Assembly (NCBI GenBank): GCA_030390025.1
Contig: CM059431.1
Span: 128,404,001-128,468,000, forward strand
Source of the DNA: Squalus acanthias
Taxonomy: Eukaryota
Direction of reading: 5' to 3'
DNA length: 64,000 nucleotides
The position numbers and the translations under genes are program-made. Under the pieces are notes generated by a model, which saw only the letters and a program-made list of their open reading frames with translations, was not told where the DNA came from and did not search any database. Below are positions 1 through 64,000 of this stretch, one piece after another. The stretch's first letter is position 1. Each line of letters begins with the position of its first letter.

Positions 1-750
1 ACAATACATAGCACAGTTAAAAAGTCAGGTTGCTTAACATCTAAGGCAATAGTTTTCTTTTGAGCTTTTGTGTGTTGTACCTTTAATAAGGATATTGTAG
101 ATGGAATACAATGTGGAGAAGTGTGGAAATTATCCACTTTGTTAGGAAAAATAGAAAAGCAGAATATGTTTAAATTGGTGAGAGACTGGGAATTCAGAGG
201 GATCTGGATGTCCTTGTACACGAATCACAGAAAGTTAACATGCACGTACAGCAAGCAATTAGGAAAGCAAATAGTATGTTAGCCTATATTACAAACAGAT
301 TGGAGTAAAAGAATAGGGAAGTCTTACTACAGTTATACAGGGCCTTGGTGAGATCACACCTGGAGTACTGTGTGCAGTTTTGGTCTCCTTACCTATGGAA
401 GGATATATTTGCCTTTGAGGGAGTGCAATGAAGGTTCATTAGACTGATTCCTGGGATGAGGGGATTGTCCTGTGGAGAGATTGAGTAGACTAGGCTTATA
501 TTCTCTAGAGTTTAGGAGAATGAGAGGTGATCTGATTGAAATATAAAAAATTCTTAAGGGGCTTGACAGGGTAGATGCTGGGAGGATGTTTCCCATGACT
601 GGGGAGTCTAGAACTGGCGGTCACAGTCTCAGAATAAGGGGTTGGCCATTTAGGACTAAGTTGAGGAGAAATTTCTTCACGCAAAGGGTGGAGCATCTTT
701 GGAATTATCTACACCAGAGGGCTGTGGATACTCAGTCGATGAGTATATTC

Positions 751-1483
751 ATAGACTCATAGAATCATAGAATGGTTACAGCACAGTAGGAGGCCATTCA
801 GCCCGTCGAGCCCGTGCCGGCTCTCTGCAAGAGCAATTCGGCTAGTCCCACACCCCCGCCCTTTTCCGTAGCCTTGCAATTTTTTTTCCTTCAGGTACAA
901 TTCCCTTTTGAAAGCCATGATTGAATCTGCCTCCACTACCCTTTCAGGCAGTGCATTCCAGATCATAACCACTCGCAGTGTAAATTTTTTTTTCCTCATG
1001 TCGCCTTTGGATCTTCTGCCAATCACCTTAAATCTGTGTCCTCTGGTTCTCGACCCTTCCACCAATGGGAACAGTTTATCTCTATCTACTCTGTCTAGAC
1101 CCCTCACGATTTTGAACACATCTATCAAATCTCCTCTCAATCTTCTCTGCTCCAAGGAGAACAACCCCAGCTTCTCCAATCTATCCACATAACTGAAGTC
1201 CCTCATCCCTGGAACCATTCTTGTAAATCTTTCCTGCACCCTCTCTAAGGCCTTCACATCCTTCCTAAAATGTGGTGCCCAGAATTGGACACAATACTCC
1301 AGTTGTGGCTGAACCAGTGTTTTATACAGGTTCCTCATAACTTCCTTGCTTTTGTATTCTATGCCTCTATTTATAAAGCCCAGGAACCCGTATGCTTTTT
1401 TAACCGCTTTCTCAACCTGCCCTGCCACCTTCAACGATTTGTGCACATATACCCCCGGTCTCTCTGTTCCTGCACCCTCTTTC
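751..1483 (-). mobile_element. 5'-truncated CR1 LINE
   Basis: ORF 757..1488(-) contains [23 protein letters not shown]...RGDLI. The reverse-complement (ATTCTATG)n tail reads catagaatcatagaat at ~757-773. Confidence 0.9.
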
Positions 1484-1666
1484 CACATAATAGGCTTGTC
1501 AGCAAAGTTGAAGCCTATGGAATAAAAGGGACATTGGCAGCATGGATACGAAATTGGCTAAGTGACAGGAAACAGAGAGTAGTGGTGAACGGTTGTTTTT
1601 CAGACTGGAGGAAGATATACAGTGTTCCCCAGGGACCGGTACTAGGAGCACTGCTTTTCTTAATAT
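1484..1666 (+). mobile_element. Short CR1 RT segment in the opposite orientation (possible inverted 5' part of the 751-1483 insertion)
   Basis: Encodes PHNRLVSKVEAYGIKG...WLSDRKQRVVVNG...SVPQG.VLG, which lies upstream in RT of the adjacent minus-strand piece. Confidence 0.8.
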
Positions 1667-2791
1667 TTTCAAGACTGAGAGTGATAGATTTTTGAGCACT
1701 AAGGGAATCAAGAGATATGGGGATAGGACGGGAAAGTGGACTTGATATAAATGTTCAGCCATGATCTTACTAATGGCGAAGCAAGCTCGAAAGGTCATAT
1801 GGCCTACTGCTGCTCCTATTTTTTTATGTTCTTATGTTCTCAATAGTCTTAGTAATGTCCTTCTAATGTGATGATCAACACATTCTCGTTATTTTTATTT
1901 AATACGTAACTGGTTAACCGATTAAACCACCTTGTAAATTCTCTTCAGTGAGTCTGCACGACATTATCTGGTCTTTGTCCATTGTTACTTTCACGTTTTG
2001 TACCTTACTATCTCAACTTTTGTGATACCCTCTCTCTTATTGTCTTGTATTTAGTCAGTCTTCTGCCTATCTGGCTCGGTGCCAAGAACACACCATGTCT
2101 GTCCTTGCAGATTATTAGTATAGTTTGTTCACAGGTTCTACACTTCTCGTGAATATGACCTATTAGAACCTGCTTATATTACAGATTCTTGTTCGAATAA
2201 GTTATTGAGAGACGTTTGATAAAGTTACTAGAATTCTTAGGGTCTTCCCCACCTAGCCTACCTCTGGCTACATTGCTTTTCTCTGCATCTAACCCCTGCT
2301 GTACCTGACCTGGGATTGTTTGATGGGACAGTGTACAGGGAGCTTAAATCATTATTGCCAATGATGCCCCCTCCAATTATTGTCCGATGGTCCCACCTGT
2401 TGATACCCCTAATGATCTCTACACATTGCCTCTGATGCCCCTTCCTGTTACAGGGAATAGACTGGTTTCAGAACACAGAGGAGCTTGTAATATCCCTGCC
2501 TCAAGCCAACACCATTCCTTCAAAATGCCTCTCACTGCCAAAGCAAGAGGGATACACAATGCCTGATATACAAAGAGAGGAAGACTTTGGGGTGTATAAA
2601 GCAAGATGTGGGCATGGGGGCCATTGAATAGTGGGACCTCATATTATGAGGATAGGAGGGAGAATTCAAAAGGGGTCATTTTGGGAGTCCGTGATCTCTG
2701 TATGGAGTCTCAATACAAGGGAGCAGGGCCGGAAAGAGGACTGAATTCAACCTGCATTCATCCCCAGTGAGACTGCACAACCGGATCAGAA

Positions 2792-3655
2792 ATAACAACA
2801 GAAAATGCTGGAAACACTCAGCAGGTCAGGCAGCATCCATGGAGAGAGAAACAGAGTTAATGGGCCAGAAATTCGGCTGTTGTCGGGTGAGTACACGTTG
2901 TGTACTCACCCGTAAGGCCACCTGAAGTGCCGGTTTCCTGCATGCGCTGCGCATGCGCGGGAAAGCGGAACTTCCGTTCCCCTGAAGGGAGGAGTTCAGA
3001 AGTCAAACGCGTGCGTGGAAGAGGCTGCGCGCATGCAGCGAACTTCAGTTTTTTTTTCAGGTTTCTCCGGGAAGGTAAGTATGAAGAAGCTGCACTTTTA
3101 AAAAGGAGGCACAAGGCCTGTTTTTAACAAGGTAAGTGGTTCATTAATTACAATTTAAAAATTTTTTCAACAGGTTTATCTTTTTTAGATCCTTTAAAGA
3201 AAGGTAAGTTTATTTTTAGCACCGTTAAAAAGCATAATTAATTTTTTCAAAAATTTTAATTTTGTTTAAAATAGTTAATTTATTTAACTTATAGTTATTT
3301 AAAAAATGTGACTTAAAAAAAAAATTATTTGAAGTTTAAGTGTGGTTTTGGGGCCGATCTCTATTCATAGATTTGACAGGTCTTCCTGTCAAATCTATGA
3401 ATGAAAATGCCTTGCTAGGATTGGCTCTCCATGGCCCACGTGCTCCCAGGGGACGCTTCGAACTAACTGCGCCCCTGGGATACACAAGCACTGCGCGCCG
3501 GCAGCTGCAGGAGGCCCAGGACCCGAAGTCCTCGTGGGCCCAAAGCACAACAGCAGGCGCGGCAGGCAAGTACGTGCGTGATGCTTGCACCCGCAGGAAG
3601 CCGGAAAGCTGAATTTCTGGCCCAATATGTTTCAGGTCGATGACCCTCAGAAACA
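2792..3655 (-). mobile_element. Short Penelope-like terminal (pLTR/SINE-like) fragment, 2792-2861 + 3624-3655, split by a MITE
   Basis: acagaaaatgctggaaacactcagcaggtcaggcagcatc...gagaaacagagttaat|...|atgtttcaggtcgatgacc closely matches the end of the longer PLE copy at 11366 (the 4717 copy has a deletion here). Confidence 0.8.
2862..3623 (+). mobile_element. Non-autonomous Harbinger-type MITE, ~760-bp family, copy 1
   Basis: TIRs GGGCCAGAAATTC / GAATTTCTGGCCC. 3-bp TSD AAT at 2859-2861 and 3624-3626. Homologous copies at 10598 and 45400. Confidence 0.9.
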
Positions 3656-3659
3656 GATC

Positions 3660-3870
3660 ATGGCCTGGTCATGTGACTGTATAATACCATGAGTGGGAGG
3701 GGCTTGGGCTGCTTTGTGACATAGTTCTTGGTTGCTGTGTGATTGGCTCCAGGCTCCTGGCTCCTTTATGATGTTACCTGGAGACAGGGTCCCTGGTTAC
3801 ATATTATCAGTGGATTTACTGTGGGTGGAGCTGGAGTTGGCAACTGACACTGAGTGAGTGAGTTTATTCC
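3660..3870 (+). promoter_or_regulatory. Promoter-like motif cluster of array unit B (homologues at ~13170-13350 and ~27435-27612)
   Basis: GGTCATGTGAC (E-box/M-box-like), GGGAGGGGC (GC-box-like), ATTGG (reverse CCAAT) and TGATGT(C/T)A, followed by GTGAGT donors. Order is conserved in three copies. Function is inferred. Confidence 0.45.
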
Positions 3871-4309
3871 CTATAAATAGGGGAAAAGAAAGAAAAGAAC
3901 AATTTAATATTCAAGTAAGTAATACAACCAAATGTCATTAATTACAAATATATTCGAAGTAAATATAATCATTGTCCATTTTATTCCAGATTCTAGAATT
4001 AATAGTAATCAATTTAATACTAAAAGTTTCTTGGAGTGATCAGTATCTCAGGAAGGTGGAGAGAGAGAAGTCGAATTGTCACCACACTAACCAGGACTGG
4101 AGAAACATCGCTGGGTTCACAGAGCAGATCTGGTGGGACCAAGACCTCCAGTGTCAAAGACGGTATAAAACGGGAAGCTTCAACAATGACTGGAAAGATG
4201 AGGAAGTCTATTGAGAATCTCTTCGATTTTGCCGAGGCGAGAGTCCAACCAGATACTGGCTGCTGTTCAACAGCTGCCATAAGGCTCGGCCTTTTATGAA
4301 GCAAGTTGA

Positions 4310-4590
4310 ACAGAGCTTAACTCGTATGTAAACAGTGCCCATACCTCACCTGGGAGTGCTTGACACTTACATGTAGAGGGAATTATATTCTGTTTTCATC
4401 CCATGCTGTACCTGAACTGGTGTGCTACATTGGATTGTGTCAAGGGAGCTGTATGCTGCATTGAACTCATTCTGTATCTGTGTTGGCTGTGTTTATTGCA
4501 CCAATTTAGAGATAGCTTTACACTGCATCTAACCCGTGCTGTACCTGACCTGGGAGTGTTTGATTGGACAGTGTAAAGGGAGCTATCCCA
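4310..4590. repeat. Degenerate ~65-bp tandem repeat inside each array unit (also ~2283-2345, 14335-14600, 28075-28345)
   Basis: Repeated diverged copies of cccgtgctgtacctgacctgggagtgtttgatgggacagtgtagagggagcttt. Confidence 0.7.
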
Positions 4591-5382
4591 ATATTGCCCA
4601 CGATGTGCACTCCTATTATTGCTCCGGTCCCACCACCTGATAACCCTGATGGTCACTCCAATTATTGCCTTGTTACAGGGAATAGACTGGCTTCAGAACA
4701 CAGAAGAGTTTGTAATATAAAAGCAAAACACTGCAGATGCTGGAAATCTGAACGGCAGCATTTGTGCAGAGAGAAACTGAGTTAACGTTTCAGGTCGATG
4801 ACATTTTGTCAGAACTGGAAAAGATTAGAGACATAACAGATTTTAAGCAAGTACAGAGGCAGGGAAAGGGGGAATGGAAGGAAAGAACAAAAGGTAAGGT
4901 CTGTGACAGTGTGGAAGGCAGGAGAGATTAAATGACAGAAGGATTGATGGTGCAAGGCAAAATGAGATGGTAATGGGACAAGTAAAGAAACAAAAGATAG
5001 TTCTAGAGGAGTTGTAAATGGGTCTATCTGAATCATCAGCAACAGCTAACGTCCGAAAAAATGGGGACAGACGTTATGATCTGAAATTGTTGAACTCAGT
5101 GATGAGTCCAGAGCTGGAATTTTCTTTACCTGGGCGGTCGGGTGCAGGCGTTCGCTGTGGCAGGTCGTGACCCTGTTGTTGCTTTCATCCCACTGCAGAA
5201 ATTGGCTTTGCACTAATGGAGCCTATTAAGCCCGCCCTACGCATTACGCAGCCCTATTAATGGTGCAGATCTGATGACGTCATCCATGACGCGGTTTCAG
5301 CTGGGCTATTTAAAGGAGCCATGGCCACATTGCATTTGAAGGTTCATCTAGGAGTGTGCAGTCACTGCATTGGAGGCTTTGA

Positions 5383-7770
5383 TTGCTCCAAGCAGTTGGA
5401 GACAGGACTGCACAGTGGCAGACGGTTGCACCCAGGTTCTCAGATGACTCCCTCCATATGCTTGTGGAGGGAGTCAGAGCATGCAGGGAGCTCCTCTTCC
5501 CTTCAAATGGGCAGAATATACCTCCTCAGGAGACAAAAAGAGCCTGGCTCCAAATTGCAGAGGAGGTCAACAGTAGGGATGTGTTCAGGAGGACCTGGGT
5601 GCAGTGCTGGAAATGTTTCAATGATCTCATTCAATCAGGAAAGGTGAGTACAAAGCCACACTCAACTTCATCCTGCTGTGCCTCTCATCACATCCCCATC
5701 ACTCTGCCTTCCCAACCCTGCTCCTGCCCATCCTTACTCACACCAACATACCTTGCACATCGTAGGAAGTATAGGGAGGTCACTTATTACTTGGAGGGTG
5801 TGAGTCTGGGTGGGGTAGAGGAGCAAAGGGATCTCGGAGTACAAATACACAGTCACTGAAAGTAGCAACACACATTAACAAGGCCATTAAAAAAGCAAAC
5901 CAGGCAATAGGATTTATTTCTAGAGGGATAGAATTGAAAAGTAGTGAAGTTATGCTAAATTTGTATCGAACCTTGGTAAGACCATATTTGGAGTACTGCA
6001 TACAATTCTGGTCGCCATATTATAAAAAGGATATAGAGACACTGGAGAGGGTGCAGAGAAGATTTACAAGGATGATACCAGAAATGCGAGGGTATACCTA
6101 TCAGTAAAGGATGAATAGGCTGGGTCTCTTTTCGCTTGAAAAAAGAAGGCTGAGGGGTGACCTAAGAGAATGTTTCCACTTGTGGGGAAGAGTATAGCTA
6201 GAGGCCATCAATATAAGGTAGTCACCAAGAAATCAAATTGGGAATTCAATGTAGTTCCCCCCTCCCTCTTTCTCTATCTACATTATCACATCCCCAACTT
6301 ACTAGCCACCCCTCACACTCACCCTCATCCTAATGCAATCATACCAACTAAGAACACATAAGGAGGCCACTTGGCATTGTCACCCTATTCTATCATAGTT
6401 TCCCTCTAAGGATGTAACCCATCCATTCCTTACACTCATTCCATCACTCTCACTCAAACTTCTCTTCTTTAACTTCTTGCAGAAGAGAGCGCACAATAAG
6501 AGGGAGAGGGAGAGAACCGGAGGTGGACCTCCATCATTTGCCACACTCACAACAGCAGAGGAGGCTGCGTTGGAAGTCTCGGGAGTGGCCGAGCAGCTGG
6601 AGGTGGGAGACGGAGAGAGGGGGACATCTCAACAACCTGGTGACAGATTAACATATCATACAGTTACATGGAGTAAATCAGTCACTCATGTGGGGATTGA
6701 TATTATCAGCCACTGAATGGTCATCATGTGCAAAATGGTATCTGTACCCATTCTTCATATGACATATCTAACTCCTCTCTTTACTCTCCCACAGGTCCAT
6801 CAAGACCCCCCCGCCAACTGTCCAGGAGGAAAAGGAAGATGATTCCTCAGAGGCGCCTCCAGCTTCTGATGGCGCAGCATCACCAGACGTAAGCGCACCC
6901 AGCACCAGCGCAGATACGCACACCTCGGTGGGTCTCACGCGGGATAGAGTAGTGTTGTGTCACAAGTCACAAGTGAGCAAGAGCAGATGCTGGAGACAGG
7001 GACAGCAGTGGAGAGTCCTCACCAGAGGGCGCAGGACACTCCTAGCTCTGCTCACCTGCATGCAGACGCTGAGCCTCGGGGGCCATCCAGAAAGAGGGCG
7101 ATGCTGGAGGTGCAGCAAGAAGTGCAGGAGGCTTTGACAGGTTTTGCGAGCGTGATATCTGCATATGTTCAGAGAATGGAGGAGTCCATCTCCAACATGA
7201 GCACCACCGTGTCGCAGGTGATGGTGACTGTAGGCTCTTCCATGGATAGGATGGCCACCTGCATGGAGCAGCTAATGCGCCACTCACAGGAGTACATGGT
7301 CTCTATGGAGAATAGATGGCTATCTATGGGGAATAGATGGCTATCTATGGAGCATAGAAGGCAGAGGCTCATATACTTCTGCTCTAGGAGGGATGTCAGC
7401 GTGGACATGGGTCCTCATGGCCCCACTGCTGTGCAACAAGGTGTTCTCCAGCTCCTTGCTAGCAGGGAAGTGTAGGTGGCCCATGAGAGGGATGATGGTA
7501 AGAGGGGACATGGAAGTGTGGGCTCCTCTCAGAGCACTTACACTTTTACCCCATTGCCACCCCCTCAGTCAGAGCCCCAGATGCCTCCTCGGACAGTCGC
7601 AGGAGTATCCGACTTTGGCGGGGCCATCACAGGCTCCAAAACCCAGACAACGTCCACAAAGAGTGTCTAAGCAGTCACAGCAGGGAAGTGAGCTGGCTGT
7701 CTCTACCTCTGCTGAAGCCACAGGGGTAGCACCTCATAGAAGCATGCGTAAGAGAAAGATGACACACTAG
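5383..7770 (+). pseudogene. Harbinger Myb/SANT-like DNA-binding gene, 3 exons (~5383-5643, 6483-6639, 6795-~7770)
   Basis: APRFSDDSLHMLVEGV...W.QIAEEVN...RTWVQCWKCFNDL is a trihelix Myb_DNA-bind_5 motif. Donor AAG|GTGAGT, acceptor ttcttgcag, exon 2 KRAHNKRERERTGGGPP, acceptor ctcccacag. Exon 3 has frameshifts. Confidence 0.85.
5753..6250 (+). mobile_element. CR1 RT fragment inserted in intron 1 of the H1 Myb gene
   Basis: EQRDLGVQIH..., RPYLEYCIQFWSPYYKKDI..LERVQRRFTRMIP. Confidence 0.85.
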
Positions 7771-8089
7771 TAGATTCCCAAGGGTAGCCACTTGGTTGTT
7801 TTATTCAATGTTAATGTCAAGTTTCCCTTAATGTATTGTCAACCATAAAAATCTTTATTTTCACCACTTTCTGGTCTTGGACATATTTATGTGCACCTTT
7901 GGAAATGGCTTAGTGAGTTGCAGTGAATGATGAGACATAACGGTACCTCCAGCAATGGTGGTCAGTGTGAAAGGAATGGCTTGGTCATTGTAGGGTGTTG
8001 CTGTGGTGTGGTGCCAACCTGGCGCAGCATGTGGCAGTCATATGGGTGTACTGCGTAAAGTTAAGTAAATCTGGCCATGATAAGGCCAT

Positions 8090-9281
8090 CCTGGCCTCTC
8101 GTGCAGCAATGTGCTCAGGTGCAGGTGGGATCTGGCCCACAGGTTCCTCCAGCTCCTGCTCCTCCTCATCTTCCAGCTGATGCTCCTCCTCCTCCTCCTG
8201 CTCCTCCTCCTCTGAAGAGGCTGTGTGCTCAGTGCCTTGCTCCTCATGCAGCGCTAATCTTCGCTGCTGCGCTATGTTGTGCAGACCATGTCGATTCTGG
8301 AGACCCTGGCTGGTGCGTACTGAAGAGCTCCTCCAGATCTGTCAAGGCATCTGAAGGACATCTTGAGCATGCCTATTGTCTGCTCTATGACACATCTGGT
8401 GGACATGTGGCTTTCATTAAATCTCTCCTCGGCCTCAGTACTTGGCCTCCTCAAGGGTGTCATGAGCCACGTCTTCAGTGGATAGCCCTTGTCTCCAAGC
8501 AGCCAGCCGGAAAGTCTGTTTGGAGGAGCGAAGAGCTGAGGGAGGATGGACTGGCAAAGGACGAACGAGTCATGGCAGCTGCCAGAGAATTTGGCGCACA
8601 CATGCATGATGATCTTCCTGTGGTTGCAGACCAGCTGCACATTGAGGGAGTAGAAGCCCTTGCTGTTGGCAAAGGCTCCTGGGTTATGATGGGTTGCCCT
8701 GATGGCCACATGTGTGCAGTCGATGATGCCCTGCACCAGTGGGAAGCCAGCCAGAGTGGCAAAGCCGAGCGCCCGCTCAGTAACATTGGCTTCATCAGTG
8801 GCAAAGTTGATATAATTGGCTGACTTGTCAAACCGGGCATCGGTGACCTGTGTGATGCATTTGTGGGTGGCCGACTGCGAAATGCCAAAATTGCCTGCTG
8901 CAGATCCCTGGAAGGAGCCTGAGGCGAAGACGCTGGTGACTTTGACAGCCACTAGTAAGGTGTGTCCACCCATTCCTCTGGGCTGCAGGTCTTGCTCCAG
9001 CAATGTGCAAATGTCTGCGATGACCTGGCGCGATAGCCTGAGCCTCCTTTGGCACTGCTGCTCAGTCATGTTGAGGAAGCTCATCCTCTGCCTGTATACC
9101 CTGTGTTGCGGGTATCGCCTCTGGCGCGCTGCAGCCCTGCACTGATGCCCTCTGTCCTGTGCAGCATCGGGTTGGTGAGGAGAAGGTTAGTGGTGTTGTT
9201 GTTGGTGCTGGTGCTGCTGGTGTTGGGGCTCATCGTGGTCCAATTCTGCAGACCATATGAGACAGTATAAATGGCACGCAT
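8090..9281 (-). pseudogene. Harbinger DDE transposase (HARBI1-like, DDE_Tnp_4), frameshifted at both ends
   Basis: ORF 8272..9084(-) has [38 protein letters not shown] and [12 protein letters not shown] motifs. Confidence 0.92.
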
Positions 9282-10597
9282 GTTTATGGAATAGATGGCA
9301 GGTCAAGTAGAGATCAGAGGAGCAAGCTGTCAATGGTGTGATAGGTTGTACCAATGAGGTGAGACTGGATGGCGACTTTGCTGGAAGTACTTGCAACCTG
9401 TAGAAAGCTCAATGTGTGCTGGGAATGCAGTCAGCAACAGCTTCTGCCTGACGAAAATGATCAGCTGTGAGGTGCGAGCTTTTATAGTACATTTCATGCT
9501 GTCACCTAATCAGCTGGAGCAATGGCCAATCAACTCCCACCTCAGGCTGACAGACATGGTTCCGGAGCTGCGTGAATCCCGTGGGCAGCCAGGGAAATTT
9601 GAAAGTTAGGCTGAAAAAGGCACTTAAGGGTCTGACAAGTACCTGTTAATGATTTGAATTAGGTCACCCGCATCTGCCGGCCTGTTCGCTGATGCATCCA
9701 AGGGAAAGGCGTGTGGGGGCGTGATGATGGCTGGTTCCTGACCCGCTGCAAGATAGTTCAAATTTCCCACCCGACCTGCCTCCAATCGCGCCCGCACGGA
9801 CCACAGAAAATTCTGGCCCAGAGGCTGCAAAGTGCCTAATAGAAAGAGGAGGTGCTTACATTGAGCTTCATTGAAATAGTGTAGGAGGCCAAGAACAGAG
9901 AGGTCAGAGTGGGAGTGGTCCAGAGAATTAAAATGACAGTCGACCGTAAGCTCGGGGTCATGCTTGTGGACTGAACGGAGTTGGTCCACAAAGCGGTCAC
10001 CCAATCTGCATTTGTTCTCCCCAGTGTAGAAGAAACCGCATCGTGAGCAGCGAATACAGTATACAAAATTGAAAGAAGTACAAGTAAATCGCTGTATCAC
10101 CTGGAAGGAGTGTTTGGGGCCCTGGACGGTGGAAAGGGAGGAGGTTAAAGGACAGGTGTTGTATGTCCTGCGCTTGCACAGGAAAGTGCCGTGGGAAAGG
10201 GAGTGGATGTTGGGGGTGATAGAGGAGTAGACCAGGGTGTCGCGGAGGGAACCGCCCCTTCAGAATGCTGAAATGGGAGGGGAGGGGAAGATCTGTTTGG
10301 TGGTGGGATCACGCAGGAGGTGGCAGAAATGGCAGAGTATGATGCGTTGAATGTGGATGCTAGTGGGGTGGAAGGTGAGGACAAGCGGAACTCTATCGTG
10401 GTTTTGGGAGGAGAGAATGGGGTGAGAGCAGAAGTGCGAGAAATGGAATGGTCACAGTTGAGGACCCTGTAAACCACATTGGAGAGGAATCCTTGGTTCA
10501 GGAAGACATATTGGAAGCACTGGTATGGAAGGTGGCATCTTTGGAACAGACGTGACAGAGACGAAGAAATTGGGAGAATGGAATAGAGTCAAATAAT

Positions 10598-11362
10598 GGG
10601 CCAGAAATTCGGCTCCCTGGCTTCCCGCGGGTGCAAGGATCGCGCGCGAACCTACCTACCGCGCCTGCCGTTGACCTCTGGGCCCACGGGGACTTCGGCT
10701 CCTGGGCCTCCCCCAACCGCCAGCGCGCAGTGCTTGTGTATCCCAGGGGCGTAGTTAGTGCGATGCGTCCCCTGGGATCACGTGGGCCATGGAAAGCCAA
10801 TGGCAGCAGACCATCTTTCATTCATAGATTTGACAGGAAGACCTGTCAAATCTATGAATACAGATCGGCCCCAAAACATCCCTAAAACTACAAATATCTT
10901 TTTTTTTTAAATCACATTTTTAAAATAACTATAAATTACATTAATTAACTACTTTAAACAAAAATTTACATTTTTGAAAAAATTAATTACATTTTTTAAC
11001 GGGGCTAAAACTAAACTTACCTTTCTTTAAAGTAATTAAAAAAGATAAATCTGTGAAAAAAATGTTTAAATTTTAATAAAATCAACACTTACCTTGTTAA
11101 AAGAAGGCCTTGCGCATCCTTTTTAAAAGTGTATCTTCTCCGTGCTTACCTTCACGGAGGAACCTGTAAAAAAATCCGAAGTGCGAGGTGAACGCATTGG
11201 CCCTCTGGCGTGCGCGTTCGACCTCTGAACCCCTTTCCTCAGGGGAACGGAAGTGCCGGTTTCCTGTGCATGCGCAGTGCATGCAAGAAACCAGCACTTT
11301 CGTTCCGTCCATGGACGAGTACACAGTGCGTACTCACCCGACAACAGCCGAATTTCTGCCAA
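10598..11362 (-). mobile_element. Harbinger-type MITE, ~760-bp family, copy 2 (reverse orientation)
   Basis: GGGCCAGAAATTCGGC ... GCCGAATTTCTGCCAA with AAT flanks. Reverse complement is colinear with 2862-3623. Confidence 0.9.
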
Positions 11363-11365
11363 AAT

Positions 11366-12885
11366 ATAAAAGCAAAATACTGTGGGTGCAGAAATCTGAA
11401 TTAAAAACAGAAAATGCTGGAAATACTCAGCCAGTCAGGCAGCATCTGTGGAGAGAGAAACAGAATTAATGTTTCAAGTCGATGACCTTTCGCAGAACTA
11501 GAAACGGTTAGAGATGTAACAGGTTTTAACAAGTACAGAGGCAGGGAAAGGGGGAGGGGAGGGGAGGAAAGAACAAAAGGGAAGGTCTGTGATAGAGTGG
11601 AAGACAGGAGAGATTAAATGACAAAAGGGATGATGGTGCAAGGTGAGGTCTAGAGGAGGTGTAAATGGGAATATCAAAATCAGCAGCAGCAGCTGATGTC
11701 CAAAAAAATGGGGGCGGATGTTATGATCTGAAATTGTTGAACTCAATGTTGAGTCTGGACAGTTGTAAAGTGCCTAATAGAAAGATGAGGTGCTGTTTCT
11801 CGAACTTACGTTGACCATCATTGCAACAGTGAAGGAGGCCGAGGACAGAGAGGCCAGAGTGGGTGTGGTCCGGAGAATTAAAATGACAGTTGATTGAAAG
11901 CTCGGGGTCACGCTAGTGGACTGAACGGAAGTGTTCTGCAAAGTGATCACCCAATCTGCGTTGGGTCTTCCCAGTGTAGGGAGACCGCATCGTGAGGAGT
12001 GAATATAGTATACTAATTGAAAGAAGTACAAGTAAATCACTGTTTCACCTGGAAGGAATATTGGGGCCCTGGACAGTTGGAAGAGAGGAGGTAAAAGGGC
12101 AGGTGTTGTATCTCCTTGCACTTGCATGGGAAGGTGCTGTGGGAAGGGGAGTGAGTGTTGGGGGTGATAGAGGAGAGGACCAGGGTGTCACGGAGGGAAC
12201 TGTCTCTTCGGAATGCTGAAAGGGGAGGGGAGGGGAAAATGTGTTTGGTGTTGGGATCACGCTGGAGGTGGCGGAAATGGCGGATATGATCCGTTGAATG
12301 TGGAGGCTGGTGGGGTGGAACGTGACGACAAGGGTCACCCTATCGTGGTTCTGGGAGGGAGGGGATGGGGTGAGATCAGAAGTGCAGGAAATGGAATGGA
12401 TACAGTCGAGGGCCCTGTCAACCACGGTGGAGGGGAATCCTTGGTTCAGGAAAAAGGAAGACATATTGGAAGCATTGGTATGGAAGGTGGCATCTTGGGA
12501 ACAGATCCGACGGAGACAGAGAAACTGGGAGAATGGAATAGAGTCCTTACAGGAAGTGAGGTTCGAGGATGCGTAGTCAAGGTAGCTGTGGGAGTCAGTG
12601 GCCTTATAATGGTTATTGGTCAATAGACTATCCCCAGAAATGGAGACAGAGAAGTTGGGGTAGGGAAGGGAAGAGTCGGAGATGAACCATGTGAAGGCGA
12701 GGGAAGGGTGGAAATTGGAACCAAAGTTGATGAAATTTTCCAGTTCGGGGCGAGAGCAGGAAACTGCACCATTAACAGTTATCAATGTTCCAGAAAAAGT
12801 GGTGAGGGAGGGCAGCTGAATAGGACTGGAACAAAGAAAGTTCTGGATATCCCACGAAAAGGCAGGCAGAGCTAGGATCCATACG
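11366..12885 (-). mobile_element. Penelope-like retroelement, longer 5'-truncated copy (RT C-terminus, GIY-YIG, terminal repeat), in partial tandem with the 4717-10594 copy
   Basis: ORF 12045..12785(-) NFHPSLAFTW...YKATDSHSYLDY.S.....CKDSIPFSQFL.LRRICS is PLE RT thumb/linker. Its 3' end matches the copy at 4717. Confidence 0.9.
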
Positions 12886-13607
12886 CATTCCCTTGCCTCA
12901 TCCCAACATCATTTGTTCAAACTGTCTCTCACTGCCAAAGCAGGTGGGAAATGAGAGGAAGACTTTGGGGTGCATAAAGCAAGATGTAGACATGGGGGCC
13001 ATTGAATAGTGGTACTTCACATTTGAGAGTGGGAGGAAGCATTCATAAGGGGTTATTTTGGCAGTTTGTGATCCCAGCCTGGAGTCTCAGTACAAGGGAG
13101 CGGGGTTGGAGATGGAATGTTTCCATATCCATCAGTCATGCCCAGTGAGACTGCACAACAGGATCAGAGCCTGGTCATGTGACCATGTACTACCTCGAGT
13201 GTGAGGGGCTTGGGCTGCTTTGTGACATAGTTCCTGGCTGCTATGTGATTGGCTCCTTTGTGATGTCACCTGGAGACAGGATTAGGTCCCTGGTTACACA
13301 CCGTCAATGTGAGTTACTGTGGGAGGTGCTGGAGTGACAGCAGATACTGTGAGTAAGTTTAGTCCATATCAATAGGGAAAAGGGAAGAAAAGAACAATAT
13401 ATTTCAAGTAAGTAATTCAACCAAATGTTATAAATTGCAAATATATTCAATTTAAATATATTCACAAGCACCAAAATAGACCCATTGTATTCCAGTTATA
13501 ACGTTCTAGAATTAATATTAATCAATTTTATATTAAAAGTTTCTTGTAGTGAGCAGTAACTCAGGAAGTTGGAGTGAGAGAAGTTGAATCATCACCACAC
13601 TAACTGG

Positions 13608-14109
13608 TAATTAATGTTGTAGCTTCTACAGCTTTTTGTGGCAACATATTCCATGGACCTACCACCCTCTGAGTGAAGTAGTTCCTCCTCATCTCAGTTT
13701 TGAAAGAGCAGCCCCTTATTCTAAGACTATGTCCCCTAGTTCTCGTCTCACCCGTCATCGGGAACATCCTCCCCGCATCCACCCGATCCAACCCCTTCAC
13801 AATCTTATATGTTTCAATAAGATCGCCTCTCATTCTTCTGAACTCCAATGAGTAGAGTCCCAATCTACCCAACCTCTCCTCATATGACCACCCCCTCATC
13901 CCCGGGATTAACCGAGTGAACCTTTTTTGCACTGCCTCGAGAGCAAGGATGTCTTTCCTTAAGTAAGGACACCAAAACTGTATGCAGTATTCCAGGTGCG
14001 GTCTCACCAATACCTTGTACAACTGAAGCAATACCTCCCTATTTTTATATTCTATCCCCCTAGCAATGAAAGCCAACATTCCATTTGCCTTCTTAATCAC
14101 TTGCTGCAC
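13608..14109 (-). mobile_element. CR1 RT fragment inserted in putative exon 2 of array unit C
   Basis: VQQVIKKANGMLAFIARGIEYK...RPHLEYCIQFW. The host sequence rejoins across it (cactaactgg|gactggagaac). Confidence 0.9.
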
Positions 14110-14667
14110 GACTGGAGAACGGTTGCTGGGTTCACAGAACGGATCTGGTGGGACCAAGACCCCCAGTTTCGAAGACAGGTTGAAACAGGAAGATTCCACA
14201 ATGACTGGAAAGGTGAGGAAGTCTCCTGAGAATCTCTTTGGTCCAGGATTTTTCCGAGGTGAGAGTCTAACCAGACACTGGGTGCTGTTCAACAGCTGCC
14301 ATAAGGCTCGGCGTTTGATGCGGCAAGTTGAACAGAGCTTAACCCCTGTGTATATCATCCCTCACCTGGGAGTACTTGACTCTTACATGAAGAGGGATTT
14401 TTATTCTGTTTTCATCCCATGCTGCACCTGAACTGGTGTGCTACATTGGATTGTGTCAAGGGAGCTGTACGCTGCATTGAGTGGATTCTGTATCTGAGTT
14501 GGCTGTTTGTTGCACCAATTTAGAAAGAGCTTAATAGTGCATCGAACCCGTACTGTAAATGACCTGGGAATGTTTGATGGAACAGTGTAGAGGGATCTAT
14601 CCCATTATTGCCCATGATGTGCCCTCCAATTATTGCTATGAATGCACCACCGCTCGATAATCCTGAT

Positions 14668-16683
14668 AAGAACATAAGAAATAGGAGCAGGAGTAGGCAA
14701 TTCGGCCCTTCAAACCTGCTCCGCCATTCTATGAGATCATGGCTGATCTTCTGCCTCAACTCCATTCACCGGCCCTATCACCATAACCCTTGATGCCTTT
14801 ACTAGTCAGAAATCTATCGGCTTCTGTTTTGAATATACCCAATGACTGAGCCTCCACAGCCCTCTGGGGTAGAGAATTCCAAAGATTCACCACCCTCTGT
14901 GTGAAGAAATTTCTTCTCATCTCAGTCCTGAATGGCCTACCCTTTATCCTGAGGCTGTGGCCCCTGGTTCTAGACTCCCCAGCCAAGGGAAACATTCTCC
15001 CAGCATCCACCCTATCAAGCCCTGTAATAATTTTGTATGCTTCAATGAGATCCCCTCTCATTCTTCTGAATTCAAGAGAATACAGGCCTAGTTTACTCAA
15101 TCTCTTCTCATACGACAGTCCCGCCATCCCAGGAATCAATCTCGTGAACCTTCGTTGCACTCCGTCTATGGTAAATATATCCTTCCTTAGGTAAGGAGAC
15201 CAAAATTGTACACAGTACCCCAGATATGGTCTCACCAAGGCCCTATATAATTGGAGTAAGACTTCTTTACTCCTGTACTCAAATCCTCTTGTAATGAAGG
15301 CCAGCATACCATTTGCCTTTGTAATGGCTTGCTGCACCTGCACATTCACTTTCAGTGACTCATGTACAAGGACACCCGGGTCCCTTTGAGCATCTGCATT
15401 CCCCAATCTTTCACCATTTAGGAAATACTCTGCCTTTCTGTTTTTTCTACCGAAGTGGATAACTTCACATTTATTCACATTATATTCCCTCTGCCATGTT
15501 CTCGCCCACTCACTGAGCCTGTCGAGATCCCCTTGAAGCCTCTTCACATCCTCTTCACAACTGACACTGCCACCTAGCTTTGTATCATCAGCAAATTTGG
15601 AAATGTTACATTTAGTCCCCTCATCCAAATCATTGATATAGATTGTGAATAGCTGGGGCCCAAGCACCGATCCTTGCGGGACCCCACTAGTCACAGCCTG
15701 CCATCCTGAAAAAGACCCGTTTATCCCTACTCTTTGTTTTCTGTCTGTTAACCAATTCTCAATCCATGCTGGTATATTCCCCCCAATTCCATGTGCCCTA
15801 ATTTTGTTCACCAACCTCTTGTGTGGGACCTTATCGAAGGCCTTCTGAAAATCCAGATACACCACATCTGCCAGTTCCCCTTTGTCTACTCCACTAGTTA
15901 CATCCTCAAAGAACTCCAATAGGTTTGTCAAACAGGATTTCCCTTTCAGAAATCCATGTTGACTCTGCCCAATCTTACTATTAGTTTCTAAGTGCCCAGT
16001 TATTGCATCCTTTATAATAGATTCCAGCATTTTCCCAACAACTGATGTGAGGTTAACAGGTCTGTAGTTCCCCGTTTTCTCTCTTCCCTCCTTTCTTAAA
16101 TAGCGGGGTTACATTTGCTATCCTCCAATCTGCAGGAACCATTCCAGAATCTATAGAATTTTGGAAGATGACAACCAATGCGTCCACTATCCCAATGGCC
16201 ACCTCTTTCAAAACCCTAGGATGTAGGTCATCTGGTCCTTGGGATTTATTGACTTTTAGTCCCATTAATTTTGCTAGTATTATTTTTTTACTAATAATAA
16301 TTTCTTTAAGTACCTCATTCTCGCCACACCCTTGGTTTTCTCGTATTTCTGGGAGGTTTTTCGTGTCTTCCTCCGTGAAGACAGAAACAAAGTATTTATT
16401 TAATTTCACTTGCCATTTCCTCATTCCCCATTATAAATTCTCCCGTCTCTGACTGTAAAGGACCTACATTTACCTTCGCATGTCTTTTCCTTTTCACATA
16501 CCTATAGAAGCTTTTACAATCTGTTTTTATATTTTTCGCTAGTTTGTGCTCATATTCCATTTTCCCTTTCTTTATCAATTTTTTGGTCCCCCTTTGCTGA
16601 TTTCTAAAAAGATCCCAATCCTCAGGCTGACCATTTTTTCTGGCAACTTTATAAGCTTCCTCCTTTGACTTAATACCAGCTAA
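14668..16683 (-). mobile_element. 5'-truncated, relatively young CR1 LINE
   Basis: Tail reads ataagaacataagaaatagg. Long open RT frame. The overlapping part is nearly identical to the 62405-63118 copy. Confidence 0.95.
14756..16030 (-). CDS. CR1 ORF2 reverse transcriptase, partial, 424 aa open
   Basis: QHGF, YLDFQKAFDKVPH, SGVPQGSVLGP and KFADDTKL motifs with no stops. Frameshifted upstream. Confidence 0.85.
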   Translation of the reverse strand: MLESIIKDAITGHLETNSKIGQSQHGFLKGKSCLTNLLEFFEDVTSGVDKGELADVVYLDFQKAFDKVPHKRLVNKIRAHGIGGNIPAWIENWLTDRKQRVGINGSFSGWQAVTSGVPQGSVLGPQLFTIYINDLDEGTKCNISKFADDTKLGGSVSCEEDVKRLQGDLDRLSEWARTWQREYNVNKCEVIHFGRKNRKAEYFLNGERLGNADAQRDPGVLVHESLKVNVQVQQAITKANGMLAFITRGFEYRSKEVLLQLYRALVRPYLGYCVQFWSPYLRKDIFTIDGVQRRFTRLIPGMAGLSYEKRLSKLGLYSLEFRRMRGDLIEAYKIITGLDRVDAGRMFPLAGESRTRGHSLRIKGRPFRTEMRRNFFTQRVVNLWNSLPQRAVEAQSLGIFKTEADRFLTSKGIKGYGDRAGEWS

Positions 16684-16782
16684 TGGATGGTCAATCCATT
16701 TATTGTCTTTGATGCCCCTTCTTGTTATAGGGAATAGACTGGTTTCAGAACACAGAAGAGGGTGTAATGCCCCTGCCTCATC

Positions 16783-16896
16783 AATACAACAGTGACTACA
16801 CTCCAAAAAAGTACTTCATTTGCTGCAAAGTGCTTTGAGACGTCTGGCACGTGAAAGGCACTACATAAATGTAAGTCTTTCTTTCTGTCTTTCTTT
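16783..16896 (+). mobile_element. 3' tail of a Deu-domain/L2-dependent SINE
   Basis: tacaacagtgactacactccaaaaaagtacttcatt...gtgaaaggcactacataaatgtaagtctttctttc is an L2-like 3' end, inserted into the array unit. Confidence 0.6.
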
Positions 16897-17242
16897 CACC
16901 CCAACATCATTTGCTCAAACAGCCTCTCACTGCCAAAGCAGGTGGGAAATAACCATGCCTGATGTAACCAAAGATGTTTTATAAATACATTAAGAGCAAG
17001 AGGTTAACGAAAGTAAGAGTAGGGCCTATTTGGGCCCATAAAGGTAACCTGTGTGTGGAAGTAGAAGACATGGATATGGTTCTTAATGAATACTTTGCTT
17101 CTGTTTTCACAAAAGAGAGGGATGATGCAGACATTGCAATCAGGGAGGAGGAGTGTGAAAGATTAGATGAAATAAACATCGTGAAAGAGGAAGTATTAAG
17201 GTGTTTAGCATCTTTGAAAGTGGATAAATCCCCAGGCCTGGA

Positions 17243-20200
17243 TAGAAACATAGAAACATAGAAGATAGGAGCAGGAGTAGGCCATTCGGCCCCTCGAGCC
17301 TGCTCCGCCATTTAATGAGATCATGGCTGATCATCCAAATTCAGTACCCTGTCCCTGCTTTCTCCCCATATCCCTTGATCCCTTTAGCCTTAAGAAAGAT
17401 ATCTAACTCCTTCTTGAATATATTTAATGAATTGGACTCAACTGCCTTCTGTGGTACAGAATTCCACAGTTTCACCACTCTCTGGGTGAAGAAATTCCTC
17501 CTCATCTCTGTCCTAAATGGCTTACCCCTTATCCTTAGACTGTGACCCCTGGTTCTGGACTCCCCCGCCATCGGGAACATCCTTCCTGCATCTAGTCTGT
17601 CTAGTCCTGTTAGAATTTTATAAGTTTCAATGAGATCCCCTCTCATTCTTCTAAACTCCAGCGAATATAAGCCCAATCGACCCAATCTCTCCTCATACAT
17701 CATTCCTGCCATCCAGGTATCAGTCTGGTGAATCTTCGCTGCACTCCCTCCATGGCAAGAACATCCTTCCTCAGATAAGGCGACCAAAACAGCACACAAT
17801 ACTCAAGGTGTGGTCTCACCAAGGCCCTGTAAAACTGCAGCAAGACATCCTTGCTCCTTTACTCGAATCCTCTCGCTATGAAGACCAAAATACCATTTGC
17901 CTTCTTAACCGCCTGCTGCACCTGCATGCTTACCTTCAGCGACTGGTGCACAAGGGCACCCAGGTCTCGTTGCACTTCCCCTTCTCCCAATCTATTGCCA
18001 TTCAGATAATAATCTGCCTTCCTGTTTTTGCCACCAAAGTGGATAACCTCGCATTTATCCACATTATACTGCATCTGCCATGCATCTGCCCAATCACCCA
18101 ACCTGTCCAAATCATACTGGAGTTTCTCTGCATCCTCCTCACAGCACACACGCCCACCCAGCTTTGTGTCATCTGCAAACTTGGAGATATTACATCTAGT
18201 TCCCTTGTCTAGATCATTAATATATATTGTGAATAGCTAGGGTCCTAGCACCGATCCCTGCGGTACCCCACTAGTCACTGCCTGCCACTCGGAAAAAGAC
18301 CCATTTATTCCAACTCTTTGCTTCCTGTCTGCCAACCAGTTCTCTATCCTGTAAGGGGTTCTGTGTCGTGCTTGTATCGCAGACGGTGCTGGTGCGGGGT
18401 TAGGCCTTCGTTGCCCAATACTATTGCTTGCTCTGGTCTCCAGCCAGCCTTGTTGCAATAAGCACCTGTGAGTGTTTCGACCCACTCGCCCTTACGGTTC
18501 TAACACTGGACTTAGGTGCGAGAGCAGTAATGCAGAGAAAAACTCAAATAGACCTGGTTGAATAGTACGAAATGGAAATCTTTATTGCATTGCGTCTAAA
18601 ATCATGAAGTACATGTCATAGGCACAAATTAACGATAGTACAAGTATACATACATTCATAAAGCTTGGTCTATGGTAATGAAGAACGCACGGCACATCGT
18701 AAAAAGGGGAACACATTATACTTTATCCTTATTGAAAACCACCCTCCCTTATCAATACCTACACTACGTCTAGATTTGTAGGATCGGGAAACATGCTCAC
18801 CACTCGTGATACTTCGGAGAATTTTAAAGTAAGGCACTCGGCTCGTTTCACTGCAGCACCTGACTGTCACGTGTTTGGAGGGGTCTCTGTACCCCACTTG
18901 TTTATCTTCGCTGCTGCGGCAGGCAGGCTGGGCTCCCCGTTGTCATGAAGAACTCGACAGTGCTCGGGCCCGGCTGTAGAACTCAAAGAAAAGTCTTCCA
19001 GGACCGACACCAGTTACCGATAGAATTCAAAGAAGAGTCTTCTTGTATCGACACCGGTTGTCGATAGAATTCGAAGAAGAGTCTTTCACTGGTTCGTGCA
19101 GCAACCTATAGATTTCAAAAATGGTCTATATATTTTCGGGCGCGGTCGGGGTTTACTGACAGCGGTGGCCAGGGGACTCTTCTTCTTCTCCTCTCATCTT
19201 GTCTTGTCTTTTCGGGCCTTCGGGTCCAGAACACCTTTTACCGACACTTGGGATGGTGCACCCGGTTACGCGCCCTCTGTCGAGGCGGCTCGTCCCGATT
19301 GAGCTCCACCCAACATTCGAATAACCGTCCAGTGCGGCTAAAAGTCCAGAGTCAACAGAGTCCAGAGAAACACAGAAGGCTGCTCGTCCAGCAGAGTTCA
19401 GCCCCCGTCAAGAGTCCACAGAGATAAGAGAAATAAAAGCAAGCGAGTGATGGACATTTGTTCACTATAGTTATAGTGCTGTGTCCCCTTATCTCCCGCC
19501 CAAATCTTAATGTTTGTCCTTTGTGAAATATTGGCACTTAAAACTCCCAGCATGGGGCGATTCTTGTCTGTAATGGGTTTCGGTAGCACCTGAAACTGGC
19601 CAACTACCCGTTAATGTTTTCCCCATTGTTGAACCGGCTCGGAGCCTCCCTGGCTGGGTTTTGGGGGCCCCCGAATACTTGTTTAATCACCCGAGAATGG
19701 CTCTCTCATTGTAGAGCCGTGGGGGTATTTGCGTATTGATGTGTCTGGATGGGCCTTCGATTGCCCAGTACAATGGTCCTTACTTGTGCATGGAAAACGA
19801 TTCCAGCACTCATATCTTATGCTATTGTTTCGAATGCAAACAGGTTGCATCCTGTCTTTATCAATGTCTGCTGAGAATTATCCAATCTTATACTGGAATG
19901 TTTATTCGAACGCCTTCTTGTCTGCCCACTGAAAATTCTGGAAGCTTCTGTCACGATGCGTGGCGGCCATTTTACAGGCTTCTGTGTCTTGTTTAATCAT
20001 GACAGCATTTCGTTTAAATAAACTGATCAAACGAATCTGCTTCTAACTCGTTATTTCGAATCGCGATAATTGCGAAACTTTACAATCCCAGTCAGTACCT
20101 TACCCCCAATCCCATGTGCTTTAACTTTGCATGCTAATCTCTTATGCGGGACCTTATCGAAAGCCTTCTGAAAGTCCAAATACACCACATCCACTGGTTC

Positions 20201-20671
20201 TCCCTTATCTATTCTACCAGTTACATCCTCAAAAAATTCCAGTAGATTAGTCAAGCACGATTTACCTTTTGTAAATCCATGTTGACTTTATCCGATCCTG
20301 TCACTGTTTTCCAAGTGCTCTGTTATTACATCTTTTATAATGGACTCTAGCATTTTCCCCACTACCGATGTCAGGCTTACTGGTCTATAATTCCCCGTTT
20401 TCTCTCTACCACCTTTTTTAAATAGTGGGGTTACATTAGCTACCCTCCAATCCATGGGAACTGTTCCAGAGTCTATAGAATTTTGGAAGATGACCAGCAA
20501 TGCATCTACTTTTTCTAGGGCCACTTCCTTAAGTACCCTAGGATGTAGATTATCAGGCCCTGGGGATTTATCGGCCTTCAATCCCGTCAATTTCCCTAAC
20601 ACCATTTCCCTACAAATACTGATTTCATTCAGTTCCTCCCTCTCATTACACCATATGTTCCCCGACATCTC
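17243..20671 (-). mobile_element. CR1 LINE (17243-18349 + 20085-20671), split by a solo LTR
   Basis: Tail reads agaaacatagaaacatag. RT motifs are continuous across the LTR. Confidence 0.9.
18350..20084 (-). mobile_element. Solo LTR, 1735 bp (ERV or Gypsy class undetermined; orientation inferred)
   Basis: Termini TGTAAG...CTTTACA (TG..CA with short inverted repeat). 4-bp TSD ATCC at 18346-18349 and 20085-20088. TATA-like motif at 19127-19132 and minus-strand AATAAA at 18581-18586. No long ORF. Confidence 0.85.
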
Positions 20672-22216
20672 CTGGAGGTATCCCAGACTGTTAATAGAAG
20701 TAAGAGAGGAAATAGCAGAGGCTCTGACCATCATTTTCAAGTCCTCTCTGGCTACAGGTGTGGTGCAAGAGGACTGGAGGACTGCTAACGTGGTACCGTT
20801 GTTTAAAAAGGGAGAATGGGATACACCGAGTAATTAGAGCCTAACCTCGGTGGTGGGAAAATTAATGGAAAAAATTCTGAGGGACAGGATAAATCTTCAT
20901 TTAGAAAGACACGGATTAATCAGAGACAGTCAGTATGGATTTCTTAAGGGAAGGTCGTGTCTGACTAACTTGATTGAATTTTTTGAGGAGGTAACAAGGA
21001 GGGTCGATGAGGGTAATGCGTTTGATGTAATTTATGTGGATTATAGCAAGGCTTTTGATAAGGTCCCGCATGACAGACTGGTCACAAAACTAAAAGCCCA
21101 TGGGATCCAAGGCAAAGTGGCAAGTTGGATCCAAAATTGGATCAGCGGCAGGAAACAAAGTGTAATGGTCTAAGGGTGTTTCTGTGACTGGAAGGCTGTT
21201 TCCAGTGGGGTTCCGCAGGGCTCAGTACTGAGTCCTTTGCTTTTTGTGGTATATATCAATGATTTGGACTTGAATGTAGGAAGTATGATTAAGAAGTTTG
21301 CAGATGATACAAAAATTGGTCATGTGTTTGATAATGAAGAAGAAAGCTGTAGACTGTAGAAAGATATCAATAAATTGGTCAGGTGGGCAGAACAGTGGTA
21401 ACTGGAATTTAATCTGGAGAAGTGTGAGGTAATGCATTTGGGGAGGGCTAACAAGGCAAGGGAATACATTATAAATGAGAGGACACTGAGAAGTGCAGAA
21501 GATCAGAGGGACCTTGGAGTGCATGTCCACAGATCCCTGAAGGTAGCAGGACAGGTAGATAAGGTGGTTAAGGAGGCATGTGGGATACTTGCCTTTATTA
21601 ACCGAGGCATAGAATATAAGAGCAGGGAGGTTATGCTTGAACTGTATAAAACACTAGTTAGGCTGCAGCTAGAATACTGCATGCAGTTGTGGTCACCACA
21701 TTACAGGAAGGGTTTGATTGCACTAGAGGGGGTGCAGAGGAGATTTACGAGGATGTTGCCTGGGCTGGGAAATTTTAGCTATGAGGAAAGATTGAATAGG
21801 CTGTGGTTGTTTTCTTTGGAACAGTGGAGGCTGAGGGGGGACCTAATTGAGGTGTATAAAATTATGAGGGCCTAGATAGAGTGGATAGGAAGGACCTATT
21901 TCCCTTAGCAGAAGGGTCAATAACAAGGAGGTACAGATTTAAAGTAATTGGTCAGAAGTTTAGAGGGGATTTGAGGAGAAATATTTTCACCCAGAGGGTG
22001 GTGAGGGTCTGGAACTCACTGCCTGAAAGGGTGGTAGAGGCAGAGACCCTCATCACATTTAAGAAGTACTTGGATATGCACTTGAAGTGCCATAACCTAC
22101 AAGGCTACGGACCAAGTGCTGGAAAGTGGGATTAGGCTGGATAGCTCTTTGTCGGCCGGCGCGGACAAAATGGGCCGAATGGCCTCCTTTTGTGCTGTAA
22201 ATTTTTATGATTCTAT

Positions 22217-23109
22217 GGGGGAAAAATTCAGTCGCGCCCCGTTTGGGGCGCAAATATCGTCCGGGCGCAAAAATTAGCGCCTGGCGCTAATTATCGCCAC
22301 TGACTGGAAACTTCACTTTTAACGCCCCAGGAGGTGAGTGGAGCGCTAAATCAGGCGCTGCACACCTGTCTTAAGGCGCAAAGGCCAAGGAGTGAGGCGC
22401 TAACTCAGAGCGCTGGCGAAGCTCATGTAATGTCAGTCAGCAATGGAACACACACACAATGGCACGGGCCAGTTCTTAAAGGGGATGGTTAATCTTGCTT
22501 TCCATCCACATCCTACTCATTGCAGCCTTGAATCTCGGCCTGGAGAGACTTGCACATCAAATGTGCTGGAAAGAACAAGGGAGAGTACCAGGCAAAGAGC
22601 TCAGAGTGCAGCCCCCACAGTCTCTGCTAAATCAATACAAGGAATGGAAAATCAAAATGAACCTGCAAAGTGCTGCTCAGTACCCAAAACTCCTTCACAC
22701 AATGTTGAATCTCTCCAGAAGTCTCTCCCTCTCTCTCTCAGAATGCGTAGTTCAAAAATGGCACCAACAATAAAAGGCAGGAAGCGGTCACCTTTAAATA
22801 GCGCTCCCCCTTTCCCTTCATGACTGCAGAACGCTCCCCTCAACCTGTCGTTGCTAGCGTCAGGCGGTAAGGCAGGGGGCGCCACTCAATATCCGCTCCG
22901 GGGCGATACCGGGGCGTTGCACACTCGAGTGACGTCACAATCTGCCGGCGCAGGAGATCGTGGCGGTAGTGTTTAGCGCTGCCGCAAAATGTCTAGTTAA
23001 TTTCGCGAGCGGTGCAAACTTCGCCGCGGCCGGGCGCTAGATGCTTTGCGCCCCATTAGCGTCCTCTTAAGGCGCTAACGGGAGGCGCAACCAACTGAAA
23101 TTTCCCCCC
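22217..23109. mobile_element. 893-bp non-autonomous deletion derivative related to Harbinger H2
   Basis: TIRs GGGGGAAAAATTCAG / CTGAAATTTCCCCCC and TSD TAT. The left ~340 bp and right ~400 bp are homologous to the ends of 23121-27225. Confidence 0.92.
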
Positions 23110-23449
23110 TATGATTCTATGGGGGAGAAATTCAGTATCGCCCCATTTGGGGCGCAATTATCGGCCGGGCGCAAAGATTAGCGCCTGGCGCTAATTATCG
23201 CCTCCGACTGCAAACTTGACTTTTATCGCCCCTGGAGGTGATTGGAGCGCTAAAGGCCGAGGAGCGAGGCGCTAACTCAGAGCGCGGGCGCAGCACAGGT
23301 GCTGTCAGTTAGCGATGGAACACAGACACACTGGTGCCAGACAGTTCTTAAAGGGGTCGGTTGATCTTGCACTCCAGCCACACCCTGCTCATTGGAGCCT
23401 TGAATCTCGGCCTGGAGAGACCTGTGCCTAAATCTTCCAGCCAAGGACT

Positions 23450-25256
23450 ATGGAGAGGGTGAGAGAACGAGCTCAGTGCTTCAGCGAGTGGGCCTTGGAT
23501 GCTCTGGTTGGTGCGGTGGAGCGCAGAAGATCTATACTCTTCCCTGAGAGTGGCAGGAGGCCTTTGCTGCGCGAGTACAGAAGAGTGTGGAGGGAGGTGG
23601 CTCAGAGCGTCTCCTCCAGGAGCATGTTGCCCAGGACCCATATACAATGTCGAAAAAAGTTCAACGACCTCACTCGGGTCGTCAGGGTGAATGGCTTTTT
23701 ATCAATACCTCTCCATCCCTCCATCTCAACCTCACTCTATGACCAGAGGGTCTTAAAACCCCAATGCACAACACTCATCCAACACCTATGGCCCTCTCAT
23801 GAAACACACACGCACATTCCACACTTTGCATACAGTAAGGGCTATTCACCTATGGGAGGCACATCAGGCAAGACCATGGCTGCATACAGTAAGGACTATT
23901 CACCTATGGGAGGCACATCAGGCAAGACCATGGCTGTATATTTACTCAGACGCCGTCCTTTTTCTTGCAGGCCAAGCTATCTTATAATAGGAGACAGCAG
24001 CAAATGACGGGTGGAGGGCGGCCTCAGCTGCAACCCCTCCGCGATCTTGAGGCGTGCGTCCACAGGATTGTGGCAAGCCGGGTGATCGGTCCCGTCACTA
24101 CTGGAGATGCCGACCCCGTTGTGGACAGCAATGGTAAGGCCAAAACATTTTTGTGCTCTGTCCTTCCACTTGTCCCTCACAACACCAGCCTTTGACACTT
24201 TCAATCCAACTTACTAAATCGCTGCACTCATTCCTCCCTTACTGCCACCCTGTCCTCACGCTAAAGCCACTCTTGTACCTCCCTGCTTTCAGATGGTGAT
24301 TCACCAGCTGAGGAGACGGGCCCTCAAGCTGCCAGTGGGAGTGAAGCTGCAGGCGAGGAGGAAGATGAAGGCGGAGCATCAGCGCCACCCTCTCCTGAGG
24401 AAGCCCATGCCCACACTGGGAACACGCCTCCCCTGGAGAGGAGCAGGGGGGAAGGGTCTGATGAGGGTGAAGCTTCAGGCCCAGTGGGCAGCAGCAACGC
24501 GATAGGGGTAGGGAAGCTCGGGGGCCTTCTCCCCGGAGGGAGAGTATGCCAGCGAGTCCTACTGCACTGGACGCAGAGGAGGAGCGGCTCATCGCTGAAA
24601 TGAACACCCAGGCGGTGGACATGCACACCGAGCTCATGGGTGCAGTGGGAAGGGTGCCCAAATGCATTGAATCACTGGCAAGGAGTGTGGAGCACTTTGC
24701 TGTAGCACAGGCAAATGTTTAGTGCTGCAATTCAGTCACTGGCTGCTGCGACCCCATCTCTGACTGCTCTCATGCAGACTCAGATTGAGGCCACGCGAGC
24801 ACTGACTGCTGCCATCCTCACTGGTTCGGACACATTTCCCCGGGGCTCTCACCGCGCCGCAGCAGGCCAGCAATCTGTGCTCCAGCAGATTGCTCCGGAT
24901 GCTGAAGTGCTGCCCCGTGGGTGTGCCAGTGTGTCGGTCGAGCAGGGAGTTGCTGTCCTCTCTCAAATGACAGCATTCCTGCTGCCACCACTGTCACTTC
25001 TCCACTGCAATTGCCACCGCCTGTAGGACAGACTGCTGCCGCCCATGCAAAGTTGGTGCAGTCTGCAGCCGGGCCCTCCAGGCCCAGAGCTGGTCGAGGC
25101 CGTCCTTCAAGGGCATCAGCAGTCTCAGGTTCTGACAATCAGCAGCCTTCCACCAGCCTTGCTGCAGCCACTGGGGTCCAATTCCGGAGGAGCAGTAGGG
25201 TGGGAAGGGGGGAAGTGCGCAAAGCAAGGAGATCACCCTCGAAGGGCAAAAAGTAG
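23450..25256 (+). pseudogene. Harbinger Myb/SANT-like gene, exons 23450-23686, 23971-24133, 24293-~25256
   Basis: MERVRERAQCFSEWALDALV...WREVAQSV...RTHIQCRKKFNDL. Canonical GT/AG sites. Exon 2 AKLSYNRRQQQMTGGG. Exon 3 is acidic and has frameshifts. Confidence 0.88.
23827..23934. repeat. 54-bp tandem duplication in intron 1 of the H2 Myb gene
   Basis: tgcatacagtaagg(g/a)ctattcacctatgggaggcacatcaggcaagaccatggc x2. Confidence 0.9.
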
Positions 25257-25567
25257 GAGGTGTGACAAAATGTTGGTCATTTTTTTATTAAAGGCTGAGG
25301 TTCGTGGTCAAACTTTTGTTTGTTGTTTTGGACATTATCTCCAGGTTGTGAGAGCCAGTTATGTTAATGAGTGTTTTTTTGTGTTTCTTTCTATTAGTTT
25401 GTCATGAGGAAATGACACACACAGAGTTTGTAAAATAAATAATTTTTTGTATTCAAAATGTACATGTTTGGTCTTTGGAATCATTGCGGCCTTGGCCGGC
25501 TTAGGGGTTGCGGGTTGGTTTTATTCATGTTGTTCTCAATGGCAGAAGCCATTTCCTCAGCAGGGGC

Positions 25568-26802
25568 CTAGAAGCGGTTTGCTATCAGCCGTTGACGGAT
25601 GGCCCTTCCAGTTTCTACATTGTGGGCCTCCCTCCCGCCTTGGTGCTGCTGATGATCATCCTCCTCCTCTTCCTCCTCCTCCTCTGGTGGTGCTCCAAGG
25701 CCTGGTGGCATTGGCTGGGTCCTGAGGATTGCCAGGTTATGCAGCATGCAGCACACAACTACAAAGTGGGAAACTCGCTCAGGCGAGTACTGCAGGGCTC
25801 CTCCAGAATGGTCCAGACAGCGGAACCGTTGCTTGAGCACGCCGATTGTGTGCTCAACGATGTTCCTGGTAGCTTGATGGCTCTCATTGTACCACAGCTC
25901 AGCAGGGGTGTTGGGCGTATGGAGCGGTGTCATCAGCCAGGTGCTCAGTGGATATCCCTTGTCCCCGAGAAGCCAACCAACTGGCTGATGCGGTGCCTGG
26001 AAAAGTTCTGCCACAGTAGTGTGGCGCAGGATGAATGCATCGTGGCAGCTGCAGGATAGTGGGCATTGACAGCGAGTATCAGCTGTCTGTGGTCACAGAC
26101 CAACTGAACGTTTAAGAATTGGAACCCCTTTCTGTTGCGGAAATCCTCGGCATTCTCATGCGGAGCACGCAAAGCCACATGCGTGCAGTCAATGGCGCCC
26201 TGCACCATGGGGAAGCCCGCTATCCTAGCAAAGCCCATTGCGTGTTCTTGCTGCTTGTCTGGGGTCATGGGGAAAGAGATGTACTCTTGTCTCCTTTTAA
26301 AGAGGGCATTTGTGACCTGATGGATGCAGCAATGCACCGCGAATTGGGAGATATTGGCGATGTCCCCATTAGCTGATTGAAATGAGCCAATGGCATAAAA
26401 GTTCAGAGCCACTGTGATCTTCACTGCCACCGACAGAGACGTCCTGGACCTCAGTTGAGGCTGCAGATCTGGCTGCAGCAGGTGGCAGAGCTCAGTGACT
26501 ACCTCCTTGCTGAAGCGCAGCCTTTGTAAACACTGCTCCTCAGACATATTAATATATGTGAATTGTTGGTGATATATCCTGGGAGGGTAAGGTCTCCTGT
26601 ACAGAGGCCTGTTGGCCCTCCTCCGTCTGGCCATGATTGCCACTCTCTCTCTGCGTCTCTGTGTCCTTCGATTTTGGTGGCGCAGGATGACGCCCCCAAT
26701 CAGTGTAGCCCCCAAAGTCTCTTGGCAATCAAAGTTATGAAGGTCAAAAACCAAAGTACCTGCCAGGTTATGATCAGTAACCAAAACTACCTCACACAGC
26801 AT
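25568..26802 (-). pseudogene. Harbinger DDE transposase with one evident frameshift near 26050
   Basis: ALNFYAIGSFQ, GAIDCTH, NVQLVCD, then [10 protein letters not shown] and [18 protein letters not shown]. Confidence 0.92.
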
Positions 26803-26817
26803 TGACTCAATGCAGAA

Positions 26818-26818
26818 G

Positions 26819-26855
<37 letters not shown>
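26818..26855. repeat. (CT)n microsatellite in the H2 transposase 5' region
   Basis: Run of tc dinucleotides, longer than the homologous spot in the 893-bp derivative. Confidence 0.9.
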
Positions 26856-26858
<3 letters not shown>

Positions 26859-28494
26859 AACGAGTTGTACAAAAATGTCTACCACAGAGAAAGACAGGAA
26901 GAGGCCACCTTTAAATAGCGTCCCCCCGGCCCCACAGTGACTGGGGAGCGTTCCAGTCTTCCGGTCGTTGGTTGCGCCAGGCTGAAAGGATGGGGGTGCC
27001 ACTCGATTTCCGCTCCAGGGCGCCACAAGGGCCTTGCACCCTCGTATGACGTCAAGATCTGCGTGCGCAGGAGATCGCGGCGGTAAAGTTTAGCGCCGGC
27101 GCAAAATGTCTAGTTAATTTCACAAGCGGCCAAACATTGCTGCGCCCGGGCACTAGTTGCTTTGCGCCCCATTAGCGCCCTCTTAAGGCACTAACGGGAG
27201 GCGCAACCAACTGAATTTTTCCCCCTATGACTTCGGTGCATAAAGCAAGAGGTAGGCACATGGGTCATTGAATAGTGATACTTCACATTGGAGTTTCAGA
27301 GGGAGATTTCATAAGGGGTCATTTTGTGGGTCTGTGATCCCTGCCTGGAGTCTCAGTACAAGGGAGCAAGGTTGGAGATGGACTAATTATAGATCCTGCA
27401 TTCATGCCCAGTGAGACTGCACAACAGGATCAGAGCCTGGTCATGTGACCATGTAATACATTGAGTGGGAGGGGCTTGGGCTGCTCTGTGACATAGTTCC
27501 TGGTTGCGATGTGATTGGCTCCTGGCTCCTTTGTGATGTTACCTGGAGACGGGATTACACCCCTGGTTACACACGGTCAATGGGAGTTATTGTGGGAGGT
27601 GTTGGAGTGAGTTTAGTCCATGTAAATAGGGGAAAGGAAAGAACAATATAATATTCAAGTAAGTAATTCAACCAAATGTTATTAATTGCAAATGTATTTA
27701 AATTAAATATAATGATAGTCACTGAAATAGTCCCATTGTATTACTGTTACAAGATTCTGGAATTAATAATAAACAATTTTATGTTAAAAGTTTCTTGGAG
27801 TGAGCAGTATCTGAGGAAGGTGGAGTGAGAGATGTTGAATCATCACCACACTAGCTGGGACTGGATAACGGTCGCTGGGTTCACAGAGCAGATCTGGTGG
27901 GACCAAGTCAAAGAGGGGATGAAACGGGAAGCTTCAACAATGACTGGAAAGGTGAGGAAATCTACTGAGAATCTCTTTGGTTCAGGATTTTGCAGAGGTG
28001 AGAGTTCAACCAGACACTGGGTGCTGTTCAACAGCTGCCATAGGGTTCAGCCTTTGATACTGCAAGTTGAACAGAGCTTAACTCGTATGTAAACCATGCC
28101 CGTACCTTACCTGGGAGTGCTTGACACTTACATGTAGAGGGATTTTTATTCTGTTTTCATACCATGTTGCACCTGAGCTGGTGTGCTACACTGGATTGTG
28201 TCAAGGGAGCTGTACGCTGCATTGAACCCATTCTGTATCTGTGTTGGCTGTGTTTGCTGCACCAATTTAGAGAGAGCTTTACACTGTATCTAACCCGTGC
28301 TGTCCCTGACCTGGGAGTGTTTGATGGGACAGTGTATGGGGAGCTATCCCATTATTGCCCACGATGTGCACTCCCATTATTGCTCCGGTCCCACCAGTCC
28401 CCTGATATCCCTGACAGTCACTCCACTTATTGCTTTTGATGCCCCTTCTTGTTACAGGGAATAGACTGGCTTCAGAACACAAAAGAGGTTGTAA

Positions 28495-29030
28495 TATAAA
28501 AGCAAAATACTGCGAATGCAGAAATCTGAGATAAAAACAGAAAATTTTGGAAATACGCAGCAGGTTAGGCAACATCTGTGGAGAGAAAAACAGAGTTAAC
28601 GTGTCAGGTCAATAACTTTTTGTCAGAACTGGAAAAGGTTAGAGATGTGATAGGTTTTAACAAGTGCAGAGGTTAGGAAAGGGGGAGGGGAGGAAAGACA
28701 AAAGGGAACGTTTGTGATAGGGTGGAAGGCAGGAGAGATTAAATGACAAAAGCGATGATGGTGCAAGACAAAATATGATGGTAATGGAACAATGAAAGAA
28801 AGAAAAGATGGGTCGAAAGGAGTTGTAAATGGGAATATCAAAATCATCACCAGCAGCTGCCATCTGAATAAATGGGGGCAAACGTTATGAATTAAAGTGA
28901 CAAGCAACCGGAAGCTCAGGGTCACGCTTGTGGACTGAATGGAGGTGTTCTGCAAAGCCGTCACCCAATCTGCGTTGTGTCTCCCCAATGTAGAGGAGAC
29001 TGCATTGTGAGCAGCAAATACCGTATAGAG
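28495..29030 (-). mobile_element. Penelope-like 3' fragment with internal deletion
   Basis: Homologous to 4717 and 11366. Inserted at the same position of the array unit as the 4717 copy. Confidence 0.85.
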
Positions 29031-29498
29031 TATACAGAGCTGGAGTGACAGCTGACACTCTGAGTGAGCTTATTCCCTATAAAGAAGGGAAAGGAAAGAA
29101 TAGAATACAATATTAAAGTAAGTAATACAAGAAAATATTGATAATTGCAAATATATTCCACTTAAATAAAGGGCCTGAATTTGCTGGAACAGGGCATCTC
29201 ATGTTATTTATCAGCAAATTTAAGCCTATGGTATTATTAGACTGTTTACATTGGATGTGCAGACTAGTTCTGTATTAAGTAGAGTCAGACAGTGAAGGAG
29301 ACAAATACTGAAAATCTGCTGTGTAGCTCAGGCTTTCTGACTGATGTGAGGCTTTCAGTAGCTCAAATAATACTGCATATGAGTTCCCAGTAACTCCAAC
29401 TCCCAAAGCATAGGGGACTTGCGACCTGATTTGGAACAGAAGAGAGAGTGAATTGATTTGACAGAGCGGTTAGTCTGTTCCTTGATTTAAAAAATCAT

Positions 29499-30270
29499 GT
29501 CCCTGAAATTGCAGTCGGCGGTGTAACTAAGGAGTACGCCGCAGACCTCCGAATAAAATCCACACTTACCACGTGCAAAGTGCCAAGCGAAAATGTGCTT
29601 TGAGACGCTGTGGAGTTGTGCGCAGCATAGTGACTCACGGATCCCAGGGGCGCACCATTGTGTGTAAGCGTACCTGGGATCAAGTGGGGTGGTGCTCCTT
29701 TCACTAGCCAATCAGGAAACATAGAAAGCCCTGTGTATTATTATGTAGTTACAACTTGTGAATTAAACGGTGTCATACTAATTATATTTATTTGACAAGT
29801 ACTGTACTTGGCTTTAAAAAGTGCAGGGAATTCTTTGGAGTAAGTACAGTTATTTACTGGAAGACTCCGCAAGATTAAAAAAAATGATTAAAACGATCTC
29901 ATCCCTCAAACCGAGCCTTTACAGCTGCCTGGTAGGTTCTTTTACGTGTTCATTTTTAATTATTGTACAATTTTCTCATCCCCCCTCCTCTTACGCTGTG
30001 CAAACAGGCTCCTGCACCTGTTTGCACCAGCTGTAACATTTTCCAGTGTAATTGATGCGCAGTAGGTGGGCAATTAGCCCAACTTTTCACCAGCACATCA
30101 TTTGAATGAGGACTTGAAAGTTGCAGCGGATCAACTGCCTATTCGGAACTTGACAGATCGCAAATTCGGGATTTAGCACATGCGGTAATCCTGAACTTGC
30201 AGTCAATTTCAATGGTGGTTTGACGGCGTACTCTGAGAGTATGCCGTCATACCGACTGCAAATTAAGGGC
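29499..30270. mobile_element. Older Harbinger-type MITE, distantly related to the 760-bp family
   Basis: Inverted ends tccctgaaattgcagtcgg / ccgactgcaaattaagggc. Shares the atcccaggggcgc...cctgggat hairpin and a cacttacc motif. Confidence 0.65.
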
Positions 30271-32029
30271 TCATATTTCTTTATTTAAAAACATCAAAGT
30301 TAATAGACTTAATTCTGGAAGCATGAACGGTTCCTTGCTACAAAAACAATAAAATATAACTTTGCAAACTATGTACTCTAATTCTGAAAATTGGGCTTTA
30401 TTATCATATCATGTTAATTTTACACATGATGAAGTTGTGTTTCTGCAGTTTTTGAATTGAGTTTATTAGGTTTGCCATGATTATGTTAATTATATTACCT
30501 TTGCATTCATTTCATATATAGCTGTGCATATAAGTTAAACATTTATGTTACTGTTAGGTCCTAAAAGTAGGAGAGGCTCTGTTATATATGAACCATTGCA
30601 GAGGGTGTTATTTTACCAGTACACAAACATATCTACATCTCACAACTTAGTAAGTTGCATGTAAAATATGTTCCTTACGCTGCCTCAATATCAAACAATT
30701 CACCCTAACCCAGCCCCACTGTCAGAAGGAGCACAACTTCACCTGACATTGCTCCTGCACAGAACCCAACCCAATCTGATCCTGCTCTCAAGCAGATCCC
30801 AGCCTGACCTCAATGTCAACCAGAAATGCCAGCAGATCAGCAACATCAGCTGTTCCAAAATAAGCTAATCCAGTCAGAAAATGTCTGTTCTATTGAAGCA
30901 CAGAAAGACATGCTTTCAACCAAATGGGTTGTTCCTGCCCACTTGAGCAGCTGGCGGTGGACCAGCTTCTTCAAAGTGTCGATTGACATCACTGTGTCAG
31001 CCAATGAGTTGGAGGTGGGGCAGGATTTACAGCAAACAGTGTATTTTACAGCAAGCAAAGTCTATTTACAGAGTCTATTTAAAAAGAGTCTCTCCGGACT
31101 GCAGCAAACAGAACTCATGACCTGAAACTGCAGCAACCTCTCCCAATAAAAGCAGGGTGATTTCTCCAGCAAAATTCAGTGAGTAAAGGATAATTACATC
31201 ATACAAATTATGTGCGTAAAATCAATCCCAGCCACTTACTCCAGGCGAGACTGACGGGGGAATTACCCAATCATCTTCATTCTGGCTGGGAATAGTGGTA
31301 TCAGTATATGCAGCCCAGCTTCTTACATGAAATATCTGTAAAAAAAACCACAATCAACGACTAGTAAAGAGGGAATCATGTGTAAACTTGGCCAGTTAGT
31401 GATGTGTAGAATGTGCACCGTCTTCTTTTTACAGATCATAGATTTTCTTAGGCTGGCAAATTGGAGGATTATTTTATATGTGTGTATATATAGAATAGAT
31501 TTTTTAATATACAAGCTGAAAGACCAAGTTCCATAGTGCAGGATGCACCAAGGTTGAAAATAATAAAAAAAGAGACAAATCAGGATGTAGTGAAAGTAGT
31601 GTGGGATTTTTAAAGTATCAATATTGTAAGGAATTCTATTGTTTTGAGGGATGATTTGAGGGCTGGCTTCCAGTCAGGCAGAGAGCGCTGGACAAGAGGC
31701 CACAACTACAGGTAGGTTCGAGGGGGGGATGGTGGGGGTCTGATCCTGGAGGGTCTGATCCCTGACCCTGGAGGGGGGAAGTTTGTATGGGGGGAGTGAT
31801 ATTAGGGGAGTTTCGGGGGGTTGGGAGGAAGCACTCCTGCAGCTCCTGGCCCACAAGGAGTGCTGCTCAAGGCTGTCCTCGACTCGATACAGCTGCCTGG
31901 AATCCCGAGGCCGGGAGCCCCAGTCAGCCACAGGTTAAATCAAAAGCTTTCAGCCTCTTTATCATATTTAAAGTGCCAACCTGCCTCTTGTTGGCTGACC
32001 GCCCTCCCCCCCGTCCCGCCTCCGTTAAA

Positions 32030-32553
32030 ACCACATTACAGGAAGGATGTGATTGCACTAGAGGGGATGCAGAGGAGATTTACAAGGATGTTGCCAAGAC
32101 TAGAAAAATTTAGCTATGAGGAATGATTGGATAGGCTGGAGTTGTTTTCTTTGGAACAGAAGAGGCTGAGGGGAGATTTAATTGAGGTGTATAAAATTAT
32201 GAGGGGCCTAGATAGAGTGGATAGGAAGAACCTATTTCCCGTAGCAGAGGGTTCAAGAACCGGGGGCATAGATTTAAAGTAATTGGTGGAAGGATTAGAG
32301 GGGAGATAAGGAAAAAAAAATTCACCCAGAGGGTGATGGGGGTCTGGAACTCACTGCCCGAAAAGGTGGTAGAGGCAGAAACCCTCATCACATTTAAAAA
32401 GTACTTGGATGTGCACTTGAAGAGCCGTAACCTACAGGGCTACGGACCTAGTGCTGGAAGGTGGAATTAGGCTGGGTAGCTCTTTTCCGACCGGCATGAA
32501 CAAGATGGGCTGAATGGCCTCCATCTGTGTCATAATTTTTCTATGATTCTATG
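32030..32553 (+). mobile_element. CR1 3' fragment inserted into a GC-rich MITE-like repeat (~31680-32655)
   Basis: PHYRKDVIALEGMQRRFTRML..., with tail ttctatgattctatg. Confidence 0.85.
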
Positions 32554-32659
32554 AAAATTGGAAGTGGGTGGATTGGAGTCAGGATTCAGATTTTTAACAC
32601 TTCAACCTCCCACCCAACCACAACCCACGTGTTTTTTGGGGTTAAAATTCCTCCTGCAG

Positions 32660-34070
32660 TGTAAGGCCAAGGCTAAGGTATCTGTCATCCTATTTAAGCA
32701 GCCAGACATGTTGGCACCTTGAGGCTGCACAGCCGTGGTCAAGGCCTACATGGACTCGTTTGATTGCTGCGATTGATGGAAGATGACATCCTCGCAATGC
32801 CCTCTGAATTCAACCCACTGATGCTTGAGATGGGCTTCTACATTCTCTCTGCAATCATGGACAGAGTGTGTGGAAGGCCTGTCAGTATGTCGCAAATTTT
32901 CTGCTGCCCCTCAATGATTATCGTTTTTATTGACGGCTCCCGGGATACAGCATCTGTGTCCAGCTGAGCAGAGCTTGGAAAGGGCTAGGCCTTTCGACGC
33001 AGACTCTCTGCAGCTGTTCCTGCCACCACTCTCTGCTCTTGCTCACTTGTGATTCACCAGGTGAAAACCCAGCTATCTGTCTAACTGGACCCACCAAAGT
33101 ACGAGTATCTGGATTGGTCCATGATAAGCATGAGTCTTGTGACAGTGCACCCTCAGAAGGAATCAGCTCCTCTGAAGATTCGACGTCCGCGAGGTCCACC
33201 GACTCTGCTGCATGTGTGAACGCCCTGGCGGAGAGAAAAGATATGAACAAGTACTGGTAAGGTAAGAATGTTGCAACTTATTATTACGAAGATGATCATA
33301 TTTCACTCGCTGCTGAAATCAAGTCAACATGACTGAGTGTCATATGATATGTGGGTGAATGGTATTTAATTCTGTCACCAGGTAGCTGAGAGGGTTCCAT
33401 CTCCGATGGCCAGGGATGCCGAAACACCATTGATCTCCAGCGCTTCCTCCTCTGCAGTTGTCAGCTGTGAGGTCTGTAGAGGACCACCTCTGGTTCCCTC
33501 CCTCGCCTTAGTGTTCAGTGCTCTGTTCTGCTGCAATGGGGGAAAGAACAGACCTATGAGTGAGTGCAATGGCATGTGTTCACCTGATGGATGCAGTGCA
33601 TTTGGTGAGGTTGACTATCAGGGAGTGTCATCAAATTACATAAGGATGAGGGTGAGTGGGAGTGGTGGATGGATAAATGGGGTAAGGAAGTGTATAGAAA
33701 GAGAATGATGGGTGCACTTGCAAGGTAAGTGGGTGTGAGGAGTGATGTGATGGAGTAGGCTTGACATTGCAGATTGGGGAGTGGGGTGGTGTGCAGAACA
33801 GGATGTAGGTGAATGTACAACTGTACTCTCCTTTCCTGACCTGTTTAGGTCATTAAAGTGCTTCCTGCACTGAATCCAGGAGCTTGATGCAGTGCTTCTG
33901 CTGCTGACCTCCTCGGCCACATCCAGCCACACCACCTTTGTGGTAGCAGCAGGTTTCTTCTTCCTGTTGCTGCGGAAGAGTATCTCTTTCCTACACCTCG
34001 TTGCCCCCAGCAGCACATCAAGGGAGGCGTTGTTAAAGCGGGACACAGCCTTTGAGCATCCTGAGTCCAT
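32660..34070 (-). pseudogene. Harbinger Myb/SANT gene relic H3 (exons ~34070-33831, 33530-33379, 33224-~32660); no transposase or TIRs found
   Basis: SRFNNASLDVLL...WLDVAEEVSS...WIQCRKHFNDLNRSGK. Exon 2 NRALNTKAREGTRGGP...LTTAEEEALEI. Intron positions match H1. Confidence 0.8.
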
Positions 34071-34510
34071 CTTCTATGATTGATGTCTTTGTTCCAAACC
34101 TCCCAACTCCTCCAAATTCCATCTTTGGATTGACCCCCACATGACACACACCTCAAAGTTAATATTGGGGGCAAGGTCTTGGGAAGAGATGAGTTAGAGT
34201 AAGAGACTTATTTTCAACACACTGAGAATGCAAGGTGAAGAAGCATGTAGGATGGACTTTCTACAGCTTAGGAGGAAAATTCAGAAGAGCATTGAACATA
34301 CTATGGATGAATTTGGATCTTATAAAGAACTATCAACAGGAAAGGAATATTTGGCATCAATTACAAACAAAGCAAATGTGGCAGTTCTGTTTAAGGCCAA
34401 ATGAGATAGTAAGTTCAAGAATGTCAAAAGATGAAGAAAGACTACCTTTGAAGCTATTAACGTAAGAGGGTAGTAACTGTTGGTTGGTCTTTCAAGAGAA
34501 GTAAAAAAAT

Positions 34511-34666
34511 GCACTTGGAATTTCTACAGGTGTTCCCATCGCAGTTTCGGTGGAAGATTGGCAGAAACCCCGGAGAAATGGCATAACTGTTTGTTTATAC
34601 TTTTTCTCCAGGGTTTTTGCCAAAGTTACAGTGGGAGATCAGGGAACCTCCACAGAAATTCCACTC
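34511..34666. mobile_element. ~155-bp foldback mini-MITE
   Basis: ggaatttct...gttccc / gggaac...agaaattcc ends, with internal arms gcagaaaccccggagaaa / tttctccagggtttttgc. Confidence 0.6.
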
Positions 34667-35029
34667 TTTGAAAGGTTGAAAAAAGCATGATTTTCCTTTC
34701 CCTGTTAAAACACATGGAGGAGAACAAGGTGTAAAGATTCAAATTCTGTACTGGACCAGGACTGGAGATTGTGCGTATTGAGCAATCTGAAGAAACTAGA
34801 TGAACGTAGAGAATGATCAACAAAAATGGATGATGAGTGGAGGAGGTCATCAATATGAAGACAGAAAGGGGTTCAAGAGAAGCCCTGGGGAACCCATAAG
34901 GTGAAGAAAAAGAGTTATGGAATATAAACTGCAGCATTGATAGAATAGTTTGAGAGAAAATGAGATAGACCAGACCTCTGCTGGAAACCATCTGAGCAGA
35001 GCTTGCTTGTGTGTATATATATTTTTTTA

Positions 35030-36955
35030 TTTGTTTATGGGATGTGGCCATCGCTGGCAAGGCCAGCATTTATCACCCATCCCTAATAGCCCTTGAGAAG
35101 GTGGTGGTGAGCCGCCTTCTTGAACCGCTGCAGTCCGTGTGCTGAAGGTACTCCCACAGTGCTGTTAGGGAGTTCCAGGACTTTGACTCAGCGACGATGA
35201 AGGATCGGCAATATACTTCTAAGTCAGGATGGTGTGTGGCCTGGAGGGTAACTTGGAGGTGGTGGTGTTCCCATACGCCTGCTGCCCTTGTCCTTCTAGC
35301 TGGAAGAGGTTGTGGGTTTGGGAGATGCTGCCGAAGAAGCCTTGGCGAGTTGCTGCAGTGCATCTTGTAGATGGTGCACACTGCAGCCATGGTACACCAG
35401 TGGTGGAGGGAGGGAATGTTTAAGGTGGTGGATGGGGTGCCAATCAAGCGGGCTGGATGGTGTCGAGCTTCTTGAGTGTTGTTGGAGCTGCACTCATCCA
35501 GGCAAGTGGAGAGTATTCCATCACACTCCTTACTTGTGCCTTGTAGATGTTGGAAAGGCTTTGGGGAGTCAGGAGGTGAGACACTCACCGCAGAATACCC
35601 AGCCTCTGACCTGCTCTTGTTGCCACAGTATTTATGTGGTTGGTCCAGTTACATTTCTGGTCAATGGTGACCCCCAGGATGATGATAGTGGGGGATTCGG
35701 CGATGGTAATGCCATTGAATGTCAAGGGGCAGTGGCTAGACTCTCGCTTGTTGGAGATAATCATTGCCTGGCACTTCTGTGGCGCGAATGTTACCTGACA
35801 TTTATCAGCCCAAGCCTGAACGTCATCCAGGTCCTGTTGCATGTGGGCATGGACTGCTTCATTATCTGAGAAGTTGTGAATGACACTGAACACTGTGCAG
35901 TCATCAGCGAACATCCCCATTTCTGACCTTATATTCGAGGGAAGGTCATTGATGAAGCAGCTGAAGATGGTTGGGTCTAGGACACTGCCCTGAGGAACTC
36001 CTGCAGCGATGTCCTGGGGCTGTGATGATTGACCTTCAACCACCACAACCATCTTCCTTTGTGCTAGGTATGACCCCAGCCAGTGGAGAATTTTCCCCCC
36101 GATTCCCATTGACTTCAGTTTTACTAGGGCTCCTTGATGCCACACTCGGTCAAATGCTGCATTGATGTCTAGGGCAGTTACTCTCACCTCACCTCTGGAA
36201 TTCAGCTCCATGTTTGGACCAAGGCTGTAATGAGGTTGGGAGCTGAATGGTCTTGATGGAACCCGAACTGGGCAGCAGTGAGCAGGTTATTGGTAAGTAA
36301 ATGTCACTTGATAGCACTGTCGATAACACCTTCCATCACTTTGCTGATGATTGAAAGTAGACTGATGGGGCGGTAATTGACCGGATTAGATTTGTCCTGC
36401 TTTTTATGGACAGAACATACCTGGGCAGTTTTCCACATTGTCGGATAGATGCCAGTGTTGTAGCTGTACTGAAACAGCTTGGCTAGAGGCACGGCTAGTT
36501 CTGGAGCACAAGTCTTCAGCACGGTAGCCGGGATGTTGTCGGGGCCCATAGTCTTTGCTGTATCCAATGCGCTCAGCTGTTTCTTCATATCACGTGGAGT
36601 GAATCGAATTGGCTGAAGACTGGCTTCTGTGATGGTGGGGACCTCAGGATTAGGCCGATATGGATCGTCCACTCGGCACTTCTGGCTGAAGATGGTTGCA
36701 AACGCTTCAGCCTTGTCTTTTGTACTCACGTGCTGGGCTCCACCATCATTGAGGATGGGGACATTCACGGAGCCTCCTCCTCCCGTTAGTTGTTTAATGG
36801 TCCACCACCATTCACGACTGGATGTGGCAGGACTGCAGAGCTTTGATCTGATCCGTTGATTGTGGGATCGCTTAGTCCTGTCTATAGCATGCTGCTTCCG
36901 CTTTTTAGCATGCATAAGGTCCTGTCTTGCAGCTTCCCCAGGTTGGCACCAGTAT
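35030..36955 (-). mobile_element. 5'-truncated non-LTR retrotransposon distinct from the main CR1 families (CR1/L2/Crack-group RT)
   Basis: CAPELAVPLAKLF...NYRPISLLS, ALDINAAFDRVWH, GVPQGSVL, MFADDC. 3' UTR ataaatgctggccttgccagcgat. Confidence 0.85.
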
Positions 36956-38777
36956 ATGGTGCCTGGCCATCATAGGCTTGAGCTGTCCAATGCAATAACA
37001 AATGGTTCACCAAAATTTCAAGAGCAGAGTACTAGAGGTTTGTAACACAGTTCACAAAATCATCAGAGGACCAGCAACTTGCATCATTTTGAACAAGACT
37101 GATATAAAAACAATGAATAGTTGGATAGCTCGAAGGGTGATATGGATCGTTATTCATTAGGGTAGGATAAACATGAGCAAATTTTCAAGAAAAGTTGGAA
37201 TGAGAGTAGGAGAGTTTTATAGATTGGATAGGACAGGGATAAGTAGAACAGCACCCCATCTTGAGGACACTGAGAAAGATATCATCAGCCTGGAGGTCTT
37301 GTTAGGATTGAGAAAGCAATGGATTTTTCAGAGCTAACTGCTATTAAAATTTAATGTCAATCATAAAGGTCAAATAAAATGGGGCAACAGAGGGAGGCTC
37401 TGTGCTTATTCAACTCAATTACTGAATTAAACTTGACAACTAGGTCGAATTTGACCCACTGAGGCTCACATTGTTATCCTTGGGGAATGTCAAGTTAATT
37501 AATGATAGTACCCCAGGCATAGAACAGTGCCTGGTGCCAGCAATAAGCACACTCAATTAAATTTGAGCATGTTAAGTAACAGTCAGCTCTTCCATGCAAT
37601 TGATAAGTCAGATGAAGCCGGAGGGGAGAACTGGTTTCTGTGGGAATGCTAACTTCTCCTATGCTAACTTTTTCCTGCTGTTGCAAGGGAGCTGAAACAA
37701 TGACTCTGTCGCCTGGCACATTCTCCTCGTTGGCTGTCGCAGAAAAACTTGCAGCATTCAGAGTCGAAGACACAATAACTTGCTTGTTAACCTATTAAGT
37801 AGTGTCACCTTTCAATTAAGTTAAATTGGAGCTCCATCAATGTAGATTATGGGTTAAAGCAGGGAATATACAACTCCGTGTTATCACAGTACTACTTGAT
37901 GGAACAAGTGTGATCTGCTTGATTTTGCTGATGTTACGTTCAGTGTCATTACCAATGAACTAATGCAGTTCTGGCTCTTCACACTGTTTATTCTGAGCAT
38001 ATCCTCCACTGTGTCTGGCCAGGCAGGCACTTTCATTAGACTTGATTCTATTCTGAGTAGATACAATCCTCTTTTAGTGAGCAGTTTTAATTAGTAAAGC
38101 TAACTTAATCTCCACAAGCTAATGCACGTTCTAATCGCAAAAAAATGAGCTTGATTTGGTCAAATTTAGTTATCTCACTATACAAGCTATTCAGTCTTAC
38201 AGACTGCCTCTTCAGATATTGAAAGGGTCATTCTGGGTCAATATGGAGATCTTTGCCCATTGGAAGCACATATTGGATATTGCACTTACACTCTTCATAA
38301 TTTTCTGTTCATTACAATTAATGGATGGGACATCATGGCGATTGCACCGGCACATCTCTGATATGCCATCTCTTCGGGCAGGGCTCTCTGCCAGGGGAAC
38401 GATTTTGTAGAGCTGCCCCCCATCGTGTAAAGAATGATACTTTTTTCTAACTTGCAAGTTTGGAACTGAACTCACCGTGGCATGGGCACACCCATATGGG
38501 TAGCAGGAAGGGCAAGAGTGAGCATGGCAATCCCCCTCCCTTCCTTTGCCTAAGCTCCAGGGAAAATATTTTCAGAGTTAGGCCAATTGCTATAAAACGC
38601 AAAATCATGGCAGCCAGCAGTTGTTAAAGAGAGCAGACGGCCCTTATAGGCCCTCTTGCCTTAGCCAACAACATTGGTCATTTCCAGCTATAACAATTGT
38701 TTCCATTGATCATAAGGTTATTTCTGGATTTTTCTGAGGTGAATTTTATTACACATCATGTCATTTTTAAATGTACA

Positions 38778-41338
38778 GGCCTGGAATTTCCTGCGTGGAT
38801 GCAGCATGGAATTTGGACCTGAAATTCCGCGCATTCCCGCACACATCGTGCCAATGTCAAGTTATGCTCAAATTTCCTGCCAATCTCGTTAGCATCCGCC
38901 CAAATGTAAAATGGGCATAAATCAGCGTGATTGGTCAGCATGGTTTGAACGTAATAATCAATAGGGCCTCAAGGTATAGCTAAGGCTATAAATATGGGAG
39001 AAAAAAATCCTTCAGAGTGAGGTTGGGGAGTAAATGATAAACAGTGCACAGATTTTTAATAAATTAATTTAAATTACTCCATACAGAGTCTCCGTTGTCA
39101 AATCTTTCACTTTTCACAGATGACTGATTCACATGAGAAGGCTGTGAGGACGAGGGCCTTCAGCTTTGTGGAAGACAACCTACAGGACACTCCTGAATGA
39201 GACAGAGGGAAGGCAGGACAGACTCCACAGCTCCCCCACATCCCAGCCCTCACATACAATGAGGAAGAAGGCGTGGACAGAGTTGGTGAGGCACCGAGTG
39301 CCATGTCGATAATTCCCAGGACGGTGAAGCAGTGCTGCAAGAAATTCAGTGACCTGACCAGAATAGGATGATCATCATGCGCTCCCTTTCCTCTCCCACT
39401 GTGTTCACCACACTCAAGTATCTGAGGAGCAACTAGTTGGTCAGTGACCTTTTAGTGAAAAACCTGGGAAAGTTGCGGACTAGTGAATCCTTCAATTGTT
39501 CCGCACATTTAAATAACTGCAAGCCTAATTTTTCTCTATTTCTTTCTTTACAGGGCAAGGTGGCACACAACAACCGTGAGAGGGCAAAGAGTGGGAGAGG
39601 GTCCCAAACCTCACTCTCTGACCCCTCATGAGGAGAAGGGGGTGGAGCTGCTGGGCTGGAGCATCACTGTGGCTGCAGTAGAGGCCAAGGAGGGGGTGGT
39701 CAGGGGCAGAGTCCAGAACCAGGTGAGTACCTTTCCGCTTGCTATCTCTGAATGCGCCAGGACAGGGGCCCAACCTTCCCCATCTCACTGTCGCCACCAC
39801 CCCCCCCCACCCCCACCAATCAGCATTGAAAAAGTCAACCATACTAATCCTCATTTTTTATCATCTCATAGGTCATTCAAGAAGCTGGAAGGCAGTTGCT
39901 GTGGAGGAGGTGGCGGACGAGGAGGAGGAGGTGAAGGAATGGGCGCTGGGGGGGGAGCAGCTTCTGGATTTGCTGGAGAACGCGTTGTGCAAATTTTCCC
40001 CATTGAATTGGCCGATGAAGCGTTGATGGTAAGCCAGAGCTGCACACCTCTGCTCTTTCTTGGAAAACCCCCACCCCCACCTTCAGGCCATCCCCAAGCA
40101 AAATCAGAGTCATCCGGCTCTCCTCAACCGGGTACCAGCGTAGACACATTTCACTGGGGCTGGGGCATCATTGCCAGGTGAGCTCTCCTGTGTCACAATC
40201 CAGTTTTAGGGAACAGGCAATCTCTGAGGAAGAGAGAGCGGCTAGAAGGTGGCAAAGGTCTGGGGATTCGGTGGAGGGTGATTTGCAGGCCTGCTGGTGG
40301 AGCATCAGAGAGGCATGAGGACTTTGGATGTATAGCTGAGTTTCGCAGACTGCCTGAACGTTGAGGAAGTGGTAGCCCTATCTGTTCGTGGAGCTTTCTG
40401 GATTCTGAGGGGGAGCTTTTAGTACAAAGTTCATTCCATCGATTGCCCCCAGCACTCTGGGGAAGCCTGCAATCCAGTAGAAACTTAATGCCCTCTGCCT
40501 TTGTTGCAAATCTGATGAACTCCTCAGCTCCATGGAATAGGCCATCAGTTACCTGTTGGATGCTGGCCCTCACTGACCCTTGACTGATCAAGCACAGAAC
40601 CCCCATGTATGTTTGGAAATATCCAGACCCATAAAAGTTGAGGGCCGTGGTTGCTTCCATTCTACAGTTAAAGCTTTGCTGCATGTAGACGGGGTCTTTA
40701 AGTCACCACAGAGCAAGTCGCAGAATTGACAAATGGCCTCCTTTGTAAAGCCTAGCCATTGCAGTCAGCTGCTCAGGATATCTCCAGGAATGTCAGTCAA
40801 GGCCTATACCTTGTCCGAACCAGGTACTTGCGTGTGGCGCGCTGCCTCTACTGATGGTACTTCACTCTCCGGGCCTCCTGTCTCCGGGTATCTTCCTTCC
40901 TGTTCCTCCTCCTCCATTATAACAGGAAGAAGTAGAGCCAGCAAAAGAGCCATATTTATTTCTAAAATTGACTGTAAAGTGGCTGTCTGCAGTAACGGGA
41001 GGAGAATGCTTTCAATGCTTCCTGGAGCAGATGATTTGCACCTGCTTCAAGTGACTATGGGTGACTGTGCGGCTGAGAAGCTGCTCGCAGTATGAAGAGA
41101 GCCTCTGCTATTGCAGAACATTTACATCTATAACTTCGAGGCAGGGCCAGTTTTATGGGCAGAGATGTGTTCGGGCAGAGGGATCGATAGACAATTGTAA
41201 AAAATCGAGGACATCTGTGCATATTGTAGTTATGTGCATTACTTATGCCCAAAATTCTGCGATCTTTTAGGCTACATATTTGCTTTGTGTCCCGACTGCA
41301 CATGTCTTGGGGTGCAAATACGCAGCAAGTTCCAGGCC
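38778..41338. mobile_element. PIF/Harbinger element H4, old and internally deleted
   Basis: TIRs GGCCTGGAATTTCCTGCG / CGCAGCAAGTTCCAGGCC and TSD ACA. Decayed Myb exons on + (QCCKKFSDLTR ~39330; KVAHNNRERAKSGRG ~39555) and transposase on - (TALNFYGSGYFQ ~40610-40650). Confidence 0.85.
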
Positions 41339-43111
41339 ACAGTAATTTATTTAATGCTGATTTTCTGTTGATAGCTATATCATTCCTAAACTTATGGTAT
41401 ATTGAGCTGATACATAAGCCCAGATATTATTGTTGATGATATTAGTGTTCAAATGCTTCCTGGTCAATCACATCCCATGCACACAGAGTGGTGAGCAGGC
41501 CTCAGGTTTATAATGTAATTTGACACATTTGTGCTGCCAGTCAGGAGCTTTACCGAGCGACAGCGCAAATCATAAAGTTAGGTGACCACTGCCCACAATT
41601 TTATGACTCGGACTCAAAAAATGATGCCCTATTCTCACACAGCATGGTTTCCAGGCCATCATATATTCAACATTCCACAGTCCTGTTTACTGATCTGGCA
41701 GTGTGTTTTGCAAGACATTTTACTTGGTGATAACAACTCTCACAATTACATAATAACCAATTCAAGAATAATTGTTATGTTGAAGTATGACAATGCGACC
41801 GGCCTCAGAGCGGAATGTGTAAAGTGCAATGCACAGCTGGCAAACCCAAGTTAAATTGCACTGTGCACTGGGCCCATGTTGCACTGTATAATCCTGCTTG
41901 TACACATGCACAGAATTCAGCTCCGAACCAATTCATTTTGTTAATATTAGCTGTTACAAAGCTGGCAGAAGTAACCATTTTTTGACATAACATTAAAAAA
42001 AATTACATGCTGAAACTAAAAAGTTGCCAGGAGGCTGAAAGATCGTTTAAAATGTGACTTTTGTACTGGGTTGGACTTTTACTCACCCAGCGTGAAGGTC
42101 AAGCCGCATGAAACAACTCACTCAACGTGGTCACCATCTTCTGGTTTCAGTGCACTTCAGGAAGCAGATTGCGATCTGCCTCCAGATCCATACTACGGAT
42201 GTGGAACTGCTCTTGCATCATTGGGAAAGTTGGAGTGTAACATCCCCTTAGCACATAGAGTCACGATTGGTGAAATGCAATAATCTTCGGATTGGCCAAT
42301 AACATTGTCCGGAATGGGAACAACTGGACTGGAATTCATTTTTATAAGGTAACTTTCCTAATAGTGTTGAACAACTTTAATTTGAGTTCTTGCTCTGGTC
42401 TTGTTAACATTATTATATTTTCCATTGTTGAAGAGATCTACTGAGAAACCTATGTTGAGATATCCATGATTCAGAAACAATTCTATTTTTCTTCACACTT
42501 TCAGTAAACTACATATTATGGACTGGGCTTTTTTCGCGTGGAAGGGATGGAGTTTGAAATTTTACGTGCTCTCTTAATTTGTATTGGATGATTGTTTCCC
42601 AGCAAACCTATCTTAACTGCATCGTTTCTCTATTGAAATGAAATGAAATGTATCTCTCCAAGCTTTCATCAGCTCTCACCAAGTGAAATTATTGCTCCTA
42701 AATTTATTTTCTAAATTGTCTTTTCTCTCCAATATCAACATTATGCCATTCTATTAAAGGAACTCCAGAAAAACAACCCAAAAAGCTCATCACTGAAGCT
42801 TGTCTAAAATTATTGTTTGACCTGAATGTAAAGTAAAAGTGCAACAATGTTTGTAATGCAAAAACAATCTTTTTTCTTCCCACAACTCTCTACAATGGAA
42901 GTGGCCATTTTCTGTTTAATTAGCTTCTGATTTCACATGTATCTCCTCCCTCTGAATTTTTCCATAGTTGTATCATTTTTGTCTTCATTACTACCCACTC
43001 CACCAAACAAACATAGGGGCTGAAAATACATTCCTGTGCACCAGAAGCACAGGCAGTGATGGGTGCAGAAGGGTCAGAAAACCAAGATCTTTGGCCTTGA
43101 TCTCACCTGCC

Positions 43112-43230
43112 CTAATTTCTCCTTATGTGACTTGGTGTCAAATTCTTTTGTCTTATTATACTCCTGTGAAGCGCCTTGGGACGTTTTGCTATGTTAAAGA
43201 TGCTACATAAACACAAGTTATTGTTGTTTT
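43112..43230 (+). mobile_element. L2 LINE 3' tail
   Basis: ctcctgtgaagcgccttgggacgttttgctatgttaaagatgctacataaacacaagttattgttg. Confidence 0.7.
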
Positions 43231-43337
43231 AACCATCTGGCAAGATTTTCTCCTAACCCCACATTTTCCAATGAGGCATGGAGATGGTAGGGGGCAGGGG
43301 GAGCAGAAAGTTTGCACTGCTCTAATGCACAAGTCAT

Positions 43338-44450
43338 ATCAGCCCATATTTTGCATCCCCTACGGGTGCGTACGTGGTGCATACGTGCCCATAAGGGCTG
43401 CACAAGTACTGGGTTTTCACGCACGAAGCGCATGCGCGGAAACCCAGAACTTGCGATCTTGACAGATCATCTGCATTCCCGGGAATAGGGCATCCGCGGG
43501 CAGAGAGTAGGGCTATTTGCCCAACTTCTGCCCAGCGAATGTCCATGAAATTCTTACGCCTGGTAAAAGCAAGCGCAAGGCTGGGCCTTGCAGCGCTGCC
43601 GTGTTCAAAGGCTCCTTCCCTCCCTTAAAGGGAAGGGCCATCGCTGCAGGCTCTGCAATTTAAAAAGTACCTACCTGGACCACCAAGGCAGCTGCGATCC
43701 TGTACGATCCTGCGCGATCCCGCGCAATCAGCCTGGCACTCAAGCAGAGTGCCGGGCTGATCGATCGCAGGCAGAAACCCGCGAAAAAAACTAGAACAGG
43801 AAAGGTAAGTTTTTTTTCCACTTACCTCGGCCACCTCGCCTTTAATCATTGCACTCGAAGCGGCCGGCCACCCGATGCACACCTCCTGCAACTGTCGGTG
43901 ATTTCGACCAGCGCTGCTGCAGGGGGTGGAAGTCAATTTCGAGTCCGGGGCGCTACCAGGGTGATGACGTCACGATCTCCGTGAGAAGGAGATCTGGGCG
44001 CAACGCCATAGCGCTGCCACAAATCTCCCACCATATGTCGATGTCAGCGCGGCGCCTGGTTGCAAAACCATTTACGCCCCGTTAGCGCCCCTAGGGGCAC
44101 TAACGGAAGGTGCAAAGGCACTCAATTTCACCCCCTTAAATTTAATTTTAAATATGTAATTTTTTTTATTTATTTGTTATGTTAATGTGTTTTTTATGTG
44201 ATCCCCATTCATGATTTTGGGGATCCGTACTTACGGAATCTCCATAAGCATGAATGGAGATTCCCCCTTCTTTCATTGGTTGGGCCGGCCCACATGATCC
44301 CAGGGGCGCTTGTGAACTGCTTGCGTCCCTGGGATACGTGCCCTCTATGCATATCTACACATAGAGGCCCAGGAGATCAGGTAGGTTCATAGATTTTTTA
44401 CCATTCGGAGGCATCTGCCCGCGGTCAGCCTCTGACAGCAAATTCAGGCC
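43338..44450. mobile_element. Composite Harbinger-type MITE region: a MITE related to the 760-bp family with an H2-like right end at ~43940-44135
   Basis: GCGCATGCGC inside a hairpin at ~43402-43453. The 43940-44135 segment matches the H2 terminus (cgccccgttagcgcc...ctaacgg...aatttcaccccc). Right end gcaaattcaggccc. Left boundary uncertain. Confidence 0.55.
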
Positions 44451-45161
44451 CATCATTTGGAGGCATGTTGGGTCTGTGTTCTTGCTGGAATTTCTGATCC
44501 GTTGCCCCATTGACAGGAGGCCAGCACTGTGCCTTTAAAAGCTGGAGCAAAGCACATTCTCCAGGCTTACAGCCACCAGAAATAATTTTACAACTGCATG
44601 TCCTACAATTGTTTTGTGGTTGCTTTTTATTTCTTTGCTGTTTGTTTCTTCAGACTGAATCAATTTGTTCTCTTTTATTAGGTTTCAATTTTACTAGTGC
44701 GCTGCTGTCATTCACTCAGTAGTGGACAGGCTCCCTGAAGGGCTTGGGTATTGTCATGTAGAATGGAGGGGCGCCAATTCGCGAGGTGGGAGCCAAAAAG
44801 CATAAAACAACAATATTTTATTCCACATAAAGAGCTGAGCGAATTAAGTACCATGATGTAGTTCAAAATACTGGCAGATCATATCCCACAGCTTTACAAG
44901 TCTGTCTGCTACAAGTGTGTACCCATCTTCAGAAAGCTTCAGAGTTTCTGTGAAATTCCATGGATTGGCTAGAGAAATATCAACAAATAACTCTCCATCC
45001 TTGAAGAATTGATTAGTCAGGCTTGACAAGGCAGTATCCATGATTAGCTTGAAACATTAAATTTGATACTTGTCAATAACATTTTGTGGAGCTTCATCAT
45101 GGTCAATTTCACCAGGCATTTTTTTCTTGCACTGAACTCGGTTTTCTGGTAGACTATTTAT

Positions 45162-48060
45162 AGGAACATAAGAGCAAGAGTAGGTGATTCAGCCCCTCGA
45201 GCCTGTTTCACCATTCAATGAGATCATGGCTGATCTGTGAGCTAACTCCATATACCCACCTTTGGCCCATATCTCTTAATACCTTTGGTTAACAAAAATC
45301 TATCAATCTCAGATTTAAATGTAACAATTGATCTAGCATCAATTGCCGTTTGCAGATGAGAGTTCCAAACTTCTATCGCCCTTTGTGTGTAGAAGTATTG
45401 GCCCAGAAATTGGACTTCGATGGTTGCCGCGGGGGTAAGAATCCCCCGCGATATCGCACTCTGCGCCTGCCTTTATGGTTCTGGCCCACACGAACTTCTG
45501 CTCCTGGGCCTCTCCCTGGTGCCGGCGCGCAGTGTGTGCGTGTCCCAGAGGCGCAGTTAGTTCGATGCGACCTCTGGGATCACGTGGGCCAGTTAGAGCC
45601 AATGGCAGCACACCATCTTTCATTCATAGTTTTGACAGGAGAACTGTCAAAGCTATGAATACAACTTGCCCCCAAAAGAACAGCTAAACCTCAATTAAAA
45701 AAACCCCATCACATTAATAAAATAACTATAGTTAAATAAATTAACCACTTTAAACAAAAATTTTAATTTTTGAAAACATTTAAATTCTTTTTAAAAGTTA
45801 TAAAAATAAACTTACCTTTCTTTAAAGTCTCTAAAAAAGATAAACCTGTTGAAAAAAATTTAAAATAATACTTAATTAACTACTTACCTTGTTAAAAGGG
45901 GGTCTTACGCCTCCTTTCTTCATGTGTAAAATCTTCAACACTTACCTTCGCGTTCAAACCTGAAAAAAAAACTAATTGTGCTGCGTGCGCACAGCCTGTA
46001 GTGCGCACGCGGTTCACCTAGGAACCGCCCCCTTCGCAATATCGGAAGTGCCGGTTTCCCGCGCATGCGCAGTGCATGCAGGAAACCGGCACTTCGGGAC
46101 CGAATATGGGTGAGTACACAGTGCGTACTCTCCCGTATTCGGACGAATTTCTGGGCCATTACCTAACTTCACTGCTGAAAGGCCTGGCTCTAATTTTTAG
46201 ACTATGTCCCGAGTGCTAGAATCCCCAACCAGCGGAAATAGTTTCTCTCTATCTACCATATCTGTTCCCATTAATATCTTGAAAACTTTGATCAAATCAC
46301 CTCTTAAACTTCTAAATTCCAGTGAATAAAACCCTAATTTGCGTAATCTCTCCTCATAATTTAACCCTTGGAATCCAGGTATCATTCTGGTAAATCTACA
46401 CTGCACTCCCTCCAAGGCCAATATATCCTTCCTAAGGTGTGGTGCCCAGAACTGCTCACAGTACTCCAGGTGTGGTCTAACCAGGGTTTTGTATAGTTGC
46501 AGCATAACCTCTACCCCCTTGTATTCTAGTCCTCTATCTATAAATGCCAGCATTCCATTAGCCTTTTTGATTATTTTCTGTACCTTACATTTTAATGATC
46601 TAGGTACCTGGACCCCCCAAGTCTCTTTGAACTTCACTGTTTCTAGCTTGTCACGATTTAGAAAATACTCCGTTCTATCCTTTTTAGGTCCAAAGTGGAT
46701 GACCTCACATTTGCCTACATTGAAATCCATTTGCCACAGTTTTGCCTGTTCACTTAATCTATTAATATCTCTTTGTAATTTTAATCTTCCATCTATACTG
46801 CTTACAATGCCACCTAGCATTGTGTCATCGGCAAACTTGGATATATGGCTTTCTATCCCATCCTCTAAGTCGTTAATAAATATTGTGAATAGTTGAGGCC
46901 CCAACACAGATCCTTGCGGGACACCACTAGTCACATCCTGCCAATTGGAGTACCTGCCCATTAGCCCTACTCTCTGTCTCCTGCTGATCAGCTAATTGCC
47001 TAACCAGGTCAATAATTTGCCTTTAATTCCATGAGCTTCAATTTTAGCTAACAGTCTCTTATGAGGGACTTTATCAAATGCTTTCTGGAAGTGCATATAA
47101 ATAGCATCCATAGACATTTCCCTGTCCACTATTTTAGTCACCTCTTCAAAAAATTCAATCAGGCTCGTAAGGCGTGATCTACCCTTTACAAATCCATGCT
47201 GGCTCTCTCGGATCAGCTGAAAATTTTCAAGGTGTTCAGTCAATCTATCCTTAATTATAGACTCTAGTAATTTCCCGGCAACAGATGTTAGGTTAAATGG
47301 TCTATAATTCCCTGGTTTCCCTCTCACACCTTTCTTAAATAATGAGTGACATGCGCAATTTTCCAATCTAAAGGAACGGTTCCCCAATCGAGAGAACTTT
47401 GTAAGATTATAGTTAGAGCATTTGCAATGTTCTCACTTACTTCCTTTAAAACCCTGGGATGAAAACCATCGGGCCCTGGGGATTTGTCACTCTTTAGTGC
47501 CATTATTTTCTTCATTACTGTTATTTTGCTTATGTTAATTTTGTTGAGTCCCTGTCCCCGATTCACTATTAGTTTCCTTGGGATTTCTTGCATGCTATCC
47601 TCTTCTTCGATTGTAAATACTGACTCAAAATAATTATTCAACGTATCCGCCATTTCCTTATTTTCATTGACGATATCATTGTTATCAGTTTTCAAGGGGT
47701 CCACATTGCTCCTGACCACTCTCTTTTTCTTAATATGATTGTAAAAATGTTTTGTGTTGATTTTGATATCCCTTTCAAGTTTCTTTAATACTCCATTTTT
47801 GTAGCATTTTTTAAATCTGTTTTGTCACCTTTGTTGTTCTTTTTATCTCTCCTAGTTGCCAGGATCTGTGCTAGTTTTTGCATTTTTGTATGCTTTGTCT
47901 ATTAATTTTATGCTGTCCCTTACCTCTTTAGTCATCCATGACTGTTTTTTTGGCAATTAGAGCTCTTGCCCCTTAGGGGTATAAACTGGTTCTGTATCAC
48001 ATTCATATTTTTTTGAACACATCCCACTGATCTTCTGTCATTTTACCCATTAACAGATTT
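45162..48060 (-). mobile_element. CR1 LINE, split by MITE copy 3
   Basis: ORFs 46197..46961, 46992..47387 and 47324..47719 carry RT motifs. 3' end ataggaacataag at ~45160. Confidence 0.92.
45400..46157 (-). mobile_element. Harbinger-type MITE, ~760-bp family, copy 3
   Basis: TIRs GGCCCAGAAATT / AATTTCTGGGCC. TSD ATT at 45397-45399 and 46158-46160. Confidence 0.92.
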
Positions 48061-48844
48061 GACCACCTTCCTGTGGAATGTCTCTGTCTCATCGCATTTT
48101 CAACGACATAGTCAACATCTCAGTCATCCAAAAATTCATTTGCTTACTTGCTCAACAAAAGCTTTGGCATATATGATGGTTTTTGAAAAATCCTGCTTAA
48201 GAGTCTTGATCATGGCCAAATCTGTTCTGGCCATTTGGACCCTTTTCGATAAAGGAGCAGTTACATTGAACAGTCAGAGGTAGGTCTGTGCAATCCAAAT
48301 TATCTCGTATTCTAAAAGCAAATTCATAAATCCGTGAGCGTATGACCGGGTTTTGGTTGCGAACTTTGTATCTTCAGAAATATACTTTAGTTCCGAAACT
48401 AGGTTGATATAAAGGGAAGTGGATGCATTTCCCACTTTTTCGCCAGTCTTTGATCCACCACCTAATTGCTCTGATCTGAGACAAACATTTCAGCTTTTCA
48501 GTCCGATTTTGGAGTCCGTTTGCTTGTCCCATGCAGTCATTCTCAGGTAAGATTTGTCGAAGAAGTTTGCACAATTGTTTAGAAGGTCGAAAATATTGAC
48601 AGAAACAATATTCGCAGCTGCACTTCATTTAGTAACAGGTTCAGAACATGACTATAGGACCAAATATGAATATGAGCTGGGGAAGCTTATTTTGAGCCAA
48701 GAGGTAAAACCATCGTACTGCCTGCTCATATCGGACATGCCATCTGTACTTTCTGAAACACATTTTTTTACGTCAATCTTTCTTTCTTCTAGAAGTCTCT
48801 TAAGCATCTCAAACAAGACTTTCCTACAAAGGCAAAACACTGCA

Positions 48845-49487
48845 TCGATGTAGGTTATGTGGTTTAAGCCCTACGCTTGTTTTTCTCAATAACTATTTTT
48901 TCTGTTCAGATTGATAGCACACAAGACAATAACCACCATCTGAAATATAAACAGAAAATGCTGGAACGACTCAGCCAGCATCTGTGGAGAGAGAAACAGA
49001 GCTTGGGGGCAATTTTAACTACTTGTTCAGCAGAAACCTCATGGGTGGGCAGTTGAAATCGCCCTGGCTCATACCTGTCCGAAAGCCGCCATGATCGCAA
49101 CATCTGCAATTTAACCTGCTCTCCTGCGCAGGCAGCAAGGACACGCGCCCGGAGCTAACAGGGTCCTTCTTTACATATGTATGTTGTGGCCCGATGACCT
49201 CATTGAGACCTGACTGTAATTTTAACTCAGGCCTGAGCGGGAAATCCACCTGGAGTTAAAATCAAGGCTGGAATGTTTCAGGTCGATGACCTTTCATCAG
49301 AAGTCTTTCCTACACCTAATTGGGAGTTTACAAAAACAAGAAGTCACTCATGCACCACTCCATTGTTTACATCTCTAAGATTAACTGAGAATTGGTTGGT
49401 GATGGTTATTGTCTTGTGTGCTATCAATCTGAACAGATACAATGGTTACTAAGGAGAAGAACGGGTTAAACCATATGACCTATATCG
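48845..49487. repeat. Long inverted repeat (arms ~90 bp) enclosing a PLE fragment and a small MITE
   Basis: 48901-48935 is the exact reverse complement of 49403-49437 (35 bp). Imperfect pairing extends outward (taggttatgtggtttaa / ttaaaccatatgaccta). Confidence 0.8.
49272..49302 (-). ncRNA. Minimal hammerhead ribozyme core in a PLE terminal fragment (best-preserved core; helix I disrupted)
   Basis: Minus strand reads CTGATGA-A-AGGTC-ATC-GACCT-GAAAC-ATT. Mutated homologues at ~4780-4816, 11464-11499, 28594-28630 and 3627-3652. Confidence 0.65.
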
Positions 49488-51119
49488 CTAGCAATGAATA
49501 AAGTTTAAACTAGACTTTGAAACTACAACAAGCTTACTTTAAGAAACACTCCAAAGGAGGCTAGATCTGTTTCCCCGTCAGATGCTGATTTTATATGGAT
49601 GACGTGCACGCTGTGGGTGCAACCTTAGACAATGCCAATTCATTCAGCGTAGGACCTCATTTGCCTAAATATGCAATTTAAGGAGGCTTGTGCATTGCCT
49701 GTAATACACTAGAAAATTGGGGCTTATAACTAATAGACATTGAGACCAGAGTACCTTCCAGCGTTCTGTTGGTCTCCAGGTGATTAGGATACATTCAACT
49801 TTATCTATGTAGTAGAAATGAACAGCTGGGAGTTTTCTGCCGCATTTATAAAAAAGGAGTAGTTTGCAGTTTTGCATTTATGAAATTGAGTTCAAGATGA
49901 ATATAAGAATAATATAATTATTTTCCCTTGAATTGCACTATGGGATAATAGTGAAGAAACCATGAATTCATCTGAAATTCCTCTCTCTACTAATTTAGCA
50001 GAGACATGGACTCACTTATTTCAAAAGAGGAATTGAAGAGTAAGCATTCATATGCTGCTATCCAACAGTATAATTGCAGTGTCTTTAAGCATAGCTACAA
50101 ACTAACTTTTTATTACTGTCTCATCACTGTACAAAATTACATCAGTACTATGAAAGGCACTATAGGAAAGCTGGCCATTCTAAAACACACAACAATCATT
50201 CTATGAACCAAAGGGTTAATTCTTGAGCTCTGCAAAGCTGCAACTCAAAATTCTATAGAGCCCAGTGTTATCGAGATTGAGCCAGATCTCTTAAACTAAT
50301 GGAACAGTGAACTGATTAAAGTGCTATGGGTCTTATGAATGTGAAGGAGCTCTTGGGGTCACAGCCTTAGTGTCCTGAGCACTAGCAACTGAGTATCAGC
50401 AAAGATGAACTATGTGTGGCAACAGAAAGATAAATTGATAGTGAAAGATGACTCCTGGGCAGGCAGCTCTCAACTAACCCCTTCTCCTTTACAACTCTAT
50501 CTGTAGCCATCTGTTGCCTTTTTACCCAAATTCCTCTGCTCCACTTCTTAAGATCCCCATGGCAATAAATTCCTGGCCTTAGCACTACTCCGTAGCGCCA
50601 AAACGGTGGGGGCCGCTTATTCGGCCAGCTGTTGGTGGGCCTGCGGCGGCCGCCATTTTGGTCCCTACCTTTGCGGTGCCAGTAACTGGCAGCACCATCT
50701 CCAACAAAATGGCGCCATTGTGACGTAAATTGGCATGCAACACCGACGTTATGTCACAAGCGCAAACTTCGACCCTAGCGCTGAATTTAGCGCAGGTTCC
50801 TAAGCACGGCAGGTTAACCTAGCATGCAAGCAGGCTGACAGTGGTGACAGTCAACACCTCTTGAAGGAGCACACACATCGTTCAGGTAAGTTTGGATTTA
50901 AGGATTTAGACTGTTTTTTTATTTATTGAAGTGGTGGCTTGCTGCAATAGATGTGAAAAGTTTTTAAGTGTGTAGGGAGTGCTGCTGAATGCTTGCAAGG
51001 GCTCGGATGGTAAATGAAGGCCTTTGAGAAGACAGAACATGCTGCAAATACTCAGCAGGTCATGCAATATGAGTGGAGAGAAAAACAGAGTTCACATGGG
51101 AACATGGGAACATGGGAAC

Positions 51120-53025
51120 ATGGAACACATGGGAATATGATGTTGTGGCGATAACGGAGATATGGCTCAAAATAGGGCAGGATTGGGTACTAAATATTGC
51201 TGGATATAAGGTGTTCAGGAAAGATAGGGAAGGAAAGAAAGGAGGTGGGGTGGCAGTATTGATTAAGGAGAATATTATAGTGCTGGAGAGAGAGGATGTC
51301 CTGGAGGGGTCATGGACAGAATCTATTTGGTTAGAGTTGAGAAACAATAGAGGTACCATTACACAACTAGGTGTATTCTATAGGCCGCCAACTAGTGGGA
51401 AGGATATAGAGGAGCAAATTTGTAGGAAAATTACAGAGAGGTGCAAGAACTATAGAGTAGTGATAAAGGGGGTCTTCAACTATCCTAATATAGACTGGGA
51501 TAGTAATAGTGTAAAGTACAGAGAGGGGGAAGAATTTCTGAAGTGTGTTCAGGAGAACTTTCTTGATCAGTACGTTTCTGGTCCAACAAGGAAGGAGGCA
51601 TTGCTGGATCTGGTTCTAGGGAATAAGGTGGGTCAAGTATAGAATGGTTACAGTACAGAAGGAGGTCATTCGGCCCATCGAGCCCATGCCAGCTCTCTGC
51701 AAGAGCACTTCAGATAGTCCCACACTCCTGCCCTTTCCCCGTAGCCCTGCAATTTTTTTTCTTTCAGGTACTTATCCAATTCCCTTTTGAAAGCCACAAT
51801 TGAATCTGCCTCCACCACCCTTTCAGGCAGTGAATTCCAGATCCTAACCACGCGCTGTGTAAAAAAGATTTTCCTCATGTTGCCTTTGGTTCTTCTGCCA
51901 ATCACCTTAAATCTGTGTCCTCTCATTCTCGACCCTTCTGCCAATGGGAACAGTTTCTCTCTATCTTCTCTGTCTAAACCCCACATGATTTTGAACACCT
52001 CTATCAAATCTCCTTGCAAACTTCTCTGCTCTATGGAGAACAAACCCAGCTTCTCTAGTCTATCCATGTAACTGAAGTCCCTCATCCCTGGAAACATTCT
52101 TGTAAATCTTTTCTGCACCCTCTCTAAGGCCTTCACACCTTAGAGCAAGTAGAGCAAGTGTCAGTAGGGGAACATTTAGGGAACAGTGATCACAGTATCA
52201 TAAGGTTAAATTAGCTATGGAAAAGGACAGGGAGCAATCTAGAGTAAAAACACTTAATTGGAGGAAGGCAAATTTCAGTGGGTTGAGAATGGATTTGGCC
52301 CGGGTAAATTGGAATCAAAGATTGGCAGGCAAAACTGTAATCGAACAATGGGCTGCCTTTAAAGAGATGGTTCGGGTACAGTTGAGGTACATTCCCACGA
52401 GGGGGAATGGTAGGGCAACCAAAGCCAGAGCTCCCTGGATGATGAAAGAGATAGAGAGTAAGATGAAGCAGAAATAGAGGGCGTATGACAGATGTCAGGT
52501 TGAGAATACAAGTGAGACCAGGCTGAATAAAAAAAGTTCAGAGGGGAAGTGAAAAAGGAAATAAGAGGGGCAAAGAGAGAATATGAGAATAGATTGGCAG
52601 CTAACATAAAAGGGAATCCAAAAGTCTTCTATAGGCATATAAATATAAACGGGTAGTAAGAGGAGGGGTGGGGCCGATTAGAGACCAAAACGGAGACCTA
52701 TGTATGGAGGCAGAGGGCATGGCTGAGGTATTAAATGAGTACTTTACATCTGTCTTTACCAAGGAAGAAGATGCTGCCAAAGTCATAGTGAAAGAGGAGG
52801 TAGTTGAGATACTGGATAGGATAAAAATGGATAAAGAGGAGGTACTAGAAAGGCTGGCTGTACTTAAAGTAGATAAGTCACCAGGACCAGATGGGATGCA
52901 TCCTAGGATGCTAAGGGAAGTAAAGGTGAAAATCGTGGAGGTACTGGCAATAATCTTCCAATCCCCCTTGGACATAGGGGTGGTGCCAGAGGACTGGAGA
53001 ATTGCAAATGTTACACCCTTGTTCC
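51120..53025 (+). mobile_element. CR1 ORF2 fragment (AP endonuclease to start of RT), split by a minus-strand CR1 at ~51638-52140
   Basis: YDVVAITEIWL, GGGVAVLIK, GVFYRPP, FNYPNIDW, LLDLVL, followed by KSPGPDGMHPR. Confidence 0.9.
51638..52140 (-). mobile_element. Short 5'-truncated CR1 of the same subfamily as 751-1483
   Basis: KALERVQKRFTRM...; 3' UTR tagaatggttacag. Flanked by a repeated (c)aagta-like sequence. Confidence 0.9.
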
Positions 53026-56000
53026 AAACTCCAAGCCAGTACATCATGCTCTCGGGCACCCTTGCCATTGCACCCATGAGCTCAGTATGCATGTTCATCG
53101 CCTGTGTGGTCATCGCCTCCACATCGAGGTCCTCATCTGAGTCCTGTGCCGCAGAACTCATGCACGCACTCACCCTCCGGGGAGAATGCCCCCGAGCTTC
53201 GCTTTCCCCGTGGCATTGCTGCAGCCCGCTGGGTCCCGGAGCTTCACCCACATCAGACCCATGTACTAGGCTCCCCTCCAGCGACCGCGTCACCCCATTA
53301 TCGGACCTAGCGCCTTCGGGAGACACAGGCAGTGAGGCTCTGGCTTGTTCTTCCTCCTCGTCTCCTGCGTCCATGCCACTGGGAGGCTGAGAGACAGGCT
53401 GGTCAGCCGGTGGCTGATTATCTGAAAGCATAAAGGCACAAGAGTGGGGTTAAGATCAGTGGAGGGCGGCAGGAAGGGAGGAAGGAATGGAGACAGTATG
53501 CTTAGATGGAAAGTGGGAAGGGCTTGTGGTGTGAGGGGGAAGTTGTATGAGAGAAGAGGGAGAGGTGATGAATATACCGTTGTTGTCCCCAAGGAGGTCA
53601 ACGTCTCCGATGGCCACAGCGCCCACGACCTGGGCAGCTAAGATGCGGCCCACTCGCTCCTCCAGGTCTGTAAGTGGGTGCAGGTCCGCCTCACCTTCTC
53701 CCGTTCATACCTGCTCCCTCCTGTTGTGAGCAAGCTGGGCCTGCAAGAAAAAGGAAAGCATGTGAGTGAGTGTGCAGCTATGTGTTTGGCATATGTGCCT
53801 ACCATAGTTGAATGGCTGTTAATGTATGCAAGGCATGAGATGTGCATTTCACTTTTAGTAGGTGGGCATAGTTGGTGGGTGAGTGTTGGGGATGTGGCAG
53901 TTTAGACACTGTGTGCACAGAGTGAGGTTGAGATGGTGGCATGTAGAGGTTTTTGAAGCATCTACTCATGCTGACCACCTGAGTGAGGTCATTGGATTTC
54001 TTCCGGCACTGGGTGGGAGTTCTGGGGACCACACTTCTGGCCGATCACGTGCTGGGCGACCTCCCTCCACATCCTCCTAAAGGCCTGTGGCAATGGGCTC
54101 CTGTCAGTCTCCGGCAAGAGCACTGCCCGTCGGTGTTCCACGGCTGTGACCAGAGCCTCCAAGGCGTGGTTGCTGAACCGGTAAGCTCTCACTCTTTGGT
54201 CTCTGATCAGCTATCAGTTGCTTGAATGAAGACTTGCAGCTCCTTGCAGGTCCAGTTCACAAACAGCAATGATCAGAGTGAGGCTGTGCAGCATGATTGA
54301 ACCTCCCCTTTAAGAACTGGAAGGCGCCAGTCTGTCTGAGAACTCTCTAATTGACAGCGCCTGAGCTTGAGTAGCACTCTGAAGGTAGCGCTCCGCTCTG
54401 CGACATTAGCGCCCTAAGAGAAGTGTGTCGTGCTTGATTTAGAATTAATACATAATTTACAACATATATACATTCCTTTAAGGCACCAAAACCCTACAGG
54501 AAAAGTGGTCCAACTTTGGCTAACAAGAGAAGTTAAAGATAGTATTAGATCAAAGAAGAGGCTTATAATGCTGCCAAAAAGAGTAGTAAGCCTGAGGATT
54601 GAGCGGATTTTAGAATTCAGCAAAGGAGGACCAATAAATTGATAAAGAAAGGGAAAATAGAATATGAGAGTAAACTAGCAAAGACATAAAAACAGACTGT
54701 AAAAGCTTCTATAGGAAAAAGGAAAAGATTAGCCAAAGTAAATGTGGGTCCCTTACAGGCTGAGACAGGAGAAATTATAATGGGGAATAAGGAAACGGCA
54801 GAGAAATTAAACAAATACTGTGTCTGTCTTCACGGAAGAAGACGCAAAAAACTTCCTGGAAATAGTGGAGATCAAGGGTCGAGCGAGAATGAGGAGCTGA
54901 AAGAAATTAGTATTAGTTAAAAAGTAGTACTGGAGAAATTAATGGGACTGAAAGCCAATAAATCCCCTGGACATGATGGCCTACATCCTAGGGTTTTGAA
55001 AGTGGTGGCCATAGAGATAGTGGATGCATTGGTCATCATTTTCCAAAATTCCATAGATTCTTGAACGGTTCCCGCAGATTGGAAGGTAGCAAATATAACC
55101 CCACTATTTAAGAAAGGAGGGAGAGAGAAAACGGGGAACTACAGACCAGTTAGCCTGACATCAGTAGTAGGGAAAATGCTAGAATCTATTATTAAGGACC
55201 TGGTAACAGGGCACTTAGAAATAATAATAGGATTGGGCAGAGTCAACACGGATTTATGAAAGGGAAATCGTGTTTGACAAATCAGTTTGAGTTTTTTGAG
55301 GTTGTAACTAGCAGAATAGATAAGGGGGAACCAGTGGATGTGGTGTATTTGTATTTTCAGAAGGCGTTTGATAAGGTGCCACACAAGAGGTTTTTAAACA
55401 AAATTAGGGCTCATAGGGTTGGGGGTAATATACTAGCATGGATTGAGGATTGGTTAACGGACAGAAAACAGAGAGTAGGAATAAACAGGTCATTTTCGTG
55501 TTGGCAGCCTGTAACTAGTGGGGTACCACAAGGATCAGTGCTTGGGCCTCAGCTATTCACAATCTACATCAATGATTTGGATAAGGGGACCAAATGTAAT
55601 ATATCCAAGTTTGCTGATGATACAAAGCTGGGTGGGAATGTAAGTTGTGAGGAGGCTTCAAGGGGATATAGACAGGCTAAGTGAGTGGGCAAGAACATGG
55701 CAAATGGAATATAATGTGGAGAAATGTGAAGTTATCCATTTTGGTAGGAAAAATAGAAAAGCAAAGTATTTTTTAAATGGTGAGAGATTGGGAAATGTTT
55801 GTGTTCTGAGGGATCTGGGTGTCCTCGTACACGAATCACTGAATGTTAACATGTAGGTACAGCAAACAATTAGGAAAGCAAATGGTATGTTGGCCTTTAT
55901 TACAAGAGGATTTGAGTATAGGAGTAAAGACGTCTTACTGCAATTATATAGGGCCTTGATGAGACCACACTTGGATTATTGTGTACAGTTTTGGCCTCCT

Positions 56001-56660
56001 TACCTAAGGAAGGATATACTTGCCATAGAGGGAGTGCAACAAAGGTTCACCAGACTGGTTCCTGGGATGGGGGGATTGTCCTGTGAGGAGAGATTGAGTA
56101 GACTAGTCCTATATTCTCTAGAGTTTAGAAAAATGTGAGGTGTTCTCATTGAAACATACAAAATTCTTACAGGCTTGACAGGGTAGATGCAGGGAGGATG
56201 TTTCCCCTGGCTTGGGAGTCTAGAACCAGGTGTCACAGTCTCAGAATAAGGGGTCGGCCATTTAGGACTGAGTTGAGGAGAAATTTCTTCATTCAGAGGG
56301 TGGTGAATCTTTGGAATTCACTACCCTAGAGGGCTGTGGAAGCTCAGTCGTTGAGTATATTCAAGACAGAGATCGATAGATTTTTGAATATTAAGGTAAT
56401 CCAAGGGATATGGGGATAGTGCAGGAAAGTGGAGATGAGGTAGAAGATCAGCCATGATCTTATTGAATGGCGGAGCAGGCTCGAAGGGCCAAATGGCCTA
56501 CTCCTGCCTATTTCTTATGTTATGTATGATTTAGCGCTCCACTTCCCTCTTGGGGCGCTAAAACTCAATTTCATGTTCGCCGGCGCTAATTAGCATCGGG
56601 CGTTAATTTTAGTGCCCAGGCGGTGTTAGTGCCCCAAAATGCCGCACCTACACACCAACT
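53025..56660 (-). mobile_element. Harbinger H5, left half (H2-related): Myb gene exons ~54200-53970, 53740-53575, 53421-53025; terminal region 56530-56660 displaced by a CR1
   Basis: RFSNHALEALVTAVEHRRAVL...WREVAQ, RTPTQCRKKSNDL and QAMNMHTELMGA, as in H2. 56530-56650 is the reverse complement of the H2 left subterminal region. Confidence 0.8.
54415..56528 (+). mobile_element. 5'-truncated CR1 LINE
   Basis: KGKSCLTN..EFFE, FQKAFDKVPH, GVPQGSVLGP, FADDTKLGG. Tail tttcttatgttatg. Confidence 0.92.
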
Positions 56661-57346
56661 TCCAGTTGGATGCCTCCAGCAATGCCACCGGGACGGCGTT
56701 GCATGACGGGTAAGCGCTGCACCAACAATCTCCATCACCCCCAGATGAATTTTGCTCCATTAGCATTGCGGCCATTTTCAGTGGTCGTTAACTTCAGTTG
56801 CCAGTGACACCGGCAACTTTCTGGCTAACTCGAATTTCTTCCCCCCCTCGTCCCTAATAGTAGGTGCATTTTAGCCCAAACTATAAGTTCAAGCTACAAG
56901 TTTAAAGTTATTGCCCAACCCCCTGACCCTGCTTATTCTGTGCTTTTATTGAGCTCTTTTCAATTGCTTGAACTCAGTTCAAATTTGACTTTGCAGCTCC
57001 TGGATTCCTATGCCATAAGGACTGTGCTGGTCTGTCGGATTACACCATAAGACTTAGCTACCTTGACTCTGCTACTCAGTCGCTTCAAGTTTTAAAGTAA
57101 CATGTTTTAGCCTATGGTGCCCAACCCCCCACCTGTTGCCATTACTTGCTGAGCTTCAGAACTATGCTTTAATGCACTGCTGGCTTCTCAGCTTTACATT
57201 GCTGCTGTTTTGGGTCCTAGATAGAAATTCACTCTCTTCTGGGCTCAAGTCCATTCCTTAACTAGCTGGTCAATGTGGGTCAGCGAGCACAGGGATAATG
57301 TGTGAGTGGGACTTTGTGTGGGTTAGGATACAGGCAGCAGAGTTCC

Positions 57347-57830
57347 ATAAGAAATAAGAACATAAGAAATAGGAGCAGGAGTAGGCCACTTGGCCCCTCG
57401 AGCCTGCTCCGCCATTCAATAAGATCATGGCTGACCTTGGGCTCAAAGCCACTTCCCCACCCGTTCCCCATAACCCTTCACTCCCTTATCTTGCAAAAAC
57501 CTGTCTATCTCCACCTTAAATGTATTTAATGACCCAGCCTCCACGACTCTCTGGGGCAGAGAATTCCACAGATTTACGACCCTCTGAGGGAAGAAATTCC
57601 TCCTCATCTCAGTTCTAAAAGGGCGACCCTTTATTCTAAAACTGTGCTCCCGAGTTCTAGATTTCCCCACGAGGGGAAACATCCTCTCTGCATCTACCTT
57701 GTCGAGCCCCCTCAGTATCATATGTTTCAATAAGATCACCTCTCATTCTTCTAAATTCCAATGCGTATAGGCCCAATCTGCTCAACCTTTCTTCAAAAGT
57801 CAACCCCTCATCTCAGGAATCAACCGAGTG
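57347..57830 (-). mobile_element. CR1 3' fragment
   Basis: Tail reads ataagaaataagaacataagaaatagg; FRTEMRRNFF..RVVNLWNSLP. Confidence 0.9.
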
Positions 57831-60800
57831 AGCCCGAGGTGCAGGTAGGCCCCACAGCAGCAGCAGCAGCGGCGGCAGTGCGGACCTGGGAGGAGCGGCG
57901 AGGCGGTGGCGGTACCAACTCAGCACCGGCAGAATTTTCAAATAGTGACGTCAGAAGTCAAAAGTGATGTCGGCACAAGGGGAGGGAGCTGATTGGTGAG
58001 TATCTGGTAAGTGTTTATATTTGGCTTTCTTAAAGTTTTAAGTTTATTCCAGCTAGTTTAGTAAATTAGAGATTAATTAGAGGTATGGCAGGGCAGCTCA
58101 CACCCGTGGAATGCACATCCTGTGCCATGTGGGAAGTCCTGGACACCTCCCGTGGTCTGGACGACCACATGTGCGGGAACTGTCGCCAGCTACAGCAGCT
58201 CGAGCACCGGGTTACGGAGCTTGAGCGGCGGCTGCAGTCACTGCTGTGCATCCACGAGGCTGAGAGCTATGTGGATAGCACGTTTCGGGAGGTGGTCACC
58301 CCGCAGCTTAAGAGTGTGCAGGCAGAGAGGGAATGGGTGACCGCCAGACAGAAGAGGAGGACCAGGCAGGTAGTGCAGGAGTCCCCTGAGCCCATCGTGC
58401 TCACCAACTAGTATTAGGTGCTGCGTACTGGTGAGGGGGATGGTTCCTCTGGGGAGTGCAGCCAGAGCCAAGTCCACAACACCATGGAAGGCTCAGCTGC
58501 ACAGGGGGGGCGGAAGAGGAGAGGGAGAGCAATAGTGATAAGGGATTCAATAGTTAGGGGAGCAGGCAGGTGTTTCTGTGGCCGCAGACGTGATCTAGGA
58601 TGATATGTTGCCTCCCTGGTTCCAGGGTCAAGGATATCAACGAACGGCTGCAGGGCATTCTGAGGGGGGAGGGTGAACAGTCAGAGGTCGTAGTCATAGT
58701 CCAACGACATAGGTAGAATGAGGGATGAGGTCCTGCAGGCATAGTTTAGGGAGCTAGGAAAGAGGTTAAAAAGCAAGACCTCAAAGGTAGAAATCTCCGG
58801 ATTACTACCAGTGCCACGTGCTAGTGAAGAAATAGGAAGATAGAGCAGATGAATGCGTGGCTGGAGAGATGGTGTAGGAGAGAGGGCTTTAGATTCCTGA
58901 GGAATTGGAACCATTTCTGCGGGAGGTGGGACCTCTACAAGCCACACGAGTTGCACCTCAACGGGAACGGGACCAATATCCTCGCGGGAGGGTTTGCTAG
59001 TGCTGTTGGGGAGGGTTTAAACTAGTTTGGCAGGGGGATGGGAACCGAAGAGTAGAGTCAGTAGGGAGGGAAGAAAAACTGGAATTGGAAAACAAAAACA
59101 TAGAAAGTAATTTGGAAGGACAGAGGAATCAAGGGCTAGATAGTAGTCAACAAGGAGGTTTGCCTGTACTAAATGGTATATACTTCAATGCAAGGTGTAT
59201 AGCGAACAAGGCAGATGAACTGAGGGCACAGGTAGATACTTGGGACTATGATATTATAGCTATTACAGAGACGTGGCTGAAAGAGGGGCAGGTATGGCAG
59301 CTCAACATTCCTGGTTACAGGATTTTCAGATGGGATAGAGAGGGAGGTAAAAAGGGAGGGGGGGGGTCGCGGTATTGATTAAAGAAACGTTTACAGCTGT
59401 GAGGAGGGATGATATGTTGGAGGGATCATCAAACGAGACCATATGGGTCGAATTGAAAAACAAAAAAGGGGCAATCACACTGCTGGGACTGTACTATAGA
59501 CCCCCAAACAATGAGAGGGAGATAGAAGAGCAAATATGTAGACAAATTTCTGAGAAGTGCTAAAACTATAGGGCAGTAATAGTAGGGGATTTCAACTACC
59601 CCAATAGTAACTGGGATAAAATCAGTGTGAAGGGTAAAGAGGGTGCGGAATTCCTAAAATGCATCCAGGAGAACTTTTTTAGCCAGTATGTAGCAAGCCC
59701 AACAAGGGAGGGGGCGGTTCTGGACTTAGTTTCAGGGAATGAAGCTGGGCAGGTAGAAGGCGTATCAGTGGGGGAGCATTTTGGTGCTCGTGACCATAAT
59801 TCTGTTAGATTTAAGGTAGTTATGGAAAAGGACAAGGATAGGCCAGGAATAAAAATTCTAAATTAGGGAAAGGCATATTTTGCTGAGCTCAGAGGGGATT
59901 TAGTCATAGTGGACTGGAAACAGCTACTTGAAGGTAAATCAGTGTCAGAGCAGTGGGAGGCATTCAAGGAGGAGATCCGGAGGGTTCAGACCAAATATGT
60001 GCCCTCAAAGAAAAAAGGTGGGACTAACAAATCTAGAGCCCCTGGAGGTCTAGGGACATACAGGGTAGGATAAAGAAAAAAAGGGAGGCATATGACAGAT
60101 ACCGAGGGCTAAATACTCCAAAATCTTTAGAGGAGTACAGAAAGTGCAGGGGTGCAATTAAAAAGGATATTAGGAAAGCAAAGAGAGAGCATGAAAAATT
60201 CTTGGCAAGTAAAATCAAGGAAAACCCAAAGATGTTTTATAAATATATTAAGAGTAAGAAGATAACTAAAGAAAAGGTAGGGCCTATTAGAGATCATGAG
60301 GGTAATCTGTGTGTGGAGGCGGGAGATGGCGGTAGGGTTCTTAATGAATACTTTGCGTCTGTTTTCACAAAGGAGAGGGGCGAAGCAGACATTGCTATCA
60401 GGGAGGAGGAGTGTGAAATATTAGATGAAATAAACATAGTGAGAGAGGAAGTATTAAGGGGTTTAGCAGCTTTAAAAGTGGATAAATCCCAAGGCCTGGA
60501 TGAAATGTATCCCAGGCTGTTAAGCAAAGCAAAGGAGGAAATAGCAGAGGCCCTGAGGATCATTTTCCAATCCTCTCTGGCTTCAGGTGTGGTGCCGGAG
60601 GACTGGAGGACTGCTAATGTGGTAACCTTGTTTAAAAAGGGAGAAAAGGATAGACCGAGTAATTACAAGCCAGCCAGCCTAACCTTGGTGGTGAGAAAAT
60701 TATTGGAAAGAATTCTGAAGGACAGGATAAATCTTCATTTTGAAAGACACGGATTAATCAAGGATAGTCAGCACGGATTTGTTAAGGGAAGGTCGTGTCT

Positions 60801-61030
60801 GACAAACTTGATTGAATTTTTTGAGGAGGTAACAAGGAGGGTAGATGAGGGTAGTGCATTTGATGTAGTGTATATGGACTTTAGCAAGGCTTTTGATAAG
60901 GTTCCACATGGCAGACTGGTCACGAAGTTAAAAGCCCATGGGATCCAGGGCAAAGTGTCAAGTTGGATTCAAAACTGGCTCGGAGGCAGGAAGCAGAGGG
61001 TAATGGTTGATGGGTGTTTTTGTGACTGGT
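57831..61030 (+). mobile_element. CR1 LINE with intact 5' end (5' UTR, ORF1, endonuclease, RT N-half), 3'-truncated
   Basis: GC-rich UTR, ORF1 from 58085, YFNARCIANK..EL endonuclease start at ~59180, RT up to KQRVMVDG. Confidence 0.92.
58085..59025 (+). pseudogene. CR1 ORF1: zinc finger, leucine zipper and SGNH esterase, with stops and frameshifts
   Basis: CTSCAMW...HMCGNC, heptad Leu repeat, IVI(R)DSIVRG, CCLPG.RV.DI, LHLN. Confidence 0.85.
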
Positions 61031-62340
61031 AGACTGTTGAAACCCATTTCTCCCACATCCGTCTTTGAGCCACTCGTTCATTTCTCTGATCTTATTTACC
61101 CAATGCAAATTCGCTCATGGCTCAGGTAGTAATCCAGAGATTATTACCTTTGTGGTTCTACTTTTTAATTTAGCCCCTAGCTGCTCATACTCCCTCAGCA
61201 GAACCTTTTTCTTTGTCCTACCTATGTCATTGGTACCTACGTGGACCATGACAACTGGATCCTACCCCTCCCACTCGAAGTTCCTCTCCAGCCCAGAGTA
61301 GATGTCCTTAACCCTGGCACCGGGTAGGCAACACAGCCTTCGGGACTCACGCTCTCGGCTGCAGAGAACAGTATCTATCCCCCGAACTATACTGTCCCCT
61401 ATCACTACAACATTTCTTTTTACTCCCCCCACTTGAATGGCTCCCTGTACCACGGTGCTGTGGTCAGATTGCTCATCCTCCCTGCAGTCCCTGCCCTCGT
61501 CCACACAGGGAGCAAGAATCTCGTACCTGTTTGACAAGGCCAAGGGCGGAGGCTCCTCCATCACTACCCCCTGGATCCCAATACCTGCCTCGCTTGTAGT
61601 CATACCCTCCTGTCCCTGACCATGGGCCAAATTGAAAGTAATTACTCTAGTGGGTGTGACTGCCTCCTGGAACTTAGTGTACAGGTAACGCTCCCCCTCC
61701 CTAATGTGTTGCAGTGTCCGAAGCTCGGACTCCAGCTCATCAAATCTGAGCCGAAGTTCCTTGAGCAGCCAACATTTGCTGCAGATGTGGTCGCCGTGGA
61801 CCTCAATGGTGTCCACGAGCTCCCACATGCAACAACAACACATTGCATGGTCTCCCATCTCAATTAATTAATTAATTAGTTTTTTAAATTTGGAACACGT
61901 ATATCTTTTAATCTACACCAAGGCACTTAAATTTAGACGCCCAAGTTTGGAAAAAAGCGAGAAATAGAGAAATACTCACCAACCAATCACTTACCTGCTT
62001 TCTGGTGACGTCACACTTCGATTACTTTTTACTTCTTTACACACACCGGTCCGTTGTAGCCGCTCCCATGGGCCCCCGCTTACCTTTAAATCAGCCGTTC
62101 CCGTGGGCCCCCGCTCACCTTTAAATCAGCCGCCGAGGTCTCGCGCTCTCCAGCCGCTCCCGTCGGCCCCCGCTCATCTTTAAATCAGCCGCTCCCGAGG
62201 GCCCCCGCTCACCTTTAAATCAGCCGCCGAGGTCTCGCGCTCTCCAGCCGCTCCCGTGGGCCCCCGCTCACCTTTAAATCAGCCGCTCCCGTGGGCCCCC
62301 GCTCTCCTTTAAATCAGCCGCCGAGGTCTCGCGCTCTTCA
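61031..62340 (-). mobile_element. 5' end of a second CR1 family (5' UTR and ORF1), truncated inside the esterase domain
   Basis: ORF 61262..61858(-) CCCCMWEL...HICSKC..L.EL..., VVVIGDSIVRG, CCLPGARVKDI. Confidence 0.9.
62059..62340. repeat. Higher-order minisatellite (35+35+24 bp) x3
   Basis: A = gccgctcccgtgggcccccgctcacctttaaatca and B = gccgccgaggtctcgcgctctcca, ordered AAB AAB AAB. Confidence 0.92.
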
Positions 62341-62404
62341 GCTCCAGTTTGGAAAGAGCTGAAGTTAATGGAGGGTGGAGATGGGAGGCTGGCCAGGAGA
62401 ACAA

Positions 62405-63118
62405 TGGGTGTCCTTGTACATGAGTCACTGAAAGTGAATGTGCAGGTGCAGCAAGCCATTACGAAGGCAAATGTTATGCTGGCCTTCATTACAAGAGGAT
62501 TTGAGTACAGGAGTAAAGAAGTCTTACTCCAATTATATAGGGCCTTGGTGAGACCACACCTGGAGTACTGTGTACAATTTTGGTCTCCTTATCTAAGGAA
62601 GGATATACTTGCCATAGAGGGAGTGCAACGAAGGTTCACAAGATTGATTCCTGGGATGGCGGGACTGTTGTATGAGAACAGATTGAGTAAACTAGGCCTG
62701 TATTCTCTTGAATTCAGAAGAATGAGAGGGGATCTCATTGAAGCATACAAAATTATTACAGGGCTTGATAGGGTGGATGCTGGGAGAAGGTTTCCCTTAG
62801 CTGGGGAGTCTAGAACCAGGGGCCACAGCCTCAGGATAAAGGGTAGGCCATTCAGGACTGAGATGAAAATAAATTTCTTCACACAGAGGGTGGTGAATCT
62901 TTAGAATTCTCTACCCCAGAGGGCTGTGGAGGCTCAGTCATTGGGTATATTCAAAACAGAAGTCGATAGATTTCTGACTAGTAAGGGCTTCAAGGGATAT
63001 GGCGATAGGGCCGGTGAATGGAGTTGAGGCAGAAGATCAGCCATGATCTCATTGAATGGCGGAGCAGGCTCGAAGGGCCGAATGGCCTACTCCTGCTCCT
63101 ATTTCTTATGTTCTTATG
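62405..63118 (+). mobile_element. 5'-truncated CR1, near-identical to part of 14668-16683
   Basis: ORF 62368..62904 matches the C-terminus of the 424-aa RT. Tail tttcttatgttcttatg. Confidence 0.92.
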
Positions 63119-63230
63119 AATCGTCAATCTGGAGGTGACAAAGACATGGATGAGGTTTTTGTCAGCAGCTGGGTTGAGGCAGGCCGACACGAGTAATGTT
63201 ATGAAGGTGAAAATAGGCAGTATTTGTGCT
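63119..63230 (-). mobile_element. L2 RT C-terminal fragment
   Basis: LIHVFVTSRL motif (L2 LIHAFVTSRLDY-like). Confidence 0.6.
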
Positions 63231-63869
63231 GAGTGTGGACATCAATTATTGTATTCTATGTTCTTGATGTGTGCTAACATTCGGACATGGAAATTAATAA
63301 TTGTAATGTTATAACCACTGGTTTCATGGGAAATTATAATTTATACTGCAGTGTCTCTTGAAGAGAATGAAATCAACCCCTGGAGATCAAAGCACACTAA
63401 CTGGTAGGGTTTATACTGTAGCAATTGTGGTAAAATACAGTCCATGCCAACTTCACCCAGCTATAAACCTGCCAGCATAAGTGGGCTAATACTGTTTATA
63501 ACTTCATTTTTTGAAGGAATCTTGTTTGGAATGAGTCAGAGCCGCCAATTAAAAGGAAATCATCATTATTCTTTCTTGTTCTCTGACTAATTAAATTGGA
63601 ATCACTAAACCAAAGGGTACACAAGGCATTATGATCAATTTGATGTTTTGTCACATACTTTTTCAGCGTTCGTGCCTCGGAGAAGTTTGAGTGAAAAAGT
63701 CAATATCTGTGTAGGTTAAGATGAAGCGATTTACTTTTCACTTCAAACAGCAATGTAATTGGGGAAATGTTTCCTTATTAGCCCCAGAGAATATCACAAC
63801 ATCATTGGATGCGAAATAGGGCACAATTGGAGGAGCAACTATATGCTGCCTCTTGGCGACATCATCTGA

Positions 63870-64000
63870 AAGCACAGTGTCAGGTTCCACATGTACGCTG
63901 ACGACACCCAGCTCTACCTCATCACCAGCTCTCTCAACTCCTCCACGGTCTCTAAATTGTCAGTGCTTGTCTGACATCCAGTATTGAATGAGCAGAAATT
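63870..64000 (+). mobile_element. L2 RT fragment running off the window end
   Basis: ttccacatgtacgctgacgacacccagctctacctc = FHMYADDTQLYL. Confidence 0.75.

Follow-up and report, generated by a model that had tools for sequence, protein, structure and literature searches.

Introduction

Promoters and first exons that are copied without the body of their gene are well known from tandem and segmental duplications, where such stranded 5' gene fragments decay neutrally. Gene starts are also repeated in tandem at the UGT1 and clustered protocadherin loci, which are described as variable-first-exon arrays of same-strand units, each with its own promoter and donor (PMC3325998, PMC1885805). The zebrafish miR-430 locus is reported to hold over 300 promoters (bioRxiv 10.1101/2021.08.09.455629). 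Here we follow up an earlier note, which claimed a tandem array of a promoter- and exon-like module in a 64-kb stretch of shark DNA (hereafter the window). The array of repeated modules is real, and every coordinate named for it proved right. It resembles the above systems in its tandem layout and departs from UGT1, the protocadherins and miR-430 in its state of damage. A literature search (subscription papers and supplements lay outside it) found no paper describing either the module or the 66-bp minisatellite that bounds it.

Results

Array layout and minisatellite boundaries

Three full copies of the module (B, C and D) and one fragment (E) lie head to tail on the forward strand, with identities of 84.5-86.6% in the alignment. 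A profile of the B/C/D alignment recovered nine pieces at E <= 3e-21, all within 2272-29175, and nothing else below E 0.47 in the rest of the 64-kb window; given this confinement, the array is not a chance pattern. Its natural register is set by minisatellite monomers at 2267, 4507, 14521 and 28268, which delimit three full units and one partial unit. The three full copies of the earlier note therefore stand, while the left of its two partial ones is the start of the first unit: together with the head of copy B it makes up the upstream spacer of unit 1 (2334-2790, from the alignment). A full unit measures about 1.35-1.4 kb (1349, 1368 and 1361 nt as cut from the B/C/D alignment), somewhat less than the 1.4-1.6 kb first proposed. 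Unit sequence accounts for 4,433 of 26,888 bases and insertions for about 22.5 kb, a figure that had been put at about 20 kb. By alignment and motif scan, the head of copy C (12887-13539) comprises the promoter-like cluster, a TATA-like box (13367), GTAAGT (13408) and an AT-rich intron. The head of copy D (27228-27790) has the same promoter-like cluster, a deletion of about 21 nt near 27607, a TATA-like box (27621), GTAAGT (27659) and the intron. Partial unit 4 (28335-29170) consists of a spacer, a truncated Penelope-like piece (28498-29035) and fragment E (TATA-like box at 29078, GTAAGT at 29118).

All three full copies end in four monomers of the 66-bp minisatellite, spaced 61-67 nt apart, and a single monomer marks the left edge of the array. 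This 66-67-bp monomer (2267-2333) shows 82% ungapped identity to the one at 28268, and no further monomer was found upstream of 2267, where offsets gave 28-39% identity against a background maximum of 48%. The four-monomer tracts form the boundary of units 1 and 2 (4307-4573; monomers at 4307, 4374, 4440 and 4507), that of units 2 and 3 (14329-14587; 14329, 14390, 14456 and 14521) and that of unit 3 and partial unit 4 (28068-28334; 28068, 28135, 28201 and 28268). All these units and monomers run on the forward strand, and the minisatellite itself is abundant.

Insertions and the search for a gene body

Self-BLAST and inspection of junctions placed the insertion in unit 1 at 2791-3655; it is a short piece carrying a second element (about 2861-3627), which we take to be a Penelope end and a MITE-like element, respectively. 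The larger insertion at 4717-12886, on the reverse strand, is presumably Penelope-like, judging by a GIY-YIG-like frame at 9624-10259, and contains a nested Harbinger-like element (about 5110-9820) and a MITE-like element; its left junction is identical to that at 28498. Nested LINE, solo-LTR-like and Harbinger-like insertions fill 14667-27227, together with short pieces of the unit at 16677-16780 and 16898-16974.

Six-frame scans of 1-27,300 and 51,001-64,000 returned only TE families, and of the 140 open frames in 29,170-51,100 a single one matched, a reverse transcriptase (RT); within 27,300-29,170 the Pfam comparison covered the exon frames. These Pfam-type scans revealed no gene body or shared constant exons in the 35 kb downstream, to the end of the window, and no NLR, zinc-finger or receptor domain in the scanned parts. 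A gene body might still be located more than 35 kb away or consist of small exons that escape Pfam. An MHC-type S-X-Y or Ig/TCR V promoter was considered and rejected, as no leader or V exon follows the unit.

Promoter-like cluster and first exon

Each of the three full copies carries a cluster of promoter-like motifs. The E-box sequence GGTCATGTGAC lies at 3667, 13173 and 27439, its only occurrences on the two strands of the window, and is followed in copies B, C and D by a reverse CCAAT (3742, 13248 and 27514) and a CRE-like site (3769, 13261 and 27534). Three further elements had escaped the earlier note: a palindrome at 3773, 13265 and 27538, presumably of the RFX X-box type, which overlaps the CRE-like site in copy B; a TATA-like box at 3872, 13367, 27621 and 29078, with exact TATAAATA in copy B only; and GTAAGT, kept in all four copies (3915, 13408, 27659 and 29118). 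In copy B the promoter-like cluster spans 3663-3801 on the forward strand, and 3872-3920 holds the TATA box, a putative very short first exon, whose start is placed from TATA spacing only, and the GTAAGT donor. The succession of TATA-like box and GTAAGT suggests a shorter first exon than had been proposed: the GTGAGT at 13349 is present as described, but GTAAGT is probably the first donor in its place. The cluster is the best-kept part among B, C and D (90.6% versus 81-89%), and some copies could, on this pattern of conservation, have been active after duplication.

Internal exon and its match in the horn shark

The second exon-like block ends in ATGACTGGAAAG, found at 4186, 14201 and 27940 as reported for the ATG sites. 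The acceptor had been placed at the end of the motif that reads TTTCTTGTAG at 13540 and TTTCTTGGAG at 4027 and 27791; judged by a horn-shark RefSeq model, it moves 10 nt upstream, to AAAAG|TTTCTT. So defined, the forward-strand exon of copy B (4027-4197) is 171 nt long, matches the Heterodontus model at both ends and has two open frames, one of them with the proposed ATG; its donor is indeed mutated, reading AAG|AT. The exon of copy C (13540-14212) is split by a LINE into 13540-13606 and 14109-14212, and that of copy D (27791-27951) is 161 nt long after a 10-nt deletion near 27907, both also on the forward strand and with the donor GT intact. Copies C and D retain both donors and the acceptor, and the AT-rich, intron-like stretch is flanked by a donor and an acceptor that have both been kept. 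Stops or a frameshift interrupt the exon in C and D, and variable columns are spread evenly over codon positions (11, 10 and 9 of 53, 54 and 54), with no codon bias. The exon is probably untranslated or nearly so.

Searches with the exon frames gave no Pfam family and no exact look-up hit (0 of 4), and the ATG-bearing frame of copy B was blank in Pfam, in viral contigs and in exact look-up. Longer proteins held no word-index match to the exon of copy B, and an Atlas search gave no usable match. In a search with one exon frame against 1.84 billion representatives, the only match was Heterodontus francisci XP_067865009.1-XP_067865013.1 (E 1.1e-9; 27 of 46 residues identical to the copy B exon), extending from the K-F-L-G codons over AAAAG|TTTCTT to the N-W-K-G codons over AAAG|GT. 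Model and unit share the same internal exon, with homology stopping at both predicted splice sites; they differ in that the model, compared with the copies in the window, shifts frame within the exon and in that its flanking parts have no match to the unit. Homology of the flanking exons was tested and rejected, since 130-702 of 1704 background windows score just as well for the next exon. The five accessions represent an automatic 'uncharacterized' protein model. It has no Pfam family, a poor predicted structure (pLDDT 0.29) and no relative in a word-index search, which returned only itself and no longer protein; its upstream portion is similar to the end of a LINE (9 of 16 residues, E 0.3). 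Taken together, these features indicate that the Heterodontus exon may be an exonised repeat and not part of a family member's normal transcript.

Damage, divergence and mosaicism

Every local copy is damaged: the exon of C is interrupted by a LINE fragment of about 500 bp (13607-14108), B has lost its donor, D carries the 21-nt and 10-nt deletions and is frameshifted, and E is a fragment. To judge from these lesions, the local copies look silent or dead. Three contigs of organism B, a source unrelated to the letter of copy B, have single-locus depth and differ from copy D by 16/264, 22/333 and 25/407 positions, against 35-50 differences from copies B and C; they probably represent the orthologue of copy D. 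Their differences from D, about 6% as a raw, uncalibrated figure, are spread alike over promoter, intron and exon. One of these contigs crosses the 21-nt deletion of D with only 8 gap letters, which argues that this lesion predates the species split. The copies are also mosaic in their relationships. At informative sites the head pairs C with D (34 vs 20 and 16), whereas the tail pairs B with D (26 vs 6 and 6); an insertion junction in the tail is likewise common to B and D.

A wider family in sequencing runs

Copy D alone was compared with contigs from four of 12 listed runs (X1, X6, X10 and X12), of which X10 and X12, from one study and available as contigs only, appear to be RNA-type. All 30 bins of copy D are covered in X1 and X6. 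Distinct contigs with another letter numbered 54 (X1) and 53 (X6) at position 27430, 52 and 46 at 27486, and 35 and 38 at 27944. Structural variants are amplified as well, with a 46-nt skip in X1 and a 155-nt skip in X6. As judged from these contigs, the module is a high-copy family with variants in two species and not a local one; contigs carry no location, so its other copies may form a single large cluster or be dispersed repeats. Summed DNA depth in X1 relative to single-locus depth has a median of about 365 and peaks of about 1,700-3,300, which suggests hundreds to thousands of copies, a rough figure from a depth ratio and not a copy number. In organism B, two contigs (summed depth 1049) join the unit tail to the promoter, passing from 28492 back to 27380, which suggests that this order recurs outside the window.

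RNA-type contigs cover the exon of family members (for example X12 record 19, with 8 differences in 89), and X12 record 18 (depth 4) continues through the acceptor without splicing; the 15 joints listed, of 130, include none of the GT..AG type. Normalised to X1, summed depth in X10 and X12 over the four exon bins exceeded that over 22 further bins by factors of 11 and 19 (three minisatellite bins and one boundary bin were left out), which is a hint only, as contig depth cannot rank gene parts. A search of sequencing runs listed no RNA holder, an outcome that carries no information on expression. A metagenome pattern scan was set aside, all five of its matches being chance 16-20-nt hits in GC-rich contigs.

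Discussion

We regard it as fairly probable that the unit represents the 5' module of a large but unnamed family of shark genes, and that the local copies, which have decayed since, arose by unequal crossing-over of the minisatellite tracts on either side. The module would consist of a promoter, a probable and very short first exon, an intron of about 110-130 nt and the 171-nt internal exon. One such module would have lain between tracts of this abundant 66-bp repeat. Unequal exchange between them would have produced head-to-tail copies that lack the rest of the gene; later exchanges would have rendered the copies mosaic, after which they would have decayed and taken up mobile elements. The earlier suggestion of a gene's 5' end amplified without its body, or of multigene debris, fits the exon that matches a horn-shark model at both ends and the lack of a body in the scanned downstream sequence.

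An unlikely competitor is a non-autonomous mobile element or LTR-like repeat, arrayed in tandem here and exonised in Heterodontus. LTR promoters often contain E-box, CCAAT and TATA-like motifs, the exon shows no coding constraint, and the dozens of variants per site in each of two species, along with the amplified 46-nt and 155-nt skips, are what such an element would leave; the Heterodontus model also seems to join the module to a LINE-like piece. The earlier note had held that a match to a dispersed TE or LTR would overturn its reading: the high copy number fits one, but LTR or transposon hallmarks, sought in the copies themselves, do not appear. Minisatellite monomers form the ends of the units, and no TG...CA, terminal inverted repeat or target-site duplication was seen at the array copies; no RT, integrase or transposase lies within the unit; viral contigs held no relative of the one frame tried; and no polyadenylation hexamer is shared (D alone has AATAAA, ATTAAA occurs at differing sites in C and D, and B has neither). 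The AT-rich intron-like stretch with its kept donor and kept acceptor fits a gene better. The organism B junction and the exon frame that is not conserved with Heterodontus would also suit a promoter-bearing macrosatellite, arrayed in tandem at many places and giving a spliced non-coding RNA with no protein-coding parent, and promoter-dense tandem loci are known in fish, such as miR-430. We consider this distinctly improbable: the copies here are only about 86% alike and not homogenised, the junction may be the normal upstream order of the family with a deletion, there is no Rfam match in the window, nor in D at E <= 1, and an 80-nt fold scan found no hairpin common to B and D. ARAGORN likewise reported nothing in the window that would point to a small-RNA gene array.

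It is very doubtful that the locus is a working array of alternative promoters or first exons splicing to shared exons. Such an array would explain the common orientation, the best-kept motif cluster of each copy and the intact donors of C and D, but a long coding variable exon is missing, the donor of B is lost, the exon of C holds a LINE, D is frameshifted and E is a fragment; D drifts evenly by about 6% from its probable orthologue, and no constant exons were found in 35 kb. The protocadherin/UGT1-type array raised earlier thus finds no support, with lesions in every copy and no constant exons in the window. We also entertain, as a speculative and rather unlikely idea, a satellite-driven promoter-plus-splice cassette of hundreds to thousands of copies, without transposase or transposon ends, that would spread via recombination of the 66-bp minisatellite, seed tandem promoter arrays and lend its exon to unrelated transcripts, the last of which the Heterodontus model hints at. 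If true, it would be a route for moving gene starts.

As debris, the locus itself matters little; of more lasting interest is the family to which the module belongs. The module is common to at least two sampled species, its exon also occurs in the horn shark, and our searches did not find a name for it. Furthermore, the array shows clearly, at one locus, that the ends of a tandem duplication can coincide with an abundant shark minisatellite, an observation of possible relevance to the growth of multigene clusters in sharks.

Compared with UGT1 and the clustered protocadherins, the array shares tandem same-strand units with promoter-like sequence and a donor; it differs in having no large coding variable exon, damaged copies, no constant exons found and membership in a high-copy family. 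Like miR-430, it repeats a TATA-type promoter unit in tandem in a fish genome, whereas here there are three and a half old, insertion-ridden copies and no miRNA match. Within the class of stranded 5' gene fragments, this array is set apart by breakpoints that coincide with a specific 66-bp minisatellite.

Structure of the array

The tandem array of promoter, exon 1 and exon 2 modules proposed in an earlier note was borne out by self-BLAST and alignment, and all of its motif coordinates proved correct when rechecked in the window. Between 2267 and 29170 lie three full head-to-tail copies, B, C and D (1349, 1368 and 1361 nt as cut; pairwise identity 84.5-86.6%, gaps left out), and fragment E, a remnant of the unit that aligns to them at 77-82% identity. 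Unit sequence accounts for 4,433 of the 26,888 bases of the 2283-29170 span, and a profile search of the whole window found no further pieces.

The core of the unit carries an E-box, a reverse CCAAT, a CRE-like site and then a TATA-like box, exact in copy B only (at 3872); the CRE-like site overlaps a palindrome which we take to be of the RFX X-box type. A GTAAGT follows the TATA-like box by 36-43 nt and is kept in all four copies. The GTGAGT previously read as the exon 1 donor lies upstream of this box and, judging from spacing, is for that reason more likely promoter sequence. At 30960-31130, 1.8 kb past the array, unrepeated sequence with a CCAAT and a GC-rich motif could be another promoter.

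Each full copy closes with a 66-67-bp repeat in four degenerate monomers (4307-4573 in B, 14329-14587 in C, 28068-28334 in D), and a single monomer, 82% identical to that of D, stands at the left edge of the array (2267-2333), with no monomer-like sequence seen upstream of 2267. In monomer register, the array reads monomer, core, then twice four monomers and core, then four monomers and a partial core.

The internal exon

When one open frame of the second exon-like block was made into a profile and run against 1.84 billion representatives, it had a single match, an uncharacterized protein model of the horn shark Heterodontus francisci (XP_067865009-13; four cluster members, one contig). Homology starts at the codons over AAAAG/TTTCTT and stops at those over AAAG/GT, and these limits, taken from the model's protein without its exon coordinates, place the predicted acceptor at 4026, 13539 and 27790. 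This shifts the acceptor ten bases upstream of its earlier assignment and would explain the GAG found at the old site in B and D.

So delimited, the exon is 171 nt long in both B and C, and D has one of 161 nt. Since changes among the three copies are spread evenly over codon positions (11/10/9), and the horn-shark model has the first part of the exon in one window-copy frame and the remainder in another, none of its frames shows constraint; it is probably untranslated, or coding for just a few codons at its own end. The ATG frame, open across all 57 codons in copy B and lightly searched, may still be coding in other members of the family.

A wider family behind the module

Sequencing contigs from the source species and from a second organism, whose run type is unrecorded, were mapped on copy D only, at 80% likeness, and covered 30 of 30 bins in each. 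At single positions of D, 35-54 different contigs carried another letter, a number well beyond what three or four loci could supply, so the module is a family. Contigs recognisable as D or C had depths of 16-23, and summed depth outside the minisatellite ranged from 268 to 65,329, which is no copy number and which we read roughly as hundreds to thousands of copies. Coverage profiles along D agreed between the two organisms (Spearman 0.84), and the changes private to D account for little of their shape (-0.39); two contigs of the second organism carried a tail-to-promoter junction. Contigs over the exon in runs tentatively labelled RNA-type showed several differences from D, and so appear to derive from other family members.

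The 66-bp repeat is very abundant: most contig records mapped on D fall on it, and tandem joints of 59-67 nt occurred in all four runs. This minisatellite, represented by the monomer at 28268-28334, was extremely abundant in both DNA runs and both RNA-type runs. A literature text search found no paper with the core sequence of this minisatellite.

Decay and history of the local copies

The copies at this locus seem old and dead: the donor of B is lost, the exon of C is interrupted by a LINE fragment, and D carries 21- and 10-nt deletions. Two observations run against this: no part of the unit is better conserved among the copies than the promoter cluster (90.6% versus 81-89% elsewhere), and splice signals are kept in C and D. 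Three single-locus-depth contigs of the second organism show uncalibrated divergences of 6.1%, 6.6% and 6.1% from D across promoter, intron and exon. Over those spans, B and C are 35-50 letters away from D. One of the three contigs reads across D's 21-nt deletion with no gap to match. Should the contigs represent D's orthologue, the array and the 21-nt lesion would predate the species split, and D would have drifted evenly since. Informative sites pair C with D at the head of the unit; at its tail they pair B with D, and there these two copies also have an insertion junction in common, the pattern expected after repeated unequal exchange or conversion.

The window is vertebrate DNA, taken here as that of a cartilaginous fish in line with its horn-shark protein match, and is rich in LINE reverse-transcriptase, Harbinger-type (Myb and DDE_Tnp_4) and Penelope-like pieces. 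Two Harbinger-like elements (5110-9820 and 22206-27227) each have Myb/SANT remnants on one strand and DDE_Tnp_4 remnants on the other, and a solo-LTR-like insertion with TG...CA ends and ATCC on both sides sits within a LINE piece (18350-20083). LINE pieces at 14666-15377 and 62406-63117 are 96% identical, so the former presumably entered the tail of copy C recently and the region would still be receiving insertions. A 94-bp GC-rich tandem repeat (three copies, 62058-62342) lies at a LINE 5' end, and decayed frames at 48100-48830 (minus strand), with no Pfam match, resemble a hAT/ZMYM-type transposase.

Origin of the array

The earlier view of a 5' end without its gene body agrees with the Pfam scans of the window, which small exons lacking a Pfam match would escape. 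Six-frame scans of 1-27,300 and 51,001-64,000 returned mobile-element families only; of 140 open frames of at least 50 residues from the largely non-repetitive sequence within 29,170-51,100, one matched Pfam, as a reverse transcriptase. Rfam and tRNA scans were empty. A 119-residue open frame in unrepeated sequence (38212-38571, minus strand) has no Pfam match.

We lean towards an origin from the 5' module of one member of a family, with a putative promoter and a presumably coding parent, which had minisatellite on either side; unequal crossing-over between these tracts would have duplicated the module, and decay followed. The observed basis for this is the minisatellite boundaries of the units and the mosaic make-up of the copies. 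High copy number would also suit a mobile element or LTR-like repeat, which we consider unlikely given that hallmark ends and a polyadenylation signal common to the copies were not found. A promoter-bearing macrosatellite producing non-coding RNA seems less probable still, and a working multi-promoter array very improbable. The duplication is real but probably inert, and the lead worth pursuing is the unnamed family behind the module.

Comparison with known systems

In the open-access main texts searched, no description of the module or minisatellite was found. Passages of PMC10620051, on shark tandem repeats, and PMC8455134, on NLR expansions in sharks, provide background without mentioning the module, and PMC10547256 had no shark passage. 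The likeness to protocadherin and UGT1 arrays is one of layout only: under the definition in PMC3325998, the present copies do not provide a coding exon. The miR-430 locus is a working promoter array of a different scale.
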